Shown in pieces: positions 1-64,000 of a stretch of 64,000 nucleotides of DNA. Below the pieces are notes generated by a model. The model saw only the letters and a list, made by a program, of their open reading frames with translations, made no database searches and was not told where the DNA came from. The position numbers and the translations under genes are program-made. The stretch lies in the IMG/VR virus record IMGVR_UViG_3300034139_000007, positions 1 to 64,000 of that record. One strand, given 5' to 3'. The first letter of the stretch is position 1, and every line of letters begins with the position of its first letter. This DNA comes from a virus.

Positions 1-18
1 CCAGTGCTTGAGCTAGAG

Positions 19-51
19 CTGCGCGCCCACTACCAGTGGGCGCGCAGTTTT
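19..51 (+). terminator. Rho-independent terminator upstream of tail chaperone
   Basis: 13-bp stem CTGCGCGCCCACT/AGTGGGCGCGCAG, 3-nt loop, then TTTT. Confidence 0.75.
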
Positions 52-67
52 GCATCAAGGAGCGAAC

Positions 68-532
68 ATGGAAGCGGAGACGAAGGGCACATTGCCTCCG
101 AAGGCGGATGACCGTCTGACTATTGGTTATGGAATGCCGGACGCCGAGGGCAAGCGTCCAGAGAAGGTGCTGTTCTTCAGCTTCCTTCGCCAGAACAGCC
201 TGCTGCGGTTCATCGAAGGCCCGTCGCAGGTGATCAACATGCGGGTCGATCCCGACCTGTGTGAAAACGTCCTCAAGATCCTTCTCGCGGAGAAGGGTGG
301 CCCCGGCCAGATGATCAACACGGAACTTGATGAAGAGCTGATCGACGGTGAAGACGTCGACCGGGTCATCAACTGGGTCCAGGACCACCTGACGCATTTT
401 TTCATGAAGCGGTTCCAGGAGATGGCCCAGCGCGCCGCAACCCTGGAACCGACAGCGAAGGCCCTAGCGTCGTCAGCAGTTGGCTCGGGAGCATCGGCTT
501 CCTTGACAGCTGCTGCTGGGCCTTCGGACTAG
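68..532 (+). CDS. Tail assembly chaperone (lambda gpG-like)
   Basis: AAGGAG RBS before ATG 68; lies just upstream of tape measure gene; contains slippery T TTT TTC. Confidence 0.75.
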   Translation: MEAETKGTLPPKADDRLTIGYGMPDAEGKRPEKVLFFSFLRQNSLLRFIEGPSQVINMRVDPDLCENVLKILLAEKGGPGQMINTELDEELIDGEDVDRVINWVQDHLTHFFMKRFQEMAQRAATLEPTAKALASSAVGSGASASLTAAAGPSD

Positions 533-789
533 TACCCAGCCAGCTCTACGAACTCTACTCTGAGGTAAGCTACAACGATCTGAAGACGAAGATCCGGCTC
601 AAGACCGGGGAGAAGTTGGCCGATGTTCAACAGGCCCACGAGACCCTGGTCATTGTGATCTCCCGCGCCCTTGGTGGTGGGAAGTCGCAGGACGGATGGA
701 CGCCGCCTCCCAAGGCTGATCCGCGTACCGCGCCCAAGACGGCAGAGGAACTAGAGGCTGTGTTGAGCAGGGCGTTGAGCGGACGGTAG
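397..789 (+). other. -1 programmed frameshift site (397-403) and gpGT-like extension
   Basis: In-frame T TTT TTC heptamer; -1 frame is open without an early ATG to TAG at 787-789, ending 4 nt before the TMP start. Confidence 0.75.
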
Positions 790-793
790 TTAG

Positions 794-3700
794 ATGGTTG
801 ATGGTCCTCAGAAGGTTGGCATTCAGGCCGAGCTGGACGCCTCGCAGGTTAAGACCGGCGCGGCGGGTGCAGCTCAGGCCCTGCGTGACCTGCTGGGTCT
901 CGTCAACCAGCTCGAAAGCCAGACGCGATCCCTGTTTACGGGGCAGTCGGGTCAGCTCAATCGACAACTGTCGGACCTGACCCGGCAGCTTCAGGACATC
1001 CAACGTCTGCCGCTTCAGGCCGCCCAGGTCGGGCGTCTGAACCGGCAGATCGCGGGTGGCGGCGGCAGCACGTCCGCCAACAACGCCGCCATGAGCGGCG
1101 TGATGGCCAACATCCGCACCGACCCAGCCCTCCAGAACCTGAAGGTCGAGGGAGAGCTGAACAAGGTCCTGGCCGCCCGTGCCGAGATCTATCGCCGCGT
1201 CCGCGAGGCCCTGCCGGATGGAGCCACTGCGCTGCGCACCAGCCAGGCCTACCGGCAGGCCCTGGCCACAATCGGCGACATGCCCGAGCGCGGCACCGAG
1301 GCCTACCGCACCTGGCAGAAGCGGACCCTGAGCGAGGTCCACAGCTTCGAGAAGGACTGGACCCGCATGGCGGGCATGGAGCAGGAGAAGCGCCAGCGCG
1401 AACAGCTGCGCATCACCCGCGAGACCATGACCAGCGAGCAGCGTCTGGCCCGGGAACACCAGCGCGAGATGACCCGGCTGTTCCGTCGGGACATGAACGG
1501 CGTGATGACGGGGGCCACCCCCGAACAGCGTCGCGCCATGGCGGGTGAGAGCGTCGGTCGTATGCGCGACTACGCTGGTCGTCGGGGCATGACGGGCTTC
1601 AACGAGCAGCAGCTGCTGGAGATGTACGAGGACGCCGAGGCGCGTCGCTCCGCTCGTGACCTGACCCGCCGGCCACCCGCCGCACCGCGCGTCCCGATGA
1701 CGGACGAGCAGCGCGCTGGCCGCGCCTATCAGCAGCGTGATGCGTTCATGAACTACAACGGCGGGGCCAACCGACTGGCCTCCCGCTTCCAGTTCGTCGG
1801 CGACTTCGCCGCCGTCGGTGCCGTCATGGGCACCGCGATGTACGCTGGCCGCTCGACCGTTCAGCTCCAGACCGAGCTGAAGAACCTGCAGGCCATCACG
1901 AAGTCCACGGACAGCGAGATGAAGAGCCTACAGGGCACCATCTTCGCCGTCGGTCAGACGACCAAGTACTCGACGACCCAGATCGCCGAGGCCGCCACCG
2001 TCATGGGTCAGGCGGGCTACAGTGCTGCCCAGATCAAGGAAGCCCTGCCTGCTATCGCCAACCTGGCCACGGCGGCAGGTGGAGACCTGGCCGACACCGT
2101 TTCGACCGTCACCTCGGTCCTGTCGATCTACGATATGTCCATCGACCGCACGGTCACCGTCTCGAACCAGCTGGCCGAAGCCCTGAACGGGTCGAAGCTG
2201 TCGTTCCAGCAGCTGAGCCTGGGTCTCCAGTACGCCGGTAACGTCGCCGCCGACGGTGGCGTCCAGTTCGAAGAGCTGACCGCTGCCCTGGGTGCCATGT
2301 CCAACGCGGGCATCCGCTCCGGCTCCACCCTCGGCACCGGCCTGCGCGCACTGGTCCAGGAGCTGGAGAACCCGAACGACAAGTTCATCGAGTGGCTGCG
2401 CAGCGTTGGCCTGACCGCTGACGACGTGGACATTCGCACGCAAGGCCTGGCCGGTGCGCTGAACAACCTGACCGCCAAGAGCTTCGACAGCGGCACGGCG
2501 ATGAACATGTTCGAGATCCGGGCTGCCTCGGCCTTCTCGGCCCTGTCGAACAACATCGACGTCATGACCGAGCTTGAGCAGGACATGCAGAACACCACCG
2601 CCGCGACTGATGCGGCGGGCACGCAGATGGAGACCGTGCAGGCCCAGGCCACCCGGATGGGCAACGCCCTGACCGAGCTGACCACCGTGGCCGGCGCTCC
2701 TCTGCTGGCGTTCCTGCAAGGGGCCATCGGTGCCCTTGCCAGCATGATGTCGGCCATGGCCGGGGCAGGACCGATCATCCAGGTCGTCACGACCGCACTG
2801 GCCTTCATGATCGCGCTGGGCGTCGGCAAGTGGCTGCTGACCATGGCCGCTGGCTTCGTAGGCCTCACACCCGCGCTCCTGCGCGCCCAGGTCGGCATGG
2901 TCGCCCTGAACTTCCAGGTCGGGGGCTTCAGCGCCGTGGCCGGTCTGGCAACGCAGAGCATCAAGGCCCTCACGCTCGCCCTGCTGGCCTCGCCACTGGG
3001 CCTGATCACGGTCGCCATGACCGCGTTGGTGACGATCTTCACTCTGCACGAGGCCGCCGCCGCCCGGTCCGCCGAGAAGCTGGATGAGTGGCGCACGAAG
3101 GCCAATGCCGCCGCCGCTGAGAGCCAGAAGTTCGGCGACCGGGTCGAGGAGCTGGGCACCTTCATGGAGATGGTCGCCGCGCGATCCAACTCCCTGGCCA
3201 GTGAGAGCGCCTTTGCCGGTCAGATGGCCGAGACCGCCGCTGCCAAGTTCGCTGAATGGGGCCTGGTTCTGGAAGGCAACATCACGACCGTGGACCAGCT
3301 GATCGAGAAGCTGGCCACCCTGTCGAACGAGCAGGCTACTGCGGCCCTGAACCAGAAGGAACTGGAGAAGGAAGCCAAGATCGGCGAGCGCGACACCCTC
3401 GCGGGTGAACGTCCGTGGGCTGAAGCCCGCCGCAAGAACATCCTGTGGCAGAGCAGCGTCGCCCGTTACGAGCAGCTGGGCCAAGGCTCGATGGAGCAGT
3501 CGATTACGCCTGCGATGCGGGGTCTTCTCGACAAGATGCAGCGTGGTCCGCTCACCCAGTTTGAGCGTGACCGCCTGTCTGGCATGATCCGGGCACAACT
3601 GCCCCGGATGGCCGCCACACCTCGTCGGGGTGCGCAGGAGCTTCTGAACCAGCTGAACGGCGAGACCATCAACTCGCTCTTCCAAGTCAACGGCCAGATC

Positions 3701-6454
3701 GAGCGTCTGGACCGGGACATCTCCACGCTGCGGGTCGGTGCGTCGCCTCAAATGCAGGCCGCCCAGGTCTATGGCAACCGCCAGCAGCGGGACACTGCTG
3801 AGCGCCAGCAGGGTATCGCCCGCACCGACGACCCCGCCGCCCGCGTCGGACTGGCCGCCACCGAGCAGCGCCGAAACCAGGCCCTGTCCCAGCAGAACGA
3901 CGTCTTCCTGGGCAACCTGGCTGACCAGATGCTGCGGAACGATCCCTCCATCGCGCAGGGGCTGTCCGAGCGTGCCCGCCTGTCTGGCACCAGCGTCCGA
4001 GATCTGCTGATCGCTCAGATGCGCCGCCAGTCCCCCGGCTACGGTCGCACCAGCCTGCTGGCGGGTGACGACGATGCCCTCGACACCCCCGCGGCTATCC
4101 GCTCGCGCGAGCGGATGCTCAAGGCGCAGATTGCCGACGCTGGTTCGATCTCCGACCCTGGCCGCCGTGACAGCACCCGTCAGGGGCTTCAGACCCAGCT
4201 GACCGATGTCACCCGTCGTCGCCTCGCCCTCGACAACCCGGACCTGGACGCCATCACTCTGGAGAGCATGCTCCAGGACGAGGTTGGCCGTGGTGGCGCG
4301 GACATGAACCGAACGCAGGAGACGTCGGAGCAGCGCGCCAACCGCGACCGGTCGAACACGCTCAAGCGTCAGGTCAAGACCATCGAGGGTCGGATCGAGG
4401 CGACTACTATCAACACCCGCCCGACGGCGGGAACCGCTGGGTCGCCCGATGAACAGCGGGCGATGCAGTTCCTGATGCAGAAGGGCCTGACCGCCAACCA
4501 GGCGGCGGGCATCGTCGGCAACCTGGTCGTCGAGAGCAACATGAACACCCAGGCGCTGGGTGACAACGGCTCGGCCTATGGCCTGGGCCAGTGGCGCTTT
4601 GATCGACAGGATGCGCTGCGCAGCTTCGCCCGCGGACGTGGCACTGAGGCGTCGGACTTCGACACTCAGATGGAGTTCCTGTGGAAGGAGGCCCAGGAGC
4701 GGGGCGACCTGGACGCCGTGCGTGGTCAGGACACCGTCGCCGGGGCTGCTGAGCAGTTCGCCCGCAAGTATGAGCGCCCCGTCGGGGCCAATGGCCCACT
4801 GAGCGAACTGGGCCACTGGGACCGCCGTCTGGCCGCCGGGAACCGCCTGGCCGGGTCCGGCTCTGTCACGGAGATCGATCAGAGCGAGCTGCAGGGCCTG
4901 CTGGACGAGTGGAAGACGACCAACATCCAGCAGATCACTGCTGAAGGCCGTGCCGCCAACATCTCGGATGCCGAGATGCAGGAGCGCCTGGCTGACTTCG
5001 AGGTCACCGCGCAGGAGTATTTCAACGACGTCCTGACCGGTAACGCGACGAAGATGAAGCAGCTGCTGGCTGACGCCAGTGAGCGGTCCGCCGACGGCTA
5101 TGCGGCCCAGATGCAATCGACCCTGCGCGTCGGCGGCAAGGATCTGGACGAGGCCATCGCCGAGATCCAGGCGGGTTACAACGTCGCCGTCGAAGCAGCC
5201 CTTGAGGCGTCTGATGCCGAGTTCCGTGCTAAGGACCCGGGCGTCGATCCGTCGATCTCGGCAGAGGCTGGCGATGCCCGCCGCGAGATCCAGGACAACT
5301 TCGCCCAGAAGATCGTCGACAGCACCCTGGCCGCCATCGACGCCTTCTTCGAGGGTGAGGCCGAGCGCGCGGCCAACGAGGTAGATCGGCTCCGTCTGGG
5401 CATCGAGCGCGAAAGCGCGATGGACAGCCGCATCGACAACGCCAATGGCTCGCGTCGGATCGGCAACGTCCAGCGCGCCCTGGCTGGTCGCCGGGGCGAG
5501 GAGCGCGGCATCCGCTCGGGCGGCGTCGATGTCTATGAGGCCCAGGGCAACTACGACCGGGCCGTCGCCGAGCAGCGCCGACTGGAGGAGGAGCGTGCTG
5601 CCACCACCAGCGAGGAGGGGCGCACCGCCCTGGACGAGCGGCTGGCCGTGGCTAATGCCAACGTCCAGGACATGGCCGACGCTATGGAGCGGGCGCAGAA
5701 CGCCTTCGAGGCCATGGCCGGGGAGGCCCCGCAGTTCACCAGCTTCACCCAGGCCTGGCAGGGTGCGATGGCTGTGTTCGCCGATCAGGCGGGCCTGACG
5801 AAGGGTGTCTTCGAGGACATGTCGGACGGCATGCTCAATGCCCTGAACGCCACCAAGGACGGCTTCAAGACCATGGTCATGGACGTGGCCACGGGGACGA
5901 AGACGATGGGTGGAGCCTTCAAGGACTTCACCATGACCATCCTGCAGAGCCTGCTGGACATGGCCGCCGAGATCATGACCAAGCAGGCCCTGATCTGGAT
6001 CATGAAGTTCGTGATGCAGCAGACGGGTGGGAGCGAGGGCAACTTCGCCTTCCTCGCCGACTATCTCCCCACGCCCGGCAAGAAGGCCTGGCACGGCGGC
6101 CCGATCCGCATGGCCGGCGGTGGCCGCATCCCCGGCACCGACAGCTCGCGCGACAGCGTCCTGATCAACGCCATGCCGGGCGAGGTGATGATGTCGAAGT
6201 CTGCCGTGGACATGGTCGGCGAAGAGAACTTGCTGGCCATGAATGCCCGTGCCAATAGCCGGGTCAGCAAGATGCCCAGCATGGCCGACGCGCTCTCCGC
6301 GCGTCAGCCGGACGAGGTCAATGTCTGGGTCGTGGCACCCGAGAAGCGCCCTGCGATGGGCAAGAAGGATGTCGTGGCGATCATGACCGAGGATATGATG
6401 ACCGGCGGGCAGACGAAGCAGCTGATCAAGGCCATCGCGGTGGGAGGTCTCTAA
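794..6454 (+). CDS. Tail tape measure protein with internal phage-tail lysozyme-like domain
   Basis: 1886 aa, Ala/Gln-rich helical, TP901-type core (TTKYSTTQIAEA..GQAG), hydrophobic mid-section, GLTANQAAGIVGNLVVES..GLGQW..YERP at about 4463-4850. Confidence 0.93.
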   Translation: MVDGPQKVGIQAELDASQVKTGAAGAAQALRDLLGLVNQLESQTRSLFTGQSGQLNRQLSDLTRQLQDIQRLPLQAAQVGRLNRQIAGGGGSTSANNAAMSGVMANIRTDPALQNLKVEGELNKVLAARAEIYRRVREALPDGATALRTSQAYRQALATIGDMPERGTEAYRTWQKRTLSEVHSFEKDWTRMAGMEQEKRQREQLRITRETMTSEQRLAREHQREMTRLFRRDMNGVMTGATPEQRRAMAGESVGRMRDYAGRRGMTGFNEQQLLEMYEDAEARRSARDLTRRPPAAPRVPMTDEQRAGRAYQQRDAFMNYNGGANRLASRFQFVGDFAAVGAVMGTAMYAGRSTVQLQTELKNLQAITKSTDSEMKSLQGTIFAVGQTTKYSTTQIAEAATVMGQAGYSAAQIKEALPAIANLATAAGGDLADTVSTVTSVLSIYDMSIDRTVTVSNQLAEALNGSKLSFQQLSLGLQYAGNVAADGGVQFEELTAALGAMSNAGIRSGSTLGTGLRALVQELENPNDKFIEWLRSVGLTADDVDIRTQGLAGALNNLTAKSFDSGTAMNMFEIRAASAFSALSNNIDVMTELEQDMQNTTAATDAAGTQMETVQAQATRMGNALTELTTVAGAPLLAFLQGAIGALASMMSAMAGAGPIIQVVTTALAFMIALGVGKWLLTMAAGFVGLTPALLRAQVGMVALNFQVGGFSAVAGLATQSIKALTLALLASPLGLITVAMTALVTIFTLHEAAAARSAEKLDEWRTKANAAAAESQKFGDRVEELGTFMEMVAARSNSLASESAFAGQMAETAAAKFAEWGLVLEGNITTVDQLIEKLATLSNEQATAALNQKELEKEAKIGERDTLAGERPWAEARRKNILWQSSVARYEQLGQGSMEQSITPAMRGLLDKMQRGPLTQFERDRLSGMIRAQLPRMAATPRRGAQELLNQLNGETINSLFQVNGQIERLDRDISTLRVGASPQMQAAQVYGNRQQRDTAERQQGIARTDDPAARVGLAATEQRRNQALSQQNDVFLGNLADQMLRNDPSIAQGLSERARLSGTSVRDLLIAQMRRQSPGYGRTSLLAGDDDALDTPAAIRSRERMLKAQIADAGSISDPGRRDSTRQGLQTQLTDVTRRRLALDNPDLDAITLESMLQDEVGRGGADMNRTQETSEQRANRDRSNTLKRQVKTIEGRIEATTINTRPTAGTAGSPDEQRAMQFLMQKGLTANQAAGIVGNLVVESNMNTQALGDNGSAYGLGQWRFDRQDALRSFARGRGTEASDFDTQMEFLWKEAQERGDLDAVRGQDTVAGAAEQFARKYERPVGANGPLSELGHWDRRLAAGNRLAGSGSVTEIDQSELQGLLDEWKTTNIQQITAEGRAANISDAEMQERLADFEVTAQEYFNDVLTGNATKMKQLLADASERSADGYAAQMQSTLRVGGKDLDEAIAEIQAGYNVAVEAALEASDAEFRAKDPGVDPSISAEAGDARREIQDNFAQKIVDSTLAAIDAFFEGEAERAANEVDRLRLGIERESAMDSRIDNANGSRRIGNVQRALAGRRGEERGIRSGGVDVYEAQGNYDRAVAEQRRLEEERAATTSEEGRTALDERLAVANANVQDMADAMERAQNAFEAMAGEAPQFTSFTQAWQGAMAVFADQAGLTKGVFEDMSDGMLNALNATKDGFKTMVMDVATGTKTMGGAFKDFTMTILQSLLDMAAEIMTKQALIWIMKFVMQQTGGSEGNFAFLADYLPTPGKKAWHGGPIRMAGGGRIPGTDSSRDSVLINAMPGEVMMSKSAVDMVGEENLLAMNARANSRVSKMPSMADALSARQPDEVNVWVVAPEKRPAMGKKDVVAIMTEDMMTGGQTKQLIKAIAVGGL

Positions 6455-6843
6455 TGGAGACCTTCCCCTTCGTGAACCACGTCCCCACCCACGTCTATCC
6501 GAAGGGGGACAGCTTCCGTTTCGGTAAGGGCTATGAGCATTCCGCCGCACCGCAGGACCCCCTGCAGCGTCGGTTCACGCTCTCGTTCAACCTGCTGATC
6601 TGGTATCGGAACGGTGCCGGGGTGTTCGATGCCACCATCGACGTCGAGAACAACGCCCTGGCCATGGACGAGTTCTACGCCCTGCACCGCAGCCACAAGA
6701 AGTTCCTGTACGCCCACCCGGTCTACGGCACGATCATCTGCAAGTTCGCCGCCGACGCGCCTTTCGAGATGCCCCGCGGCCTGGAGGGTGGTAGTGGTGC
6801 GACCGAGGGCTTCAGCCTGGTCCTGGTCGAGCAGCCGCTGTGA
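6454..6843 (+). CDS. Distal/minor tail protein (lambda gpM-like)
   Basis: Position after TMP; RFGKGYE and EFY..H...KKFLY motifs; TAATG coupling. Confidence 0.7.
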   Translation: METFPFVNHVPTHVYPKGDSFRFGKGYEHSAAPQDPLQRRFTLSFNLLIWYRNGAGVFDATIDVENNALAMDEFYALHRSHKKFLYAHPVYGTIICKFAADAPFEMPRGLEGGSGATEGFSLVLVEQPL

Positions 6844-7328
6844 GCATCAACGCACCCGTCTCCCACCTAGAAGACGCCCTCAAGCTGGAGAGCGACGCCA
6901 AGATCGATCTCTTCGAGATCCGTCTCCGGGGCACGCCGACCATCTTCCGCTTCTGGAACGGCGTCACGCGCGACTGGCAGGGCGACACATACGAAGGACT
7001 GGCCAGCCAGCTCCAGGGTGAGGGCACCAGCAGCGAGGGCCAGAACAGCCGTCCGAACCTGATGGTCATCAACCCGGAGAAGATCTTCGGACCTTTCGCC
7101 GCTGAGGGCTACTTCGACCTGGCCGAGGTGGTCCGCCGGCGGGTGCTGCAGCAGCACTTCGTCGGCGACGTCAACCAGTTCGAGCAACGGGTCTGGATCG
7201 TGGGTCGCGTCGCCGCCGTGACCAGCCAGACCCTTCAGCTGGAGCTGCGGTCCACGACCGATATGCCCGCCTGGAAGACCCCACGGCGCACGTTCAGCCC
7301 TCCCGATTTTCCTTTCGTAGTAATCTAG
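6840..7328 (+). CDS. Tail tip protein (lambda gpL-like)
   Basis: IDLFEI..WQGDTY..RPNL..LELRS..D pattern; synteny. Confidence 0.7.
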   Translation: MSINAPVSHLEDALKLESDAKIDLFEIRLRGTPTIFRFWNGVTRDWQGDTYEGLASQLQGEGTSSEGQNSRPNLMVINPEKIFGPFAAEGYFDLAEVVRRRVLQQHFVGDVNQFEQRVWIVGRVAAVTSQTLQLELRSTTDMPAWKTPRRTFSPPDFPFVVI

Positions 7329-7330
7329 TA

Positions 7331-7711
7331 GTGCCCTCCCTAGAGATACAACGGCGTCAGGCCTTTAGAGAGAAGTTCCCCGAGCTTGCTGCTCTGAGAG
7401 CCGGGGTCAACAAACGGATCTACAAGGAAAGCCAGAGGGCGAACCAGCGACGGCGCTATGCTGCGAACCCAGCCAAATATCTGGAGCGGTGGTATCGTCG
7501 AGAGGGTCGTCTGAAGCAGGCGTCTTGGGAGCATGAGCGTTCAGGGATTGACGACTTTTATAGAAATCGCCCAGAGGGTCATGAAGCGGATCATGAGATC
7601 CCACTCCACCACCCTTTGGTCTGCGGCCTGCACTGCTTGGCCAATCTTCAATATCTGACAGTCGAAGATAACCGCCGGAAGGGCAACACCTGGGTTCCAG
7701 AATGGCTTTGA
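7331..7711 (+). CDS. HNH endonuclease (probable homing endonuclease)
   Basis: HEADHEIPL..VCGLH..NLQYLT..DNRRKGN; lower GC than flanking genes. Confidence 0.85.
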   Translation: MPSLEIQRRQAFREKFPELAALRAGVNKRIYKESQRANQRRRYAANPAKYLERWYRREGRLKQASWEHERSGIDDFYRNRPEGHEADHEIPLHHPLVCGLHCLANLQYLTVEDNRRKGNTWVPEWL

Positions 7712-8226
7712 AAATCAACCACTTGCTGGGTCTCGACTTCGACATCGAGAAGCAGAACTGTTACACGATCATTCGTCAGTTCTACTTCGACAACTATGGC
7801 ATCGAGCTGACGGATTACGCCTGCCCGACCAACTGGTGGAAGTCCGAACTGGACCTCTACGCCAAGCTGGCGTCGGTCGAGGGCTTCGAAATCTTGAACT
7901 GCCACCCACGAGACTATCGCCAGGGCGACATCATCATTTGCGCGATCCAGTCATCTACTGGAAATCACGCAGCATTGGTCCTCGACAGCGGGGAGATTTT
8001 GCATCATCTGGTGGGCCAACGATCCGCGATCACGCCCTACGGCGGCCTGTTCAGGAACACCACCATTGGCGTCTACCGGCACCGCGAGGTCGCCAAGCTG
8101 ACGCCCGAGAAGCATCTGCTGGATGTAAGGGAAGTTCTTCCGCCACATGTCCGACGTCGATTGGAAGAACTCGAAGCCGCTAAACGCCCTCCTGCTGGAG
8201 AAGCTGGGGGAGCCGGACACGCCTGA
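7702..8226 (+). CDS. NlpC/P60 tail protein (gpK C-terminal domain-like)
   Basis: NCYTIIRQFY, GDIII, NHAAL, ILHH. Confidence 0.85.
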   Translation: MALKINHLLGLDFDIEKQNCYTIIRQFYFDNYGIELTDYACPTNWWKSELDLYAKLASVEGFEILNCHPRDYRQGDIIICAIQSSTGNHAALVLDSGEILHHLVGQRSAITPYGGLFRNTTIGVYRHREVAKLTPEKHLLDVREVLPPHVRRRLEELEAAKRPPAGEAGGAGHA

Positions 8227-8503
8227 GCGTGGCGGCTTCGTGATGAAGGACGGCTCCCTGATGGAGCTGGAGAACCGCTCCACGACCCCCAACGAGGGCG
8301 CGATCCTCGACATGCAGCCGGACCAGCTGGCGCTCCTGAGCGACGCCGTGGCCACCTGGCACACCCACCCTGGCGCGACCTCGAACCTGTCGGTCGGTGA
8401 CAACGACACCTTCACGAGCTGGCCCGCGCTCCTGCACGTCATCGTCGGCACCGACGGACCACGCTGGTACGGCGTGAAGAACGGGGCGGTTGTGAATGCG
8501 TAG
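8147..8503 (+). CDS. JAB/MPN-domain tail protein (gpK N-terminal domain-like)
   Basis: ERGGFV..WHTHP..LSVGD JAMM motif. Confidence 0.85.
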   Translation: MSDVDWKNSKPLNALLLEKLGEPDTPERGGFVMKDGSLMELENRSTTPNEGAILDMQPDQLALLSDAVATWHTHPGATSNLSVGDNDTFTSWPALLHVIVGTDGPRWYGVKNGAVVNA

Positions 8504-9047
8504 AGTTGTGCATCTCCACGGCAAGTTCGCCGCCTATCACGACGGCCCTATCGAGATCATCGCTTCCACCATCTGGGAGGTGATCGAGGCTGTGTCGCTC
8601 CAGGTCCGGGGCTTCGCTCCGGGGCTGGACGGTCATCAGCGCGTCCAGGTGGCGGGCTTCTCGACCTTCGAGGACCTGAAGCGTCGGGACACCCAGACCG
8701 TCGACATTCACATCTTCCCCGCACTGGCTTTCGGCAAGGAGGGTGGCCTGATCCAGACCATCATCGGCACCGTGCTGGTCGTGGCCTCCTTCCTGCTGCC
8801 CGCTGGTCCCTGGACACCCATGCTGATGAGCACCGGTATCACGATGATCATCGGGGGCGTCATGCAGATGCTGTCGCCGGTGCCGCAGCTTAACTCCGGC
8901 AACGAGAGTGAGCAGCGATCCAAGTACCTGCCCAGTAGCCAGAACACGGTGGCCATCGGCACGCCGATCCCGCTGCTCTATGGCCGATACCGCGTGGGCG
9001 GCCACATCCTGTCCCTGAACATCGACGCTACGGACACGGGGATCTGA
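8496..9047 (+). CDS. Tail assembly protein (lambda gpI-like)
   Basis: VHLHG N-terminus, IHIFP, hydrophobic hairpin, NTVAIGTPIPLLYG..VGG. Confidence 0.85.
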   Translation: MRRVVHLHGKFAAYHDGPIEIIASTIWEVIEAVSLQVRGFAPGLDGHQRVQVAGFSTFEDLKRRDTQTVDIHIFPALAFGKEGGLIQTIIGTVLVVASFLLPAGPWTPMLMSTGITMIIGGVMQMLSPVPQLNSGNESEQRSKYLPSSQNTVAIGTPIPLLYGRYRVGGHILSLNIDATDTGI

Positions 9048-12000
9048 TGCTCAAGTTCGCAAAGGGCGGTGGCTCCAAGTCGGCCACCCGCACCCCCGAT
9101 ACGCTCACCAGCACCGACACCGTCGAGGTCCTGCTCGGGATCTCGGAAGGCCCCATCAAGGGCCTGGCCGATGGTGCCAAGTCCTTCCGTGCGGATGACA
9201 CCCCGTTCGAGAACGCCAGTGGTGAAGCCAACTTCCAGAACTTCGAACTGGACGTCTACCCCGGCAGTGAGCTGGGCCACGTCATCACGCTCGAACTGGG
9301 GGGCTTCTCCAGCCCGCTGAACATCGGCGTCACGCTCGCCAAGAACATCCCCGTCGTGCGCTCTGGCTCGGTGGCCGGCATCAACGCAATCGACTTCCGC
9401 GTGGTGGTCGGTCAGCTGCTCAAGTCCACCGACAAGGGGACGTTCACGAACACCCTGTCGCTGAAGTTCGAGATCAAGAAGACGACGGACGCAGCCTGGC
9501 AACCCGCCTGGCTCTCGTCCCCCGGCAACGTCCCTGACGTCGGCACCCCCGGCGGGGGTGGCTCCGGCGGCGGCGGTGGCACGGGTGGCGGTGGCACGGG
9601 TGGTGTCGGCGGTGGCGGTGGTGGCGTCGTCGTCGCCGAGTTCCGCTCGGACCCCATCGACAACGGAGATCACGAGAGCTGGCGCTCGTTCGGTCGGGCC
9701 AATGACATCCTGACCTTCGAGGGTGACATCCAGGCCGAGGCTCTGGAGGCCCCGCCCACCGCGCCGCCCGCGAACCCCGATCTGCCCGCGGTGGCCGTCG
9801 CCAATGACGACGTCTACCACTGGAACTCGGATGACGGGACCTGGACGCCCGACCCGGCACCCGTCAGCGGCAACTTCCGTGTTTTGAACGACGGACGTCG
9901 GCTCTATGGGGGCACGACCGCCCCGACCGGCGCTCGCCCCGGCGACCTGTGGCAGATCCTGATCATCATCCGCGTCTGGAACGGCGTCGCCTGGGTCAAG
10001 CCCAGCGAGTATCAGGCCCGTAATCCACCAACCGCCGTGAACGGCATCTGGACCATCGACGAGAAGGTGTCCTCGCCGACGCCGAAGGACCTGCGCGTCT
10101 TCCTGCCGGACGCCGGTCCCGACGACATGTGGGAGTACCGGGTCACGAAGCTGTCGGACGACAGCGGCACCGAGAACTTTTCCGAGGTCAGCTGGGAGAG
10201 TGTCCAGGAAATCAACCGCAACCCCATGGCCTTCGAGGGCGTGGCCATGGCCCGCGTCATCGGTCGTGCCTCGGATCAGTTCACCTCGCTGCCCCAGTGG
10301 AACGGCGACTGGCTGGGCCGGATCGTCAAGGTTCCGACCAACTACGATCCCGCCACGCGCGTCTACACCGGGGTCTGGGACGGCACCTACAAGATCGCGT
10401 GGACCGACAACAACGCCTGGATCTTCCAGGACTTCGTCGAGAACACCCGCTACGGCCTGTCTTCGGTCTTCCCCCACGTCGTCAACAAGTGGAAGATCTA
10501 CGAGTGGGCTCAGCACTGCGACGTCATGGTGCTGCGCCCCGACGGCTCCCTGCGCCCGCGCTGGACCTATAACGACTACGTCCAGGAGCCGCGCGACGCC
10601 AAGGAGATGGCCCAGTACATCGCGGGTACTGCTGGCGCTCGCTATGTCGACGACGGCAACGGCGTGGTCGAGGTCATCATCGACAAGGACGACCCGGCCA
10701 TCGCCCTGTTCACGATTGAGAACGTGGGCGAGGAGGGCTTCAGCTACAGCTATACCGACCGTCTGACCCGCGCCAACGAGATCACTGTCGAGTTCGTCAG
10801 CCCGAACCTCAACTGGCAGAACGACAAGCGGATCGTCCGCAACGACGCTGACATCGCCATCTTTGGCCGCATTCCCGAGAACTTCGTCGCCGTCGGCTGT
10901 ATCGACACCGACGAGGCCCTGGCTCGCGCACGCCGTCGCCTGATCGGTGGCCTGACCGAGAAGGAGATGGTCAGCTTCCCGACCAACCGGAAGGGCAAGT
11001 TCCTCGCCGAGTGGAACGTGATCCTGGTCGGCGACCCCGACATGGGTCGAGGCATGACGGGCCGCATCCGGGCCGTGACTGGTGCGCGGTCGGTCTCCCT
11101 GCGCGACCCGGTCGCCTTCGAGCCGAGCGTCGAGTACTTCGCCTCGTTCGACATCGTGAACCCGGACTATCCCGAGACTTCGTCGGAGCCGTTCCGTATC
11201 GAGCGTCGGCGCATCACCAACGCCCCTGGCAACGACCAGCTGGCGCTGACCTTCGACGCCGACCTGCCGGACCTGCCCGAGTATGCAGCCTTCATCATCG
11301 AGGCTCCTGCCGTCCTGGGCTTCCCCAAGCCCTACCGGATCACCAAGATCCAGGACGACAGCGGCACCGGTGACAACATCATCATCAACGCACTGGAGCT
11401 GAACCGGAACAAGTGGGCGTACATCGACACTGGTGAAGACCAGGGCGAGATCACCTACTCCACTTTCTCCGTTGGCGAGGTCTCGCCACCCCAGGACCCG
11501 CGCCTGGAAGTGGTGGTGCGTCAGAAGGGTGTCAGCAGCGTCCGCATCCTGCAGCTGTCCTGGGAGCGGTCCCTGTCGCAGTGGGTCCGTCGCTACAAGG
11601 TCTATCACGCCATCGACGGGGTGCCGGCCAACGTCTTCGAACCGACTGGCCTCAACATTGAGGTCGACGGCACGGTCGGCGTTCACACCTTCACGATCAT
11701 CGCCGTGGACATCCGTGGCCGCGAGAGCCGCCCGCTCTCGCTCGTCCTGAACGTGACCGGCGAGAGCCGCCCGGTCTTCCCGGTCGAGAACCTGCACCTG
11801 GTCGGCGGCCTGACGGCCACGACCTTCGACGATATGAGCCCGAAGGTCGCTTGGGACGCCATCGCGCCCAACCCGAACTTCTCCCACTACACCGTCACCG
11901 TCCTGGACGGCGTTACGAGCGAGCTGCTGCGCTTCACCAACGTGGGTCAGGCCCTGGAGTGGCGCTATGACATCGTGGACCACATCGCCGATGCCGGAGG

Positions 12001-15000
12001 CGTCCCGCGCCGCTCGCTGACGTTCATGCTGGCCGCCGTCGATCAGGACACCACCACCTCGGCTCCGACGCTGCTGACGGTCACGAACCCCGCCCCGGCG
12101 ATCCCCGCGATCACCGTCGAGGAGAGCATCGGTGGCGTCAACATCACCCTGGCTCCGGTCGCCGACCGCGACGTGGCCGGTGCGGTTATCCAGTATGGCC
12201 CCGCGGGTGATCCCTTCGCCGAGACGAAGAAGGGCAACCAGAGCGACTTCTTCGTCCCGCTGCCGGACTATGAGCCGCGCTTCGTGCGCGCCGCCTACTA
12301 CGACGTCTGGAGCGAGACCGGTCTGAACTGGTCGGCGACTTACGAGGTCTCGCGAAACCAGATCACCGGACCCGACATCGACAGCCCCGCACCGTCGACC
12401 CCTATTGGCCTGGCCGTCAGCACCCCGGCCCCGACGTTCGATACCGTGACCGGCCAGGCCGTGACCAAGGTGGTCTTCACCTGGACGGCCAACACCGAGA
12501 TCGACATCTACGGCTACGAGCTGGAGTTCACCGAAGCTGGTGGCACCGCGCAGGTGATCCCGTACCCGACGAACCGGGCCGAGATCATTATCAAGGCCAA
12601 CACCGGCTTCAGTGGTCGCATCCGGTCCGTGAACCGCCTCGGCGGCAAGTCCGGCTATTCCACGCCCGTGTCGGGCACCTCGGCCAAGGACCTGGTCGCG
12701 CCGAACCCACCGACGGGTGTGACGGCCACGGGTTTGTTCGGCTCCTGGGGCCTGAGCTGGATCAATGCCACCGCCATCGACCTGAAGTCCGTCGAGGTCT
12801 GGGAGCACACCGCCAACGTCTTCGGCTCGGCGACCAAGATCGGCACTGTGGACGTGAGCCCAGGCGTGGTCGGCACCTACGTCCGCTCCGGCCTGGCCCC
12901 CAACACCCTGCGCTACATCTGGCTGGTGTCGGTCGACAGCTCTGGCAACCGGTCCGTTCAGACCACCGCCGTGTCCGCGACGACCTCGCGGCTGGCTACG
13001 GCTGACTTCGGTCCGGGCATCGCCCCCATCGAATACGCCGACTACGGTGCGCCCTCTCCGGCTACGGCCAATGCTCCGAGCCTGCCCACCACCGGCAACT
13101 TTGAAGGCCGGATGGCGGCCAACACCAACGCGGCTGATCGCAAGCTCTATCGCTACGCTGGTGGCGCATGGACCCGGGCAGTGGCCGGTACCGACCTGGC
13201 TCCGGGTTCGCTGGGCTATGCCGCCTTCAGCGACGACCTGCGCCCCCCGCAGGTCGTTACCTCGCTTCCCTCGACGGGCAACTACCTGGGCCGTCAGGTT
13301 CTGCTCACCACGGACAAGAAGCTCTATCGCTGGACCTCGGCGACCACGACGGGCACCGCCGACTGGTCCAAGGCCACCGACGGTGCGGACATCACCGCTG
13401 GCTCCATCACGGGCGACCGCATCCTCGCGGGCACCATCACGTCGGCGCTGATTGCTGCCGACGCGATCACCGCGTCCAAGGTGCGGATCGGTGACACGTC
13501 CAACATGTACCCGGACCCGCTGCTGATCGACCCGGCAGCTTTGTTCGGTTCATTCGGAGGGTTCACCCAGACCGGCGCGGCTATATCGTCCGAAAACTAC
13601 GCCCTGGTCCTGGCCAACGCCGCCGACCGCTCGACATACACCGAGACCTTCTCGGTCGAGGCCGGCAAGCCATATTTCCTGAGCTTCTTGATCGGACTGG
13701 GTGCGGGGACCGCGCCCGTGGGGGGCATGCAGGTCCTCCTCTCCTGGTTCTCGGTCGGCGACACCGGTGTTGAAACCTTCATCACCAACACCGCGCTGGG
13801 CACGGTTAATGGGGCGGGCAACTTCCAGACGGTCTCTGGACAGGTCGTCGCCCCTGCCAACGCTCGGCGGGTTCAGATCGTCTTCTATCGCTATGGCGGC
13901 GGGACCTCCATCGGTTATATCGGCTCGCCCATCATGCGCCGGGCGGCTAATGGCGAGCTGATCGTCGATGGGTCGATCACCGCCCTGAAGATCGCTGCCG
14001 GATCGATCACTGGTGACCGCATCCAGGCGGGCACGATCACCGCAGCTGCTCTGGCCGCGGGCACGATCACCGCGCTTCAGATCCAGGCCGGGTCGATCAC
14101 GGGCGACCGCCTGACTGCGGCCACGATCACCGCCCTACAGATCGCGGCCAACTCGATCACGACCTCGCGGCTCCAGGTCATCAGCCCGAGCCTGTGGCCC
14201 GACACCCAGTTCAATGAGGACGACAGCTTCCAGATCCTCGGAGGGTGGGCGTACAACAGGAACCCTGCAGCCGCGATCTGGACGTTCATGGGCGTGCGGA
14301 GCGGCATCGTTCTGAGTGGGGGTGTCCGGCCTGCCTATACCGTTGCTACGTCTCGCCACCTGTACAACAGTCTCTCGGCTGGCAAGGAGCACCGCGCTCG
14401 GGCGAAGATCGCGAACTCAACGACGACGACCGAGATCATCGTTCGCTTCGATTTTTACGATGCTGCCGACGTTTTCTTGTCCAGCATCGCGGTCGCTGCT
14501 CCCCCTAATGGCGGCGTTCCGACCCAGTACGAGGGCGTTGGCACGGTACCCACCAACACCTCCTGGTATCGGATGGTCGTTTTCAATCCGAATGCGACCG
14601 ATGCCCCCGGCCAGGCTTGGGTCAGCGACGTCTATCTGGAAGAGCGGGCGACAGGCTCTCTGATCGTCGATGGATCGATCACCGCTACCAAGATCCAGGC
14701 CGGGTCGATCACGGGTGACCGCATTCAGGCGGGTACCCTGACGGCTGTCCAGATCGCGGCCAGCTCGATCACGGCCAGCCGTCTGGCCTTGATCGACACG
14801 ACCAACATGGTCGCGGACAGCACGTTCGTGGACCCGTCGTCCTGGACCCTGAACGGGTCTCCGGCGTGGACCATCGTTGCCGATAGCGTGGCCGCCGCTG
14901 CGATGAGCGCCCAACGGCAGATCCGCTCGGGTGCTCCATCGGGCGTGCCCCATGCTGCCCAATATGATCAGGCCTTCTCCACGGCTCTGATCCCGGTCGA

Positions 15001-15649
15001 ACCGGGCAAGCCTCTCCGCTTCTCCACGTCGTGGCTGCACACCGCTGGCTTCACCGGCATCATGCGGTTCTACATCTACGAGTACAACACCGGGGCGGCG
15101 TACCTGCGTGGTTCGAACGCTGGGACTAGTGCTGACCGACGGGCTACTGCGGCCCCCAGTCAGGAGAACGGCGTCGTCCAGGCGGTCATCACGCCTCTGG
15201 CCGCCACGGCCTATGTCCGTTGGGGTGTCGAGCTGCAACGCTCGCCGAGCCTGAACAACGCGGGCTATGCCTTCGCTGCCAACCCGCGCATCAGCCGGGC
15301 AGTCAACGCTGAGCTGATCGTCGATGGCACCATCACCGCCACCCATATCGCAGCGGGCACGATCACTGGCGACCGACTAGTCGCGGGCACGATCACGGCC
15401 ACGCAGCTGGCCGTCGGCTCGGTCACGGCGGTGAACATCAATGTCGCCAACCTGGCCGCGATCAACTCGAACCTGGGTGCGATCACGGCGGGCTCGATCA
15501 ACATCGGCTCCGGCAAGTTCGTCGTGGCCACCGACGGCTCGGTCTCGATCAAGAGTGCCACGACTGGTCAGCGTACCGAGATCGATCAGTTCGGTGGGCG
15601 GGTCTATGACGGCGCGGGCGTCCTGCGGGTCCGCTGGGGCATCTGGTAA
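9047..15649 (+). CDS. Central tail fibre / host specificity protein (lambda gpJ-like)
   Basis: 2200 aa; ISEGPIKGL, KVPTNYDP..YTGVWDGTYK.AWTDN; FN3-like domains; repetitive C-terminus. Confidence 0.92.
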   Translation: MLKFAKGGGSKSATRTPDTLTSTDTVEVLLGISEGPIKGLADGAKSFRADDTPFENASGEANFQNFELDVYPGSELGHVITLELGGFSSPLNIGVTLAKNIPVVRSGSVAGINAIDFRVVVGQLLKSTDKGTFTNTLSLKFEIKKTTDAAWQPAWLSSPGNVPDVGTPGGGGSGGGGGTGGGGTGGVGGGGGGVVVAEFRSDPIDNGDHESWRSFGRANDILTFEGDIQAEALEAPPTAPPANPDLPAVAVANDDVYHWNSDDGTWTPDPAPVSGNFRVLNDGRRLYGGTTAPTGARPGDLWQILIIIRVWNGVAWVKPSEYQARNPPTAVNGIWTIDEKVSSPTPKDLRVFLPDAGPDDMWEYRVTKLSDDSGTENFSEVSWESVQEINRNPMAFEGVAMARVIGRASDQFTSLPQWNGDWLGRIVKVPTNYDPATRVYTGVWDGTYKIAWTDNNAWIFQDFVENTRYGLSSVFPHVVNKWKIYEWAQHCDVMVLRPDGSLRPRWTYNDYVQEPRDAKEMAQYIAGTAGARYVDDGNGVVEVIIDKDDPAIALFTIENVGEEGFSYSYTDRLTRANEITVEFVSPNLNWQNDKRIVRNDADIAIFGRIPENFVAVGCIDTDEALARARRRLIGGLTEKEMVSFPTNRKGKFLAEWNVILVGDPDMGRGMTGRIRAVTGARSVSLRDPVAFEPSVEYFASFDIVNPDYPETSSEPFRIERRRITNAPGNDQLALTFDADLPDLPEYAAFIIEAPAVLGFPKPYRITKIQDDSGTGDNIIINALELNRNKWAYIDTGEDQGEITYSTFSVGEVSPPQDPRLEVVVRQKGVSSVRILQLSWERSLSQWVRRYKVYHAIDGVPANVFEPTGLNIEVDGTVGVHTFTIIAVDIRGRESRPLSLVLNVTGESRPVFPVENLHLVGGLTATTFDDMSPKVAWDAIAPNPNFSHYTVTVLDGVTSELLRFTNVGQALEWRYDIVDHIADAGGVPRRSLTFMLAAVDQDTTTSAPTLLTVTNPAPAIPAITVEESIGGVNITLAPVADRDVAGAVIQYGPAGDPFAETKKGNQSDFFVPLPDYEPRFVRAAYYDVWSETGLNWSATYEVSRNQITGPDIDSPAPSTPIGLAVSTPAPTFDTVTGQAVTKVVFTWTANTEIDIYGYELEFTEAGGTAQVIPYPTNRAEIIIKANTGFSGRIRSVNRLGGKSGYSTPVSGTSAKDLVAPNPPTGVTATGLFGSWGLSWINATAIDLKSVEVWEHTANVFGSATKIGTVDVSPGVVGTYVRSGLAPNTLRYIWLVSVDSSGNRSVQTTAVSATTSRLATADFGPGIAPIEYADYGAPSPATANAPSLPTTGNFEGRMAANTNAADRKLYRYAGGAWTRAVAGTDLAPGSLGYAAFSDDLRPPQVVTSLPSTGNYLGRQVLLTTDKKLYRWTSATTTGTADWSKATDGADITAGSITGDRILAGTITSALIAADAITASKVRIGDTSNMYPDPLLIDPAALFGSFGGFTQTGAAISSENYALVLANAADRSTYTETFSVEAGKPYFLSFLIGLGAGTAPVGGMQVLLSWFSVGDTGVETFITNTALGTVNGAGNFQTVSGQVVAPANARRVQIVFYRYGGGTSIGYIGSPIMRRAANGELIVDGSITALKIAAGSITGDRIQAGTITAAALAAGTITALQIQAGSITGDRLTAATITALQIAANSITTSRLQVISPSLWPDTQFNEDDSFQILGGWAYNRNPAAAIWTFMGVRSGIVLSGGVRPAYTVATSRHLYNSLSAGKEHRARAKIANSTTTTEIIVRFDFYDAADVFLSSIAVAAPPNGGVPTQYEGVGTVPTNTSWYRMVVFNPNATDAPGQAWVSDVYLEERATGSLIVDGSITATKIQAGSITGDRIQAGTLTAVQIAASSITASRLALIDTTNMVADSTFVDPSSWTLNGSPAWTIVADSVAAAAMSAQRQIRSGAPSGVPHAAQYDQAFSTALIPVEPGKPLRFSTSWLHTAGFTGIMRFYIYEYNTGAAYLRGSNAGTSADRRATAAPSQENGVVQAVITPLAATAYVRWGVELQRSPSLNNAGYAFAANPRISRAVNAELIVDGTITATHIAAGTITGDRLVAGTITATQLAVGSVTAVNINVANLAAINSNLGAITAGSINIGSGKFVVATDGSVSIKSATTGQRTEIDQFGGRVYDGAGVLRVRWGIW
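13370..15460 (+). repeat. Four blocks of 10-aa (30-nt) G-[ST]-I-T-x-x-x-I-x-A repeats flanking three unrelated 150-170-aa modules in J
   Basis: CTGATCGTCGATGG at 13958, 14660, 15314; AGATCCAGGCCGGGTCGATCACGGG[C/T]GACCGC at about 14079 and 14691. Confidence 0.85.
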
Positions 15650-15924
15650 TGCCCCAGGGACTTCAGGTATGGAACGCAGCAGGGCAGTTGACCCTGGACA
15701 CCGGCACGCGCATCTCTCGTCTGCATGGGTCCTTCCTGACAACGTCAGGAGCGGGCTCGATCATCCTGCCCTCTCTGGCTCAAGGCGATCCCTTCTTTCT
15801 TCTCACCGTTCCATCGTTCAACCCGTCGGACAATAACTACGCCCGCCCGACCATCACGCGCAGCGGTACCACGATCTCGTGGACCGGCGGGGTCGTCTGC
15901 CGCGTCTTCTACGGAGCCTTCTGA
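15649..15924 (+). CDS. Small tail-tip associated protein
   Basis: TAATG coupling to J; MPQGLQVWNAAG N-terminus typical of post-J genes. Confidence 0.65.
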   Translation: MPQGLQVWNAAGQLTLDTGTRISRLHGSFLTTSGAGSIILPSLAQGDPFFLLTVPSFNPSDNNYARPTITRSGTTISWTGGVVCRVFYGAF

Positions 15925-16655
15925 TGCCCGCTGGCTTCCAGGTCTTCAACGACAGCAACACCGTGCAGGTGGATCAGGACTACTTGTGCCTGCAGTTCGT
16001 TGCCAAGGGCAGTCAGACCCTCACGACCCGCATGACCGCGGCAGGGATTATGGACCCTGGTGTCGCCAGCAGTGTCCAAAGCCAGACAGGGAATGCGTGG
16101 GTGAACCCCCTCGGAACAGGAGCCCCCAGCTTTGCCGGGGATGGTCTGGTTGCGTTCCGAGCCCGGGGTGGTGGCCGCGTCGGCGTGGGCTATACCAACA
16201 CGGGCCTGCCGGTCTTCATCGGGGACAGCCCCACGGCTGGCCCCATCGTGGACTGGTGGCAGTTCGGTCGGGCCGCGGTGCGATCCTCGGGAGCCGGGCT
16301 CGAAGTCTACGACGCGAGCGGGAACCTCGTCTTCTCGGATGCACAGCGGCCCATGAAGCTAGAGGCTGTCGCCAACGACGTGAACATCATCTCGGCTCCC
16401 TCCCTGACCGGTCCGAATGGGGACTGGGCCATCTGCACCGGCGCAACCTGGCCCTCTGTCTTCAGCTTTATCAGCCAGGGTGGGGAGTGGCATTATGTCG
16501 AGGGCATCCCAATGTGGGAGGCACCATCTAACACCGGCTTTGGTCCACCTCTGATGAGAAACGCCTTCGCCCGCAAGAACAGCCAGATCCCCAACGGCCT
16601 CGACTACAGCCAGGCGAAAGCCACGATGCTTCTGGTAGACGTAGCGGGGTTGTAG
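15924..16655 (+). CDS. Tail-tip associated / receptor-binding accessory protein
   Basis: TGATG coupling; MPAGFQVFND and internal GLEVYDASGNLVF resemble preceding gene. Confidence 0.65.
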   Translation: MPAGFQVFNDSNTVQVDQDYLCLQFVAKGSQTLTTRMTAAGIMDPGVASSVQSQTGNAWVNPLGTGAPSFAGDGLVAFRARGGGRVGVGYTNTGLPVFIGDSPTAGPIVDWWQFGRAAVRSSGAGLEVYDASGNLVFSDAQRPMKLEAVANDVNIISAPSLTGPNGDWAICTGATWPSVFSFISQGGEWHYVEGIPMWEAPSNTGFGPPLMRNAFARKNSQIPNGLDYSQAKATMLLVDVAGL

Positions 16656-16669
16656 TAGTAGGAAACCTC

Positions 16670-17008
16670 ATGACCGAAGAAAACCCCACCCCCGAACTCA
16701 CCATGGCCGATCTCCAGGAAGCACTGGACATGGCCAACGATCAGATGAAGATCTGGCAGGACCGCGCGATCAACTATATGAACGAGAGCAGCTCGGCCCA
16801 GCTTGAACGTAACTCGCTCAAGCGTCAGGTCTTGCGTCTTGAAACCCAGCTGGCCAGATTTCTGACCACTCACCAGGAGAATACCCATGGTCGCGAAGCC
16901 GACACTCAAGGAACTGACGGCCCAAGTGGCCGAGCGGCAGCGGGAGGCGCTGGAGGAGACCCAGACTGGTCTAAGGGCACTGATGGCGTCTCTGAAGCCG
17001 CTGGATGA
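16670..17008 (+). CDS. Hypothetical coiled-coil protein
   Basis: AGGA RBS; heptad pattern; 3' end overlaps next gene. Confidence 0.55.
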   Translation: MTEENPTPELTMADLQEALDMANDQMKIWQDRAINYMNESSSAQLERNSLKRQVLRLETQLARFLTTHQENTHGREADTQGTDGPSGRAAAGGAGGDPDWSKGTDGVSEAAG

Positions 17009-17120
17009 GGCTGGCATTCCCAGCGTCGCCGGGGCCTACATCAACCGCATCATCTCGACCTGCCAGGTCTGGGACAGTGAGGCAGATGGCCTCATCGCCC
17101 AGGTCACGATCAAGGAATAA
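16887..17120 (+). CDS. Hypothetical protein
   Basis: AGGAG RBS; ends directly before terminator. Confidence 0.65.
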   Translation: MVAKPTLKELTAQVAERQREALEETQTGLRALMASLKPLDEAGIPSVAGAYINRIISTCQVWDSEADGLIAQVTIKE

Positions 17121-17123
17121 GAG

Positions 17124-17151
17124 AGGCCCGCTTCGGCGGGCCTTTTCTTTT
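17124..17151 (+). terminator. Rho-independent terminator ending tail operon
   Basis: AGGCCCGC-TTCG-GCGGGCCT then TTTCTTTT. Confidence 0.9.
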
Positions 17152-17156
17152 GCCGT

Positions 17157-17169
17157 TATCCAGTAGACA
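17157..17169. promoter_or_regulatory. Motif B palindrome copy 1 (TATCCAGTAGACA)
   Basis: One of six TRTCYASTRGAYA copies at operon boundaries. Confidence 0.65.
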
Positions 17170-17221
17170 TTTTAAACACGCAACGCGGGCACTATCACCC
17201 GATCTATGGCATGGCTCTGAA

Positions 17222-17401
17222 ATGGCACGCAATAAAGCAATCATGGCTTGGGGTAACGAAGCCGACCGTCACAGGTTGGCGGCTATCGCCCGGTCCGAGC
17301 AGCAGAGCGGAAGCCAAGTCCTTCTTACGTTCATCCAGACCCGCTACCGGGAGCTGTTTGGCGATCTCGACCCTTCGCTGACAGTGCCGAAGGACCAGTA
17401 G
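17222..17401 (+). CDS. Putative ribbon-helix-helix DNA-binding protein (59 aa)
   Basis: MARNKAIMAW strand, EADRHRLAAIARSEQ helix, SGS, QVLLTFIQTRY helix. Confidence 0.5.
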   Translation: MARNKAIMAWGNEADRHRLAAIARSEQQSGSQVLLTFIQTRYRELFGDLDPSLTVPKDQ

Positions 17402-17402
17402 C

Positions 17403-17768
17403 GTGGAACCGACCGAAATGCAGAATGTTATCCTGCCGCTGATCGATCGGTTGATCGCGCCGGTCGTCCAGCGTCTGGACCAAATGGACACCCGCCAACG
17501 GGAAGACGCCCAGCATCTGCACGCCAAGCTCGACGCGGTCGCCGCCGTCGGCCACCGGGTCCAGAACTTCGAGGGCACCGCACAGGACCTCAAGCATCGC
17601 CTCGAAGAGGTGGAGAACAACCAGATCGCTCAGGCCGCCAGCCTCGCGCGTACCCAAGGCCGTAACGACGTGATCGTGTGGGTCCTGGGCGTCATCGGCG
17701 GCCCGGTCGTAGTCGCCCTCACCCTGGCCGGGATCGCCAAGGTGTTCAACATATCGCTGGGAGTGTAA
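17403..17768 (+). CDS. Putative holin / XhlA-like membrane protein
   Basis: Coiled coil plus C-terminal TM segment; upstream of endolysin. Confidence 0.5.
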   Translation: MEPTEMQNVILPLIDRLIAPVVQRLDQMDTRQREDAQHLHAKLDAVAAVGHRVQNFEGTAQDLKHRLEEVENNQIAQAASLARTQGRNDVIVWVLGVIGGPVVVALTLAGIAKVFNISLGV

Positions 17769-17858
17769 GACCCCAGCGAACCGTAACCTCCAGGTCAGGC
17801 GATCTGCCTCACCCTTGGAACAACACCAGCGCACGATCCAGCGCCTGGAGGCCCCCTC

Positions 17859-18731
17859 ATGAGCAAGCTCGCAAACATCCTTCCCCTCGTCCTGGCCCAT
17901 GAAGGTGGCTTCTCGGACCACCCCCGCGACCCGGGTGGTGCGACGATGAAGGGCGTGACACAGCGCGTCTACGACCACTACCGCGAGCTGAAGGGACTTG
18001 AGCCTCGCAGCGTGCGGCACATCACGACCCGCGAGCTGGAAGAGATCTACCAGAAGCAGTACTTCGACGCCGTCAAGGGCGACCAGCTCCCCGCTGGTCT
18101 CGACTACGCCGTGTTCGACTACGCCGTGAACAGCGGACCTGGCCGGGCCGCCAAGGACCTCCAGCGCACGCTGGGCAGGGGTCTGAAGGTGGATGGCCAG
18201 ATCGGCCTCGGCACCCTGGCCGTGATCCGTGAGGCCATGGCCGAGGACGAGGAAGGCCTGATCCAGAAGTACTGCGACCGTCGCCTGCGCTTCCTGCGCG
18301 GTCTGAAGACCTGGGACGTCTTCGGCAAGGGCTGGGGCCGTCGCGTCTTCGGCAACCACGAGGGCTTCCAGGAGACCGACAAGGGCGTGGTCGACTATGC
18401 CATCATGATGGCCCGCAAGGATCTGGAGTTCCCGATCAAGGTCTCCGAGCTGCCGGTTGCCATCGGCGTCCGTGAAGGCGAAGAAGGCGGTCGCGGCACT
18501 GAGGCTGAGACTGCGGTCACCAAGACGCCCGCCGGGATCGGCACGATCATTGCCGCGACCGGCGTCTCGGGTCAGACGATCATCGCTGCCGCCGAGCAGG
18601 TGAAGCCACATATCGGTGACACCCTGGTCGGCAAGCTGGCCCTCATCGCCTTCCTGGTGATGATGCTGGCCGGCGCTGGCCTGCTGGGTTACACCTTCTA
18701 CCGTCGCATGAAGGAGAAGGGTGCCATCTGA
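17859..18731 (+). CDS. Endolysin, glycoside hydrolase family 108, with C-terminal hydrophobic segments
   Basis: HEGGFSDHPRDPGGATMKGVT, FDYAVNSG, DGQIG..T, FGKGW.RR. Confidence 0.92.
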   Translation: MSKLANILPLVLAHEGGFSDHPRDPGGATMKGVTQRVYDHYRELKGLEPRSVRHITTRELEEIYQKQYFDAVKGDQLPAGLDYAVFDYAVNSGPGRAAKDLQRTLGRGLKVDGQIGLGTLAVIREAMAEDEEGLIQKYCDRRLRFLRGLKTWDVFGKGWGRRVFGNHEGFQETDKGVVDYAIMMARKDLEFPIKVSELPVAIGVREGEEGGRGTEAETAVTKTPAGIGTIIAATGVSGQTIIAAAEQVKPHIGDTLVGKLALIAFLVMMLAGAGLLGYTFYRRMKEKGAI

Positions 18732-19159
18732 TGGCCAATCCGTGGATGATCCTGGGGGCGTCCCTGCTGCTTGCCGCAGCAGGGTCCGCTGCCGGTTACA
18801 AGGTCAGGGACTTCCAGGCCACTGAGCGGCGGGCTGCATGCGCAGCAAGCATCAATGACCTGACCCTGAAGAACTGCCCGCAGGAGATCGTCACCGCATT
18901 CGACGCGGTGAAGGGCCAGCTGGCGATCACTCAAATCGAATACCGGGACCGGACGGTCACGGTCATGGCTCAAGGCAGCACCGAGGACCGGGCTGCTCGA
19001 CGGGCGCTCTCGGACCAGATCGCGGCTCTGAGCAACGTGGAGAAGACGTATGCGTGTGCTGCTAGTCCTGCTTTCGAGCTTCGCCGTAGCCAGCTGTGGG
19101 CCGATGCTGCAGCGGAGGGTGTCTATCCCGGACCCAGTGGGGCCGACGAAGCTCCCTAG
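18731..19159 (+). CDS. Inner-membrane spanin (Rz-like)
   Basis: N-terminal TM then helical domain; coupled to endolysin. Confidence 0.7.
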   Translation: MANPWMILGASLLLAAAGSAAGYKVRDFQATERRAACAASINDLTLKNCPQEIVTAFDAVKGQLAITQIEYRDRTVTVMAQGSTEDRAARRALSDQIAALSNVEKTYACAASPAFELRRSQLWADAAAEGVYPGPSGADEAP

Positions 19160-19391
19160 CGAGCTGTTCGAGTGCGACGCCGAACCCCTTCCCGTAGCGG
19201 CGGGGGTCTCTGATCCTGTCGCTGCGGTCAATGAAACGGAGCGTACCGGTGCCGGACGCGATTGCCGACGGCAGCTCCGCAGGGTGTGTCTGACCCTGTC
19301 GGCCATTGATCAGGTAACAGGAGAATGCCCCGATGCGCGCAACTTCCGTCGGCCCGCCCAACCGTCTGCGCGAACCCCCATACAGGAGTAG
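19050..19391 (+). CDS. Outer-membrane spanin lipoprotein (Rz1-like)
   Basis: MRVLLVLLSSFAVAS-C lipobox, Pro-rich, overlaps Rz in another frame. Confidence 0.75.
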   Translation: MRVLLVLLSSFAVASCGPMLQRRVSIPDPVGPTKLPSELFECDAEPLPVAAGVSDPVAAVNETERTGAGRDCRRQLRRVCLTLSAIDQVTGECPDARNFRRPAQPSARTPIQE

Positions 19392-19438
19392 CTAGAGCCC
19401 CTGAACTAGCTCATCGACCTACGGGCCTCGGCGGATTT

Positions 19439-19451
19439 TATCTACTGGATA
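19439..19451. promoter_or_regulatory. Motif B palindrome copy 2 (TATCTACTGGATA)
   Basis: Intergenic TRTCYASTRGAYA match. Confidence 0.65.
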
Positions 19452-19531
19452 ACATTCACCTTGTAGGCCTACTCCGGGGAAACGATATTCCAGCCTGACT
19501 GGCGTTCGCCCTTCTCCGGTCACTTCCGTGG

Positions 19532-19565
19532 AACCCCCCGTCCGTGCCCCCGGGCGGGGGGTTTT
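19532..19565 (+). terminator. Rho-independent terminator / possible attenuator
   Basis: AACCCCCCGTCCG-loop-CGGGCGGGGGGTT then TT. Confidence 0.8.
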
Positions 19566-19582
19566 GCAAATGGACCAGAAGC

Positions 19583-19918
19583 ATGCCGATCAAGATTTTC
19601 CGCGGTGAGACCCTGACGACTGCCATGGCGGCGACGGTCGGCGACATCACGGGTGCGACCATCGTAGCGACGATGAAGAAGGCGCGGGTCGCCAAGGTAG
19701 CCCCACCCGCCAGCACCCCCGTCGCCGCGACGCTCAACGCCACCCCTGTGGCCAACGTCGCCAACACCGGCAAGCCGGGGTGGCACCTCGAAATCCCCGC
19801 CGCACAGACCAACGGCCTCCCGCTCGGCGACTATGTCGCCCAGGCGAAGATCACGCTGCCCAGCGGCGTCGTGGACTACAGCCCCCTCATGGACATCCTG
19901 ATCGAGGAGCGCATCTGA
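19583..19918 (+). CDS. Putative virion protein (BppU N-terminal-like beta domain)
   Basis: IFRGET, DITGATI..T, T..LP.G.Y pattern. Confidence 0.5.
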   Translation: MPIKIFRGETLTTAMAATVGDITGATIVATMKKARVAKVAPPASTPVAATLNATPVANVANTGKPGWHLEIPAAQTNGLPLGDYVAQAKITLPSGVVDYSPLMDILIEERI

Positions 19919-20136
19919 TGTTGGTGCTCCAGTGGGTCGAGCTGCCGAAGCTGGGCCTGGCTTGGGTCGGCCCAACTGCACCCGCCCCTTCAACGCCTCT
20001 AGGCACCCCACCGGCCATCAACGTGGTGATCGGGGCACAGGGCCGAGACGGTCAACAAGGTCTCCGGGGGCCGCCCGGCGACGGCGCTGCCGACCCCGGT
20101 GACATCACTCTCATCTTCGAAAACCAACTGCTGTAA
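19918..20136 (+). CDS. Small protein with short collagen-like segment
   Basis: TGATG coupling; GAQGRDGQQGLRGPPG. Confidence 0.6.
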   Translation: MLVLQWVELPKLGLAWVGPTAPAPSTPLGTPPAINVVIGAQGRDGQQGLRGPPGDGAADPGDITLIFENQLL

Positions 20137-20148
20137 GGAGCTACTTCC

Positions 20149-20673
20149 ATGTCATTTGCGACCCGTCTGTCGGACCTCGCCACTCGGGTTGCAACCGAGT
20201 GTAAGAGCCTGCGCACGCTGCTGAACGGCAACGCCGCCGACAACAGCGCCCTCATCACCACGGCCAAGTCCAACCTGGTCGCGGCCATCAACGAGGTGAA
20301 GACCCAGGCCAACTCCCTCGCCGCCTCTGGCGGGGCCACCATCAACGATGCGTCCAGCAACTCGACGACCCAGACCTACTCGATCAACAAGATCCTGCAG
20401 TCGCTGACCGATCTGAGTACTTCCATCAAGAGCGAGATCCTGGGCGGGGTCGGCCTCGACGGCGACACCCTGGCTGAGCTGAAGGCCTTCATCGACAGCA
20501 GCGCGGGCGACATCACCGCCCTGGTGGCCAACCGTCTGCGCTTCGATGCTCCTCAGACGCTGACCACGCCCCAGAAGGTGCAGGTCAACGAGAATGCCGG
20601 GTCGCTGTCGCTCGTCCAGTCGGGCGATCCCGAGACCAACCTGGTCAACATCTTCCAGACCGGCCTGGCGTAA
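20149..20673 (+). CDS. Putative head/tail fibre protein
   Basis: AAGGAG RBS; L.TTAKSNLVAAINEV, TYS..KI and DTLAEL motifs common in fibre proteins. Confidence 0.6.
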   Translation: MSFATRLSDLATRVATECKSLRTLLNGNAADNSALITTAKSNLVAAINEVKTQANSLAASGGATINDASSNSTTQTYSINKILQSLTDLSTSIKSEILGGVGLDGDTLAELKAFIDSSAGDITALVANRLRFDAPQTLTTPQKVQVNENAGSLSLVQSGDPETNLVNIFQTGLA

Positions 20674-20676
20674 TCC

Positions 20677-21675
20677 ATGAGCCTGGCCAGCCGCCTCACC
20701 GATGTGGTCGGAGCGATCCGCGATAAGTTCAATACTATCGCGCCTCGCCTGCTGGCCAATGGCGGTAGCGTGGGCCAGGTCTACACCCACAACGGCAGCG
20801 GCCATGGCTGGGCCGCCCCGTCTGGCGGTGGAGGCGGCGGTGGATCTGCCTGTCAGGTAGACATTTTCGACACCCCTGGTTCGGGGCAGACCTGGACGAA
20901 GCCAGCTGGGGCCAAGTGGGTCGAAGTCACCCTTATCGCTGGCGGCGGCGGCGGCGGTTCGGGCCGCAAGGGTCCTGCAGGGACGGCACGTTCCGGTGGC
21001 GGCGGCGGTGCTGGTGGTGCTTGCCAAGTTGTCACTCTGTCGGCTGACGCGCTCGGTGCCACCGAGAACGTCACCGTGGGTGCCGGTGGCGCGGGCGGTG
21101 CCTCGCAGACGAACAACAATGCCTCGGGGTCGAATGGTGGGTCGGGCGGGCTCAGTCGCTTCGCCAACATCTCCACCAACTCATCGTCGGCGGGCAACGC
21201 GGGTTCCGGTTCGGCAGCAGGGGCGGCGAACGCATCGACAGGCCACATCTTTAACGGCAGCAATGGTGGCGCGTCCAGCATTACGGCGAACGCCGCCAAC
21301 GTCTCTCATCCGGGGACGCAAGCTGCGAGCGGAGGGGCTGGGGGAGGCTGTCTCTCAACAGCGAACGCCTCATTCGCTGGCGGCGGCGCTCTTGTCCCAC
21401 TCATTCAGACCGGCGGAAACTCCGCTGCAGGCGGCGCGGGGGGCACCGGAACAAATGGCGGCTCTATCGCCACCCGCACCCCTGGCATGCCCATCGGTGG
21501 CCAGGGTGGCGGCGGTGGCGGTTCAGGGGCGACTGTTAACGGCGGGACCGGCGGCGCTGGTCAGTGGCCTGGCGGTGGTGGCGGCGGCGGTGGTGCTGCT
21601 ACCGATAGCCTTGGAAACTCTGGTGCTGGTGGAGCGGGCGCAGGTGGCGTCGTGATTGTGGTGACGTACTTCTGA
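20677..21675 (+). CDS. Glycine-rich fibre protein
   Basis: TWTKPAGAKWVEVTLIAGGGGG..GAGGVVIV glycine-rich domain; N-terminus resembles that of 20149..20673. Confidence 0.7.
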   Translation: MSLASRLTDVVGAIRDKFNTIAPRLLANGGSVGQVYTHNGSGHGWAAPSGGGGGGGSACQVDIFDTPGSGQTWTKPAGAKWVEVTLIAGGGGGGSGRKGPAGTARSGGGGGAGGACQVVTLSADALGATENVTVGAGGAGGASQTNNNASGSNGGSGGLSRFANISTNSSSAGNAGSGSAAGAANASTGHIFNGSNGGASSITANAANVSHPGTQAASGGAGGGCLSTANASFAGGGALVPLIQTGGNSAAGGAGGTGTNGGSIATRTPGMPIGGQGGGGGGSGATVNGGTGGAGQWPGGGGGGGGAATDSLGNSGAGGAGAGGVVIVVTYF

Positions 21676-21983
21676 TGAACAAGCTCTTCACGCAGGCCGC
21701 CTGCCTGACCGCCGAGATGATCGGCAAGCCGATCACGTTCGTCATCAACGTCGCCATCATCCTGCTGTGGGCGGTGAGCGGTCCGCTCTTCCAGTTCAGC
21801 GACACCTGGCAGCTGGTGGTGAACACCGGCACCACAGTCTTCACCTACCTGATGTTGTTCCTGCTGCAGCACACTCAGAACCGCGACGGCAAGGCGCTCC
21901 AGACGAAGCTGGACGAGATCCTTCGGGCCATCCCGCAGGCCGACGATGGCTTGCGCGGCATCGAAAAAGACCCCAGAGCCTAA
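21675..21983 (+). CDS. Low-affinity iron permease family (Fet4-like) membrane protein
   Basis: LWAVSGPLFQFSDTWQLVVNTGTT..LMLFLLQHTQNRDGKALQTKLDEILRA. Confidence 0.85.
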   Translation: MNKLFTQAACLTAEMIGKPITFVINVAIILLWAVSGPLFQFSDTWQLVVNTGTTVFTYLMLFLLQHTQNRDGKALQTKLDEILRAIPQADDGLRGIEKDPRA

Positions 21984-21992
21984 GCTCCGGGG
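21964..21992 (-). terminator. Terminator at convergence of the two transcription arms
   Basis: On - strand CCCCGGAGC-TTAG-GCTCTGGGG then TCTTTTT. Confidence 0.7.
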
Positions 21993-22031
21993 CCTTCCCG
22001 TCGTCGACATCCCGCCCGGGGTGGGTGTCTA

Positions 22032-23171
22032 CTACTCCACCCGACGCTGAGCGTCAAACCGATCCCAGACAGCACCGTAGGTGCCGCCCGATGCGCCCTT
22101 GGAATACTCGGTGGCCCGAGCCTCGAAGAAGTTCGCGTGCTCCTGGCCGGAGAGCAGCGCCTGGAGCCACAGCAGCGGGTGCTCGGTGATACCGAACGGG
22201 TCGTCCAGCCCCAGCTGGCGCATGCGCCAGCCAGCGATGAAGCGGATGTACTGCTTGATGTCGTCGGCGGTCATACCCTCCACGGCACCCAGTTCGAAGG
22301 CCAGGTCGATGAAGGCGTCTTCCTGCTCGATCACCTTCAGGCAGGTCTTCAGGATGTCAGCCTTCACCAGCGGGGTCAGAGCGCCCGTCTCGTTGGCGAA
22401 CTCGTGGAACAGGCGGATGATCCCCTCGCAGTGGATGCTCTCGTCACGCACCGACCACGAGACGATCTGGCCCATGCCCTTCATCTTGTTGAAGCGCGGG
22501 AAGTTCATCAGCATGGCGAAGCTGGCGAACAGCTGCAGACCTTCAGCGAACCCGCCGAACATGGCCAGGGTGCGCAGGATGTTGGCGTCGGTGTCGACCG
22601 TGAAGGTGTCCCAGTGATCGACCTTGGCCTTCATGGCCTCGTATTCAGCGAAGGCCGCGTACTCGCTGTCGGGCATGCCGACGGTCTCCAGGACCAGCGA
22701 GTAAGCGTCGATGTGGACCGGCTCCCGACCGGCGAAGCCGGACAGCATCATGCAGATCTCGGTTGGCTTGAACAGGCCACCGAGGCGGGTCATGTAGTTG
22801 TTGCTGACCTCCTCGTCGGACTTCACGAACAGGCGGAAGATCTGCGTTAGCAGGTTTTTCTCACCCGGCGTCAGGTTGCGCTCCCAGTCCTTGACGTCCT
22901 CGCCCAGCGGCACCTCCTTGGGGAGCCAGTGGACTTCCTCATGCACCTTCCACAGGTCGTAGGCCCAGGGGTAGCGCATGGGCTTGAAGGGACCGGGGCG
23001 ACGCAGGCTGACCGGGATCAGCTCGTGGATGGCCAGCAGGGCCTCCTGCTTCACGGCGGTCATGGTCGGCGAGCTTTCGCCAGCGATGTGCGGCATCACC
23101 ACCGTATCGCGCACGGTGCCCTCGGGGACGAGATCGTAGTTGGGTGTGACGTCTACTGACATGCGAGGCAC
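22032..23171 (-). CDS. nrdB: Ribonucleotide reductase class Ia beta subunit
   Basis: FKPMRYPWA, HWLPKEVPLGEDVKDW, EPVHIDAY, EGLQLF, RDESIH, NFFE; start uncertain (ATG at 23162 possible). Confidence 0.95.
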   Translation of the reverse strand: MPRMSVDVTPNYDLVPEGTVRDTVVMPHIAGESSPTMTAVKQEALLAIHELIPVSLRRPGPFKPMRYPWAYDLWKVHEEVHWLPKEVPLGEDVKDWERNLTPGEKNLLTQIFRLFVKSDEEVSNNYMTRLGGLFKPTEICMMLSGFAGREPVHIDAYSLVLETVGMPDSEYAAFAEYEAMKAKVDHWDTFTVDTDANILRTLAMFGGFAEGLQLFASFAMLMNFPRFNKMKGMGQIVSWSVRDESIHCEGIIRLFHEFANETGALTPLVKADILKTCLKVIEQEDAFIDLAFELGAVEGMTADDIKQYIRFIAGWRMRQLGLDDPFGITEHPLLWLQALLSGQEHANFFEARATEYSKGASGGTYGAVWDRFDAQRRVE

Positions 23172-24985
23172 TCGTCGTACTGGGGTTGCTGATCAGGGGT
23201 GGCCATGGTTGGGACCGGGGTGGCATCAGACCCGGCGTGGGCGGCGCGCTTCGTCGAGCGGGAGCGCAGGTAGTAGAGCGACTTGGCACCGCGCTCCCAT
23301 GCGGTGAAGTGCAGCATGTGCAGGTCCCACTTGTCCACGGTGCCTGGCAGGAAGATGTTCACCGACTGGCCCTGGCAGATGTAGGGCGTCCGGTCGATCA
23401 TGTGTTCGACGACCCACCGCTGGTCCAGCTCGAAGCTGGTTCGGAACACCTTCTTCTGATCTTCGTTCAGGTAGTCGAGATGCTGAACCGATCCGTCGGC
23501 TTCCAGGATGCTATCCCACTGCTCCTGGAGCCAGCCCTTGCGATGGGCACCGAAGCCAGTGGGGGCAATCTGGGTCTTCCAGACCGACTTCAGGAGCGCG
23601 TCCAAGTACGGGTTCTTGACCACGAACGAGCCGGAGAGGGTCTTATGAACGTAGATGTTCGAAGGGATAGGTTCGATACCCGCCGAGGTCCCACCGGCGA
23701 TGATCGAGATCGACGCCGTCGGGGCGACGGCCAGTTTATGGCTGAACCGTTCCATCACCTGGTCATCAGCCGCATCCAGGCAGGGGCCGCGCTCGACCGC
23801 CAGCTTCTGGCTGGCCGCGTCAGCTTCGCGCCGTAGCATACGGAACATCCGCATGTTCCACGACTTGGCCATCGGTCCCTCGAAGGCCAGTCCCTGCTTC
23901 TGCAAGAACGAGTGGAAGCCCATCAGGCCCAGGCCGACCGAGCGTTCACGCTTGGCCGAGTAGACCGCTGCAGCCATGGCTGGCGGGGCGCGGGTGATGA
24001 AGTCCTCCAGGACGTTGTCCAGGAACCGCATGATGTCTTCGATGAAGTAGGGGTCGTCCTGCCACTCCAGGAAGGTCTCGGCGTTGACCGACGACAGGCA
24101 GCACACGGCTGTCCGGTCCGTGCCCAGGTGGTCCTTGCCGCTGTGCAGCAGGATCTCGGTGCATAGGTTCGACTGCTGGACCTTCAGGCCAACCTTGCGC
24201 TGGAACTCCGGCATGGCCTCGTTCGCCCGGTCCACGAAGACCAGATAGGGCTCGCCGGTCTGGAGGCGCGTGTCGAGGATCTTCTGCCACAGCGCGCGGG
24301 CATCCACGGTCTTCATGACCATGCCGCTCTTGGGCGACGTCAGGGCGAAGCTGGTGCCATCACGGACCGCGACCATGAAGGCGTCGGTGATGTTCAGACC
24401 ATGGTGCAGGTTAGGCGCACGTCGGTTGGCATCCCCGGTCGGCTTCCTGATCTCCAGGAACTCTTCGACCTCGGGGTGGTGGATGTCGAGGTAGACGGCG
24501 GCAGAGCCCCGTCGCAAGGACCCCTGCGCGATGGCCAGGGTCAGACTATCCATGACGCGGATGAAGGGAATGATGCCGGACGTCTGGCCCGCGCGCCCGA
24601 CTTCCTCACCGATGGAGCGCACACCGCCCCAGTAGGTGCCGATGCCGCCGCCGTTGGAGGCCAGCGCGATGTTCTCGTTCCAGATCGACTGGATGCCGTC
24701 GAGGCTGTCGCCAACGGCGTTCAGGAAGCAGGAGATGGGCAGGCCACGGTCGGCACCACCATTGGACAGGACCGGTGTGGCCGGCATGAACCAGAGCTTC
24801 GACATGTAGTCGTAGACGCGCTGGGCATGGGCCTCGTCATCGGAGAACGCAGCGGCGACGCGCGCGAACATGTCCTGATAGGTCTCACTGGGGAGCAGGT
24901 AGCGGTCGTCGAGGGTCTTCTTGCCGAATGCGGTGAGGAAGGCGTCGCGCTCCGGGCACAGGACGACAGCCGAGGGGTCGGTCAT
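23153..24985 (-). CDS. nrdA: Ribonucleotide reductase class Ia alpha subunit (no ATP cone)
   Basis: PATPVLSN, PISCFL, SNLCTEI, VCCLSS, APTASISII, KSLYYLRS, C-terminal CLAC. Confidence 0.95.
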   Translation of the reverse strand: MTDPSAVVLCPERDAFLTAFGKKTLDDRYLLPSETYQDMFARVAAAFSDDEAHAQRVYDYMSKLWFMPATPVLSNGGADRGLPISCFLNAVGDSLDGIQSIWNENIALASNGGGIGTYWGGVRSIGEEVGRAGQTSGIIPFIRVMDSLTLAIAQGSLRRGSAAVYLDIHHPEVEEFLEIRKPTGDANRRAPNLHHGLNITDAFMVAVRDGTSFALTSPKSGMVMKTVDARALWQKILDTRLQTGEPYLVFVDRANEAMPEFQRKVGLKVQQSNLCTEILLHSGKDHLGTDRTAVCCLSSVNAETFLEWQDDPYFIEDIMRFLDNVLEDFITRAPPAMAAAVYSAKRERSVGLGLMGFHSFLQKQGLAFEGPMAKSWNMRMFRMLRREADAASQKLAVERGPCLDAADDQVMERFSHKLAVAPTASISIIAGGTSAGIEPIPSNIYVHKTLSGSFVVKNPYLDALLKSVWKTQIAPTGFGAHRKGWLQEQWDSILEADGSVQHLDYLNEDQKKVFRTSFELDQRWVVEHMIDRTPYICQGQSVNIFLPGTVDKWDLHMLHFTAWERGAKSLYYLRSRSTKRAAHAGSDATPVPTMATPDQQPQYDECLACQ

Positions 24986-25013
24986 GGGTAATCTCTCCAG
25001 GATGGGACGACGA

Positions 25014-25045
25014 CCCTAGCGGTCGTTGGTCGACGACCGCTAGGG
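25014..25045. other. Perfect 13-bp inverted repeat in nrdA leader
   Basis: CCCTAGCGGTCGT-TGGTCG-ACGACCGCTAGGG. Confidence 0.8.
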
Positions 25046-25057
25046 GGCAAAAGCGAG

Positions 25058-25070
25058 TATCTACTGGACG
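25058..25070. promoter_or_regulatory. Motif B palindrome copy 3 (TATCTACTGGACG) upstream of nrdA
   Basis: 12/13 match to TRTCYASTRGAYA, intergenic. Confidence 0.6.
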
Positions 25071-25077
25071 TTCTGAT

Positions 25078-25614
25078 TTAGCCGACGAAACCCGTCATCA
25101 TCGCGTGCAGAGTGTCGACCGATCCGTTGTTCACGATGGTCACGTTGACGTCCAGCGTGTCGATCAGCACTTCGGAGGAATGCTCCTCCCCGGTGCCGAC
25201 CGGGCGGTCGGGTCGTTCGATGCGGATGACCCGCCCACCGGCGTCCTGGATGGCCTGCACCTCGTTGGGGAAGCGGACGTCGGTGATGACCGCCTGCTGG
25301 ACCTGCTTGGCCTTCTCCAGAGCGATGTCCACCCAGAAGCTGTCAGCCATCTGCTGGCGGCCCCACTCGGTCCCGAGACGCTGCAGGGCATAGCGCGGCG
25401 TCTGGCCAGCCAGGAGCGGCGTGGGGACCTCCTTCAGGTCCCCTTCCAGCATCCGATCGATCAACTCGTCGTCTGCCCCCTGGTATCGCAGCAGTGTGGC
25501 CAGCATCAGCTTCAGCGGGGTGGCGAAGGCCAGCTGCTCATAGCCGACCAGCGCGTCTGCTGCCGTGTTCTTGCCCGCCCTCTTGCGCCCGGCGACCCCG
25601 ATAATCTTGGTCAT
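25078..25614 (-). CDS. Deoxynucleoside monophosphate kinase
   Basis: GVAGRKRAGKNT, FATPLK, PRYALQRLGTEWGR, ITDVRFPNE, HSSE. Confidence 0.92.
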   Translation of the reverse strand: MTKIIGVAGRKRAGKNTAADALVGYEQLAFATPLKLMLATLLRYQGADDELIDRMLEGDLKEVPTPLLAGQTPRYALQRLGTEWGRQQMADSFWVDIALEKAKQVQQAVITDVRFPNEVQAIQDAGGRVIRIERPDRPVGTGEEHSSEVLIDTLDVNVTIVNNGSVDTLHAMMTGFVG

Positions 25615-26462
25615 GCTTCGATCTCCTTACGGAACTGGACCCAGCCCCTGAAGTTGGCGTGGAACTCGGTGTCGCCAGACGGTGTGGCCTGGTGCTCGAC
25701 GGGCGAGAGATGGGGCGGCCAGGCGACGGCCAGCTTCTGGAACAGGCCCAGGTCGTCCTTGTGTAGGGGCAGCAGCCCGTCGTGGGTGACGTAGCTGGTC
25801 CGCGCACAGCGAGCAGCGGAGATCTGACGTGCCTCTACCCCGGATCGATCCTTGTAGGCGTCCTGGATATACGGCAGGTGCCAGTCGCCCTCGTGCAGCA
25901 GTCGGGGGTCCGACGTCTCCATGGCCAGCTTGATGGCCACGGCCAGCACCTGGATCGTCGGGTCGGCGTCCGGGTGGTCGCGCAGCAGCATGAAGTTGGC
26001 CCACTCGGTGGACGACACCACCACGGTGATATGCGACCAGGGCTCGACCATGCGGTTCACGATCTGCTTGTGCCCGCCGAGCGCCGCCATCCAGCCAGCC
26101 GCGATACACATGGCGCGCCCCGACACTCGCCACAGCAGGCGCGCGGCGGTGAGACGCCAGCCTGACAGCTCCTCGCGTGCCTGCATGCCCGGCTGGTTCT
26201 TGCCCCAGTGGACGGGCTCGGCCATGTCGCCGACAATGGAGGCCAGCAGACGCTTGGTCGGGATGGCGCGGCTGGAGCCAGCGTTACGGCTGAAGACCCG
26301 GTGGGTCATGAACTCGGAATGGATGAAGCGGGGGTAGCGCAGCTCCAGGGTGGTCAGGCGGATCGCGGTGTTGGCCGCGACGCTGTCGGCGATGACCTTG
26401 GCGGTGATGGTGGTCAAGTTAGTCCTCTCGGGGATCGGTAAAGGTGAAATGGCTCCAGCCAT
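25611..26462 (-). CDS. thyX: Flavin-dependent thymidylate synthase
   Basis: PRFIHSEFMTHRVFSRNAGSSRAIP, HKQIVNR..EPW, SAARCARTSY, HLSPVEH. Confidence 0.9.
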   Translation of the reverse strand: MAGAISPLPIPERTNLTTITAKVIADSVAANTAIRLTTLELRYPRFIHSEFMTHRVFSRNAGSSRAIPTKRLLASIVGDMAEPVHWGKNQPGMQAREELSGWRLTAARLLWRVSGRAMCIAAGWMAALGGHKQIVNRMVEPWSHITVVVSSTEWANFMLLRDHPDADPTIQVLAVAIKLAMETSDPRLLHEGDWHLPYIQDAYKDRSGVEARQISAARCARTSYVTHDGLLPLHKDDLGLFQKLAVAWPPHLSPVEHQATPSGDTEFHANFRGWVQFRKEIEA

Positions 26463-26679
26463 CGATGCGCTTGGCCCAGTCCGGCACGATACCGTCGCGG
26501 GCGTCCTGGCTCTCGCACCACTCCCACCATTCCCGGCGACGCTCGTCAGGGATCAGGTAGTAGTGGCTGCTGTCGTCTACGGCCAGACGGTAGCGGGGAA
26601 GGCCAAGATCGACCCTCCCCCGCACGATGCTCGGCGACAAGGGGACACAACGCCCCACGACCATGGGCTGGTCAGCCAT
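26419..26679 (-). CDS. Hypothetical protein
   Basis: Fills operon gap; overlaps neighbours. Confidence 0.6.
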   Translation of the reverse strand: MADQPMVVGRCVPLSPSIVRGRVDLGLPRYRLAVDDSSHYYLIPDERRREWWEWCESQDARDGIVPDWAKRIDGWSHFTFTDPRED

Positions 26680-27112
26680 CGATCAGGTTCCACTCATCGT
26701 TGGTGCGGCTGTCGACAAGCGTGTCCTCGACCTTGTAGCGCCACACCTTGAAGCCATGGGCCTGAAGAGCACGGACCAGGTGTTGCACGCGCAGCGACAG
26801 GTCGTTCTTGGACTTCGAGTGGCCGGTCATGAAGGTGTCCTTGGCCGACCGCTCCTCGGTGTCCTCGGCCCGCTTCTTCATCAGCAGCTCGGCCAGCTTG
26901 AAGTTGAACCGGCCAGCCACCTCGGTGGCCAGTTCGCGGCGTTCATCGAAGACCGGCTCGATGGTGATATGGGCCTCCAGGTACAGAGGCACCTCGTCGA
27001 ACTGGCCCATCAGGCGGTTGTCGTTCTGAGCCTTGCGACACCGACCCGTCGCGGGGTCGGTCTCGATCATATCGCCGATGGCGATGGCTTCCATTGCGCG
27101 TCCGATCAACAT
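26672..27112 (-). CDS. Hypothetical protein
   Basis: AGGAG RBS, TGATG coupling. Confidence 0.7.
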   Translation of the reverse strand: MLIGRAMEAIAIGDMIETDPATGRCRKAQNDNRLMGQFDEVPLYLEAHITIEPVFDERRELATEVAGRFNFKLAELLMKKRAEDTEERSAKDTFMTGHSKSKNDLSLRVQHLVRALQAHGFKVWRYKVEDTLVDSRTNDEWNLIDG

Positions 27113-27384
27113 CAGGTTCTCTCCTTTGCGTGGTCCAGCAGCAGCTTACGAGCTGCCCTGGCTTGGGCGACGATGCCCGATGCGCCCTTGACGCCCTCGA
27201 AGAAGGACCGAAGTCCTGCCTCGTGCGGCTCCATGTAGGCCTTGCCGAGCTTGGTGTAGAAGGTGTCCAGAAAGCTGCCAACGCCATAGCCGGTTAGCGC
27301 GTCGATGGCAGCGATCTCATCCTCGTTCAGTTCGAGGACGGCAGTAGCCTCGACCTTTGTCGTGTGTCTGACGAAGCGGGCCAT
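27112..27384 (-). CDS. Hypothetical protein
   Basis: TGATG-coupled ATG at 27384 (MARFVRH). Confidence 0.65.
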   Translation of the reverse strand: MARFVRHTTKVEATAVLELNEDEIAAIDALTGYGVGSFLDTFYTKLGKAYMEPHEAGLRSFFEGVKGASGIVAQARAARKLLLDHAKERT

Positions 27385-27824
27385 CAGATCCCCCTCGCCG
27401 CCTTCACGGCCTGCTTGTCGGCGATCCTCTGGATCATCTCCGGCGTGTCGATGCGGGCCAGCTCGCGTCGGGCCTCCTCGTCCGTGGAGACGCCCTTCAT
27501 GGCGTTGAGGCAGAGCAGCGTCACCATGACGCCGCCCACCTCCTGTGGGTACTCGCCCACCGGGCGGCTGTAGGCGTCGATGGTGGGCTTCAGGAAGTCG
27601 ATCAGCGACAGCCCACCAGCCTGACACAGCTCCGCGGCCTCCTCGGCGAACCGGCGCAGCCGCATCTGGACGTCGGGATCGACACCCAGCACGGCGTTGA
27701 CCTTGTCCAGCCAGGCGCCGTTGGCCGCCTGCAACTGGTCAAGCTGGCTCACCTCGGGGAGCGGGAAGCACAGGCGACAGCCGGAGCCGGGCCAGTCGTG
27801 CTCGCACATGTCCACGTTGGCCAT
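27384..27824 (-). CDS. MazG-like nucleotide pyrophosphohydrolase
   Basis: RFAEEAAELCQA..RPVGEYPQEVGGVMVTL. Confidence 0.6.
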   Translation of the reverse strand: MANVDMCEHDWPGSGCRLCFPLPEVSQLDQLQAANGAWLDKVNAVLGVDPDVQMRLRRFAEEAAELCQAGGLSLIDFLKPTIDAYSRPVGEYPQEVGGVMVTLLCLNAMKGVSTDEEARRELARIDTPEMIQRIADKQAVKAARGI

Positions 27825-28990
27825 CAGAGGACCCTCCCTTCAGTGCCCAGCCAGGCCTTCACGGTGGCCATGCGGGGGATGCCGTCGGCGGTGAAGCCGA
27901 AGTGCTGGACGGTCGCCGACAACTGGCCGGAGCTGTCCGCCAGCAGGTCCATATTGAACTGCGACTGGCCGCCCTTGATGCCAGCCCCGAAGGTGCGGCC
28001 ATCGGGCAGGCGGAAGGTGGCGCGCTTGGCATAGCGGCTGTAGTTGCCCAGCCCAGCCTCGACACGGACCAGCGGGAACTCGTTGTCGTCGAAGACCTTG
28101 CACTTCAGGTTCGACCACGACCGCTTGCCGACCCGGTAGGCCAGGTCCAGCTTCACCATCGCGCCCTCGTAGCCATCGTCGATGAAGCGGCTGCGGTAGA
28201 CGTCCACCTCACTGGTGTCGTTGACGGGGTAGAAGGGGTTCAGGCGGACCGTGCCGCTCTGGCCGATCTCATCACCCGTGAAGAGGCCCAGGTCCATCTG
28301 CAGCATCTCCCGCCGCTCGGTGTAGGGCAGCGGAGCCACGTCCGGCGACGGATAGTCGTAGACGTGGAACTGCATGACCTTGGCGGCCTCCAGCTGCTCC
28401 GGCCCCAGGTTCTTGGTCTTCTTCAAGATCGACGACAGCTGCTCGAAGTCGTCCTTGTAGTCGTGGTTGTACAGCTCACCGTGCAGAACGGCGTCGGGGA
28501 AGTCGCGGAAGAAGGGCGAGAGGGCCGACATGATATGCGGCACCGCCACGATAGGCTGACCCTCGCGGCTCGTCAGGCCGGTGGCCTGGGCGATGCAGCA
28601 GAAGCCATCCAGCTTGGGCTCGACGAAGACGCCGGTGCCCTGCGGCGACCTGGCACTGACGCGGTCCTTGGCGACCCGCGCCACGCACTTCTCGAACGTG
28701 GTGTCGGCCCACTTCTCGGCCAGCATGGGCGCGAAGAAGCGGGGCGTGTCGATCTCGGCGATGGTCTCGAAGTACTTCCGCTTCAGCTGGTAGGTGTACC
28801 CGGCGTCGATCTCGAAGGCCGCCTGCTCTTCATCGGTGCGCTTCTGCTTGCCGACGCAGGTGGTCCATTCGGACGTGACCAGATTGCCGCCCAGGATGCC
28901 GTGGGTGGTGCGGTGCTTGTTGCCCTCCTGCTCCATGGACCAGACGAGGACTTGGCCGGGCTTGCCCCGGCGATAGAGGATGCGGCTCAC
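27824..28990 (-). CDS. ATP-dependent DNA ligase
   Basis: PMLA, PKLDG, LHGELY, YEGAMVK, GKRS..LK. Confidence 0.92.
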   Translation of the reverse strand: MSRILYRRGKPGQVLVWSMEQEGNKHRTTHGILGGNLVTSEWTTCVGKQKRTDEEQAAFEIDAGYTYQLKRKYFETIAEIDTPRFFAPMLAEKWADTTFEKCVARVAKDRVSARSPQGTGVFVEPKLDGFCCIAQATGLTSREGQPIVAVPHIMSALSPFFRDFPDAVLHGELYNHDYKDDFEQLSSILKKTKNLGPEQLEAAKVMQFHVYDYPSPDVAPLPYTERREMLQMDLGLFTGDEIGQSGTVRLNPFYPVNDTSEVDVYRSRFIDDGYEGAMVKLDLAYRVGKRSWSNLKCKVFDDNEFPLVRVEAGLGNYSRYAKRATFRLPDGRTFGAGIKGGQSQFNMDLLADSSGQLSATVQHFGFTADGIPRMATVKAWLGTEGRVL

Positions 28991-29199
28991 AGGGTGGCTC
29001 CATACTTAGCCAGCCCGTAGGCGTGGCCGATGCTGAGCGCGGCCATGCGGACGCGGCTCTCATTGCTGGCAGTGGTGTCCTCGTTGAGGGTGTCGTAGGT
29101 GCCAGCCAGCTCCTCCTCGATGGTCGACAGAATGCCGACGGTCGCGGACAGCTTGGTCTCCAGCCGAGCGTTCTCGGCGATCAACTCGTCTTTGGTCAT
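28987..29199 (-). CDS. Hypothetical protein
   Basis: GGAGG RBS, ATGA overlap. Confidence 0.65.
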   Translation of the reverse strand: MTKDELIAENARLETKLSATVGILSTIEEELAGTYDTLNEDTTASNESRVRMAALSIGHAYGLAKYGATL

Positions 29200-29396
29200 C
29201 GGAAGCCTCCCCCGAACAGGATCAACAGCGCGATGAAGTAGTAGAACCCGGCCACGCTGGAAGCGCAGGCCTCCGGCGTCAGCTCGGGGAAGCGGGGTTG
29301 CAGCAGCCAGCCTGCGCCATAGGCGATCCAGGTCAGTGCGGCGGGGAGACCGATCAAGCCTGTGAACCAGGCGCGGCCTTCTTCGGTGGTCTTCAT
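29196..29396 (-). CDS. Small two-TM membrane protein
   Basis: Two hydrophobic segments; in operon. Confidence 0.6.
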   Translation of the reverse strand: MKTTEEGRAWFTGLIGLPAALTWIAYGAGWLLQPRFPELTPEACASSVAGFYYFIALLILFGGGFR

Positions 29397-29424
29397 GGGA
29401 GAGTTTGCCCTTCTCCAGTTGATG

Positions 29425-29817
29425 TTACGAGTAGGTGTGAAAGAACTTCCTACCCTCGGTCTGCTTCCGTCGTGGGATCGAGTACTGGATGAACCAGTCG
29501 CGGTCCCGGCCTTGCATCATCTCATGGGTGCCTGCCTCGTAATCGGCACGCGCCCGCGCGATGGCGTCTTGGTACTCCCGTGGCCACAACGGGTTGTCGG
29601 CGTGGCGCACGGCGATGATGTACTGGGGGTTGGGCTTGCCAGGGGCGTGGCCCAAGTCCTCGGGTGGTGGTCGGCGTCGCGCAGGCGGGGTGGCTGGTGG
29701 GGCCATCTCCGCACCAAAGCGCGCGACGAAATCACTGTAGGGTAGGTTGAGGCGCTCCGCTACTACTTCCAGATCGCCTCCGCACTCATCGTACAGGGCT
29801 CGAACGTCAATCTTCAC
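29425..29817 (-). CDS. Hypothetical protein
   Basis: GGAGG RBS before GTG 29817 (MKIDVR). Confidence 0.65.
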   Translation of the reverse strand: MKIDVRALYDECGGDLEVVAERLNLPYSDFVARFGAEMAPPATPPARRRPPPEDLGHAPGKPNPQYIIAVRHADNPLWPREYQDAIARARADYEAGTHEMMQGRDRDWFIQYSIPRRKQTEGRKFFHTYS

Positions 29818-31885
29818 TAAATCCTCCAAGCCGGATGTGATGCGGCGCATCCACCTGCTTATGCGAAACCAGCAAGACTTGGGAGACCCTTTCTTCCAAC
29901 ATTCGAAGAACGCTGGAAGTTTGTTCGGCACGGAAGTCATCCATGCTGTCGTCGATTTCATCAGCGAGCATGATGCTGATGACCCGATTAGTGAGAACCT
30001 GGCCCAGAGCGATCCTTAACGAAAGGTTAGCGCAAGCCTTGCCCGAGCCGGATAGAGTATCGAGGTCCTGGTTATCGACCTGGACGTTGAACTCATCATC
30101 GACGTTGACCAGGTTGCGCTGGCCTCCAGTCATCTGACGGAGCAGCTGACTTGCCACCGTGTTGAGCGACGGCAGGACATGCTGTTTGATCAGGCCACGG
30201 AGGACCGCCATCACTTCGCGCACCTTCCGGTGCTCTTCAGCATTGGTCTGGATTTCACCAACGACGCGGACGCCCTCGACATAGGCATCCTTGACCTGAT
30301 CGTAGCGATCACGGGCGGCCTCGTATTGCTTCGAGGTCTCCAGCTCCACGGCCAGAGCCTGATACCGCTCCACCGCACCATCCAGCTGGCCCTTGCGGGT
30401 CATCTTCTCGGTGCGGTCGGTCAGCCAGGCCTCGTAGCCACGGGTCTGGTTCTGCCACGTCTCCAGGTTGGCCTCGTACTGGCGGCGGTCGGCCAACATG
30501 GCCTCGTAGTCCGCCATGTCGGCGAACTTTTTCTCGGCCACGGCCAGCTCGGACGCCAGAGCCACGCGCTGCACGGCCTGATCGATCATCCGACGGTAGG
30601 TGTCGATCTCACGCTCGGCCAGATCCGGCTTGGCGACGGGGGCCATCGCATCGAAGGCGTCCCACCGCTCGGCCTGGAAATCTTCCCACGCCTTCTGCAT
30701 GCGGTCGATCTGGGCCGAAGACATAGACGGCGCGTCCGGCTTCGGCATGGACGGCTGTTCCAGCAACGCCTCGGCGGCGATCAGCTCCTCCTTCAGGCGC
30801 GCGGCATGATCCGCGTGCAGCGCGAACGACGCCTTGCACTCGGGGCAGTCGATCTTCTCGACCCCGGCCAGTGCCGTGCGCAGCCGCTCCACCTCGGCCA
30901 GCTGGTTCTCGTAGTGGCCCCATTCATCGCGGTCGGACCAGCGTACTTCCATGATCGTCAGATCGACCACAGAGATGGCCGGCGGTGCATTGCTGGCCGC
31001 CCACCGCGCCTCGGCATCGTAGGCGTGGAAGGCGGTCCACGCCGCCTGCACCTGGTCCAGCAGCGCGTTGGTGAACGGAGCCGTCTCCGGCAGGGCGTTG
31101 ACCTGTGCGCGCAGCGTGGCGACCCGCTCGCGGGCAGCGCCGCGCTTCTCGGCGAGGCTGATAAGGTTCGCTGCTGGGAGATCGACCTTGGTGGTCGGCT
31201 TCTCCGGCTTGGCAGGCTGCGGCGCGGCCAGCCAGCCCTCGACAGAGGCCAGCTCCATGGCCTCCTTCTGGCGTTCCTCGACCTGCCCGACCAGCTTGGA
31301 CGATGGCACCCAGTCGTCGGGCTTCTCGGGCGGTGCGCCGGGCGGCGTCAGCCGCTCCATCATACCTTCCGCCTGCCGTTCCAGGGCCTTGGCCTCCTCG
31401 AGCGCCCACTTGGCCACCAGGTCTAGGGCGTTGAGCCCCAGGACGCTGTCGACCATGGCCTTGCGGGCCGTGGGGGTCATGCTGCCCAGCTTGCCGACCT
31501 CACCCTGATTGATCGAGCAGGCGATGTCGAAGACCGTCAGGTTGAAGCCCAGCTCCTCGATGACCTTGGCGTTGACCGGCTTGGTGCCAGTGGCCACGGT
31601 CACGTCGTTGCGCTTCATCGTGGCCCCGCGCGTGTTGCGCTCGATCTCGATGATATTGCCCTTGATGACGAACTCGCCCTTCACCGCCAGTGACTTGTAG
31701 TCGTCGGACTTGCCGCGCAGCACGGCGACCCCGAACAACAGGTACCGGGCCATCTCGAAGATCATGGACTTGCCACTCTCGTTCGGGCCGGTGATGGCGG
31801 TGAAGCCTTCCACGAACGACAGATCAGCGGACAGGGTCCGGCCAGTCGTGGGGAAGGTGACGGAGTACTTCAGCTTACGGAGCAT
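29807..31885 (-). CDS. SbcC/Rad50-like ATPase
   Basis: GPNESGKS Walker A, CPEC zinc hook, LSGSG signature, LADEIDD, SH. Confidence 0.9.
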   Translation of the reverse strand: MLRKLKYSVTFPTTGRTLSADLSFVEGFTAITGPNESGKSMIFEMARYLLFGVAVLRGKSDDYKSLAVKGEFVIKGNIIEIERNTRGATMKRNDVTVATGTKPVNAKVIEELGFNLTVFDIACSINQGEVGKLGSMTPTARKAMVDSVLGLNALDLVAKWALEEAKALERQAEGMMERLTPPGAPPEKPDDWVPSSKLVGQVEERQKEAMELASVEGWLAAPQPAKPEKPTTKVDLPAANLISLAEKRGAARERVATLRAQVNALPETAPFTNALLDQVQAAWTAFHAYDAEARWAASNAPPAISVVDLTIMEVRWSDRDEWGHYENQLAEVERLRTALAGVEKIDCPECKASFALHADHAARLKEELIAAEALLEQPSMPKPDAPSMSSAQIDRMQKAWEDFQAERWDAFDAMAPVAKPDLAEREIDTYRRMIDQAVQRVALASELAVAEKKFADMADYEAMLADRRQYEANLETWQNQTRGYEAWLTDRTEKMTRKGQLDGAVERYQALAVELETSKQYEAARDRYDQVKDAYVEGVRVVGEIQTNAEEHRKVREVMAVLRGLIKQHVLPSLNTVASQLLRQMTGGQRNLVNVDDEFNVQVDNQDLDTLSGSGKACANLSLRIALGQVLTNRVISIMLADEIDDSMDDFRAEQTSSVLRMLEERVSQVLLVSHKQVDAPHHIRLGGFSED

Positions 31886-32087
31886 TGAGGCGGCCCTTGA
31901 TCTTTTCGAACAGCTTCCAGACCTCGTCGGCCCGGTGCTGATTGCTCGTGCCCCAGGCACGCAGGGAGTTGGTCTGGGCGGCCATCAGCATCTCCCGCAG
32001 CAGGCTGCGTTCGGTGTTGCTGATGTCCTCCAGACTATTGACGCAGTAGCTTAGAAACCCGACGGCGACTGTTGGGTCAGCCGACAT
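31875..32087 (-). CDS. Hypothetical protein
   Basis: GAGG RBS; between sbcD-like and sbcC-like genes. Confidence 0.6.
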   Translation of the reverse strand: MSADPTVAVGFLSYCVNSLEDISNTERSLLREMLMAAQTNSLRAWGTSNQHRADEVWKLFEKIKGRLNAP

Positions 32088-33063
32088 TCTGGTCGTCCTC
32101 GTGCAGACGGTGTTCCTTCAGGCGGTCTCGCATGGCGGCGTCGACGGCGGGGGCCAGTCCGACCTGCTCGATGGCGCGACCCAGGAGCTGGTCGAAGTCA
32201 AAGGCCTCGAACTCAACATCCAGCGCCATAGCCTCCTCCTCCTGACCATCCCTGATCTGAGTGAGCTGGAGGCAATCAACCTGTACATCGAGACGTTCAC
32301 CCGGCTGGAGACGGACCCGCAGATGCTTGTCCTGGAAGGCGTCCAGGTTGGCAAGGACGAAGGCCAGATCTCTGGTGACGTAGAAGCGTTCATCAGCGTC
32401 CTGGCTGTGGTCCAGCGGCTGCATGGAGCCTGTCACCTCGACCGGCAGGCCGTCGATGATCATGTCGCGCTTGTTGTGGTCGTGGCCGGTCACGGCCTGC
32501 TTGACGCCCAGCGCCTCCAGGGTGGCCGCGGGGATGTAGTTGGTGCTCTCGGCCTGTCGTGCATCGACGTCCCAGTGGCCATAGATCACGTCGGCACCAC
32601 GGACCAGCTCGTCGTGCAGGACGATCATCTCACCAGCGGTGTGGACGGGGTGCCATGGCATGAAGACGTGCTGCTCGCTGCCGATCACCAGCATGAACGG
32701 CTCGTCGGCGGCGATCATGACGGCCTCACCCACGATGGCGGTGAAGATCCTGAAGGCCGTGACCTTCTCGGCATCGCGGCTGGCGTCGTGGTTGCCCCGG
32801 TACAGGATGTAGGTGCAATGAGGATTGGCCTCGACCGCTGCGAGATAGGCCATGGCTGCGCGCCAGATGGTACCGTAGGGCACGATGGCCTCGTCGAACA
32901 GGTCGCCGACCTGGACGTGGTGCGTGACGCCCTCGACGTCCATCAGGTTGGCTTCGAACTCTGCCCACTGCATCGCCTCGCGGTCCCCGCGACGGCCCAG
33001 TGAGACCCCGTTCTTCCAGCGTTTGCCGAGGTGAACGTCACCTAGTTTCTTGATCTTGGTCAT
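32077..33063 (-). CDS. SbcD/Mre11-like metallophosphoesterase nuclease
   Basis: GDVHLG, GDLFD, GNHD, GH, GHDH. Confidence 0.9.
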   Translation of the reverse strand: MTKIKKLGDVHLGKRWKNGVSLGRRGDREAMQWAEFEANLMDVEGVTHHVQVGDLFDEAIVPYGTIWRAAMAYLAAVEANPHCTYILYRGNHDASRDAEKVTAFRIFTAIVGEAVMIAADEPFMLVIGSEQHVFMPWHPVHTAGEMIVLHDELVRGADVIYGHWDVDARQAESTNYIPAATLEALGVKQAVTGHDHNKRDMIIDGLPVEVTGSMQPLDHSQDADERFYVTRDLAFVLANLDAFQDKHLRVRLQPGERLDVQVDCLQLTQIRDGQEEEAMALDVEFEAFDFDQLLGRAIEQVGLAPAVDAAMRDRLKEHRLHEDDQNVG

Positions 33064-33082
33064 GGTCCTGCCCTTGGTCGGT

Positions 33083-33111
33083 AGAAAGGCCGGTCCGTCG
33101 CCGGACCGGCC
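33083..33111 (-). terminator. Rho-independent terminator
   Basis: 10-bp stem GGCCGGTCCG/CGGACCGGCC then TTTCT on - strand. Confidence 0.7.
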
Positions 33112-33119
33112 CATGGTTG

Positions 33120-33578
33120 TTAAACCAGCTTCAGATACAGCACGGTGATGATCGACCGTGCATCGAAGTCGCCGCCGTAGTGGCGCTTCAGGTCGTCATG
33201 AAGCAGCTCGGCGGCGACGGGGCCATGCTGGCCGTACTCGTGGTTGTCGGCGGCCAGAGCCTTCATGCGATCCCAGGTGCCGCTGTGGATGCTGACCACC
33301 TCGGCCTCGACGACCTCGTATTCAGCATCCTCGGTCTTGGCCAGCTTGACCGTGTCGCCGATCTCGACGCGCTCGGCCCACTTCTTGCCGACGCGGAAGG
33401 TGTTGAACACGTCGCCCTTCTTCTTGCGGGGCTGGGGCGGGTTGGTGAACAGCATGACGCCGTCCTTCACGCCGCGCTCGGCCTTCTTGGCCGGTGCGGG
33501 GGTCTCGACCTTGGGCTCGGGGCCAGGGTCACCGACGGTCTTGTCGATCACGGGGGTCTTGGCGTTGGAGTTAGGCAT
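33120..33578 (-). CDS. ASCH/PUA-like domain protein
   Basis: FNTFRVG.KW..VEIGDTVKL pattern. Confidence 0.45.
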   Translation of the reverse strand: MPNSNAKTPVIDKTVGDPGPEPKVETPAPAKKAERGVKDGVMLFTNPPQPRKKKGDVFNTFRVGKKWAERVEIGDTVKLAKTEDAEYEVVEAEVVSIHSGTWDRMKALAADNHEYGQHGPVAAELLHDDLKRHYGGDFDARSIITVLYLKLV

Positions 33579-34158
33579 CGGGGTCTTCCTTCTTGGGCTC
33601 AACGGCGAACTTCGCCTTCGCGGTCAGGGCGACCGCAATCTGGTGTAACGTATCATCAAGCGCATGGTGCTCGCGACCGACGAATGGAACCTGCTTATCA
33701 AAGGCGGGAGCTGATGGGTCCATCCGCATCCCCCTGATAAAGCTCTGCATATCGATGCAGTCCCGGAAGAAGAACGGGTTGTCGACACCGGCGTCCTTGA
33801 AGCAGCTCTCGATGAACGGCCACTCGAAGCTGATCGGCTTGGCCCACAGGCGGGGCTGCTCCAGCGCACCCGTCACGCGGCGCACCCACTGCTGGTAGCG
33901 ATACATGCCCTCGCCCAGGCTGACAGGGTCCTCGGTGGCCAGCCGGAAGGTCTCCGGGTCCTGCTTGTGCCACCAACCGCGCGTGTCCTCGCACCAGCTG
34001 CGCCAGGGTGGCATCTCCATGGTGACGTAGAAGGTGTCGGGGCAGACGGTGCCCTCGGCGTAGTTGAACGCCACGCCGGCCAGGGAGAGCATGGCGTTGC
34101 GGTCGGGTCGGGTGCCGGTCGTCTCGATGTCCGACATGATGTCGTAGAATGCAGTCAT
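33571..34158 (-). CDS. DEDDh 3'-5' exonuclease (Rv2179c-like)
   Basis: DIETTG, T..WW..Q, WA.P.SF, RD..D, HHALDD. Confidence 0.85.
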   Translation of the reverse strand: MTAFYDIMSDIETTGTRPDRNAMLSLAGVAFNYAEGTVCPDTFYVTMEMPPWRSWCEDTRGWWHKQDPETFRLATEDPVSLGEGMYRYQQWVRRVTGALEQPRLWAKPISFEWPFIESCFKDAGVDNPFFFRDCIDMQSFIRGMRMDPSAPAFDKQVPFVGREHHALDDTLHQIAVALTAKAKFAVEPKKEDPDA

Positions 34159-34610
34159 GGAACCCACTGGCTGTTGGCCCGACGCAGGAAGTCGAGCGCG
34201 AGAGATGAGGCCCCGTCAGTCTGGGCCTGCTGGACCAGCGCGTAGGGGAAGCGGAACCACTCGTCGGTCGACAGGTGGTGGTAGTAGACCCAGTAGCCGC
34301 CACCCGCCGAGACGGTCTGGCTGGCGGCTGACTTCTGCCCCGGCTTCAGGAGCTTGAAATCGAACCGGTCGTGGGTCGCGGTAGAGGACTTCACTTCGGC
34401 CAAGAACATCACGCCGTCAAGTACTACTAGACGATCTGCGGGCTGGGCCTTGATGTTCACGAAGCCGCCCTTCCCGACACGCCCCTGGTTCATGCCTGTC
34501 GCCTCGGAGGCGTCAGTGAAGGCATGGACGTAGGCTCGCTTGCCGAGCAGGGCGAAGTGCTGGTCGAAGATCCGTTCCGACGGCTTGCCGGTGTTCTTAG
34601 AACTCGACAT
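34155..34610 (-). CDS. PD-(D/E)xK nuclease, putative Holliday junction resolvase
   Basis: SE..F, QPAD, LAEVKS, Q. Confidence 0.7.
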   Translation of the reverse strand: MSSSKNTGKPSERIFDQHFALLGKRAYVHAFTDASEATGMNQGRVGKGGFVNIKAQPADRLVVLDGVMFLAEVKSSTATHDRFDFKLLKPGQKSAASQTVSAGGGYWVYYHHLSTDEWFRFPYALVQQAQTDGASSLALDFLRRANSQWVP

Positions 34611-34899
34611 CTGGCATCCCCGTCGCAAGAAACGCACCCGGCTTCAGGCTGATGACCTGGGCGGTGGGCTGGGGCACGACACGGACGATGGTCCACGCCT
34701 TGTCCCAGTGCATCCCGGCCTCCTCGGTGGTCTCCAGGAAGGCCTTGGGGTACTTGCCCGGTTCGAGGAACTCGACCCGCATCTCTGCGGGCTCGTTCTT
34801 CTCTCCGTCCCAGCGCCACAGGATGCCGTAGCAGAAGTCCTGGCCCCTCTTCGCAGCGTCGGCCTTGATGCCCTCGATATGGTCAGCGATGGTGGTCAT
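34597..34899 (-). CDS. Hypothetical protein
   Basis: GAGG RBS, ATGA overlap with pol stop. Confidence 0.65.
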   Translation of the reverse strand: MTTIADHIEGIKADAAKRGQDFCYGILWRWDGEKNEPAEMRVEFLEPGKYPKAFLETTEEAGMHWDKAWTIVRVVPQPTAQVISLKPGAFLATGMPDVEF

Positions 34900-37655
34900 G
34901 CGGCCTGCCTCTGGTGCATCAGGAAGTCGACGACCTGACGGGTCTGGTCGTCATTCAGACGTCCGCCCCAGACGCTCTCGGGCAGGAAGTCCAGCTTGGG
35001 TGCTTCGAACAGCTCGATCTGGCCGATCTGACCAGCCAGAGGGTTGTCAGGGTTCCAGGGTTCGAACGTCAGGCCGACCGCCGGGGTGGCGTCCAGCTTG
35101 AGGGTCGGGAAGATGTCGTTGTGGGACATCATGACCTGGCGGGCCAGGGTGATGAACTCGGCGACCAGGTCCTTGTGGACCGACCAGACCTTCTCATCGT
35201 GCACCGGGATCTTGAAGTTAGCCTCCCGCTTCGTCCAGCCCATCTCCTTGATGATGGCCTTCAGCCGCAGGATCGACCGCTTGATGACGAAGGCGTTCGT
35301 GCCCTGCACCATGGCGTTCACAGCCTGGTTCTTCGCCCGCTTGTTGATGCGACGGGCGATCTCGTGGACGATGGGGCGCAGCTCGACGACGTCGGGCCAC
35401 TTGGCCTTGAAGACCTGCATCCACTCTTCCGTGGCCTCGTAGCGGAACCGGCGGTGGCCGTCCGGCAGCTCGACATAGCCGTAGATCTCGGCGTGCTGGA
35501 TGGTGTCCATGCGCCACTGCTCCGCACCCCAGAAGCGGTTCCGATAGAACTCGGTCGCCTCCCCGGTGCGCTGCAGACCCCAGCCCATGCGCTGCCCGAC
35601 AGTGGTCAGGAAGCCCGAGTACCAGTAGTTGAAGTTCGCGCCCTTGCCGATCTCGGTCCGCCAGTACTTGGCGGCCTTGGCACCGGTCATGCTCTCGCCC
35701 TTCAGGTTGGTGAACATCCGGTCCCGCTCGTAGGGCTTGCAGCCGTACTCCTTCATGAAGTCGTCGGGGTTCTGGTAGTTCTTCAGGGTCTTGAAGATCT
35801 CCTCCGTCATCCATGGAAGTTCGGCCCGGAAGATGTCCGCCGCCGCACCCAGGTGCATATCCTGGTGGGGCAGCTGACCGAAGGCCCGGTGGAACTCCTC
35901 GTCCTTGGACAGCTCGCCGATGATGACCAGCTCGAAGGCCGACCAATCGAGCGAGACCAGGATGTGGTCGTCATAGTCCGGCAGGAAGAAGCCCCGGACG
36001 TAGGTGCTCTCGCCACGCTTGGCCAGCTGCATCAGGTTCGGGGTGGAGCCAGCCAGACGGCGGGTGTTCAGCAGGCAGTTGACGGTCGGGTACATCCGAT
36101 CCGTCTCCGGGTCGGTCAGCATCGTGTAAGGCGTCAGGTACAGCTTCATGCGCTGCTCGACGCCGGCCATGGCCGTCATGATCTCGATGACCTTGAGCTT
36201 GGCCTCGGCGTTGTCGACCTGGGACTGCTTGATCCAGTCCTGGATCTTGCCTCGGGCCTCGCCGTCCGACTGGATCGCGCCCTTGTCGAACATCATCTTG
36301 GCGCGCATCAGGTCGTACAGCAGGACCCGCACCGGCATGTAGTGGGTGATCGACAGCTCCGGCTTGGCCTTGCCCTTCAGCTCGAAGCCACGGGCCTCCA
36401 GGTGCCAGGCGTTGCCGACCGGCGAGGAGACCTGCATGCACTGCGTCAGGTCGTCGTCGCTGTCGGGCATGTTGGCCCAATCGGACCACTTTTTGCGGTA
36501 CTTGTGGTAGCCGCAGGCGGCGTCCGGCTTCTCGGGATTGAAGTACCAGTCCTGCCGCTTGGCCAGCTCGCGCTCCGGGCCATCGGCAGAGGGCAGTAGG
36601 GCACGGATGGCGGGCTTCAGGTCACGCAGCAGCTTGGCGAACTCGATGCGCTCCAGCGCGCGGCGCTCGTCGATGGCGGGCTTGTTGACCCGCATGCCGT
36701 CGGTCCAGATCTCCGAGAAGACGTGGACCATAGGGTTCTCTTGCTCGAAGAAAGTCCCCAGCGCGTTCGGGCTGTTGCGGGCCAGCTCCTGCATCAGCAC
36801 ATGGAACAGGGGGATCACCCAGTAGGCGTCCTCCGCACCGTAGTCCGACACCTCGTCGCCGGACAGCATGCCCATGTGGGCGTTACCATCCATGGTCTCC
36901 TCGAAGGTCGACATGTCGTAGCCGAAGAACTTCTTCACCAGCTTCTTCAGGCCGTGGCCGTAGGCCATGTCATAGACGTAGCCGTTGTAGGAGCCGTCGC
37001 TGTCGGCGGTCTTGGACGTGATCTTGCCGATGATTTCGTCGACCTTGCGGCTGAACCGACGGTCCTGCTCGTCCTCGTCGTCGGGGACCAGGTCCTGGGG
37101 CGTCGTCTCCAGCGCGGCCATCATCAGCGGGTGGACGTGGCGCTGCAGCTCGCCCAGCGGGGCCTTCCAGAACTCGTTCTTGTCGTAGTTGTCGTCACCG
37201 AAGGCCGACACCGACATCTGCATGGTGCAGACGATGTTGTTCAGAGGGTAGTCGAAGCAGGAGGCGAAAGCCGTCAGCTCGTAGGTGGCGTTGTGAGCGA
37301 CCCACAGCACGCCCTCGGGCTTGGCGTCGAGGATCGGCTGGACGTCGGCCCAGGTCAGGCGGTTGGCGACGTCGGAGTGGCCCAGGTTGAAGTACCAGGC
37401 TACGTCGTGGCCCTCGGGGTAGAGCGAGAAGCCGGTCATCACGGTGCGACGCATGTCGAACACCAGCTTCTTGTTCTTAGCCTTGTGGCGGGTCTCCTCG
37501 TTGACCTTCATGAAGGCGTTGAGGCCGTCGTGCCGGGCGTCGTCCTGCGTCTCGCAGTCGATGCCGAGCAGGGTGGTGCAGGCCTGGATGGCGGCCAGCA
37601 CGCGGGGCAACTCGGTCTGGAAGTTGCGACGGTCGATCAGGGTGGTGCGGATCAC
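34896..37655 (-). CDS. Family A DNA polymerase with 3'-5' exonuclease domain
   Basis: DCET, HNATYE, YGAED; TRRLAGSTPNLMQ; DWSAFEL; R..GKGANF; NAMVQG; VHDE. Confidence 0.95.
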   Translation of the reverse strand: MIRTTLIDRRNFQTELPRVLAAIQACTTLLGIDCETQDDARHDGLNAFMKVNEETRHKAKNKKLVFDMRRTVMTGFSLYPEGHDVAWYFNLGHSDVANRLTWADVQPILDAKPEGVLWVAHNATYELTAFASCFDYPLNNIVCTMQMSVSAFGDDNYDKNEFWKAPLGELQRHVHPLMMAALETTPQDLVPDDEDEQDRRFSRKVDEIIGKITSKTADSDGSYNGYVYDMAYGHGLKKLVKKFFGYDMSTFEETMDGNAHMGMLSGDEVSDYGAEDAYWVIPLFHVLMQELARNSPNALGTFFEQENPMVHVFSEIWTDGMRVNKPAIDERRALERIEFAKLLRDLKPAIRALLPSADGPERELAKRQDWYFNPEKPDAACGYHKYRKKWSDWANMPDSDDDLTQCMQVSSPVGNAWHLEARGFELKGKAKPELSITHYMPVRVLLYDLMRAKMMFDKGAIQSDGEARGKIQDWIKQSQVDNAEAKLKVIEIMTAMAGVEQRMKLYLTPYTMLTDPETDRMYPTVNCLLNTRRLAGSTPNLMQLAKRGESTYVRGFFLPDYDDHILVSLDWSAFELVIIGELSKDEEFHRAFGQLPHQDMHLGAAADIFRAELPWMTEEIFKTLKNYQNPDDFMKEYGCKPYERDRMFTNLKGESMTGAKAAKYWRTEIGKGANFNYWYSGFLTTVGQRMGWGLQRTGEATEFYRNRFWGAEQWRMDTIQHAEIYGYVELPDGHRRFRYEATEEWMQVFKAKWPDVVELRPIVHEIARRINKRAKNQAVNAMVQGTNAFVIKRSILRLKAIIKEMGWTKREANFKIPVHDEKVWSVHKDLVAEFITLARQVMMSHNDIFPTLKLDATPAVGLTFEPWNPDNPLAGQIGQIELFEAPKLDFLPESVWGGRLNDDQTRQVVDFLMHQRQAA

Positions 37656-37939
37656 TTGGTCTGTGCCTTCTTGGCTGCGGCGATGGCCCGGTTCAGGTTG
37701 GCCAGCTTGCGGTCATCACCCCGCATGCGCTTCCTCGCCTTGTTGCGCTCGATCTCGATGCGGAGGGACGACATGCCCGGCTCGATGGGCATGGTGACGC
37801 CGCGGATCGTCTGGTAGCGGACCTCGTCTGGCTGGCCCGCCACCTTCAAGAAGTCCTCGTCAGGGTGGCGCTGGTAGATCCCGTCGCGGTCGAAGCCAGG
37901 GATGAGGCGGTAATCAGTCACAGCATATACTCCGAGCAA
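37652..37939 (-). CDS. Hypothetical basic protein
   Basis: In operon; likely GTG start at 37921. Confidence 0.6.
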   Translation of the reverse strand: MLGVYAVTDYRLIPGFDRDGIYQRHPDEDFLKVAGQPDEVRYQTIRGVTMPIEPGMSSLRIEIERNKARKRMRGDDRKLANLNRAIAAAKKAQTK

Positions 37940-38712
37940 AGGCGGTAGAGCGTGGCTTCGTCGCGCACGCCCTGTTTCAGGTGGGTGTTGATCACGTCCT
38001 GACCGACCGGCAGAGGGTCGATGATCCGACGCATGACGGCCAGCTCGTCGATGTTCTCCTGCTCCTTGAGCCAGTTGCAGGAGCCAGGCCGGATGCCGAT
38101 GGCCAGCGCGCGGGGGACTTCATCGTCCGTCAGCGGGCGGCGATTGTCCAGCAGGTCCGTGATGAGGGCGCGCAGGCCTTCCTTGTCGCACTCGTCCCAG
38201 CCGCCCTTACCGAAGCCCTTGAGGCCGGGGAGGGTGTCAGAGGGGTCGCCGACCGTGGTCTTGTACAGGCGGATGTCGGACGCTGGCATCTTCGGATCGT
38301 AGGTGCAGGTCACGCGGGGCGACAGCGCGCACAGCGCAGCAATGTCAGCATCCCGGCATACGATCTCGATGGGCAGGTTGGTGGTGGCCAGGAAGTGCTC
38401 GGTCAGGGCAGCGATCACGTCGTCGCCCTCGAACCCCGGCACGCGGATCTGCCACGAGCCGGTAAAGGCCATCAGCTCGCGCACGAAGTTCAGGTCGCGG
38501 ATGACGGTGCCCTTCGGCTTCTTGCGGGTCTTGTAGGCGGGGAACAGGGCACGCCTGGCCTTGTTCGCGCCCTCGCCGTCCCAGACCCAGATGCGCAGGT
38601 CGTAGGGGTTGGCCGTCTGGTTCAGGCATCCCATCAGGAAGTCGCGCAGCTTCGTCGTCTCCAGCTGCACGCGCAGGTAGGACAGGCTGTCGTAGAGGAC
38701 GATCTTTTTCAT
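37918..38712 (-). CDS. 5'-3' exonuclease / flap endonuclease
   Basis: WDG..RRALFPAYK, FEGDDVIA, GDPSDTLPGLKGFG. Confidence 0.92.
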   Translation of the reverse strand: MKKIVLYDSLSYLRVQLETTKLRDFLMGCLNQTANPYDLRIWVWDGEGANKARRALFPAYKTRKKPKGTVIRDLNFVRELMAFTGSWQIRVPGFEGDDVIAALTEHFLATTNLPIEIVCRDADIAALCALSPRVTCTYDPKMPASDIRLYKTTVGDPSDTLPGLKGFGKGGWDECDKEGLRALITDLLDNRRPLTDDEVPRALAIGIRPGSCNWLKEQENIDELAVMRRIIDPLPVGQDVINTHLKQGVRDEATLYRLCSEYML

Positions 38713-38721
38713 GGGGTCTCC

Positions 38722-38756
38722 AAACGAAGAAAGGGCGGCGGCCTAAACCGCCGCCC
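38722..38756 (-). terminator. Rho-independent terminator
   Basis: GGGCGGCGG/CCGCCGCCC stem then TTTCTTCGTTT on - strand. Confidence 0.75.
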
Positions 38757-38780
38757 CTCCGAGCTTCAGTTGAACAGGGC

Positions 38781-39572
38781 TTAGCCCGGCTCGTGGTCAC
38801 GCTCGTCCGTGGCACCGGCGACCGCCAGGAAGTCGACGAAGTCGGCCTTCCCGTAGGTGTTGCCGCCACCTTCAGCCGTCTTGTGGACCAGCTTGCCGCG
38901 CAGCGTCAGATCGTGGGGGATCTGACCCGCAGCGCGCAGGTCGTCATACGGCTTGATGAACGAAGCGAACTCCTTGAAGTTCGTGATCGAGAGCGTCAGG
39001 CCCAGCGTCTGGCCGGTCTTGACCAGGGCCTTGCCCTTGTTCTCGCCCTTCTCGGCGATGACGTCTTCACCCACCAGCGTGAACGGAATGTCCGCCGAAG
39101 CGTAGTCCCCACGGCAGCGGCTGTCGGCCTGCATCGCCTCGGCCACGCAAGCGGCCCAGGACTTCTTGGTCCGGCTTTCGGTCTGACGGTCGAACGACCG
39201 CAGATACTTGGCCGGGGTGGAACCCCAACGAAGACCGAAGAAGGGGACCACGTCGGAGAGCTTGAACTCCACCGTGATTTCTTCCAGGGCGTTCTTGGTG
39301 TCGGTGCCGATCAGGAAGCCGGTCTTGTCGACCTTCAGATAGGCGTCGACGCGCATGCCGCCCTGGGACAGCAGCTCACCCAGCGTAACGGGGCGACCGG
39401 CAGCGACCGCACCCGGTTGGGCCGGCGGCTGATAGGCACCGCCGACGGCGGGGGGAGTGGGGTCCTGAGTGGGGGGAGCACCAGCTGCGGCAGCGCCGCC
39501 GGAAGCCGCGGCTGCACGAGCGTTGGCGATTTGCTGGTTGATGGCGTCGAGGGGATTGGCTGCATCAGTCAT
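38781..39572 (-). CDS. Putative single-stranded DNA-binding protein
   Basis: Position between helicase and exonuclease with own terminator; low-complexity N-terminus; function inferred from context only. Confidence 0.45.
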   Translation of the reverse strand: MTDAANPLDAINQQIANARAAAASGGAAAAGAPPTQDPTPPAVGGAYQPPAQPGAVAAGRPVTLGELLSQGGMRVDAYLKVDKTGFLIGTDTKNALEEITVEFKLSDVVPFFGLRWGSTPAKYLRSFDRQTESRTKKSWAACVAEAMQADSRCRGDYASADIPFTLVGEDVIAEKGENKGKALVKTGQTLGLTLSITNFKEFASFIKPYDDLRAAGQIPHDLTLRGKLVHKTAEGGGNTYGKADFVDFLAVAGATDERDHEPG

Positions 39573-39668
39573 TTGTAGTCTCTGTTTTTGAAAAGTACGC
39601 CGCCGGATTGGTCGGCGCAGAGGACTTGAACACTAGTTCCGGCGACGCCTCAAGCCGCCGAAATGGAA

Positions 39669-39681
39669 TGTCTACTAGATA
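39669..39681. promoter_or_regulatory. Motif B palindrome copy 4 (TGTCTACTAGATA)
   Basis: Overlaps helicase stop, upstream of putative ssb. Confidence 0.6.
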
Positions 39682-41129
39682 GTAGAACTTTGTTCGTGCA
39701 TCTGCTGATAATGGTTGAACCGCAGCACCTCGCGGGTCGGATCGACCCTCCAGGCGTCCAGAGACTTGGTCTCCAGGATCTGCATGAACCGTGGGTCCAG
39801 GCTTTCGTAGTAGGCAAGTGTTGTAATGCGCAGGGGTGTCTGGCGCTTCTCCCTCACCGTCCGGCGGTAGCCTTGGATGAAGTCGCTGTCCATGTAACCG
39901 AGGGAGACGTTGATGACGTGGTCCACCTCGATGCGCTTCGGACCCCAGTACTGCCAGTTGAAGCCGACCGAGGCCACACCGGGTGTGGCGATGACCGCGT
40001 CCAGCTCACCGGCGCGGAACGCCTCGTCGACCCGGTTCTTCTGGGCACGAGACATCGACCCGTTCATCAGCGCCGCCCGCAGGCCACTCTCGCGAGCCAC
40101 CTCCAGGATCTGACGCTGCTGGGGGATCAGGGCAGCGAACATGATCAGAGGCTTGCCGGTGCGGACGTGGTCCTCGAAGTGGATCTTCAGGGCCTCGACC
40201 TTACCAGGCAGCTTGTTCGGCATGATGTCGACCGGCGGCAGGCCCAGCTTGTGGTCCAGGTCGCGCAGGTCGGGGAAGGCGTTCGGATGCTCCATCAGCT
40301 GACGGGCACGGATCATGGCCGGGCCGGGCTGACTGCCGTCCACGAAGAAGTCCTCCAGCTCCAAGAAGGCATCCTTGCGCAGCTGCTCAAACATCTTCAA
40401 CTGGGCCGGGTGCATCGACACCCACTGAACCTCGGGGATCACGGCCTGCTTGCCGAAGATCTGCTCGAAGGTATAGCGGATGCCGTGGGTGCCGAAGATC
40501 GACGACAGCTTCTCGTGACCGGACCAGAAGATCGGGCGGCCATAGTCGTCCAGCTGGGCGTGCTCCGACAGGAACGACAGCTCGTAACCGAACGGGTAGT
40601 AGCGGGGCTCGATGGCGGCGATGGCCGAGTACCCGGTGTCCAGCCTGCCATTGATCATGGTGCCGGTCATCATGACCATCTCGTCCATGTACTTGGCCAT
40701 CTCCAGGAACACCTCGGTGCGGGCGCTCTCCGGCCCACCGAAGCACATGTGATGCTCGTCGGTGTCGAGGGCGCGGACGCCCTGCTCCCAGATGCCCTGG
40801 TAGGTGGTTTTCAGGCGGTCCGGGCCGAGCATGAAGATCTGCGCACCCTTGGTCATCTCCTTCTGGATCTTGGCCGCGGAGCCATCCAGCACGGCGATGG
40901 CCGACCGGGGCAGGCCGGTCCAGCGTATCACTTCCTGGATGTTCTTCTCGATCAGGGCCAGGGGCTGGACCCAGGCGGTCTTGATGCCGTCGGCCACACG
41001 TCGGCCCATGTTCACGCACACCGGCGGCGTCTTGCCGGTGCCGGGGTCGGACAGGTCCATGCACTTCTTCTGCTGCATGTAGAAGGCCAGGCGGGGCACC
41101 TGGTCATCGTCTCTGAGGCGTAGGGTCAT
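39675..41129 (-). CDS. SF2 (SNF2-like) helicase
   Basis: DPGTGKT, DEHH, MTGT, VGFN, QGYRR. Confidence 0.9.
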   Translation of the reverse strand: MTLRLRDDDQVPRLAFYMQQKKCMDLSDPGTGKTPPVCVNMGRRVADGIKTAWVQPLALIEKNIQEVIRWTGLPRSAIAVLDGSAAKIQKEMTKGAQIFMLGPDRLKTTYQGIWEQGVRALDTDEHHMCFGGPESARTEVFLEMAKYMDEMVMMTGTMINGRLDTGYSAIAAIEPRYYPFGYELSFLSEHAQLDDYGRPIFWSGHEKLSSIFGTHGIRYTFEQIFGKQAVIPEVQWVSMHPAQLKMFEQLRKDAFLELEDFFVDGSQPGPAMIRARQLMEHPNAFPDLRDLDHKLGLPPVDIMPNKLPGKVEALKIHFEDHVRTGKPLIMFAALIPQQRQILEVARESGLRAALMNGSMSRAQKNRVDEAFRAGELDAVIATPGVASVGFNWQYWGPKRIEVDHVINVSLGYMDSDFIQGYRRTVREKRQTPLRITTLAYYESLDPRFMQILETKSLDAWRVDPTREVLRFNHYQQMHEQSSTI

Positions 41130-41132
41130 AGG

Positions 41133-41348
41133 CTAGTCCTTGATGCGGCCACGGCGGGGGCTGGCACGCCGACAGCGGCGCAGCACCTCATCCTTGGGGT
41201 ACAGGGCGATGCGACCATACACGTCGCGGACCACGTCCACCCCATGCAGGGTCATGTTGCCATCGTGAATGCGGACCGGGGTGTACAACGGGAACCTCTT
41301 CAGCTCCTCGATCAGATCGCCGACGGTGGGGATGCGGGCGTCAGGCAT
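41133..41348 (-). CDS. Hypothetical protein
   Basis: TVGDLIEELKRFP N-terminal motif common in small phage proteins. Confidence 0.6.
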   Translation of the reverse strand: MPDARIPTVGDLIEELKRFPLYTPVRIHDGNMTLHGVDVVRDVYGRIALYPKDEVLRRCRRASPRRGRIKD

Positions 41349-41580
41349 GCGTTTTCCAGTACCATTTCTGGGAGGGGTAGTAGCGTACTACTCGCCCCGC
41401 CCGGTGTCCACCAGCGAGGAAGCCAAGGCGCTTCAGCTCCTTGCAGCGGGCGTGGAGCCAGTCGTCTCGCCATCTCAGGCTGACGTCGAAGAAGCCTTTC
41501 GACCGCGCGATGTGGACGATCTGGGCCGGGGTGTCGCGTTCTTTGCGCTCGCTTTCAGCGCGGCGGTCATAGTAGCCCAT
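41341..41580 (-). CDS. Hypothetical protein
   Basis: In operon. Confidence 0.55.
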   Translation of the reverse strand: MGYYDRRAESERKERDTPAQIVHIARSKGFFDVSLRWRDDWLHARCKELKRLGFLAGGHRAGRVVRYYPSQKWYWKTHA

Positions 41581-41846
41581 CGTGCTTCATCCTCTGCCCT
41601 GATGCGGGCGTTGTGGGTCGCCACCTCATCCGGTGTGCGTGGCCGGTCCGGGGCGGGGGCGTCGTTGGGCCGGGCCAGCGGTGTGCCAGGCGTGTCGTCG
41701 CTGGGGCGGCGGCGAAAGCTGGGGAACAACGCACCCCTAGCTCGGGGGTTGAAGCTCTCCAGGTCGTTCTCATCCTTGGTCAGGATCTTGATCGGCCCAT
41801 GGTGCGCAACCTGGCTGGCGCGGCGGACGTCGTCATCCTTGCCCAT
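41475..41846 (-). CDS. Hypothetical protein
   Basis: GGAGG RBS before ATG 41846. Confidence 0.5.
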   Translation of the reverse strand: MGKDDDVRRASQVAHHGPIKILTKDENDLESFNPRARGALFPSFRRRPSDDTPGTPLARPNDAPAPDRPRTPDEVATHNARIRAEDEARWATMTAALKASAKNATPRPRSSTSRGRKASSTSA

Positions 41847-42456
41847 TCTGGATTGCCTCCATGTGTCGACGCAGCAGGCCTGCGCCGATCTCTTCAAACG
41901 GTGCCGTCGTGTCGACGTGGAAGGGCTCGACCCACTCGACGCCCTGGAAGATCGGGACGCGGCTCTCGCACACGATCAGGATGCGCCGGCCAGAGGCGGC
42001 GGCCAGCTCGATATGCCGCTCGATCTCTCGGGTCCGGTTCACGTTGCCCGCCGTCCAGACCAGTGGTCCCAGGTTAGTCAGCTCGTAAAGCGGAGCCAGC
42101 TGTAGGGCCTTGCGCCACCAGACGGGGCGGACTGGCACCTCCGTGGGCGTGGACAGCCTTGCCAGCGCCTCCAGGCTTGGCCCGAGGGTGTTATCGACAT
42201 CGACGATCATCTTCGCCGTGGAGCCCTCGCGGCGCGGGACCGGCCAGAAGACCTTGGCCAGCGGCTCGTGGACCCACGAAGGGGCCTCAACTATATGGTC
42301 AAGGTCGATGTTGTGCTGGCACCGGGCGTTCCGTGGCCTGATCTGGGGCTCGAAGGGTGCCCGCAGGTTGGGCGAGATCAGGTTCTGGACGCCGGACTTC
42401 TGGAGCAGGAACGGTATGCCGCCCGCGACGTGCAGGCCGAAGCGGCTGACGATCAT
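41833..42456 (-). CDS. Hypothetical protein
   Basis: ATGA overlap at 42456 (MIVSRF). Confidence 0.6.
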   Translation of the reverse strand: MIVSRFGLHVAGGIPFLLQKSGVQNLISPNLRAPFEPQIRPRNARCQHNIDLDHIVEAPSWVHEPLAKVFWPVPRREGSTAKMIVDVDNTLGPSLEALARLSTPTEVPVRPVWWRKALQLAPLYELTNLGPLVWTAGNVNRTREIERHIELAAASGRRILIVCESRVPIFQGVEWVEPFHVDTTAPFEEIGAGLLRRHMEAIQNGQG

Positions 42457-42644
42457 GCGGTGGCGACCTTGATCTCGCGGTTCATCAGCCGACCCAGCAT
42501 CTGGCGGCGGATCTGGCACGGGCTGTTGGCGATGGTGGGACCGACGGTGAACATCAGGAACTGCTCCTTCTGCTCTTCGGTTTTCAGGGCGGCGAGATGC
42601 TGGCTGAACTTCCAGTACTCTTTGGTGGCTTCGGCTAGGGTCAC
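42453..42644 (-). CDS. Hypothetical protein
   Basis: AAGGAG RBS, GTGA overlap. Confidence 0.65.
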   Translation of the reverse strand: MTLAEATKEYWKFSQHLAALKTEEQKEQFLMFTVGPTIANSPCQIRRQMLGRLMNREIKVATA

Positions 42645-43087
42645 GTCTTCTCCTTGGGCAGGGCTGGTGTGATGAGGGTGTCGAAGTCCACGCCGAGGAC
42701 GCTGGACAGCGTATACAACTGTCCGAGCGTAAAGTCGTGGGCTCCGACCTCCATGTTGCGGACGACCACGCGGCTGACGTTAATCTGTAGTCCCATCTTG
42801 GTCGGGGTCAGGTCATGCTCGGCGGCGTATCTGGCGATCTGGATGCCGATCCAGGAATGTCGCTTCGACAGGGCCTTTTTGTTGACCATGATCCGGGGGT
42901 CATCAGCCTTGGCCACCCGCTTGCGCGGGCCATTGGCCATCCGGTCAGCGTTCACCAGTTTGTGGATCGTGCTGACCGAACGGCCATAGGTCTTGGCTAG
43001 GTCGGGGACACTCTGGCCCTCCCAATAGCTTTCCACGATCTTGGTGTTCAGATCGCGAATGTCATCACGGCTGGGGGGCATGGTCAC
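42641..43087 (-). CDS. Transcriptional regulator with N-terminal HTH and C-terminal XRE-type HTH
   Basis: GQSVPDLAKTYGRSVSTIHKLV; LT..MG..INVSR..VRNMEVG..FTLGQL..LS..LGV. Confidence 0.8.
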   Translation of the reverse strand: MTMPPSRDDIRDLNTKIVESYWEGQSVPDLAKTYGRSVSTIHKLVNADRMANGPRKRVAKADDPRIMVNKKALSKRHSWIGIQIARYAAEHDLTPTKMGLQINVSRVVVRNMEVGAHDFTLGQLYTLSSVLGVDFDTLITPALPKEKT

Positions 43088-43107
43088 TCCGGTGCAGTAG
43101 TTGATTT

Positions 43108-43120
43108 TGTCTACTGGACA
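43108..43120. promoter_or_regulatory. Motif B palindrome copy 5 (TGTCTACTGGACA) upstream of HTH gene
   Basis: Intergenic TRTCYASTRGAYA match. Confidence 0.65.
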
Positions 43121-43127
43121 TTTTCGA

Positions 43128-43784
43128 TCAATGATAGTGGTAGTTTACATCTGCCGTCGTCCAGCAGGTGTCGCACGAACCGCACTTATTGCCCTGCTGC
43201 AAGGCCGGGCAATGGCTGAATGCCTCGCTGTCGACACCGACGGTCGAGACCGGCAGGTCGAACGGACGGGACTTGGGCGCGACGCCCAGCTTGGGGCTGG
43301 AGGTGCGGACCACCAGGTTGGACGGGAAGGTGCCGCCCTTGGCCAGGAAGGCGCGGACGACGGGCAGCTCGCGGGTCGGCAACCAGTGTGACAGCTGCGG
43401 GGTGCGGACGGCGATCTCGACGATCTTCTGCAGCATCTCGACCGACTGCAGGTCACCGGCGTCGAACCAGCGGAAGCGGTTCTCGACGACACCCGGGGAA
43501 CGCTCGCGCCGCTGGTGGGTGTACAGGTGGTTCAGGACGGTGACGAAGTTGTCGACGAAGGCGGGGTCATCGACGGCGGCCAGGCGGCGCTGCTGGGCCT
43601 CGACCACGTTGGAGAACCGGTAGTTGCCTTTGAGCGCATAGCAGCCGGAGCAGGTGGTGCCCTCGACCGCGGCCAGCTTGGACCCGGTGATGCAGGTGGT
43701 GGCCGATATGGACCAGGACCACCAGGGCATTTTCGACGGCTTGCCGAGGCCGCCGATGGCTTTGAGTGCTTCTAGGTATTGCAT
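43128..43784 (-). CDS. GP88-like Cys-rich (radical-SAM-like) protein
   Basis: SKMP, C..CSGCYALKG, FRWFDAGD, HWLPTRE, CPA..CGSCDTCW. Confidence 0.75.
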   Translation of the reverse strand: MQYLEALKAIGGLGKPSKMPWWSWSISATTCITGSKLAAVEGTTCSGCYALKGNYRFSNVVEAQQRRLAAVDDPAFVDNFVTVLNHLYTHQRRERSPGVVENRFRWFDAGDLQSVEMLQKIVEIAVRTPQLSHWLPTRELPVVRAFLAKGGTFPSNLVVRTSSPKLGVAPKSRPFDLPVSTVGVDSEAFSHCPALQQGNKCGSCDTCWTTADVNYHYH

Positions 43785-44005
43785 TTCATTTCCTTGACCA
43801 TGCGGCGAATGTTCTGCCGCACCCAGTCTTCCTGGTGCTGGAGTTTCTTCTTGTTCGACGTGTCCGAGAGCGTCGTCTGACGGCGCTGATCACCGTAGCG
43901 GACCACCATCAGGATGTGTTTGCTACCGTGCTGGAACTCGACGGAGGCCCCGTGTTTCGGGGCCTCCGCTTCAGCTGCAGCACGAACCTTTCGGTCCCGC
44001 GCCAT
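43772..44005 (-). CDS. Hypothetical protein, possible HicA-like fold
   Basis: GSKH strand pattern then T.S.T.S and a helix. Confidence 0.45.
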   Translation of the reverse strand: MARDRKVRAAAEAEAPKHGASVEFQHGSKHILMVVRYGDQRRQTTLSDTSNKKKLQHQEDWVRQNIRRMVKEMKCNT

Positions 44006-44006
44006 G

Positions 44007-44942
44007 TTAGACCCGAGAGATGCCGTTGCCGGGATCGACGTGCGGCTTGGGCTCGATGCCCCGACTGTCCGTGATCTTGCCGGTGATGCGGTAGAGGGTC
44101 GTCGCATCAGTCGCCAGGGTCTGGCCCTTGTACTTGCCGTCGTACTCGTCACCGGCCACGAAGGGCTGGAGCACGAGCCGCCCGGTGAAGCGCAGGTCGC
44201 CCTCGTCGTCGGCATAGCGCAGCCGGTCGTGGTCGGGGCCATAGGGGACGATCTCGACGTCGCCCAGCTCTTCGGCATGATCATCCGAGTTCCCCTCCAG
44301 GACCTTGCGCTCCGCAACCGTGTCGCGGTTGATGGCCAGGTCGGCGTCGAACTTGTCCGGGAAGCGACGGAACAGCTTGTCGATGTTCTGCTGGTCGTTC
44401 TCGCGGATGGTCTGGCCCAGGGCGATCAGGGCGTTGGCGCGGTACCAGGCCACGTCGCCCATTTCTTCCTGCATGTTGACCTCGTCGAGGGTCGCGCCGT
44501 CGAACAGGACGGGGATCAGGGCTTCCAGCAGCTCGCCGGCCTCGGTCACGATGCCCAGGATCATGTGCGTCAGCAGCAGGATCTTGGTGTTCGTCACCTC
44601 CAGCGGCGGGTGGACGTCGCCGAACACGGTCGGCTTGCCGTAGGCCAGGGCCTTCTTGAAGCTGTCGAGCGCGACGGTGGCGTCACGGGCTTCTTCGAGG
44701 CGGATGCGGAAGTGCTCGGCGGGCACCAGGTCGGTGCGGTGCTGGTGGCCAGCCGGGCAGGTGCGGCTAGCGAGGGTCTGGTAGTCGAAGTCGGTCATCA
44801 GGTTGTCCATCATGTGAGCGACGACGCGGAGTTCCAGGTCCGCGAAGTCCAGGTGAAGCAGGCTAGGCTGCGGGTCGGGGCGGTGTGGTCGAAGGCCCTG
44901 CCACTCGGGGCTGGATCGGTAGGCCCTGCCGGTCGGGGTCAT
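44007..44942 (-). CDS. MazG-like NTP pyrophosphohydrolase with N-terminal PolA-motif peptide
   Basis: LGIVTEAGELL..EEMGDVAWY..NIDKL..RFPDKF; N-terminus TPTGR..SPEWQ..DFADLELRVVAH. Confidence 0.8.
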   Translation of the reverse strand: MTPTGRAYRSSPEWQGLRPHRPDPQPSLLHLDFADLELRVVAHMMDNLMTDFDYQTLASRTCPAGHQHRTDLVPAEHFRIRLEEARDATVALDSFKKALAYGKPTVFGDVHPPLEVTNTKILLLTHMILGIVTEAGELLEALIPVLFDGATLDEVNMQEEMGDVAWYRANALIALGQTIRENDQQNIDKLFRRFPDKFDADLAINRDTVAERKVLEGNSDDHAEELGDVEIVPYGPDHDRLRYADDEGDLRFTGRLVLQPFVAGDEYDGKYKGQTLATDATTLYRITGKITDSRGIEPKPHVDPGNGISRV

Positions 44943-45219
44943 CGGGGAACTCCAGCACGGTGAGAGGGATGCAGTAGTAAGTCTCGTCGAGGAAGCCTCG
45001 AAAATCCTTACGGTAGAGCTTGAGGTCGAAGCGGACCTCGCGGTTCCAGATCACCACGTCGTGGATCTCGGCGGTACGGCCAGCGTGCTTGCCGCTCTTG
45101 ACCTTGACCTTGGTACCGATGATCGCTTTGCCGAACAGCTTGAGCTGGTCGTCGAGTTCCTTTCGGCGAAACTCCAGACTGGCGACTTTGAGGCGGATGA
45201 ACGTCTCGATCTGGTTCAT
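44863..45219 (-). CDS. Hypothetical protein with KOW-like motif
   Basis: GTKVKVKSGKHAGRTAEI. Confidence 0.6.
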   Translation of the reverse strand: MNQIETFIRLKVASLEFRRKELDDQLKLFGKAIIGTKVKVKSGKHAGRTAEIHDVVIWNREVRFDLKLYRKDFRGFLDETYYCIPLTVLEFPDDPDRQGLPIQPRVAGPSTTPPRPAA

Positions 45220-45220
45220 G

Positions 45221-45529
45221 TCAGTCCCACGGTGGGCTGTCGTCGTCCTGCGACGGGGCCAGGTTTACGGGCTGGGGCAGGAACCCCAGGGTGGTGAAGT
45301 GCAGCGCGGCGAGCAGCGGCTCCAGGTTTCGAATGTCGAAAATCGGATGGGATTGGGTGTCGACGTTCAGTCGGGCGGTCTTAGTGGTGGGCCACCAATC
45401 GACCCAGACCTCCCGGCCATAGGCTATCCGATAGTGGTAAGGGCTTAGCTGCTGGACCAGGTGGCCCTTCAGGGCCAGTTCCTGGGCCAGCAGTGCGGCC
45501 TCCTCCTTCGTGTAGAAGGTCCTACCCAT
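45221..45529 (-). CDS. Hypothetical protein
   Basis: AAGGA RBS; in operon. Confidence 0.6.
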   Translation of the reverse strand: MGRTFYTKEEAALLAQELALKGHLVQQLSPYHYRIAYGREVWVDWWPTTKTARLNVDTQSHPIFDIRNLEPLLAALHFTTLGFLPQPVNLAPSQDDDSPPWD

Positions 45530-45902
45530 AGACGACGTCCTTCAGCACGATGCACTGGAGCAGCACGTCGCCGGTTTCGGCGTCGTGACTACCCTCAATA
45601 AGGTCGGCGAAATGCAGCGGATGTTTGGTGGCCACCAGCTGCACACCGGCCTCCACCTGCTCCGGCCCGATCCAGATGGTCTTGTCGCCCTCGTCCTCGG
45701 GGTTGTCGAAGCGGACGCGAATGCGGTAGTTGCCGCTCTCGTAGAACTCGCCCTCGGCGTAGAAGTTGGGAAGGTCGGGTCCATCCTCGCGGATGAAGTC
45801 ATGGCACCAGTAGTTGGAGCCGCCTTCGATGGCGTTACAGATGACGTCAGCGACGCTCTGGAACGGCACCTCAGTCGTGACTTGGACGGTGATTTTCTTC
45901 AT
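45522..45902 (-). CDS. Hypothetical phage protein
   Basis: AIEGGSNYWC..DAETGDVLLQ..DVVYG. Confidence 0.7.
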   Translation of the reverse strand: MKKITVQVTTEVPFQSVADVICNAIEGGSNYWCHDFIREDGPDLPNFYAEGEFYESGNYRIRVRFDNPEDEGDKTIWIGPEQVEAGVQLVATKHPLHFADLIEGSHDAETGDVLLQCIVLKDVVYG

Positions 45903-46212
45903 GGCTGGTCGCTTTCTTGGCTAGGGGATATTCGCTCCCCAGTTGGACGTTTTCGACGGCGGTGCGCCAGCCCTGCCTGCTGGCCCATGCGAACAGCTGA
46001 ACGGCCTCAGACTGTTCCGGCGTCAGCATGGATAGCTGCTCGGCGGTCCAGACCTTGAGCCGTTGTTCGGCGGGCGTTGCAGCGCGGGGCGGACGGGATT
46101 TCAGGTAGACGACGATCAGGCTCACCAACAGGACGGCGAGCAAGATCGACAGAACGATGACGGCAGTGAACATGTGGAGACCTATAAGGATCAGGGGCTC
46201 GGCGTCAGCCAA
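45871..46212 (-). CDS. Membrane-anchored hypothetical protein
   Basis: N-terminal TM segment; start uncertain. Confidence 0.55.
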   Translation of the reverse strand: MADAEPLILIGLHMFTAVIVLSILLAVLLVSLIVVYLKSRPPRAATPAEQRLKVWTAEQLSMLTPEQSEAVQLFAWASRQGWRTAVENVQLGSEYPLAKKATSHEENHRPSHD

Positions 46213-46220
46213 GCCCCTGA

Positions 46221-46234
46221 TTTAACGGTTAAAG
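46221..46234 (-). promoter_or_regulatory. Motif A copy 1 (CTTTAACCGTTAAA), contains rIIB stop codon
   Basis: One of eight copies at gene junctions. Confidence 0.75.
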
Positions 46235-47416
46235 TCCCGCAGCGGTCTCGGCACGCTGCAGTCGATCGATCTGCGGCGGGGCACTGTCGGTCAGGCCCAG
46301 CTCCGCTTCGATCTCATCGAGACGATCCGACAGGGTCTTGTCGTCCCAGTCGCTGTCGTCGATGTTGAGCGTGGCGCGGAGACGCTCGACGCGGTCGGTG
46401 AAGCTGACCGGTGCGTCGTCACCGACAACCGGACCCAGGTCACCGCTCAGGTCGCGCATGGCCACCAGAGCCTCGACGCGAGAAGCATAGGTGTCCACGA
46501 CGGTGCCCGCGGGGTTCACAAGGTCCCATTGATCGCCGTCACGGTCGGCCCAGAGCACACGCCAGCCAGCGTCCCAGGCGGCCAGGGCCGGACCGCAATC
46601 CTCACCCTCGGGCAAGGCAAACTTGATGCCCTCACGCTGGTACAGGGCCACGCGGTCGTAGCTGAACACCAGCTGGTCCTCGCCCTCGAAGAAGACGCCC
46701 TCGCGGGCCTCCTGCATCGAGATCTCGAACAGCACCTCGTGCTTCTCGGTGCGGCCCTTGGAGCCGCCGCCGTCCTGCGGGAAAGACACGACGTCAGACG
46801 GGTCCTCGGCCATGATCAGGCAGCGATAGTCCGACATGCTCTTCAGGTACTTGTGATTGCAGAAGTGCAGGCCACGCGAGCAGGTGTTGTTGTAGTTGAG
46901 GTCGCACTCGTCGCGCGGCATCCGAACGATCCGACCCGGTGAGTTGTCCATGGACCTGGTGTGGGCGTCCAGGTACTGCATGTTGACGTACCGATAGGCC
47001 AGGAAGCGACCGTCCGGCAGGATCGGCAGCTCGGCCCGCTCGACCCACTGAAACAGCATGTCGATGGCGTCGCGGGTCGGGTTGCGCATGACGCGGTCCA
47101 GGAACAGCGCATACGGCTCCGGGTCGCGGCCACGGTTCACCATCTGGAGGATGCGGTCGACGAGGTAGTTGTCGACACGTCGGCCCTGGAAGGTGACGCG
47201 ACCGGCGAAGACGGTCACGTCGCCATAGTTGCCCAGGGCTTTGGTGAGGCGGTCCGAGGCGTTGACGATGCCGTCGACCTGGTCGTAGTCACCATTGGCG
47301 ATGGCCGTCTTCAGCTCCTCGTATCGAGGGTTGTCCGACGGAACCGTGAAGGGCCTGCCGGCCACGAACACGGTCACGCTGTCAGCGGACACGATTGAGA
47401 TCACAGGGTTAGTCAT
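46229..47416 (-). CDS. rIIB: RIIB-like protein
   Basis: LPILPDGRFLAYR, DNSPGRIVRMPR, TCSRGLHFC, PSDVVS.P. Confidence 0.88.
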   Translation of the reverse strand: MTNPVISIVSADSVTVFVAGRPFTVPSDNPRYEELKTAIANGDYDQVDGIVNASDRLTKALGNYGDVTVFAGRVTFQGRRVDNYLVDRILQMVNRGRDPEPYALFLDRVMRNPTRDAIDMLFQWVERAELPILPDGRFLAYRYVNMQYLDAHTRSMDNSPGRIVRMPRDECDLNYNNTCSRGLHFCNHKYLKSMSDYRCLIMAEDPSDVVSFPQDGGGSKGRTEKHEVLFEISMQEAREGVFFEGEDQLVFSYDRVALYQREGIKFALPEGEDCGPALAAWDAGWRVLWADRDGDQWDLVNPAGTVVDTYASRVEALVAMRDLSGDLGPVVGDDAPVSFTDRVERLRATLNIDDSDWDDKTLSDRLDEIEAELGLTDSAPPQIDRLQRAETAAGL

Positions 47417-49604
47417 TCAGCTTGGTCCTTCTGAATGCGGCGAGGGCGGGGACGTCCACGTCGCTGTAGTTGAAGATGTTTGTCTCGGTCCGTTCCCAGA
47501 TCGCGACGGCGAGGCGTAGTAGTGGAGATCGATTGTAGACTTTCTCGACCTCCTTGGCCACCGACACCCGCAGCTTCTTGGGTGTCGGCATGTCGAGCCC
47601 GGCACGACGGGCATAATCCCGGGCGTGATCGATCTCACGCTGGAGCGCGCTGGCATCCTCGGGAGCCTTGAGGGCTTCGAGGCGGGCCGTGATCGTCGGG
47701 AACAGGTCCGGGTGCCGGGTGGTCAGGCGGCGCACGGTCTTGGTGAGCTTGTCCTGATCGACCTGGGCCGCGGCGGCCTGACGGGCCAGCTCGGCCAGCA
47801 CATCCGGGTTACGGATGGTCAGATCGAACTTGGCCTTGAGCCAGACGTCCAGACGGATGAAGTCCGCCTGATTACCGTCGCGCTTGACCTGGGCCTGGGC
47901 CTTCTTGGACAGACCCAGCACCAGTTGGCCACCGTCGGTACGCCAGCTAGAGTTGATGACCTTGTTGTCGAAGCCGACCGTGTCGTCGATGTCGTGACCC
48001 GTAAGGGGGATGTAGACACCGGCGGTGGCCAGCTCGTCGGTCTGGTTCCAGTCCGAACGGCACCCGTGGTAGCGGTAGCCGCCATACTGGGTGCCAGGAG
48101 ACAGGGTCAGGACGCGCAGCTCGGTCTTCTTGCCGCTGGCCAGCTTGGTCTTGGGCTCTGGCAGGGGCAGCTCCGACAACAACATGATGTTCTGGTCAGA
48201 GTAGCGCCAGTCGGCGAAGTGGGCACGCATGGCCTCGATGGAAGGCCAGTTGGGCACATCGGCACCCTTGTGGTCGAGACGATGGTCGAACAGATAGACC
48301 GCCAGCTTTCTGACGCCCAGATCCTCGGCCAGTTGGCGAGCACGCGAGGTGACCCGGCGCTTGCTGTCGGACACGTCCTTCATGTCGTCAAAGACGAAGA
48401 ACCGGTTGTCGCGGAAGGCGTCGACCGGGAAGGTGTCCTTGACGTAGCGACTGAAGGTGACCTCGGTCTTGTCACTCTTCCAGGACTTGGGCTCGACGTT
48501 CAGGACCTGCGGGCGACCGTAGGGCAGGGCGATCTCGTCGCGGATGCCCGGGAAGCCAGCGTGCTGGACGATGTCGCGCATCACGATGCCGGGCTTGGCG
48601 TCGGCCTTGATCTCGGGCCACTTCTTGGTGATCATCGACCAGGTGTTGTTGTCCTTCAGCTTCTGGATGAACTCCAGCTGCTCGAAGGGGTTCATGGTCT
48701 TGACCAGCTCGAACTGCTGCTCGGCATAGTCGTCGCAGATCTGACGATACCGCTCGCGCAGCCGGGTCAGGGTCAGGGTGTCATACGACAGACCCTCACG
48801 GCTCGGCAGGAGGTCCAGCTCACCGATGCCGAACACCATGATGATGGTGCCGGGCAGCTTGGCGTCGCCCTCCTGGAGCACGATGCCCCAGTCCAGCGGG
48901 TAGGCGACCGGACCCATCAGGACGTAGGGCTTGGCCGGAGCCTCGGTGCGGACCCAGTAGTTGGACTTCTGATCGGTGTACTCGATCACCGGCACGTCAA
49001 TGCCGTGGACCTCGTAGCTGCCCAGCGGCAAGTGCTGCAGCAGGTCAGCGGCAGTGCTCTCGAAGACGCCCCAGTCGTTGGTCTTGATCGGGACCTGGAC
49101 CTGGATGCCGTCCGGCTCGTCGGTGGGCTGCTCATCGATGCGCGACATCTGAGGGATGCCGTCGCCGCCACGGTAGGCGGCGTAGCTGCGCTTGATGCCG
49201 GCCTGCACGGACGCCACGGTGAAGGCGTCGGCGTAGGCGAAGGGCGACTTGCAGCCCAGACCGAAGCCGCCGATGGCGTCGTCGCCCTGATCCTTGGTCG
49301 ATGCACCGAACGAGGTGTACATCAGCATCACGTCGTCGTCGCTCATGCCGGGGCCGTAGTCGCGGATCGTCAGCATCGGCTCGATGTGGTTGGGCAGGCT
49401 GATCAGGATCGGACGGGTCTGGCCGTTCATGCCGTGGGCGTCCAGTGCGTTGCACGAGATCTCACGGATGACGGCCCGGGGTTTGTCCGAGTAGAGCTTA
49501 TCGGCCAGGATGCTGAACATCTTGGCGTTGCCCTGGATGGTGAAGGCGGCAGTCGGCAGCTCGTCGCTGACCGAGACGTCTCTCTTGAAGGCATCGGAAC
49601 GCAT
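47409..49604 (-). CDS. rIIA: RIIA-like protein (GHKL ATPase N-terminus)
   Basis: LYSDKPRAVIREISCNALDAH, RDYGPGMS, STK, GGFGLGCKSPFAY. Confidence 0.9.
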   Translation of the reverse strand: MRSDAFKRDVSVSDELPTAAFTIQGNAKMFSILADKLYSDKPRAVIREISCNALDAHGMNGQTRPILISLPNHIEPMLTIRDYGPGMSDDDVMLMYTSFGASTKDQGDDAIGGFGLGCKSPFAYADAFTVASVQAGIKRSYAAYRGGDGIPQMSRIDEQPTDEPDGIQVQVPIKTNDWGVFESTAADLLQHLPLGSYEVHGIDVPVIEYTDQKSNYWVRTEAPAKPYVLMGPVAYPLDWGIVLQEGDAKLPGTIIMVFGIGELDLLPSREGLSYDTLTLTRLRERYRQICDDYAEQQFELVKTMNPFEQLEFIQKLKDNNTWSMITKKWPEIKADAKPGIVMRDIVQHAGFPGIRDEIALPYGRPQVLNVEPKSWKSDKTEVTFSRYVKDTFPVDAFRDNRFFVFDDMKDVSDSKRRVTSRARQLAEDLGVRKLAVYLFDHRLDHKGADVPNWPSIEAMRAHFADWRYSDQNIMLLSELPLPEPKTKLASGKKTELRVLTLSPGTQYGGYRYHGCRSDWNQTDELATAGVYIPLTGHDIDDTVGFDNKVINSSWRTDGGQLVLGLSKKAQAQVKRDGNQADFIRLDVWLKAKFDLTIRNPDVLAELARQAAAAQVDQDKLTKTVRRLTTRHPDLFPTITARLEALKAPEDASALQREIDHARDYARRAGLDMPTPKKLRVSVAKEVEKVYNRSPLLRLAVAIWERTETNIFNYSDVDVPALAAFRRTKLND

Positions 49605-49622
49605 GGTCGTATGTCCTTGCTT

Positions 49623-49636
49623 TTTAACGGTTAAAG
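49623..49636 (-). promoter_or_regulatory. Motif A copy 2 upstream of rIIA
   Basis: CTTTAACCGTTAAA then AAGCAAGGACATACGACCATG. Confidence 0.75.
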
Positions 49637-50110
49637 AATGGTGATGCGCGTTGCGCTGTGCACCAGGGTTTTGGCCTGGAACCCACGAGGCAGGGGAATG
49701 TCGGACCTGACATTGTAGGGGTGCTTCTGCCCGATCTCGGTGGAGAGACCCTCCACCCTGATGGCACGGCGAAGCCAGATCGTGTCGCGGCTTTCGTTGC
49801 GCACGTCAGCCTCGCGCAGCAGGGCCTCGATCCCCCGCCAGGTCCATTGTGAGGACCAGTCGACGGTTGGCTTCCTGGCGCTGGCGATGAGGATGTGTGG
49901 CTCATAGCCCAGCACCGGTAGGTCACGATCCGACATCTTCACCGCCGACCGAAGCTGGAGGTGGATGGGCAAGCACGACGCGCGGACAGTCAAGCCGTAA
50001 CGGGGCTTGCTGGTCGGCTCGGGCAGGAGCAGGCTGTTGTAGACGAAGTGGAAGACGTGGTCGCTCGGCCCCAGGTCGATGCAGAAGGGGATCGGATCTA
50101 CTTCGGACAT
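49631..50110 (-). CDS. Hypothetical protein
   Basis: GAGGAG RBS; stop codon lies inside motif A. Confidence 0.6.
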   Translation of the reverse strand: MSEVDPIPFCIDLGPSDHVFHFVYNSLLLPEPTSKPRYGLTVRASCLPIHLQLRSAVKMSDRDLPVLGYEPHILIASARKPTVDWSSQWTWRGIEALLREADVRNESRDTIWLRRAIRVEGLSTEIGQKHPYNVRSDIPLPRGFQAKTLVHSATRITIL

Positions 50111-50496
50111 GGGTCAATCTCCTCGAAGTCCAGCCCCTCGGACCACCACTCGCCGGCGGGGCCGCCACGCATCTCGATGTGGATGGTGCTGTTGGCACCG
50201 ACATGGACGACCGACAGCAGGCTGTTGCTCAGGTCGACGCCGGGGTGAGTGTCCACCTCGCTCTCACCGAACACGCCGTCCGTGTGGCGGTCGCGCAGCT
50301 CCTTGGAGGCGAACCCGTCGGTGGGCAGGGTCTCGGTCCACGGATGGCGCTCGAAGGCCGCCAGCGGCCACAGGACCTCGGAGAAGTCCCACTTGCCACA
50401 GACGCGGAGCGCCTCGGTCACGCGCTCGATGTCCAGGTCGAAGGAGATCAGCTGATCCTCTTCGTTTTCCTGCATCATGATCGTGTAGATTTTCAC
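50098..50496 (-). CDS. Hypothetical acidic protein
   Basis: GGAG RBS, GTGA overlap. Confidence 0.6.
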   Translation of the reverse strand: MKIYTIMMQENEEDQLISFDLDIERVTEALRVCGKWDFSEVLWPLAAFERHPWTETLPTDGFASKELRDRHTDGVFGESEVDTHPGVDLSNSLLSVVHVGANSTIHIEMRGGPAGEWWSEGLDFEEIDPCPK

Positions 50497-50705
50497 AGGT
50501 AGCTCTCCATGAGCTTGATGAAGGCGGGAAGGTCCGCCTTGGGGACTTCGATCTGGGCCGCCGTGGTGCGGTCGCCCTTGCTGTTGATCGGCATCAGCAC
50601 AATCTCGGTCGGGGTGTCGTAGCTGCCGACCCCTATCTGGGTGCCGGAACGGTTCCGGCCCCAGTAGGCGGCGGTGCGCTTGTCGCCGAAGAGGATGTCA
50701 GGCAT
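50493..50705 (-). CDS. Hypothetical protein
   Basis: In operon. Confidence 0.6.
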   Translation of the reverse strand: MPDILFGDKRTAAYWGRNRSGTQIGVGSYDTPTEIVLMPINSKGDRTTAAQIEVPKADLPAFIKLMESYL

Positions 50706-51120
50706 CGGCCTTCGGGGTCACGATCCAGCTGGTCGCGGCCTTGCTCGTCTTCTTGGCCGCCGACAGGATGCTGGCGGCCTTGGCCGCACCGATCTCGTCG
50801 ATCAGCAGCTTCATCAGGGCGTCCGGGTCGATCATCTCGCGACCGTTGGCGGTCTTGGCGAAGATCCGGTAGCTGTCGGTCTCGGCGAACTCGACCTGTT
50901 CGAGGCTGGGACGCTGCTCGGCATCGGTGATGATGCCCAGCTTCACGGCGGCGGTCTTGGCCTTCTTCTTGCGCGCCTCGGCCAGCGTGGCCAGGCTCAG
51001 CGCGGTCAACAGCTCGTGGGCCGCGAGGTCACGCTCGCCGCTCTCGGGCTTCGGCGCGGTGCCGTTGGTGGTGCCGATCTTCTTGAAGGCGGCAACGATT
51101 TTGTCGGTCAGGGTTCCCAT
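50698..51120 (-). CDS. Hypothetical protein
   Basis: GGAG RBS; Ala/Lys-rich. Confidence 0.7.
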   Translation of the reverse strand: MGTLTDKIVAAFKKIGTTNGTAPKPESGERDLAAHELLTALSLATLAEARKKKAKTAAVKLGIITDAEQRPSLEQVEFAETDSYRIFAKTANGREMIDPDALMKLLIDEIGAAKAASILSAAKKTSKAATSWIVTPKADA

Positions 51121-51398
51121 GGGTCTTCTCCATCTTGGGCTAGCGGGATTGCTTGGTCGAAAAAGTACAGCAGGGCGATGAGGTCGGACCGGTCGGCGAA
51201 CTTGTCGTCGCGGTCCTCGCCCTTCTGGACGCGGGCCAGCAGGTCGAGCGTGTACTCGATGCAGGCCTGCTGGTGGGTGGGGTTAGTCGGGGTCGCGTCG
51301 TTCAGGTAGAAGCTGTAGAAGCACGCCCCGAGATCCCCCACAGAGATATAGCTCCCCCATTGGGAGGCAATCTCGAAGGCTCTCTCGCGGGTAATCAT
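51108..51398 (-). CDS. Hypothetical protein
   Basis: CAAGGACTTCGACGATG start context. Confidence 0.65.
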   Translation of the reverse strand: MITRERAFEIASQWGSYISVGDLGACFYSFYLNDATPTNPTHQQACIEYTLDLLARVQKGEDRDDKFADRSDLIALLYFFDQAIPLAQDGEDPWEP

Positions 51399-51436
51399 CG
51401 TCGAAGTCCTTGTCTAACAGGGACTGCAGCGCAGGC

Positions 51437-51919
51437 TTATGCTGCAGCATTCGCCACCGCCTGAAGGAACTTGCCGTAGGCAGTGCCGTAGGCTTGGGTG
51501 GCGTGGGCCAGGTCGTGGGCCGCGGCTTGGAGGACGGCCTGGGCCTTGCTGATCTCGTCGGGGCCGTAGGCGACTTCCGCCTGTTCGGGCTCTTCGCCCT
51601 CGGTGCTGATCCAGCCGCCGGAGGCCAGCTTGGTGGCCACCTCGTCGAGGAAGTCGTTGAAGTCACCGATGAAACTTTTGACCTGATCGGGCATGTCGAT
51701 CCGGTACTCGAAGAACCCATCGACGACGGTCAGCTCCATCTGGTCATCCCAGTCGTAGTAGTTGCCCTCGTCGTCGGTTCTGGGCGGCGGGACGTCAGTG
51801 TCGTTTTCCCAGAAGCCAGCTCGGTCGCAGCCATGCTCCTTGAGCAGCTCGATGACGGTGGTGAGGGTGACGCCGTCCTTGAGGGGCACGACGCCGCGAT
51901 AATAGACTGGTCCAGCCAT
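51437..51919 (-). CDS. Hypothetical acidic protein
   Basis: AAGGA RBS. Confidence 0.7.
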   Translation of the reverse strand: MAGPVYYRGVVPLKDGVTLTTVIELLKEHGCDRAGFWENDTDVPPPRTDDEGNYYDWDDQMELTVVDGFFEYRIDMPDQVKSFIGDFNDFLDEVATKLASGGWISTEGEEPEQAEVAYGPDEISKAQAVLQAAAHDLAHATQAYGTAYGKFLQAVANAAA

Positions 51920-51946
51920 GGTCGAACTTTCCTTACGGTGAAGGTT

Positions 51947-51966
51947 GGGGTGGCCGAAGCCACCCC
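51947..51966 (-). other. UUCG-loop hairpin without U tract
   Basis: GGGGTGGC-TTCG-GCCACCCC. Confidence 0.7.
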
Positions 51967-51975
51967 GGTTTCAGA

Positions 51976-52869
51976 TCAGACGCCCAGCGTCGCCTTGACG
52001 GCGCGGACGTGCGGGGCCGAGCCGGTGAACGACTTGGCCAGGACGAACTGGAAGGCATCCCGGTCGCTGGCGATGGGACCATCGACGACGGCCAGGATGT
52101 TCTTGCCAGTGGGGCTCATCGCCCAGCCTTCGGACTGAGCCAGGTCGGCGTCAGCGGAGGCTTCCTCGATCTCCTCGATGCCGTCGATCTGGCGGTGGTG
52201 GTCGATCCACCCTGCCTTGACGGGCATGGCGTCGAAGATGGCCTGGGCCTGACGCTTGGCGTCGGACGGGGTCCTGGCGCTGACGATCACCGACCGCTCG
52301 GAATAGACCCGCGCGTCCTGGATCACCTTGTAGTTCACGACCGGCGGGGCAGTAGCGACACCGGCAGGCTGGACCGGCAGGGTGAACTGGTTGCCGATCT
52401 GCAGGCGGTAGGAAGGCTTGCCTTCACGCAACTCGACCGACACGACAGTGCCGATGGCACCGCGATCAGCCGTATTGGCAGCAGGCGGGACGGGGCTGTA
52501 GGTCGTGTCAGCCGTGTCGTACAGGTTCAGCTGCTGGAGGGTCTCCAGCTCGTCGCCGACCTTGAACTCGGCGTCGCCCAGCAGGATCATGGCGGCCAGC
52601 TCGCGGCAGTCATCGATGGTCAGGGTCTCGGCCTGGCCAGCGAGCCAGATCTGGATGGTGCCGTCTTCCAGAACCCACAGGCCGACAGGCAGGCGGTTCT
52701 GCGAGGCCCAGACGTTCTTGTCCGTCTTGAACGCCGGGGTGGCGACCTCGTCGGAGGCCAGGGCTTTGGCGAAGTTGGCGGCGTCTTCAGCGGACAGCTG
52801 GAGCGGGGCCGGCAGTTGGGGGTGAGCCAGGTCGAACCCAGCGTCGGTCTTGGTCAGAGTGATGTTCAT
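51976..52869 (-). CDS. Hypothetical protein
   Basis: AGGA RBS before ATG 52869 (MNITLT). Confidence 0.7.
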   Translation of the reverse strand: MNITLTKTDAGFDLAHPQLPAPLQLSAEDAANFAKALASDEVATPAFKTDKNVWASQNRLPVGLWVLEDGTIQIWLAGQAETLTIDDCRELAAMILLGDAEFKVGDELETLQQLNLYDTADTTYSPVPPAANTADRGAIGTVVSVELREGKPSYRLQIGNQFTLPVQPAGVATAPPVVNYKVIQDARVYSERSVIVSARTPSDAKRQAQAIFDAMPVKAGWIDHHRQIDGIEEIEEASADADLAQSEGWAMSPTGKNILAVVDGPIASDRDAFQFVLAKSFTGSAPHVRAVKATLGV

Positions 52870-52913
52870 CAGGGTGGTTCCTAGTTGATGGTTGGTACGC
52901 ACGACTACCTCCG

Positions 52914-53204
52914 TCAGGAGGATCTGGGGATGATGAGGGTCGCTTGGTTGATGACCATCAGGGCAGCGAGCCATGTGGTCATCCTCTGCACAACGTGGAT
53001 GGGGACGACGGGGTCGACGATCAGCACAGGGCCGAGCATCAGGCCGGTCGGTTCGAAGTAGAAGGGCCGGATGCCGGGTGTCATGACGGACATGGGGTCC
53101 GAGACCAGCAGGCCGATCCCGGCGACCTCCACACCCGTGACGTGGGCGGGAGGCTCGACCGTCCGCACCAGCTGCGTGCGGGGATCAATCAGGATTGCCG
53201 TCAT
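52914..53204 (-). CDS. Hypothetical protein
   Basis: GGAG RBS; AILIDP..V motif. Confidence 0.6.
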   Translation of the reverse strand: MTAILIDPRTQLVRTVEPPAHVTGVEVAGIGLLVSDPMSVMTPGIRPFYFEPTGLMLGPVLIVDPVVPIHVVQRMTTWLAALMVINQATLIIPRSS

Positions 53205-53556
53205 CGGGCAGCTCCAGACTGGGGTGCGGGCCGCTCAAGGTGTGACGGCGGCTGATGATGTAGTTGTAAGCCGCCACGCGGGCCTTAGGGAAGATGCCGG
53301 GCGTGGACCAGTCGAGGGTGGCGACCAGCTCGGGGACGAACTCGAAGTCGAAGGCCACGCGACCATCGTTGAAGTCGCCCTCGTTGATGACGTCGTAGAC
53401 CAGCTCGACCCATTTGGCGATGTCGAGGGCGTAGTCGCGCATGTCGAACGAGCCGCGGTTGCCCCACAAGGTATCGAGGCCGGGGCTCTTGTCGCGCTGG
53501 TCGATCATGGCCTCCCAGACGATCATGCCCGTGGTTGCGATAACGTCGGTGATCAT
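53185..53556 (-). CDS. Hypothetical protein
   Basis: ATG 5 nt after motif A; FDFEFVP. Confidence 0.65.
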   Translation of the reverse strand: MITDVIATTGMIVWEAMIDQRDKSPGLDTLWGNRGSFDMRDYALDIAKWVELVYDVINEGDFNDGRVAFDFEFVPELVATLDWSTPGIFPKARVAAYNYIISRRHTLSGPHPSLELPDDGNPD

Positions 53557-53561
53557 TGGAT

Positions 53562-53575
53562 TTTAACCGTTAAAG
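53562..53575 (-). promoter_or_regulatory. Motif A copy 3 (CTTTAACGGTTAAA)
   Basis: Directly follows hairpin 53577-53601 and precedes ATCCAATG. Confidence 0.75.
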
Positions 53576-53610
53576 TGGCCCACTCCGGGATGGAGCGGGC
53601 CGGGTTGTAG

Positions 53611-54033
53611 TCAGACGCCCAGAGCCTCCAGGCGGTCCATCAGCTCACGGATCTCGGGCGAGCCGGCGGCCAGGGCCTCGATGCGGGCACGTTCGGCGGC
53701 TTCCTTGGCGAGGCGGTCGATCTCCTTGCGGATGCGACGGGCCTCGGCCAGGTTGCGCTCGGCCTTCTCGTAGTCGGCGAAGTCGACGACATCGACGATC
53801 CGGCGCGTGGCCTTCTCGGGGGTGTCGCTGGGCTGGCCGACGATCTTGACGACCTTCAGGCCGCCAGCGTCGGTCGGAGCACGCACGACGGCGAACTCCA
53901 GCTTGTCGGCTTCGATCCGGCGAGCCTGCTCGTCGGTGACGTAGTAGGCGTATTTCCGGGAGGACCAGCGGTCCGCGTTGCGGCCAGTGGCGAACTCGTC
54001 GCCGGCGTTGAACTGTACGTCGATGCTTTTCAT
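53611..54033 (-). CDS. Hypothetical phage protein
   Basis: KYAY..AVV..KVVKI..KAT..IVDVVD then coiled coil. Confidence 0.7.
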   Translation of the reverse strand: MKSIDVQFNAGDEFATGRNADRWSSRKYAYYVTDEQARRIEADKLEFAVVRAPTDAGGLKVVKIVGQPSDTPEKATRRIVDVVDFADYEKAERNLAEARRIRKEIDRLAKEAAERARIEALAAGSPEIRELMDRLEALGV

Positions 54034-54389
54034 GGGTTTCTTATCCAGATTTTCCGCAGGGTGGCGCGGTTGGGGTTGAGCCGGAACAGGGCCAGGCGGG
54101 TGGCTCGGAAGTCCGCCAGGAATGGGGTGGGGCCGCGCAGTCGCTCGATCAGGGCGGTGACTTCGTCGCTGATCTCGGACACGATGAACACGTCCGTCAT
54201 CTCATCGAGGTAGGCGCGGGTCGCGGGCATCATGAACCGGGTCTCACCCTCCATCTGCTCGAGACCCCAGACGAGGATCTCCTGTTGGCGATAGGCCTCG
54301 GCGACATCGACAGGCGGGAAGTTCATCATGCCAGCGAGCATGCGGGATTTGCTGGTGCGGGCTTCGGTCAGCGCGGTTTCCATCATCAC
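54030..54389 (-). CDS. Hypothetical protein
   Basis: 4-nt overlaps on both sides. Confidence 0.6.
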   Translation of the reverse strand: MMMETALTEARTSKSRMLAGMMNFPPVDVAEAYRQQEILVWGLEQMEGETRFMMPATRAYLDEMTDVFIVSEISDEVTALIERLRGPTPFLADFRATRLALFRLNPNRATLRKIWIRNP

Positions 54390-54718
54390 GGCGGGTTCGC
54401 CTTTCCACAGTTGGTGCAGGTGAAGCGGGCGGCGGGGTCGCGCGAGCCCATGTAGGGCGTCGTCGGGTCGCCGTTCTGATAGGGGCGGTCGGGATAGGGA
54501 TCGCCCGGCCAGACGTCGTTCAGGCCGCGCTGGGCTTCATCCTCGCTGGCGGGGTGGAAGCTGGGCTCCGGCGATGTCGGGGCGCGCAGCGCGTTCATGT
54601 AGTCGATCATGCCCTGCTGGTCGTTGGGCACGATCTCGGTCTCGAACTTCAGGCCGGAGGCTTTGGCCTCGGCCTGTGTTCGGTGCAGCTGTCCGCTGCT
54701 GTCCTTGTAGCACTTCAA
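54386..54718 (-). CDS. Hypothetical protein with C-terminal CxxC
   Basis: GGGAG RBS, TTG start at 54718 overlapping upstream stop (MKCYKD). Confidence 0.6.
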   Translation of the reverse strand: MKCYKDSSGQLHRTQAEAKASGLKFETEIVPNDQQGMIDYMNALRAPTSPEPSFHPASEDEAQRGLNDVWPGDPYPDRPYQNGDPTTPYMGSRDPAARFTCTNCGKANPP

Positions 54719-55233
54719 GGCCTTGCTCCCATGGCGGTGGCGATGATGGAGTTCTGGGTCAGCGTTGGCAGCTGAGCCCAGTCGGGCACGGTGTCGGCCA
54801 TGGTGGCCATGACCTTCTCGCGCTTCTTCTCGAAAGCCTCCTTGCGCGCGGCTTCCGCGCCAGCTTCGATGACGCGGTCGTGCTCGGCCTTGCGAACCAC
54901 AGCCTCGTCGGCGGCCTTCTTCTCGATGGCCATCCATTGGAGGTCAGGCAGGTCGAGATAGCTGGCGGGGAAGGTGATCATCAGCTCGGGCTGACAGTCG
55001 TAGTCCCACCACGAGTACTTGACCTCGACGCTGTCGCCGTAGGTGTCGAAGTCGACGGGCGAGCCGAGGACGGGGTCCAGCCAGCGACTGGTGATCTTCG
55101 GGAACGCGCTGTCCCGGACGATCTTGCGCTGCTCGTGGCAGTAGCGGGCGATGACGTCGAGGCGCTTCAGCGTCAGCTCGATGGTCTTGGCCAGCTGGGC
55201 CAGTGCCGTGCTGCTGATGTGGTTGTCGGTCAT
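54715..55233 (-). CDS. Hypothetical protein
   Basis: ATGA overlap. Confidence 0.65.
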   Translation of the reverse strand: MTDNHISSTALAQLAKTIELTLKRLDVIARYCHEQRKIVRDSAFPKITSRWLDPVLGSPVDFDTYGDSVEVKYSWWDYDCQPELMITFPASYLDLPDLQWMAIEKKAADEAVVRKAEHDRVIEAGAEAARKEAFEKKREKVMATMADTVPDWAQLPTLTQNSIIATAMGARP

Positions 55234-55421
55234 CGGAAGAACTTCCCGATGTGCTCTTCCCAGGTCGTCATGATGTCGATGCAGATCTCGTCGTCGAACT
55301 GATCGGCCTCCTGACGCCAGCCACGGCGGTCGGTGACGTCGTTCCAGATCGCGGCGACAGCCTGCTGGACAGGGTCGGAGCTGGCCGCCAGTTTGGCGAC
55401 GTGTTCGTAGCGGCAGGCCAT
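55230..55421 (-). CDS. Hypothetical phage protein
   Basis: I..D.TDRRGWRQE..I..W; ATG 4 nt after motif A. Confidence 0.65.
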   Translation of the reverse strand: MACRYEHVAKLAASSDPVQQAVAAIWNDVTDRRGWRQEADQFDDEICIDIMTTWEEHIGKFFR

Positions 55422-55425
55422 GGAT

Positions 55426-55439
55426 TTTACCCGTTAAAG
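55426..55439 (-). promoter_or_regulatory. Motif A copy 4 (CTTTAACGGGTAAA, one mismatch)
   Basis: Followed by ATCCATG. Confidence 0.7.
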
Positions 55440-55458
55440 TCTGAGGAAGGGGAAGGGT

Positions 55459-55482
55459 GGACCGGCCCCGAAGGGCCGGTCC
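55459..55482 (-). other. UUCG-loop hairpin without U tract
   Basis: GGACCGGCCC-TTCG-GGGCCGGTCC. Confidence 0.7.
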
Positions 55483-55494
55483 GGTGGCGGTCGA

Positions 55495-55902
55495 TCAGGC
55501 GTCGTCGTCGTCCTTCAGCGCGGCCAGCTGCTTCTGCAGGTCCGCGATGCTGGTGCCGGCCAGCTTCTCGGCTTCGGCGCGGGCCAGGGCGTCCGTCAGT
55601 GTGCGCTTCAGGTCGGCCTTGGCGGCGCGCTTGGTGGCGCGTTCGGCGTCCAGCTGCTTGTCGGCGATCACCTCGATCACCAGGTCCAGCGCGTCCTGGA
55701 GCAGGCCACGGCGGGGGTCCGGCGTGGTCTGGATGAAGCTCTCCTCCGTGATGGACTTCAGCTCCGCGTTGACGGCACGGGCGGTGGCGTCGAGATCGGG
55801 CAGCTTCAGATCGTAGAGCTGCTCGGCAGTCAACGGGCCGCGGGTGGAGTTGAAGCGCGTCTTGCGACGGGCAGCGAGTTTGAACAGGTTCTTGTCAGTC
55901 AT
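55495..55902 (-). CDS. Conserved coiled-coil phage protein (partner of 667-aa protein)
   Basis: LF..A.R.K.RF.S.RG.L..EQL.DL..EESF. Confidence 0.75.
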   Translation of the reverse strand: MTDKNLFKLAARRKTRFNSTRGPLTAEQLYDLKLPDLDATARAVNAELKSITEESFIQTTPDPRRGLLQDALDLVIEVIADKQLDAERATKRAAKADLKRTLTDALARAEAEKLAGTSIADLQKQLAALKDDDDA

Positions 55903-55911
55903 GGGTGGTTC

Positions 55912-57915
55912 CTAGAACTGGATTTCGTAGGCGCGACCATCCGCGACTACGGTGAGGGTGTTCCTCTGGGTGGAAGAGAAGCCCAGCCCGGACAGCTGGT
56001 CTTCGGCGAAGGGAGCCTTGGTCTTGGCCCCCAGCACCTCGAACACCTTGCGGTGCTCATGCAGGTCCGGTCGCAGGTACTCGTTGTAGATCCCACGGAC
56101 CGGGTCCGGGTTCTGCACCCCGCGAAGGATGAAGAACCAGTGCTTGTTGCCGATGGCCTGCCCGTTCCAGTGGTTCGGGCTGAGCATCAGCGTGTCGACC
56201 GGCACCAGCGTCTCGGTGGTGATGCCCCAACGCTTCTGGCTGCTGGTGGTGGTCGGATGCTTGTGGTCGATGGTCCACGCCCCGTCCTTGAGCGTGGCGA
56301 CGGCCAGGGTAAGCCACTCCTTGTGCGCGAGGGGCTCGGGGTGGTCGTACTGGTAGACCTGCCCGCCGACCTCGATCTCGGCCTTGAAGCCGGATGTGGT
56401 CGGGGCGCGGTTGTGCCAGTTGTGGATCTTGAAGACGTACTGGCCGTCGCGCAACTTGGCCAGGTCGGGGAAGGTGATGTTCTCGACGGGGACATAGCCC
56501 TCCGGCGCAGGCTGGGTGTAGTCGACGTCCTGAACCCCGCCCGACATGCGGTCGTTTCTCGCGTTCCAGCCGACGCGCTGGCCGACCGGATAGCCGTCGT
56601 GGCGACCATCCTGATGCGGCGTCGCGCCGGGCATGAAGACGTGCAGGTCCATCAGGCTGGCATTGCGGCCCACGTCATTCCATAGGTGGGAGAAGCGCAG
56701 GACGCCATCCACCCGTCCGCCGGCCATCGCCACCCGCTGGCGCAGGGTGCTGTCGGTCACGTCGCCGTCGTAGGACCAGCTGAAGCCATTGGCCCACGGG
56801 AACAGGCCCTCGTCGCCCTGGGTGATCGACATGAAGTTGCCGAGGTGCCGGTTCTCGACCAGCGCGCTGATCGACTTGTGCGACTTGGCGAAGAAGTCGG
56901 CGGCGGCGATGAGCGTCGGGTTGTCGATCTTGACCTTGGACAGGGTGGCAGCAGGCATCAGCAGGTCAGCCAGGCTGTCCTTCATCTTGCTGGCCACGGT
57001 GTTGTCGACGAACAGGACGTCGTTGACCGACACATCGGTGATGCGAGCATGGCGGCGAGTGATCGCGCCGCGCAGGCCGAGTTCGTCGACCTTGGCCAGA
57101 GCCTGCTCGATCATGCGGGGCGTGACGAGGGCCGAGGGGCGCTTGTAGTTGGCCGGGGCGACCATCCTCTCGTACTTCTTGACCGCGATTTCCAGCTCGG
57201 TCCCTTCGGACAGCTCCAGCAGCAGCTGGCCGATGGCCGTGTTGCGGAACCGGGCCGACTTGTCGTCCAGGTTCGACCAGATCAGCAGGTCGGTGCCGTC
57301 CCAGCTGGCCTTCAGACTGCGGAAGGCCTTGATCGCGGGCAGAAACTCCTCGCCCTTGTACAGGTTGTTGGCCTCGGCCAGGTCGATCACGGTGTCGAGG
57401 GCATCGAGACTGATCTCGATCAGGCCACGCTTCAGGACCTGAGCGGTCGTGTTGATCTTGCCCCGCACCTCGTCCGGGCTGGTCGAGAAGTGCTTGTCAG
57501 CCACCGACCCCGAGAAGTGATCCCAGGTCCTGACGGTGTTGTCGGGCAGCAGCTCGTTGGAGGTGGCGTTGCCGTACTTGCGCTCCTTGGTGCGCCAGAC
57601 CGACTTGATCGGCGCTTGGCGGACGCGGTCGGCCAGGATCTTGGTGACCTGATCGTAGGGGAAGGGCGGCGTGACGTCCCAGACGGTCTGGACTTGGCCG
57701 TCGATGATGGCGACCACGTTGCCGATGTTGCGGATGAACTGCTTGCAGCAGGAGCAGTCGTGCTCGGTGCGCTCACGGAACAGAGGGTTGGTGCCCTCGG
57801 GGAAGGCCGACAGGTAGGTGGCGAACAGGTCCTCGGTGTCGACGACGAACAGCTCGTGTTGGCGCATCGCCTCGTACCGCTTGTGAACGAGGTCGGAGAA
57901 GTCTTTGAATGACAT
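55912..57915 (-). CDS. Large conserved phage protein (667 aa) with HxCxCC motif and YfaP-like segment
   Basis: ERTEHDCSCCKQFIR, APANYKRP, MDLHV..DVD..PVENI, SPNHW..GNKHWFF, HRKVFE, QLSGLGFSST. Confidence 0.8.
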   Translation of the reverse strand: MSFKDFSDLVHKRYEAMRQHELFVVDTEDLFATYLSAFPEGTNPLFRERTEHDCSCCKQFIRNIGNVVAIIDGQVQTVWDVTPPFPYDQVTKILADRVRQAPIKSVWRTKERKYGNATSNELLPDNTVRTWDHFSGSVADKHFSTSPDEVRGKINTTAQVLKRGLIEISLDALDTVIDLAEANNLYKGEEFLPAIKAFRSLKASWDGTDLLIWSNLDDKSARFRNTAIGQLLLELSEGTELEIAVKKYERMVAPANYKRPSALVTPRMIEQALAKVDELGLRGAITRRHARITDVSVNDVLFVDNTVASKMKDSLADLLMPAATLSKVKIDNPTLIAAADFFAKSHKSISALVENRHLGNFMSITQGDEGLFPWANGFSWSYDGDVTDSTLRQRVAMAGGRVDGVLRFSHLWNDVGRNASLMDLHVFMPGATPHQDGRHDGYPVGQRVGWNARNDRMSGGVQDVDYTQPAPEGYVPVENITFPDLAKLRDGQYVFKIHNWHNRAPTTSGFKAEIEVGGQVYQYDHPEPLAHKEWLTLAVATLKDGAWTIDHKHPTTTSSQKRWGITTETLVPVDTLMLSPNHWNGQAIGNKHWFFILRGVQNPDPVRGIYNEYLRPDLHEHRKVFEVLGAKTKAPFAEDQLSGLGFSSTQRNTLTVVADGRAYEIQF

Positions 57916-57920
57916 GGTAT

Positions 57921-57934
57921 TTTAACCGTTAAAG
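57921..57934 (-). promoter_or_regulatory. Motif A copy 5 (CTTTAACGGTTAAA)
   Basis: Fills the gap between stop at 57935 and ATACCATG. Confidence 0.75.
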
Positions 57935-58291
57935 TCAGTCGACAACGTCGATCTGGGTTGATGATTTGATGGTGGTGCGGCGGTCGCCATCGTAGCTGAC
58001 GACGATGCCGAGGACTTCGCCCTTGAGCCAGCCGCGGCCTTTGCGCCAGTGGCTGACCTTGCTGCCGAGGCGCGGGGTGCGCTGGCCCATCTTGTGGGTT
58101 GGGGAGAAGCCCAGCTCGAACCACTTCTGGTACCAGTGCAGGCGGGTCGCCTCGTTGTCCTCGTAGTGAACCTGCTCATCCAGCGCGTAGAGCGTGCCGA
58201 AGAGGCTCATCTGCTGGCCGTTGCCGCCGCTGATCATCTTCTTCAGCAGGCGGCACAGCAGCCAGTGCTCGACCTTGGTCAGGGCGGCCAT
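57935..58291 (-). CDS. Hypothetical protein
   Basis: In operon; Y.EDN..T motif. Confidence 0.6.
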   Translation of the reverse strand: MAALTKVEHWLLCRLLKKMISGGNGQQMSLFGTLYALDEQVHYEDNEATRLHWYQKWFELGFSPTHKMGQRTPRLGSKVSHWRKGRGWLKGEVLGIVVSYDGDRRTTIKSSTQIDVVD

Positions 58292-58294
58292 GGC

Positions 58295-58648
58295 TCACCA
58301 GATGTCCGAGGACAGCAGGTCGCGTCCGACAGTGAGCCACTGCTTGGTCAGCTGGCCGCTGGCGACGCCGATCTCCTTGGCCTGCTCGCGGGTCACGAAC
58401 CGGTTGTTCGAGGTCCAGAAGCCGTAGGTGTCGGTGACGTCAGCCGTGTAGGGTTGGTCCCGGCCCAGGTTGACGCGCAGGTCAGAGTGCGACTTGAACC
58501 CATGGTGCAGGTTCCCTTGGGCGTCGACCAGGGCGCAGGCCATGATCATCTCGGGGTCGGTGTGGACTTTCGAGGTGTCCATCCGTGGCAGTTGGGCGGC
58601 GTTCTTGGCCATCGCCTTCTGCTCGCGGCGTCGGTCGGCTCGGGTCAT
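58295..58648 (-). CDS. Hypothetical phage protein
   Basis: H..GFWTS..RFVTREQA..GQL..LSSDIW; ATGA overlap at 58648. Confidence 0.7.
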   Translation of the reverse strand: MTRADRRREQKAMAKNAAQLPRMDTSKVHTDPEMIMACALVDAQGNLHHGFKSHSDLRVNLGRDQPYTADVTDTYGFWTSNNRFVTREQAKEIGVASGQLTKQWLTVGRDLLSSDIW

Positions 58649-58899
58649 GCGGGCATCCTGTAAATGAGGCGTTCCAGCTCTTGCAGCTGGAGACGCGCGT
58701 TGGTGACGCGGCGAAGCGCCTCGTCGCGGGTATCGGTGCCTTCCTTGGCGTCCAGCTCGATCATCAGGAAGATGAACAGCGTGTCGCCCTGGGTGCGGCA
58801 CTCGTCGAGGGTCTGGACGTGGGCATAGTCGCCCCCACCGTAGTTGTCCGCGACCAGGCGCTGGAAGGGGTTCAGCGGCGCTGGCTTGGGCTTGGGCAC
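58645..58899 (-). CDS. Hypothetical protein
   Basis: GGAGGAG RBS before GTG 58899; YGGGD..GDTLF.F..EL. Confidence 0.65.
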   Translation of the reverse strand: MPKPKPAPLNPFQRLVADNYGGGDYAHVQTLDECRTQGDTLFIFLMIELDAKEGTDTRDEALRRVTNARLQLQELERLIYRMPA

Positions 58900-59138
58900 A
58901 GCTCCTCCAGTGGCGTGGTCGCGGACGCCTTCTCGACGATGGGATAGCTGCCGTGGATGGTCCGCATGTAGCGGTCCCCGGTCAGCGGATCGAGCCAGAT
59001 GGTCTGGCTGGCGCTGCACACCCGCAGGACCTCAAGACGCTTGCGCGTCTCGTGGTCGTTGACCTGCTGCTGGGTCGGGGGTGCGGTGCAGGCGGTCAGT
59101 CCTGCGAGGAGGACAAGGATGGCTTGATGACGTCCCAC
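58872..59138 (-). CDS. Putative lipoprotein
   Basis: AILVLLAGLTA-C lipobox. Confidence 0.55.
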   Translation of the reverse strand: MGRHQAILVLLAGLTACTAPPTQQQVNDHETRKRLEVLRVCSASQTIWLDPLTGDRYMRTIHGSYPIVEKASATTPLEELCPSPSQRR

Positions 59139-59542
59139 TTCACTTCTCCAGTTTCGATCAGGTGGTTCAGGACCACGGCGGCCTGTTCCGGGGTGGCTTG
59201 GTAGTAGCCGCTGCTGTCGCGGTCGCCGATTGGCGCGGCGTCGAACACGGGCGGGTAGAACAGCTGGCCAGCCTGGCCGCCGATCACCACCGGGGTGGGT
59301 TCGTGGTTCAGCCCCAGATAATCCGCGGCAATGACCTCGATCTCCTCGCTGTCATTGCCCCGATAGCCGGCGGCATAGGCCGCCCAGCCAGCGATGCAGG
59401 CCGTGGTGTTGCAGGTGTGCAGGTTTTCGAGCGTGGCGTCGTAGCGGCCTCTGGGATTGTAGACCAGGTACGACATGTTGAAGTGCTGGGGCGCATCCAG
59501 GATCAGATCCCGGACATGAGCGATGTTCGCTTTATTCAGCAT
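59096..59542 (-). CDS. CxTxACIAGWA-family protein, paralog 1
   Basis: FNM..CNTTACIAGWA..YLGL..LF..LIETGEVKW. Confidence 0.75.
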   Translation of the reverse strand: MLNKANIAHVRDLILDAPQHFNMSYLVYNPRGRYDATLENLHTCNTTACIAGWAAYAAGYRGNDSEEIEVIAADYLGLNHEPTPVVIGGQAGQLFYPPVFDAAPIGDRDSSGYYQATPEQAAVVLNHLIETGEVKWDVIKPSLSSSQD

Positions 59543-59822
59543 CGGGAACGATCCTGACGAGACGACGGCCTTCGGGCTCTTCGTCGATGATGATGGTGGC
59601 CTTGCCGGTCAGCAAAGCTGACACGCCAGTGAGGATCGCGTCGAACATCTGTTCGCGGTTCTCTTCCTGCTGGCGGCGGGCGGCCTGTTGCATTTCGTAG
59701 TCACGCATCTCGGTTTCTCTCCTTGCCTGCCTTGCGGCGTCGGCGTTGTGGCGTTTCCAGGCTCGGCGGCGGTTACGACCGGGCTTCAATGTCCGCCTCG
59801 ACCTGAGCCACGGTGCTGGCAC
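59532..59822 (-). CDS. Hypothetical basic protein
   Basis: In operon; true start probably TTG near 59789. Confidence 0.5.
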   Translation of the reverse strand: MPAPWLRSRRTLKPGRNRRRAWKRHNADAARQARRETEMRDYEMQQAARRQQEENREQMFDAILTGVSALLTGKATIIIDEEPEGRRLVRIVPDAE

Positions 59823-59916
59823 CGTTTTGCACGGCGACAGCCGCGAGGCGGTGGCGGGCTCGGTCGGGGGAGCGGAACTGGTTCACCAGATCGGCGCGTT
59901 GGGCGTTGGTCAGCAT
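59773..59916 (-). CDS. 47-aa micro-protein (absent from ORF track)
   Basis: MLTNAQRADLVNQFRSPDRARHRLAAVAVQNGASTVAQVEADIEARS; leader nearly identical to the rIIA leader. Confidence 0.7.
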   Translation of the reverse strand: MLTNAQRADLVNQFRSPDRARHRLAAVAVQNGASTVAQVEADIEARS

Positions 59917-59933
59917 GGTCGTAAGTCCTTGTT

Positions 59934-59947
59934 TTTAACGGTTAAAG
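59934..59947 (-). promoter_or_regulatory. Motif A copy 6 (CTTTAACCGTTAAA)
   Basis: Followed by AACAAGGACTTACGACCATG. Confidence 0.75.
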
Positions 59948-59961
59948 TGGAGGGTGGAGGG

Positions 59962-60363
59962 TCAGTCTTTGAAGATCTCGGCGGGGTCCAGCTCGCCGTG
60001 GAGGACCTGGCGCAGTTCCTCCAGGATCTTGGGTCGCACTTGGCCCGCGGCGTCGGTGGCCTCGTCGTGGGTGTTCTGCAGATTGCAGATCAACTGCAGC
60101 TCGGCAGGGTCGCAGGTCAGGATCGGATCATCCTCCATGGTCAGCAGGGTGCTGATGGCCGAGGCGTTGTGGCCCCGCTTGTCGATGATCGCGAAGACCT
60201 CGTCGGGGATGGCCGCGCCGACCACGCAGGGCAGCTTAGTGAAAGGGTCGCGGTAGGTGCACGCGCCGACCCCGTTCTGGGCCTGTAGCCGCTCCTCGTC
60301 GAAGGCCTTGCGGCCAGCTTCGATGATGTTGGCGACGGTCAGGTGGAAGGGGGCAGCGGTCAC
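59962..60363 (-). CDS. Hypothetical phage protein (C.Y..CVVG..LQ..HD family)
   Basis: CTYR..PCVVGAAI..LQNTHD. Confidence 0.7.
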   Translation of the reverse strand: MTAAPFHLTVANIIEAGRKAFDEERLQAQNGVGACTYRDPFTKLPCVVGAAIPDEVFAIIDKRGHNASAISTLLTMEDDPILTCDPAELQLICNLQNTHDEATDAAGQVRPKILEELRQVLHGELDPAEIFKD

Positions 60364-60719
60364 CAGTTCAGTTCCTTTTCGATGCGGGTCGGCCAGGTGG
60401 GGAGCGCGTTGCCTTGGATGAGGCTGTCGATGGCCGCCAGGGTGGTGGGTTTGTCGATCTTGCCGATGGCTTGCGGGCCGAGGTGCGACAGGAACAGGTA
60501 GTTGGCCTGCTGCGGGGTCAGGCCCAGAAAGTCGCGAGCCTGGGCCAGGCTGGGGGCGGCAGGGGTGTAGTCGGGCATCGCGGTGCAGGCCCAGCCAGCG
60601 ATGCAGCGAGGGCTCCCGCAGTCCTTGGGGTTGCCGACCTCTCGCATGTCGACGAGGGCGTCGGGGGCGTCGGCGATCAGGCCGCGGACCAGGGTGAAGT
60701 TGGCGATGTTCAGGGCCAT
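60360..60719 (-). CDS. CxTxACIAGWA-family protein, paralog 2
   Basis: CGSPRCIAGWA..FLGLT..LF..W. Confidence 0.75.
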   Translation of the reverse strand: MALNIANFTLVRGLIADAPDALVDMREVGNPKDCGSPRCIAGWACTAMPDYTPAAPSLAQARDFLGLTPQQANYLFLSHLGPQAIGKIDKPTTLAAIDSLIQGNALPTWPTRIEKELNW

Positions 60720-61096
60720 TGGACTTCTCCGGTTTCGGCGAGCCGGCGCAGGGTCGCGACGGCTTGGGCTTGGGTGATGCTGGCCCAGTCGAGATCAGGC
60801 ATGAAGAGTTGCTCGATCAGATGCTGATCGTCATCGATGCCCAACCATTTGGCTGCAGCGTTGGTGGGGTCGCCGGTCAGGCCGAGGCGGACATCGACCC
60901 GCTCCCCGGGAGGGGTGGCGAGAGCCTGCGCCCAACCGCCGATGCAGGCGCACGTCCCACAGTCGTGGATCAGGTCCGCGGCAGTGACCATCGCCGCTTC
61001 ATTGCCGACTTGGGTGGCCCAGAAGCGCATGTTGAACCGTTCGGGCGGCAGGGCCTCGATCAGGTTGGCCAGGAGGGTGATGTTTTGAGTATTCAT
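60710..61096 (-). CDS. CxTxACIAGWA-family protein, paralog 3
   Basis: FNM..CGTCACIGGWA..WLGI..LF..LAETGEVQW. Confidence 0.75.
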   Translation of the reverse strand: MNTQNITLLANLIEALPPERFNMRFWATQVGNEAAMVTAADLIHDCGTCACIGGWAQALATPPGERVDVRLGLTGDPTNAAAKWLGIDDDQHLIEQLFMPDLDWASITQAQAVATLRRLAETGEVQWP

Positions 61097-61116
61097 CGGA
61101 GATGACCCAGTCTTTG

Positions 61117-61130
61117 TTTAACGGTTAAAG
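61117..61130 (-). promoter_or_regulatory. Motif A copy 7 (CTTTAACCGTTAAA)
   Basis: 2 nt after upstream stop codon. Confidence 0.75.
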
Positions 61131-61132
61131 TA

Positions 61133-61390
61133 TCAGGCTCGACGTTCGAGGCGAGCGACCGGAGTGGTGGCAGGCTGGTCCTGCACGATGGTGACCTGGG
61201 CGCGGAACGTCGGCCCGACCTGCCACAGCTGGAACGCGCGGTGGGTCCGCTCGGTGAGTGCGCCTTGGCCGGTCTTCTGGGCCGAGGCGTAGCTCATTTT
61301 CAGGGGCTGGCCGTCGTTGCCGGTGAAGGCCTCGAAGCGTTCGGGGCCGGTGTTCGGGCACAGGGCCAGGATGTAGGTTTCGGCGCTCAT
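61133..61390 (-). CDS. Hypothetical protein
   Basis: AGGA RBS, ATGA overlap at 61390. Confidence 0.6.
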   Translation of the reverse strand: MSAETYILALCPNTGPERFEAFTGNDGQPLKMSYASAQKTGQGALTERTHRAFQLWQVGPTFRAQVTIVQDQPATTPVARLERRA

Positions 61391-61896
61391 TGGGCGGGTT
61401 CCTGTTGACACATGGGGGTGGTGGCCAGCTCGATGATGCCGACCTTGCCGTCAGCCGTGGTGGCGCTGATGATGCCGACGAGCCGGTCCTGCTCATCGAC
61501 GACCGCGCCGCCGGACATGCCTGGCTCGGGGGTGCGAGATGGGTCCGCGCCACGTAGGTTGTAGGTGATTTGGGTCGGGGCGACGCGGACATCGTATCGC
61601 GTGTCGATGGCGCGGACTGTGGATCTGGCCCGGGAGCCTATGAGGCGATACGTCTCGTTGGTGGTGATCGGGGCGCAGCTGACGGTCATCTGGCGCTGGA
61701 AGGGCCGGTCGGGGTCCGTGGTGAGGATGACCACGTCGCTGTCGGCGTCCTGGTAGACGATGGTCGCGGACCTGTTGTCGATGATGCAGGTGTCGTTTTG
61801 GAAGACGTGCGCTGCTGAAATGACGGTGTTCGGGGCGATGACCACGCCGGAGCCGAAGCCCATGGCGCAGCTGATCAGAACGACTTCGATACCCAT
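61387..61896 (-). CDS. Trypsin-like serine protease
   Basis: GSGVVI..SAAHV, D.DVVIL, PGMSGG..LVGI catalytic triad motifs. Confidence 0.88.
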   Translation of the reverse strand: MGIEVVLISCAMGFGSGVVIAPNTVISAAHVFQNDTCIIDNRSATIVYQDADSDVVILTTDPDRPFQRQMTVSCAPITTNETYRLIGSRARSTVRAIDTRYDVRVAPTQITYNLRGADPSRTPEPGMSGGAVVDEQDRLVGIISATTADGKVGIIELATTPMCQQEPAQ

Positions 61897-61913
61897 GGTG
61901 TGAGGCCTTTTGG

Positions 61914-62315
61914 TTAGTGGATGGGGGGCGCGAGGTAGGTCCGCGTCGCCTCGAATGAGGTTGAAATCCAGTTGTCGACCGACTGGCGAAGCTCCAGGTT
62001 CTGCGCGTCGGTCAGCTGCAGTTCCTTGGTTATGTGATCGACATACTGGACCAGATTGGCCAGATCGCCGACGTAGCTGTCGTGGTGCTCGACGCCCTGG
62101 GTGTCGATGAAGTCAGCTCTCAGCTCACCGTTCACGGACACGATGGGGCGGCTCGTATAGCGGGCGGGGGCGGCTGCGGGGTGCGGTGGCAAGTCCCGCG
62201 CTGCGAGGATTTGGGCATGGAGCGAGTTCACCGATGGACCCCACATGAGCCGCGTGTCGAGGTCCATGGCGAAGAGCTGCTTCGCGGACTGGGGTCGGAG
62301 GGGTGGGAGTTTCAT
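61914..62315 (-). CDS. Hypothetical protein
   Basis: ORF on the coding strand filling the gap. Confidence 0.55.
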   Translation of the reverse strand: MKLPPLRPQSAKQLFAMDLDTRLMWGPSVNSLHAQILAARDLPPHPAAAPARYTSRPIVSVNGELRADFIDTQGVEHHDSYVGDLANLVQYVDHITKELQLTDAQNLELRQSVDNWISTSFEATRTYLAPPIH

Positions 62316-62395
62316 TGGGAGGGTCGCTCGTGGTGGAGGGTGGAGGGGTGCCCGGTCCTGTTTCGTGGCGCGCAGACCGGGCTATGATGCGCCTG

Positions 62396-62881
62396 TCAGC
62401 TAGGCCATGTGTCACCTCCGGGGTCGTAAGGGAGTGCGCGAGCGTGCTTCAGGACGCCGGCGATAGCGGGGAGAGGCAGGTTCAGGTGGAGGGGCTCGCC
62501 GTCGTTCAGATGGACGATGGTCCAGTAGAAGGCGTTCGAGCGTTTCTCGCTGATCGTGAACTCGGTCGTATACATGTCCAGCTGTTCGATGCCCGCGACT
62601 TTCAGCCCTAGCAGCAGGGCGTTGGCGTTGCCGTGGCGGGCGAAATACTGGCGGATCGTGTCGGGGTAGAAGACCGCGAGGCCGGCACCCTGGGCGCAGA
62701 AGCAGGGGGTCTGGTTGTCGAACTTCACCATCACCCCCGTGGCTTTGATAGTGGCCGGATCTTCGAGGGCGGTCATCCAAGCGTCAAAAGCAGTCTGGTC
62801 GGCTTGGCTGAGTTCTCGTGTCAGGCTCGACTGTTGCGATGGTTCGAGGCTTTCGAAGATTTCTTTGGGAGAGTTTAACAT
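62396..62881 (-). CDS. Hypothetical protein (CFCAQG..LND family)
   Basis: ATG 62881 lies inside motif A copy 8. Confidence 0.6.
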   Translation of the reverse strand: MLNSPKEIFESLEPSQQSSLTRELSQADQTAFDAWMTALEDPATIKATGVMVKFDNQTPCFCAQGAGLAVFYPDTIRQYFARHGNANALLLGLKVAGIEQLDMYTTEFTISEKRSNAFYWTIVHLNDGEPLHLNLPLPAIAGVLKHARALPYDPGGDTWPS

Positions 62882-62888
62882 GTTAAAG
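62874..62888 (-). promoter_or_regulatory. Motif A copy 8, 14-bp variant (CTTTAACATGTTAAA)
   Basis: Contains both the upstream TAA and the downstream ATG. Confidence 0.6.
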
Positions 62889-63506
62889 TTCCTGGGCCTC
62901 GATGAGGGCTTCATTGATGATGTCCAGATCGTATACTCCACCTACGGCGTCGAATACTTCCTGGGGCGTCTTGTCGCGCAACTCCATCGCGGCGATGGTG
63001 TCAGCGCATTCTGTCACGTCCTGCTGGCGGCTTGGGGGTGTGGCCAGAGCCTGCACCTGCCACGGGAGCGGGACCGCGTCGGGGTCGCTGGGGATGATTT
63101 CCAGCTTGTAGTGGTGCGGGTTGATACAGGGCACCCATCCGCGGGGCAGGCTGGGGTTCGAGATGATTGTGGCGGGACCGCGAACCTCGACACGCGATCC
63201 CGAAGGGGTATCACCCAAAATCGAGGGGGCTTCACCGTCAGGCTCGACAGGCTCACAAAACAGGAACGGGCCGCGCGTGCCTTGATGCGAGACGCGGTGG
63301 GAACTGTGGATCGGTTGCTGGAGGATAAGGGATAGGCACGCGCGGGGGGTCGACATCATCGTCTCGCCGGACCAGATCAGCCGTGGCCCGGGCCAGCATG
63401 GCGTGGCTTTATTGGGCCAGCTGGTCAGGTCAGGCCAATGGCCTAACATCTGCGACAGGCGGGTCTGGAGATCGGTCGAGGGGCGTCCGCCCTTGGTCTG
63501 GCTCAT
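62883..63506 (-). CDS. Hypothetical protein with degenerate HNH-like residues
   Basis: PCWP..HRV..CINPHH. Confidence 0.55.
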   Translation of the reverse strand: MSQTKGGRPSTDLQTRLSQMLGHWPDLTSWPNKATPCWPGPRLIWSGETMMSTPRACLSLILQQPIHSSHRVSHQGTRGPFLFCEPVEPDGEAPSILGDTPSGSRVEVRGPATIISNPSLPRGWVPCINPHHYKLEIIPSDPDAVPLPWQVQALATPPSRQQDVTECADTIAAMELRDKTPQEVFDAVGGVYDLDIINEALIEAQEL

Positions 63507-63525
63507 AGTTGGCTACTACCACGAA

Positions 63526-63538
63526 TATCTAGTGGATA
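63526..63538. promoter_or_regulatory. Motif B palindrome copy 6 (TATCTAGTGGATA)
   Basis: Intergenic, about 20 nt upstream of ATG 63506. Confidence 0.6.
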
Positions 63539-63600
63539 AAATAGGGCTTGCCAGTCTCTGCGAACGGGACCAGGCTGCGCCTTGGGCGGCCCGGCGAAAC

Positions 63601-63730
63601 AACAGGATTTCCAGGCTGGAGGTTTCCATAACAGGATCGACCGTCCATTTACTATTCTATCTTATATTCTTTTCTATAGATAAAAAATTTTAAGAGAATA
63701 GTGTTTCGGCTTTTTATTCCGTTTGGAAAC
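63601..63730. other. AT-rich inverted-repeat region; candidate replication origin or strong promoter
   Basis: Most AT-rich stretch seen; ACTATTCT/AGAATAGT arms, central TCTATAGA, AACAGGAT direct repeat. Confidence 0.45.
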
Positions 63731-63747
63731 CCCCGCTCTCAGGCGCT

Positions 63748-63972
63748 TTACGCCGCACCCCGGCCCAAGAGCCTCGCACGGACCTCTTCACGCGACAAAA
63801 TCGGCCCCGGACGACGACGCACTACCGGCACCGCGTCGACGCGCTCCAGCTCCAGCACCACGTCGCGCACGTCGTAATCGCTAGCCTCGCACAGACGATG
63901 GACCTCATCCCAGGCCATATCGACCGTGGGAGCGGAGATCGTCCAGAACCGAACCCCGCGTGCCTTGACCAC
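63748..63972 (-). CDS. Hypothetical protein
   Basis: Short ORF on the coding strand at window end. Confidence 0.4.
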   Translation of the reverse strand: MVKARGVRFWTISAPTVDMAWDEVHRLCEASDYDVRDVVLELERVDAVPVVRRRPGPILSREEVRARLLGRGAA

Positions 63973-64000
63973 GTAACGATCCCCACCCGCGAGCTGCGGC

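Follow-up and report, generated by a model that had tools for sequence, protein, structure and literature searches.

A family A DNA polymerase-like extension at the N-terminus of a MazG-like pyrophosphatase in Seuss-like phages

Introduction

The closest described counterpart of the gene analyzed here is gp080 of Caulobacter phage Seuss (YP_009785590.1, 328 residues, “MazG-like pyrophosphatase”), which resembles it in architecture as well as in synteny downstream of rIIA/rIIB and is annotated with its N-terminal extension included. The two proteins align in a single piece over residues 4-286 of ours with 35.6% identity; the extension of gp080 is about 10 residues longer and nearer to the Pol I consensus, and the C-terminal domain differs. 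The N-terminus of gp080 reads STGRLS...PEIQ...MDFSEIELKVIAHL, and our literature searches found no paper on this polymerase-like part or on a fusion of PolA with MazG. Family A polymerases (PF00476) are characterized by the succession of “T-x-TGR-L-S-S-x-x-P-N-L-Q” and motif A, “D-Y-S-Q-I-E-L-R-x-x-A-H”.

Here, we describe a related gene in a 64-kb stretch of DNA (the window; about 64% GC), which is part of an 80.8-kb IMG/VR record and originates from a soil phage related to Seuss. The initial annotation had interpreted the first 44 residues of its product as a miniature DNA polymerase I active-site peptide fused to a MazG-like pyrophosphatase. We analyzed the polymerase homology, the translation start, the conservation and the distribution of this extension.

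Results

Gene architecture and the MazG-like core

The features of the locus are summarized in Table 1. The open reading frame of the initial annotation exists with the coordinates and the first 44 residues given there, the MazG domain is in frame, the GGAG ribosome binding site lies where it had been noted, and the proposed second start coincides with the start of the public gene call.

Table 1. Features of the mazG locus and of the phage polymerase gene in the window.
Feature	Position	Strand	Basis or remark
Long-form gene: PolA-derived extension, MazG-like core and C-terminal beta-rich domain	44007..44942	-	ORF list; 311 aa plus stop
GGAG Shine-Dalgarno box, 7 nt upstream of ATG 44942	44950..44953	-	sequence
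TGR half (TPTGR, PEWQ) and Arg/Pro-rich linker, residues 1-27	44862..44942	-	44863-44942 (80 nt) within upstream ORF tail
Motif A look-alike DFADLELRVVAH, residues 32-43, conserved core of the extension	44814..44849	-	pattern match
Internal ATG, Met49	44796..44798	-	public gene call start (P0001, 263 aa); all homologues with the extension have a Met here
MazG-like all-alpha NTP pyrophosphohydrolase core, residues 49-216	44295..44798	-	E134-x-x-E137 and E160-x-x-D163
C-terminal beta-rich domain, residues 217-311	44010..44294	-	alignment; common to closest homologues
Upstream ORF, 118 aa, weak KOW match	44863..45219	-	Pfam KOW E=1.5e-3; public call P0172
Family A DNA polymerase of the phage, complete, separate from the extension	34896..37655	-	Pfam DNA_pol_A E=7e-32 and 3'-5' exonuclease domain

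Homologues of the long-form product are P0002-P0011, P0031, P0173 and Seuss gp080. A comparison with phrog_229 (“MazG-like pyrophosphatase”) gave an E-value of 8e-43, and the Pfam MazG family (PF03819) was matched with E=2.9e-4 and 21.5 bits, marginally below the 22-bit cut-off; a precomputed PF03819 assignment is present on the homologues P0007 and P0008. The acidic residues E134, E137, E159, E160 and D163 are invariant in an alignment of 12 homologues and provide the EXXE...EXXD motifs. In the AlphaFold2 (AF2) model the core is helical with pLDDT values of 82-95, and Foldseek returned high-probability matches to DCTPP1, iMazG, mouse dCTPase and E. coli MazG (prob 0.96-0.99), all with E>0.04 because the query was the whole model including its disordered parts. 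As far as can be judged from the sequence, residues 49-216 are a MazG-family (d)NTP pyrophosphohydrolase with predicted activity. In the C-terminal domain AF2 places strands at positions 223-292 with moderate confidence.

The first 27 codons of the extension overlap the 3' end of the upstream ORF by 80 nt in a different frame, so that the last 26 codons and the stop codon of this ORF make up the shared part; the initial annotation does not mention this overlap. The mazG gene is placed among early and replication genes, near rIIA/rIIB.

Polymerase homology of the N-terminal extension

The extension comprises residues 1-48 and consists of TPTGR, then PEWQ, an Arg/Pro-rich linker and finally LDFADLELRVVAHM. 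Its order matches that of a family A polymerase, with “T-x-TGR ... P-x-x-Q” first and motif A (DFADLELRVVAH) after it, in frame with MazG. A search with the back-translated motif A consensus D-[FY]-x-x-[LIVM]-E-L-R-[VI]-x-A-H gave a single match in the 64-kb window (44814-44849, minus strand) and none in 100 shuffles of it. The catalytic-Asp motif A of PF00476 is represented by DFADLELR (residues 32-39), which aligns to profile positions 149-171.

DNA_pol_A was the sole Pfam family found with the 44- and 48-residue peptides of the window, although as a weak match to this profile segment (E 0.11 and 0.049, 12-13 bits), and it was again the sole family for the 30-residue extension of a relative encoded on the contig L003 (E 0.03-0.11 for both proteins together, profile about 149-172). 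A better match was obtained with the 58-aa N-terminus of Seuss gp080, of which residues 2-49 align to profile positions 115-170 with both motifs in order (E=6.9e-5, 22.4 bits). The gathering threshold of PF00476 is 34.3 bits, and both the window peptide and the Seuss peptide score below it. By itself, the window peptide does not reach significance against DNA_pol_A; the case for polymerase homology rests on Seuss gp080 and on the collinearity of the motifs.

Further searches agree with this assignment. In a six-frame PF00476 search of the whole Seuss genome the extension was the only match outside the real polymerase (E=2.8e-5). In a tblastn search of 2.3 Gb of phage DNA with the gp080 N-terminus, the annotated non-self matches lay for the most part in DNA polymerase genes, with alignments covering residues 4-49; the best of them belong to the Thermus phages phiYS40, TMA and Tt72 (E about 8e-3), and bacterial polA and Arthrobacter phage Atuin were also among the matches. 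In the ESM Atlas the three best-ranked named clusters listed carry PF00476 (12-52% of members), which we regard as a lead only, as the score of 0.79 is under the 0.9 mark. Against PDB sequences, neither phmmer with the 48-mer nor a search with the profile A2 gave a match at E<=10.

From residue 49 on, the protein consists of the MazG core and the beta-rich domain, and a search of the product revealed no motif B (O-helix, R..K...Y.G), no motif C (HDE), no fingers and no further part of the palm; PF00476 matches beyond profile positions 115-170 were found in the genome only within the separate polymerase gene. The extension cannot polymerise because motifs B and C and all other subdomains are missing. 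We conclude from these alignments that the extension is homologous to the part of family A polymerases that begins with the TGR motif and ends shortly behind motif A, about ten residues having been deleted in between. The term “active-site peptide” used in the initial annotation overstates what is left, as it lacks motifs B and C and cannot be catalytic.

Translation start

The public gene call starts at ATG 44798, and the long form is absent from the protein collection. Common gene callers penalise or forbid same-strand overlaps as long as 80 nt. The call is weak evidence because the start at 44942 requires such an overlap with the upstream ORF.

Several features of the sequence favor the upstream start. 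No Shine-Dalgarno match was found upstream of the core-start Met (44798 or its equivalent) in the window, in L003 or in Seuss, nor upstream of ATG 44813, and no other in-frame ATG, GTG or TTG is located between 44942 and motif A. The body of the upstream ORF has a GC3 of 0.84 in its own frame, and in the overlap GC3 is 0.70 in this frame versus 0.81 in the MazG frame. Between 44799 and 44862 the MazG frame has a GC3 of 0.86 and a GC2 of 0.14, and GC3 in this frame amounts to 0.81-0.86 from 44942 onward. In the L003/L004 contigs, which encode P0004-type proteins, the extension begins with a GTG in a GTGA stop/start overlap, 6 nt behind GGAGGT. Furthermore, ATG 44942 and the GGAG box show no listed difference in the contigs of the two relatives that cover them (X3 and X7, from other metagenomes). 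We also considered that the MazG frame is reached by a programmed frameshift out of the upstream ORF, and dropped this idea, as in L003 the gene upstream is a different one and the overlap is a simple one of 4 nt. No RNA data set was listed among the sequencing runs that contain the sequence.

The initial annotation had also considered translation from 44798 alone; both the Shine-Dalgarno box and GC3 speak for 44942. We infer that the gene is translated from ATG 44942 and that the long form is the main product. A short isoform may be made in addition, because the core-start Met is kept in every carrier, though without a Shine-Dalgarno sequence.

Conservation and selection

As carriers we counted proteins with DF[AS][DE][LI]EL[RK] in frame and no more than about 20 residues ahead of the MazG core. 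The motif A segment was found in this position in 8 distinct proteins, namely that of the window, P0003, P0004, P0005, P0007, P0173, P0031 and Seuss gp080. D32, F33, A34, E37, L38 and R39 do not vary among six proteins with the extension, and in Seuss two of these positions are occupied by S and K. In the MazG tree the carriers belong to three subclades with good support, and therefore the fusion probably predates the divergence of these phages.

The estimate of selection is based on one DNA pair, window and L003, and on low-depth contigs. In this pair 13 of 21 residues are identical over positions 28-48, with a pS of 0.62 and a pN of 0.28, compared with a pS of 0.415 and a pN of 0.291 for the MazG core; the motif A half is thus at least as constrained as the core. 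Within the LDFADLELRV.AH stretch most of the changed codons differ at the third position only, which argues for selection on the peptide in this frame and rules out that the nucleotide sequence itself is conserved.

A different pattern is seen in the TGR half, which three lineages have (window, P0003 and Seuss); the window protein and P0003 share the N-terminus MTPTGR and 56% identity over 50 aa (E=2e-6). This half is lost in the other carriers: the proteins P0004/5 and P0007 begin downstream of it, and the TGR motif is missing from P0173 and P0031. In the near relatives from the runs X3, X4 and X7, codons 1-27 show 7 nonsynonymous and 3 synonymous changes, one of which is G5R in the TGR motif, versus three differences in codons 28-79, all of them synonymous, and no listed difference in the motif A look-alike of the X4 relative; these counts are only indicative, as the contigs are of low depth. 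Taken together, the substitutions show a motif A half that appears to be kept by purifying selection and a TGR half that appears to be eroding.

In two AF2 runs, residues 33-46/48 were modelled as a helix that runs on into the first helix of the core. This helix is only a suggestion, because residues 1-50 have a pLDDT below 40 in both runs.

Distribution and origin of the extension

Several close homologues were called without the extension (P0002, P0006 and P0008, also P0030 and P0034), which may reflect loss or gene calling. A word-indexed search with residues 1-50 matched only P0003 among proteins of 171-545 residues, and among longer proteins, in an index of 5.8 billion proteins, it gave no polymerase parent. 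At the DNA level, the viral, metagenome and genome scans detected one extension-bearing relative only (L003/L004): a degenerate DNA pattern of the motif was present in IMG/VR only in these contigs and in one unrelated, PaMx74-like family, and 596 Gb of prokaryote genomes contained no MazG with the extension. More than 100 further MazG loci from phages and metagenomes begin at the core or close to it, or bear unrelated N-terminal extensions, none of them PolA-like. A local HMM of the peptide, run against 8,533 ORFs of all loci, returned, besides the rows derived from the query itself (window, L003 and L004), nothing but noise caused by the Arg/Pro-rich linker; a single PolA motif A was recorded, with 4 bits.

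Two candidates for additional carriers were rejected. The protein gp15 of PaMx74 (phrog_18209) contains DFADVELRVLAQ with PTGRF upstream, but Pfam sees no PolA in it and the motif lies in a variable linker, which is devoid of the motif in the phrog_18209 relatives Xp12, AXL_1, PaMx28, AAT-1 and Donnerlittchen; we treat this motif as chance. The MazG of Acinetobacter Lokivirus, which matches from residue 30, has no motif. The protein, IMG/VR and prokaryote genome searches revealed no fusion partner other than MazG. Judged by these searches, the extension is confined to a small clade of Seuss-like phages. With regard to the initial annotation this means that the 44-residue peptide does recur in the MazG proteins of related phages but was found in no other fusion.

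At the equivalent sites the resident polymerase reads NTRRLAGSTPNLMQ and LDWSAFELVIIGE, with TRR instead of TGR and with DWSAFELVIIGE; Seuss and the L003 phage have polymerases that read like it, except that the L003 phage has TLR instead of TRR. TGR, ELR and AH are Pol I-type features of the extension that are missing from the resident enzyme. The Seuss extension is identical to the Pol I segments of Salmonella or Staphylococcus at 18/51 positions and to its own polymerase at 13/51; for the window extension the values are 12-13/47 and 10/47, a margin of only a few residues. The claim that the peptide is nearer to Pol I than to the polymerase of the phage holds in direction, but the margin is small. 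The extension is not a recent local duplication, as had also been noted from the sequence, because it is somewhat closer to Pol I-type enzymes than to the resident polymerase. Since it has these features and no polymerase in the index is close enough to be a recent donor, the fragment seems to be old and not derived from the resident gene. We may speculate that the fragment arrived by way of a polymerase gene into which a cassette had been inserted, which would be a plausible route. At this locus no homing endonuclease and no second piece of a polymerase was seen, and the intact polymerase gene is 7 kb away.

Discussion

Our data identify, upstream of the MazG core and in its reading frame, a segment with homology to family A polymerases whose motif A part is conserved among a few related phages. 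We consider it probable that the extension is a domesticated Pol I-type remnant, which is translated, is selected in its motif A segment and serves as an N-terminal appendage of MazG. In this scenario a piece of a Pol I-type gene, from the TGR primer-terminus motif through motif A, would have been joined to the 5' end of mazG in an ancestor of the Seuss-like phages, and translation from ATG 44942 would yield the long form as main product. Only the motif A segment, DF[AS][DE][LI]EL[RK][VI]x[AG]H with about 14 residues and predicted to be helical, would then have been retained in all carriers. It may form an amphipathic helix before the first core helix that modulates assembly or activity of MazG or docks a partner. 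We assume that an old gene-fusion relic has thereby been put to a new use, with the motif A segment as the part of candidate function. The idea of a recombination relic, raised in the initial annotation, fits the origin of the extension, but the conservation makes the motif A half more than a decaying remnant.

The alternative that survives best is a neutral relic, i.e. a functionless and decaying by-product of an old recombination, whose translation would be a mere consequence of its position between a usable start and the core. The loss of the TGR half in most lineages, the excess of nonsynonymous over synonymous differences in the near relatives (7 versus 3, including G5R), the appearance of P0030 and P0034 without any extension and the lack of a predicted structure or partner are in line with this explanation. 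We nevertheless regard it as unlikely, as D, F, E, L and R/K are kept across proteins that are 35-57% identical in the core and near-saturated in synonymous divergence, a distance at which a neutral 14-mer would be unrecognisable. Furthermore, the shortest carriers (P0007 and L003) have cut the extension to exactly the motif A segment and yet keep this segment.

The motif A segment could also be an active mimic that couples MazG to the replication machinery or to dNTP/primer-terminus sensing, or that neutralises a host factor recognising family A polymerases; we rate this as distinctly unlikely. The variant put forward in the initial annotation, in which a functional polymerase mimic would divert a host defence sensor or inhibitor of polymerases or tether MazG to a replisome component, appears very unlikely to us. 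Indeed, the retained residues (the metal-binding Asp, the steric-gate Glu and ELR..AH) are the ones that vary least among real polymerases, and the position of the gene among early and replication genes near rIIA/rIIB would suit such a role. However, the extension resembles Pol I-type enzymes and not the polymerase of the phage itself, and it is restricted to one small phage clade. Moreover, motif A forms a strand and a helix of the palm that are buried once a polymerase has folded. This makes it a poor surface epitope and a decoy of this kind structurally unattractive.

A chance or convergent look-alike, a short acidic and hydrophobic motif that is independent of polymerases, is highly improbable. 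The window peptide alone reaches only 12-13 bits, the phmmer and profile searches of PDB sequences found nothing, and with PaMx74 gp15 an unrelated protein carries DFADVELRVLAQ by chance in a variable linker. Against this stand two separate PolA motifs in correct order and near-correct spacing in three lineages, the E-value of 6.9e-5 over 56 profile positions for Seuss, the independent tblastn matches to mostly polymerase genes and the absence of the pattern from all 100 window shuffles.

That the real start in this phage is ATG 44798, with the in-frame sequence upstream as untranslated remains that are functional only in relatives, would agree with the public call P0001, the missing long form, the 80-nt overlap and the conserved Met49, but is extremely improbable in view of the GGAG box that 44942 has and 44798 lacks, of GC3 (0.81-0.86) and, in the second part, GC2 (0.14) that follow the MazG frame from 44942 to 44799, and of motif A codons that are intact, without listed difference in X4, together with an ATG 44942 and GGAG that are unchanged in X3 and X7.

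If the remnant has been domesticated as we propose, the locus offers a clean and datable case in which a few dozen residues from the active site of an essential enzyme were captured by an unrelated enzyme and then reduced under selection to a core of 14 residues. Examples of such micro-exaptation are seldom described, since pieces of this size escape the thresholds of domain detection. As a cultured phage with the most polymerase-like version, Seuss on Caulobacter crescentus makes the question experimentally tractable. There is also a lesson for annotation: the public gene call at this locus, and probably those of several relatives, cuts off the extension, in our case likely because it overlaps the upstream gene. 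Should the segment be functionless, the finding would be an evolutionary curiosity; should the mimic reading be true, a 14-residue polymerase fossil would be a functional short motif in phage-host conflict.

Compared with known systems, the core of the protein is in line with other phage MazG-like enzymes (phrog_229 and PF03819, with the fold of DCTPP1, iMazG and E. coli MazG), with which it shares the acidic motifs and probably the helical-bundle fold, whereas the other phage MazG loci are without a PolA-like extension. With family A polymerases (PF00476) the extension is collinear over profile positions of about 115-170 and retains the Asp, the Glu, the Leu-Arg and the Ala-His of motif A. 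It comprises 48 residues versus 550 or more in these enzymes, with about 10 residues deleted between the motifs, and is without the fingers, thumb and exonuclease domain found there. A further comparison is with split or interrupted phage polymerase genes that contain inserted gene cassettes and were broken into pieces by mobile elements. In those systems the parts make up a working split enzyme, whereas in the phage described here a conserved fragment is fused to MazG and the polymerase itself is intact.

Coding Capacity of the MazG Start Region

The first 80 nt of the MazG gene (window positions 44863-44942, minus strand) are coding in two frames, as they encode the Pro/Arg-rich tail of an upstream 118-aa ORF as well as the TGR half of the polymerase-derived extension. 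In the contig of one relative, a single change results in S27N in the MazG frame and at the same time converts the upstream stop codon from TAG to TAA. In all extension-bearing homologues of our MazG alignment, the MazG core begins with a methionine. In the window, the corresponding codon (44796-44798, minus strand) is internal to the long ORF and is not preceded by a Shine-Dalgarno box. This conserved methionine could represent a second start leading to a short isoform, or it could reflect mere ancestry. A 349-aa antisense ORF covers the entire MazG gene; frames of this kind commonly open spuriously where the GC content is high, and nothing marks this one as a gene. Two very long ORFs are also present in the window (see table).

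Features in the window and in the PaMx74 locus
Feature	Position	Strand	Remarks
731-aa protein	47409-49604	-	GHKL ATPase match (HATPase_c_3)
395-aa protein	46229-47416	-	next after the 731-aa protein
Cys-rich protein, GP88 family	43128-43784	-	Pfam PF17338, E=2.4e-26; directly downstream of MazG
Probable Cro/C1-type HTH gene	42641-43087		after the GP88-family gene
Antisense ORF, 349 aa	43914-44963	+	covers entire MazG gene
ORF, 1886 aa	794-6454	+	very long
ORF, 2200 aa	9047-15649	+	very long
Pseudomonas phage PaMx74 gp15	L174:5950-6837		phrog_18209 protein, Myb/SANT-like segment

Related Proteins and Gene Neighborhood

Some of the aligned MazG homologues (P0003 and P0004) carry an additional domain of about 100 residues, inserted after the core and ahead of the C-terminal domain (alignment columns about 230-330), for which weak Pfam matches point to a YscD/CdsD Bon-like domain and DUF6957. 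In Pamexvirus and Bosavirus phages, Xp12 among them, the phrog_18209 gene (loci L174 and L164-L171) lies in a small opposite-strand cassette within the block of head genes. The DFADVELRVLAQ insert found in the PaMx74 version of this protein is a chance occurrence.

The order of MazG, the GP88-family gene and the probable HTH gene is identical in L003, a related-phage locus with an extension-bearing MazG, and the arrangement downstream of MazG is similar in Caulobacter phage Seuss. The genes for the 731-aa and 395-aa proteins, which lie upstream of MazG, stand where RIIA and RIIB lysis-inhibitor genes are annotated in Seuss, and the window phage is probably Seuss-like.

Follow-up and report, generated by a model that had tools for sequence, protein, structure and literature searches.

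Palindromes at the early-arm gene junctions of a Seuss-like phage as candidate operators of a putative phage factor

The stoperators of the Cluster A mycobacteriophages, the sites of L5 gp71 among them, are asymmetric 13-bp sequences that act in one orientation relative to transcription; a temperate phage's immunity repressor binds them and blocks elongation. Another temperate phage, phiC31 of Streptomyces, carries 17-bp conserved inverted repeats (CIRs) that are bound by its c repressor. The Cluster K mycobacteriophages have two further repeated elements, namely the SAS, an asymmetric element with the fixed sequence GGGATAGGAGCCC that always contains a Shine-Dalgarno sequence and lies 3-7 bp before the start, and the ESAS, 17-bp imperfect repeats with a spacer of 4-13 bp that differ between subclusters and for which an RNA hairpin is unsupported (PMC3203893; PMC12699233). 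Stoperators, too, are mentioned in the former source (PMC3203893). So how does the repeated palindrome of the Seuss-like phage considered here, denoted motif A, compare with these systems?

In the window, that is, the entire 64-kb stretch of DNA that was analysed, TTTAAC[S]GTTAAA is found in six exact copies (at 46221, 49623, 53562, 57921, 59934 and 61117), along with a one-mismatch copy at 55426 and the 14-mer TTTAACATGTTAAA at 62874, which makes the eighth site. All these copies are present where the original prediction had placed them, the chance expectation for TTTAAC[S]GTTAAA in dinucleotide shuffles of the window is 0.00, and there is no further match elsewhere in the 64 kb even when up to three mismatches are allowed. 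The enriched 8-mer CAACTAC, another candidate repeat, merely reflects Asn-Tyr codon usage. The sites of the window and the hairpin that follows the first of them are as follows.

46221..46233, minus strand: motif A site with a C centre as read on the mRNA strand; the TAA stop codon of rIIB (46229-47416) is inside it, and a strong hairpin follows directly
46191..46220, minus strand: hairpin with a 13-bp stem directly after site 46221; MFE in context -37.9 kcal/mol
49623..49635, minus strand: motif A site, C-centred; includes the upstream TAA and is followed by AAGGA, with the ATG of rIIA 18 nt downstream
53562..53574, minus strand: motif A site, G-centred; ATG 5 nt downstream
55426..55438, minus strand: variant motif A site TTTAACGGGTAAA with the right half GGTAAA; ATG 4 nt downstream, hairpin before the site
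57921..57933, minus strand: motif A site, G-centred; 5 nt before the ATG of a 667-aa DUF8224 gene
59934..59946, minus strand: motif A site, C-centred; followed by AAGGA, ATG 17 nt downstream
61117..61129, minus strand: motif A site, C-centred; ATG 20 nt downstream
62874..62887, minus strand: the 14-mer TTTAACATGTTAAA; the left arm carries the TAA of gene 62883-63506 and the centre carries an ATG (62881)

The window cuts the array, which continues with four more sites at 64226 (AT centre), 64481, 64587 and 65271 (G centre in all three), so that the 80.8-kb genome has 12 sites in total. They are confined to the stretch 46.2-65.3 kb and extend from the presumed terminal repeat as far as the hairpin that follows rIIB. 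The claim that the motif marks gene junctions held throughout: minus-strand genes flank all eight sites of the window, and the same is true of 12/12 sites in the genome, where only about 9% of the motif-bearing region is non-coding by crude gene calls. Each site consists of two inverted half-sites, TTTAMC and GKTAAA, that enclose a free centre of 1-2 bp, and each either borders the 5' end of a gene or lies immediately ahead of a terminator-like hairpin, the latter being the case for two conserved sites. The last site of the array, 46221, is one that precedes a hairpin, 46191..46220, which is likely to mark the end of the early unit. This hairpin is kept after the orthologous site (19990, CG centre) of the related phage G001.

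The distance from the motif to the ATG ranges from 0, when the start codon is inside the motif, to about 30 nt. In this phage and G001 combined, the ATG follows 3-5 nt after eight of the 25 sites and is inside the motif in three, and the remaining sites are 12-32 nt before an ATG or ahead of hairpins; where the intergenic gap is long, the site adjoins the downstream start codon (3-6 nt), not the upstream stop. Motif A also corrects several gene starts. The ATG at 62881, with AGGA 8 nt upstream, is likely, judging from the sequence, to be the start of the next gene, and the same 14-mer recurs at 64226 (G001 orthologue 3666), with GGAG 8 nt upstream of its ATG.

The finer regularities originally reported for the motif fared unevenly. 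Three copies (46221, 49623 and 62874) indeed provide the stop codon of the upstream gene, the G-centred copies of the window (53562, 55426 and 57921) are followed by an ATG after 4-5 nt, and the C-centred copies at 49623 and 59934 are followed by AAGGA and then by an ATG 17-18 nt past the motif. The polarity conferred by a 5' C on the mRNA strand applies to all eight sites of the window but to only 10 of the 12 in the genome, and the G001 orthologues mostly have a T. The proposed rule that the central base tracks the type of translation start does not survive beyond the window, where the leaders of the three G-centred copies are long (12 nt with AAGG, two hairpins, and about 29 nt), and Fisher's p for the association of centre with start type is 0.029 for the seven sites of the window but 0.20 for ten sites of the genome. 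Nor can the central base be a switch, given that both its identity and even the length of the centre differ at orthologous sites. A G-rich centre seems only to add a weak Shine-Dalgarno sequence where the ATG follows within 3-5 nt.

Conservation in related phages was among the checks proposed with the original prediction. At homologous junctions, every related phage carries a palindrome of its own. In G001, whose primase shares 82% of its residues with that of this phage and whose early proteins share 35-65%, there are 13 sites with identical half-site types, all in the first 20 kb of the genome. At nine orthologous junctions, 107 of the 108 half-site positions are identical, compared with 38-41% (about 39%) of the positions in the 20-nt flanks (Fisher p about 3e-34), whereas the centres at the G001 orthologous sites are C, G, T, AT, CG, GG or AG. 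Many genes of the early arm have been replaced relative to G001, with motif A in place throughout. Individual correspondences include 49623 with G001 16496 (T centre) and with Seuss 68938, which also precedes rIIA; 53562 with G001 14660; and 57921 with G001 10067 (AG centre) and with Seuss 76122, which is located before the homologous DUF8224 gene. The variant at 55426 is found at its G001 orthologue, 12473, and at three further G001 sites.

In Caulobacter phage Seuss, the palindrome at the homologous junctions is TTTACCT[S]AGGTAAA, with a centre of up to 3 bp; it precedes the first terminal-repeat genes, gp116, the DUF8224 gene and rIIA, and contains the Shine-Dalgarno sequence GAGG 1-6 nt before the ATG, in contrast to the motif of this genome, which contains none. 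The palindrome GTTCGT[W]ACGAAC is present at 10 sites of Achromobacter phage JWF, and about 14 sites of Xylophilus phage Lumi carry TTACT-N5-AGTAA, including a tandem pair with a separation of 27 nt. Logan contigs encode DUF8224 proteins 71-78% identical to that of this phage, and a wastewater relative, about 90% identical, was detected in read-derived contigs. A query with rIIA found no related loci in IMG/VR, a 15-mer scan of IMG/VR gave only scattered single matches in unrelated AT-rich contigs, none of the 160 loci retrieved with the DUF8224 protein has motif A, and in the papers searched the motif strings matched only primers.

The early-arm confinement of the motif and the very strong selection on its half-sites support the original idea of a dedicated control system of the early region. 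The reading that we tentatively prefer, as a plausible one, is that the motif A sites are operators on duplex DNA through which a putative phage protein gates the early arm. This sequence-specific factor, probably encoded by the phage and probably a dimer, would dock on the twelve two-half-site palindromes and, once bound, would gate or shut down early-gene expression in the manner of an operator or roadblock array. Near-perfect half-sites around a free centre point to recognition by a protein, and co-evolution of the specificity of the factor with its sites could account for shared junctions carrying a different palindrome in each related phage. Two variants are found among the sites, TTTAAC-G-GGTAAA in six copies and TTTACC-C-GTTAAA in one; each alters one half only and gives A.G or C.U oppositions, which fits half-site degeneracy rather than base pairing. 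Some observations run against duplex operators. The centre measures 1-2 bp in this genome and reaches 3 bp in Seuss, and varies even at orthologous sites, a variation that a rigid dimer would tolerate poorly but a hairpin loop would allow; where the gap is long, the sites adjoin the start codon, a placement that a DNA roadblock does not need but that an RNA or translation element would; the only DNA binder recognised with Pfam more likely serves another motif; and the scans located no promoters.

These are the grounds for considering an RNA-level operator by the ribosome-binding site, at which a phage protein would clamp a weak stem-loop or cut it, and so repress or process early messages, with a function resembling that of T4 RegA or RegB or of the MS2 coat-protein operator. 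A loop of 3-4 nt would accommodate the centre of 1-3 nt, which varies freely in both sequence and length; every site is in the transcribed sense; the ATG is central in the 14-mers, with a Shine-Dalgarno sequence exactly 8 nt upstream, and comes 3-5 nt after eight other sites; and in Seuss the Shine-Dalgarno sequence is inside the motif. All the same, we consider such an operator unlikely. The stem amounts to 0.0 kcal/mol here and -2.8 kcal/mol in Seuss, the arms are invariant among the sites within a genome and show no covariation, six to seven variant sites break a pair by A.G or C.U and never by the wobble-compatible G.U, the ATG distance varies widely, the two conserved sites ahead of hairpins do not precede genes, and no RNA-binding protein or nuclease was recognised. 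The self-folding RNA hairpin of the original prediction is disfavoured by the same folding energies and uncompensated variants, and a structured RNA element was rejected on these grounds, there being no Rfam match at motif A either. As single-stranded DNA, the motif folds at -0.5 kcal/mol (z about -0.2), so that it does not qualify as an N4-type hairpin promoter, which combines a stable DNA hairpin of 5-7 bp and a 3-nt loop with a virion RNA polymerase that reads it; none of the large ORFs was found to encode a phage RNA polymerase.

The position of the start codon also weighs against phage-specific early promoters, another of the options originally proposed, in which the motif or its right half would be an extended -10 element (GnTAAAAT) used by the host RNA polymerase, perhaps with a phage factor. 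Several sites do come after terminator-like hairpins (e.g. 55426, 64481 and Seuss 68938), the right arm with its flank reads G-T-TAAAAT in this genome, a promoter scan scored site 64226 as TTCACT-16-TAAAAT with TG, and the first site is ahead of the first gene, beside the presumed genome end. However, because the start codon (here) or the Shine-Dalgarno sequence (in Seuss) can be inside the motif, it is not a promoter core: a transcript start at a fixed distance would remove ribosome-binding sites or start codons. The sites have no conserved -35 element upstream, the right arms seen in JWF, Lumi and the L007 family are unlike a -10, sigma-70 consensus scans located no promoters, and the scans for sigma-70-like promoters and terminators were not above shuffles. 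Judged on its sequence features, with neither a fixed ATG-compatible spacing nor promoter enrichment, motif A would not classify as a bacterial or phage promoter, and we regard this possibility as very unlikely. Similarly improbable is that the palindromes are recombination anchors, short joints for the swapping of early genes between co-infecting relatives, a role proposed for the PeSL cassettes in T4-type phages. In the contigs of the wastewater relative, the gene 57935-58291 is replaced by 152 other bases, and one breakpoint is 57934, the base adjoining site 57921-57933; the early-arm gene replacements relative to G001, with the motif staying in place, fit as well. Yet the replacement ends on its other side at an ordinary gene boundary, most other breakpoints among those listed are inside genes and away from sites, thirteen bases are short for homologous exchange, and the conservation of half-sites around a free centre indicates protein recognition. 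Gene swapping at motif A may be a by-product. Least probable of all, we believe, is that the phage recruited sites of a host factor such as CtrA, a nucleoid protein or another host regulator, even though the half-site TTAAC resembles the CtrA half-site and dense arrays of host-factor sites occur in other phages (PMC9437464). The CtrA box is TTAA-N7-TTAA (PMC9437464), whereas the sites here are TTAA-N3-TTAA or TTAA-N4-TTAA with inverted halves, a spacing that does not fit CtrA, named originally as a binder to be tried; moreover, Seuss, which infects Caulobacter crescentus, uses a palindrome that lacks TTAA. A sequence that differs in every lineage is better accommodated by a co-evolving phage factor.

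If motif A is an array of operators for a phage protein, which protein might read it? A single DNA-binding protein is predicted between 41 and 69 kb (Pfam):

42641..43087, minus strand: 148-aa protein with two helix-turn-helix regions

This protein is Xre-like according to Pfam, and its AF2 model is confident for residues 7-52 only. A palindrome of another motif, motif B, is located 20 nt upstream of its gene. Because a motif-B-like site is found before this gene in both genomes, the protein more likely serves motif B and is only a candidate regulator of motif A. The DUF8224 protein was rejected as a hidden RNA polymerase or as the cognate factor, having no PDB or named match, and no homologue was found in the searched parts of JWF and Lumi. 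Likewise rejected as a DNA binder was the first terminal-repeat protein (218 aa), which is modelled as all-helical (pLDDT 77) with no PDB fold match.

A broader hypothesis, possible but somewhat doubtful, can be formulated for the Seuss/JWF-like siphophages, which are about 80 kb in size and have long terminal repeats. These phages would share a hitherto undescribed regulatory layer, in which a fast-evolving, sequence-specific putative factor reads a lineage-private palindrome and so controls one early regulon. Such palindromes would be located where selected early genes start and also ahead of the terminators of the first gene and of the entire early arm, and the factor might work at two levels, on DNA and on the mRNA around its ribosome-binding site. 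Should the sites be operators of one factor, they would delimit the early regulon in a family that has received little study, among whose members are Seuss, JWF, Lumi, related Acinetobacter phages and many metagenomic relatives, and whose early genes are almost all uncharacterised. Motif A would also offer an easy way to find the regulator by DNA or RNA pull-down, would allow the timing of the early-to-middle switch, and would allow orthogonal, phage-specific switches for high-GC hosts.

Motif A shares with the stoperators the 13-bp length, the many copies in one arm (all 12 at junctions), the location in short intergenic gaps of transcribed non-structural genes, the lineage specificity and the proposed silencing of a long genome arm by one protein. 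The originally suggested analogy to the L5 roadblock therefore survives as a possible mode of operation, but not as membership: L5 sites are asymmetric, whereas motif A is a perfect 6+1+6 palindrome whose 5' C asymmetry is absent at the G001 orthologues, and in this phage, a member of a family with long terminal repeats, no integrase or immunity repressor was seen. Like SAS and ESAS, motif A is restricted to the non-structural half, sometimes has the stop codon of the previous gene, and is conserved before genes of different families, and part of its copies (eight of the 25 sites of the two genomes, 3-5 nt before the ATG) lie immediately upstream of starts; unlike them, one compact palindrome of 13-15 bp does both jobs, at a variable distance from the ATG, and its palindromic sequence is different from the SAS consensus. 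The phiC31 CIRs are similar in that a conserved inverted repeat is present at many early-region loci, where in phiC31 it provides operators for one phage protein; the 17-bp length, the temperate lifestyle and the known repressor are established for phiC31. Motif A thus resembles stoperators and SAS/ESAS and belongs to neither, being an instance of a repeated-palindrome design that is seen in other phages but is not described for the Seuss-like family.

Motif A, the palindrome TTTAAC[S]GTTAAA at the junctions of minus-strand early genes, is real and strongly selected. A pattern search of the window, which has a G+C content of 64%, recovers the exact 13-mer at all six predicted places, along with the one-mismatch copy and the AT-centred 14-mer that had been claimed; the expectation from dinucleotide shuffles is 0.00 copies, and no further match with up to three mismatches occurs in these 64 kb. 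The array runs past the window, which covers positions 1 to 64,000 of an 80,820-bp IMG/VR virus record. The whole record carries 12 motif A sites, all between 46.2 and 65.3 kb, in a region where the genes lie on the minus strand from about 22 kb to 69 kb, and none in its structural, lysis and replication parts.

Motif A sites in the record (all minus strand)
46221, 49623, 53562, 57921, 59934, 61117: exact 13-mers
55426: 13-mer with one mismatch
62874: 14-mer TTTAACATGTTAAA, AT-centred
64226 (outside the window): second AT-centred 14-mer
64481 (outside the window): G-centred, 12-nt leader with AAGG
64587 (outside the window): G-centred, followed by two strong hairpins
65271 (outside the window): G-centred, leader of about 29 nt

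Synteny links the genome to that of the Caulobacter siphophage Seuss (NC_047757; protein identity 25-83%), and its large ORFs include a tape-measure protein, a gpJ-like tip protein, a primase-helicase, a family-A DNA polymerase, an SbcC-like protein, a ribonucleotide reductase and a helicase, with no RNA polymerase detected among them. The 54,944-bp IMG/VR contig G001, a relative with 82% identity in the primase, about 80% in the replication proteins and only 35-65% in the early proteins, contains 13 sites with the motif A half-sites, all within its first 20 kb. Motif A is conserved in this relative: across nine orthologous junctions, 107 of the 108 half-site positions (12 per junction) are identical, with 38-41% identity in the ungapped 20-nt flanks. 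Seuss has no motif A, even allowing two mismatches; at homologous places, it carries the palindrome TTTACCT[S]AGGTAAA.

Seuss palindromes
84905 and 84107: ahead of the first two terminal-repeat genes
82486: a further copy
76122: ahead of the homologue of the 667-aa gene (57921 here)
68938: ahead of rIIA (49623 here)

Two more distant phages of the same genome type (primase 41-43% identical) again have early-arm palindromes of their own, GTTCGT[W]ACGAAC at 10 early junctions of Achromobacter phage JWF (68996-81390) and TTACT-N5-AGTAA at about 14 places in Xylophilus phage Lumi (58217-82651), including a tandem pair 27 nt apart ahead of gene 117. An unrelated 123-kb contig with 65% G+C, whose similarity to this phage is limited to the DUF8224 gene pair and two further proteins of weak resemblance, carries its own family, TTGCAGGAATGCAAA, in about 11 copies between 683 and 20895, all in gene direction and each directly 5' of a Shine-Dalgarno sequence, often behind a terminator hairpin.

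The sites are closely tied to gene boundaries. At three window copies (46221, 49623 and 62874), the motif provides the stop codon of the gene upstream, as had been noticed, and the 5' C that was taken to give the motif its polarity is present on the mRNA strand at 8/8 window copies but does not hold in G001, where the flanking base is mostly T. In both 14-mers, the left arm carries the TAA of the preceding gene and a Shine-Dalgarno sequence (AGGA or GGAG) lies exactly 8 nt 5' of the central ATG, which is likely the start codon; at eight sites in this genome and G001 combined, an ATG follows the motif after 3-5 nt. Sites 46221 (G001 19990) and 64587 (G001 3301), both conserved, are followed by terminator-like hairpins rather than genes; they match neither a start-codon role nor a promoter and would fit a factor acting to reinforce or modulate termination where units end. 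Two longest-ORF starts in this region are probably wrong, that of 62396-62941 (minus strand), for which ATG 62881 within the 14-mer is likely, with AGGA 8 nt upstream, and that of 45871-46212 (minus strand), for which ATG 46173, past the hairpin, is likely.

The original proposal that the central base tracks the type of translation start describes the window well: an ATG comes 4-5 nt behind each of the three G-centred copies, and AAGGA and a longer leader follow the C-centred copies at 49623 and 59934. It is not general, breaking down 600 nt past the window edge, where the three new G-centred 13-mers at 64481, 64587 and 65271 all lack an immediate start codon; the Fisher p for centre against start type is 0.029 for the window alone and 0.20 for the genome as a whole. 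The centre also differs between orthologous sites.

Centres of orthologous sites, this genome and G001
65271, G; G001 2601, C
49623, C; G001 16496, T
46221, C; G001 19990, CG
64481, G; G001 3422, CG
57921, G; G001 10067, AG

What persists in the two genomes is that, read on the mRNA strand, 8/8 immediate-ATG sites are G-rich in the centre (G, GG, AG or, in the variant, GGG), which puts GG or AGG 8-10 nt 5' of the ATG, and that the long-leader sites have mixed centres (six with C, four with G, two with CG and one with T); the Fisher p of 0.005 for this association comes from orthologous sites that are not independent. Most simply read, the free centre serves as a weak Shine-Dalgarno sequence where there is no room for another, and we infer that the bias reflects a translation constraint rather than a switch in the motif.

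Could motif A be a phage-specific promoter or an RNA hairpin, as originally considered? Both readings are disfavoured. As a promoter core, the motif would fix a transcript start at a set distance, and this would remove ribosome-binding sites or start codons, given an ATG inside the 14-mers or immediately past the motif; the Seuss motif itself contains the Shine-Dalgarno sequence GAGG 1-6 nt 5' of the ATG. No conserved -35 element lies upstream of motif A, and consensus promoters are not enriched in a promoter scan. A self-folding hairpin is at odds with RNA free energies of 0.0 kcal/mol for motif A and -2.8 kcal/mol for the Seuss palindrome; in single-stranded DNA, motif A reaches -0.5 kcal/mol and shuffles do no worse, and there is no Rfam match. 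A CtrA box is rejected, the spacing being wrong and the Seuss version lacking TTAA.

The motif might instead be read as duplex DNA by a putative protein or act in RNA at the level of translation. A role in RNA, which we consider rather unlikely, is suggested by centres of 1, 2 or 3 nt, better tolerated by a loop than by a rigid dimer, and by the fact that, where the intergenic gap is long, the motif adjoins the downstream start codon and not the upstream stop. In favor of DNA, the arms are invariant within a genome and change together between lineages, and the recurrent variants alter one half only (TTTAAC-G-GGTAAA, with one copy here and five in G001; TTTACC-C-GTTAAA, with one in G001), giving A.G or C.U oppositions, never G.U. 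The degenerate half-site TTTAMC accounts for every site, the Seuss halves TTTACC and GGTAAA among them. A putative DNA operator is the best reading, if still a doubtful one.

When nearly all proteins encoded at 41-69 kb were scanned with Pfam and PHROGs, one DNA-binding candidate emerged, the 148-aa protein; it is listed here with two other loci.

42641-43087, minus strand: 148-aa double-HTH protein (N-terminal three-helix HTH, C-terminal Cro/C1-type HTH)
55495-57915, minus strand: gene pair, 667 aa (DUF8224, PHROG 1735) and 135 aa (PHROG 2018)
61387-61896, minus strand: early gene with a trypsin-like serine peptidase domain (PF13365, E 1e-11)

The 148-aa protein and its 228-aa neighbour are kept throughout the phage family; its C-terminal recognition helix is identical in G001, deviates at three positions in Seuss and is very different in JWF and Lumi, a pattern that would agree with co-evolution and also with plain divergence. 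A second 13-bp palindrome, motif B (TRTCYASTRGAYA), has eight copies at borders of lysis, nucleotide, replication and structural operons (17157, 19439, 25058, 39669, 43108 and 63526 in the window; 73565 and 80779 in the genome), and is conserved at orthologous places in G001; Seuss lacks it in this form. A motif B copy is located 20 nt 5' of the double-HTH gene, and since a motif B or motif-B-like site is found just upstream of this gene in both genomes, candidate autoregulation through motif B would be the more natural pairing. The first terminal-repeat protein, all-helical and without a fold match, was rejected as a DNA binder, and the DUF8224 protein, with no informative match and no hit in the parts of JWF and Lumi searched, as the cognate factor. 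The DUF8224 pair is kept in thousands of phage contigs of widely differing G+C; neither a sequence match in the PDB nor a named relative turned up for it.

The right copy of the 1,748-bp terminal repeat of Seuss (PMC4591317) is the origin of its long leftward early arm. Non-coding positions 65240-65640 can be aligned with G001 and with the far right end of Seuss, sharing the blocks GGGTGTAC.CCTTC and GGTATTCTTAGT; judging from this alignment, the assembly is probably permuted, and the region at ~63.6-65.5 kb probably contains the physical end together with a terminal repeat that has been collapsed. In that case, site 65271 would precede the first gene entering the cell, and the array would span from the terminal repeat to the hairpin after rIIB. 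The early arm is mosaic at the single-gene level: in a wastewater relative (~90% identical, metagenome contigs), 152 unrelated bases replace the whole small gene 57935-58291, within the interval 57934-58295, with one breakpoint adjoining site 57921-57933; most other breakpoints are intragenic. Gene swapping at motif A sites is possible and looks secondary.

The motif strings are absent from the literature searched, and palindromes are mentioned neither in the Seuss announcement nor in the Lumi and TCUP2199 papers, both of which discuss JWF; palindromes of this type, and their family-wide turnover in Seuss/JWF-like phages, appear undescribed there. Among known systems, those nearest to motif A are the Cluster A mycobacteriophage stoperators, the Cluster K start-associated sequences and ESAS, of putative function, and the conserved inverted repeats of phiC31. 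Motif A has neither the asymmetry nor the sequence of the stoperators, and the same is true of its comparison with the Cluster K elements (PMC3203893, PMC12699233). Motif A may, by analogy, work like stoperators or SAS/ESAS, while being a member of neither.
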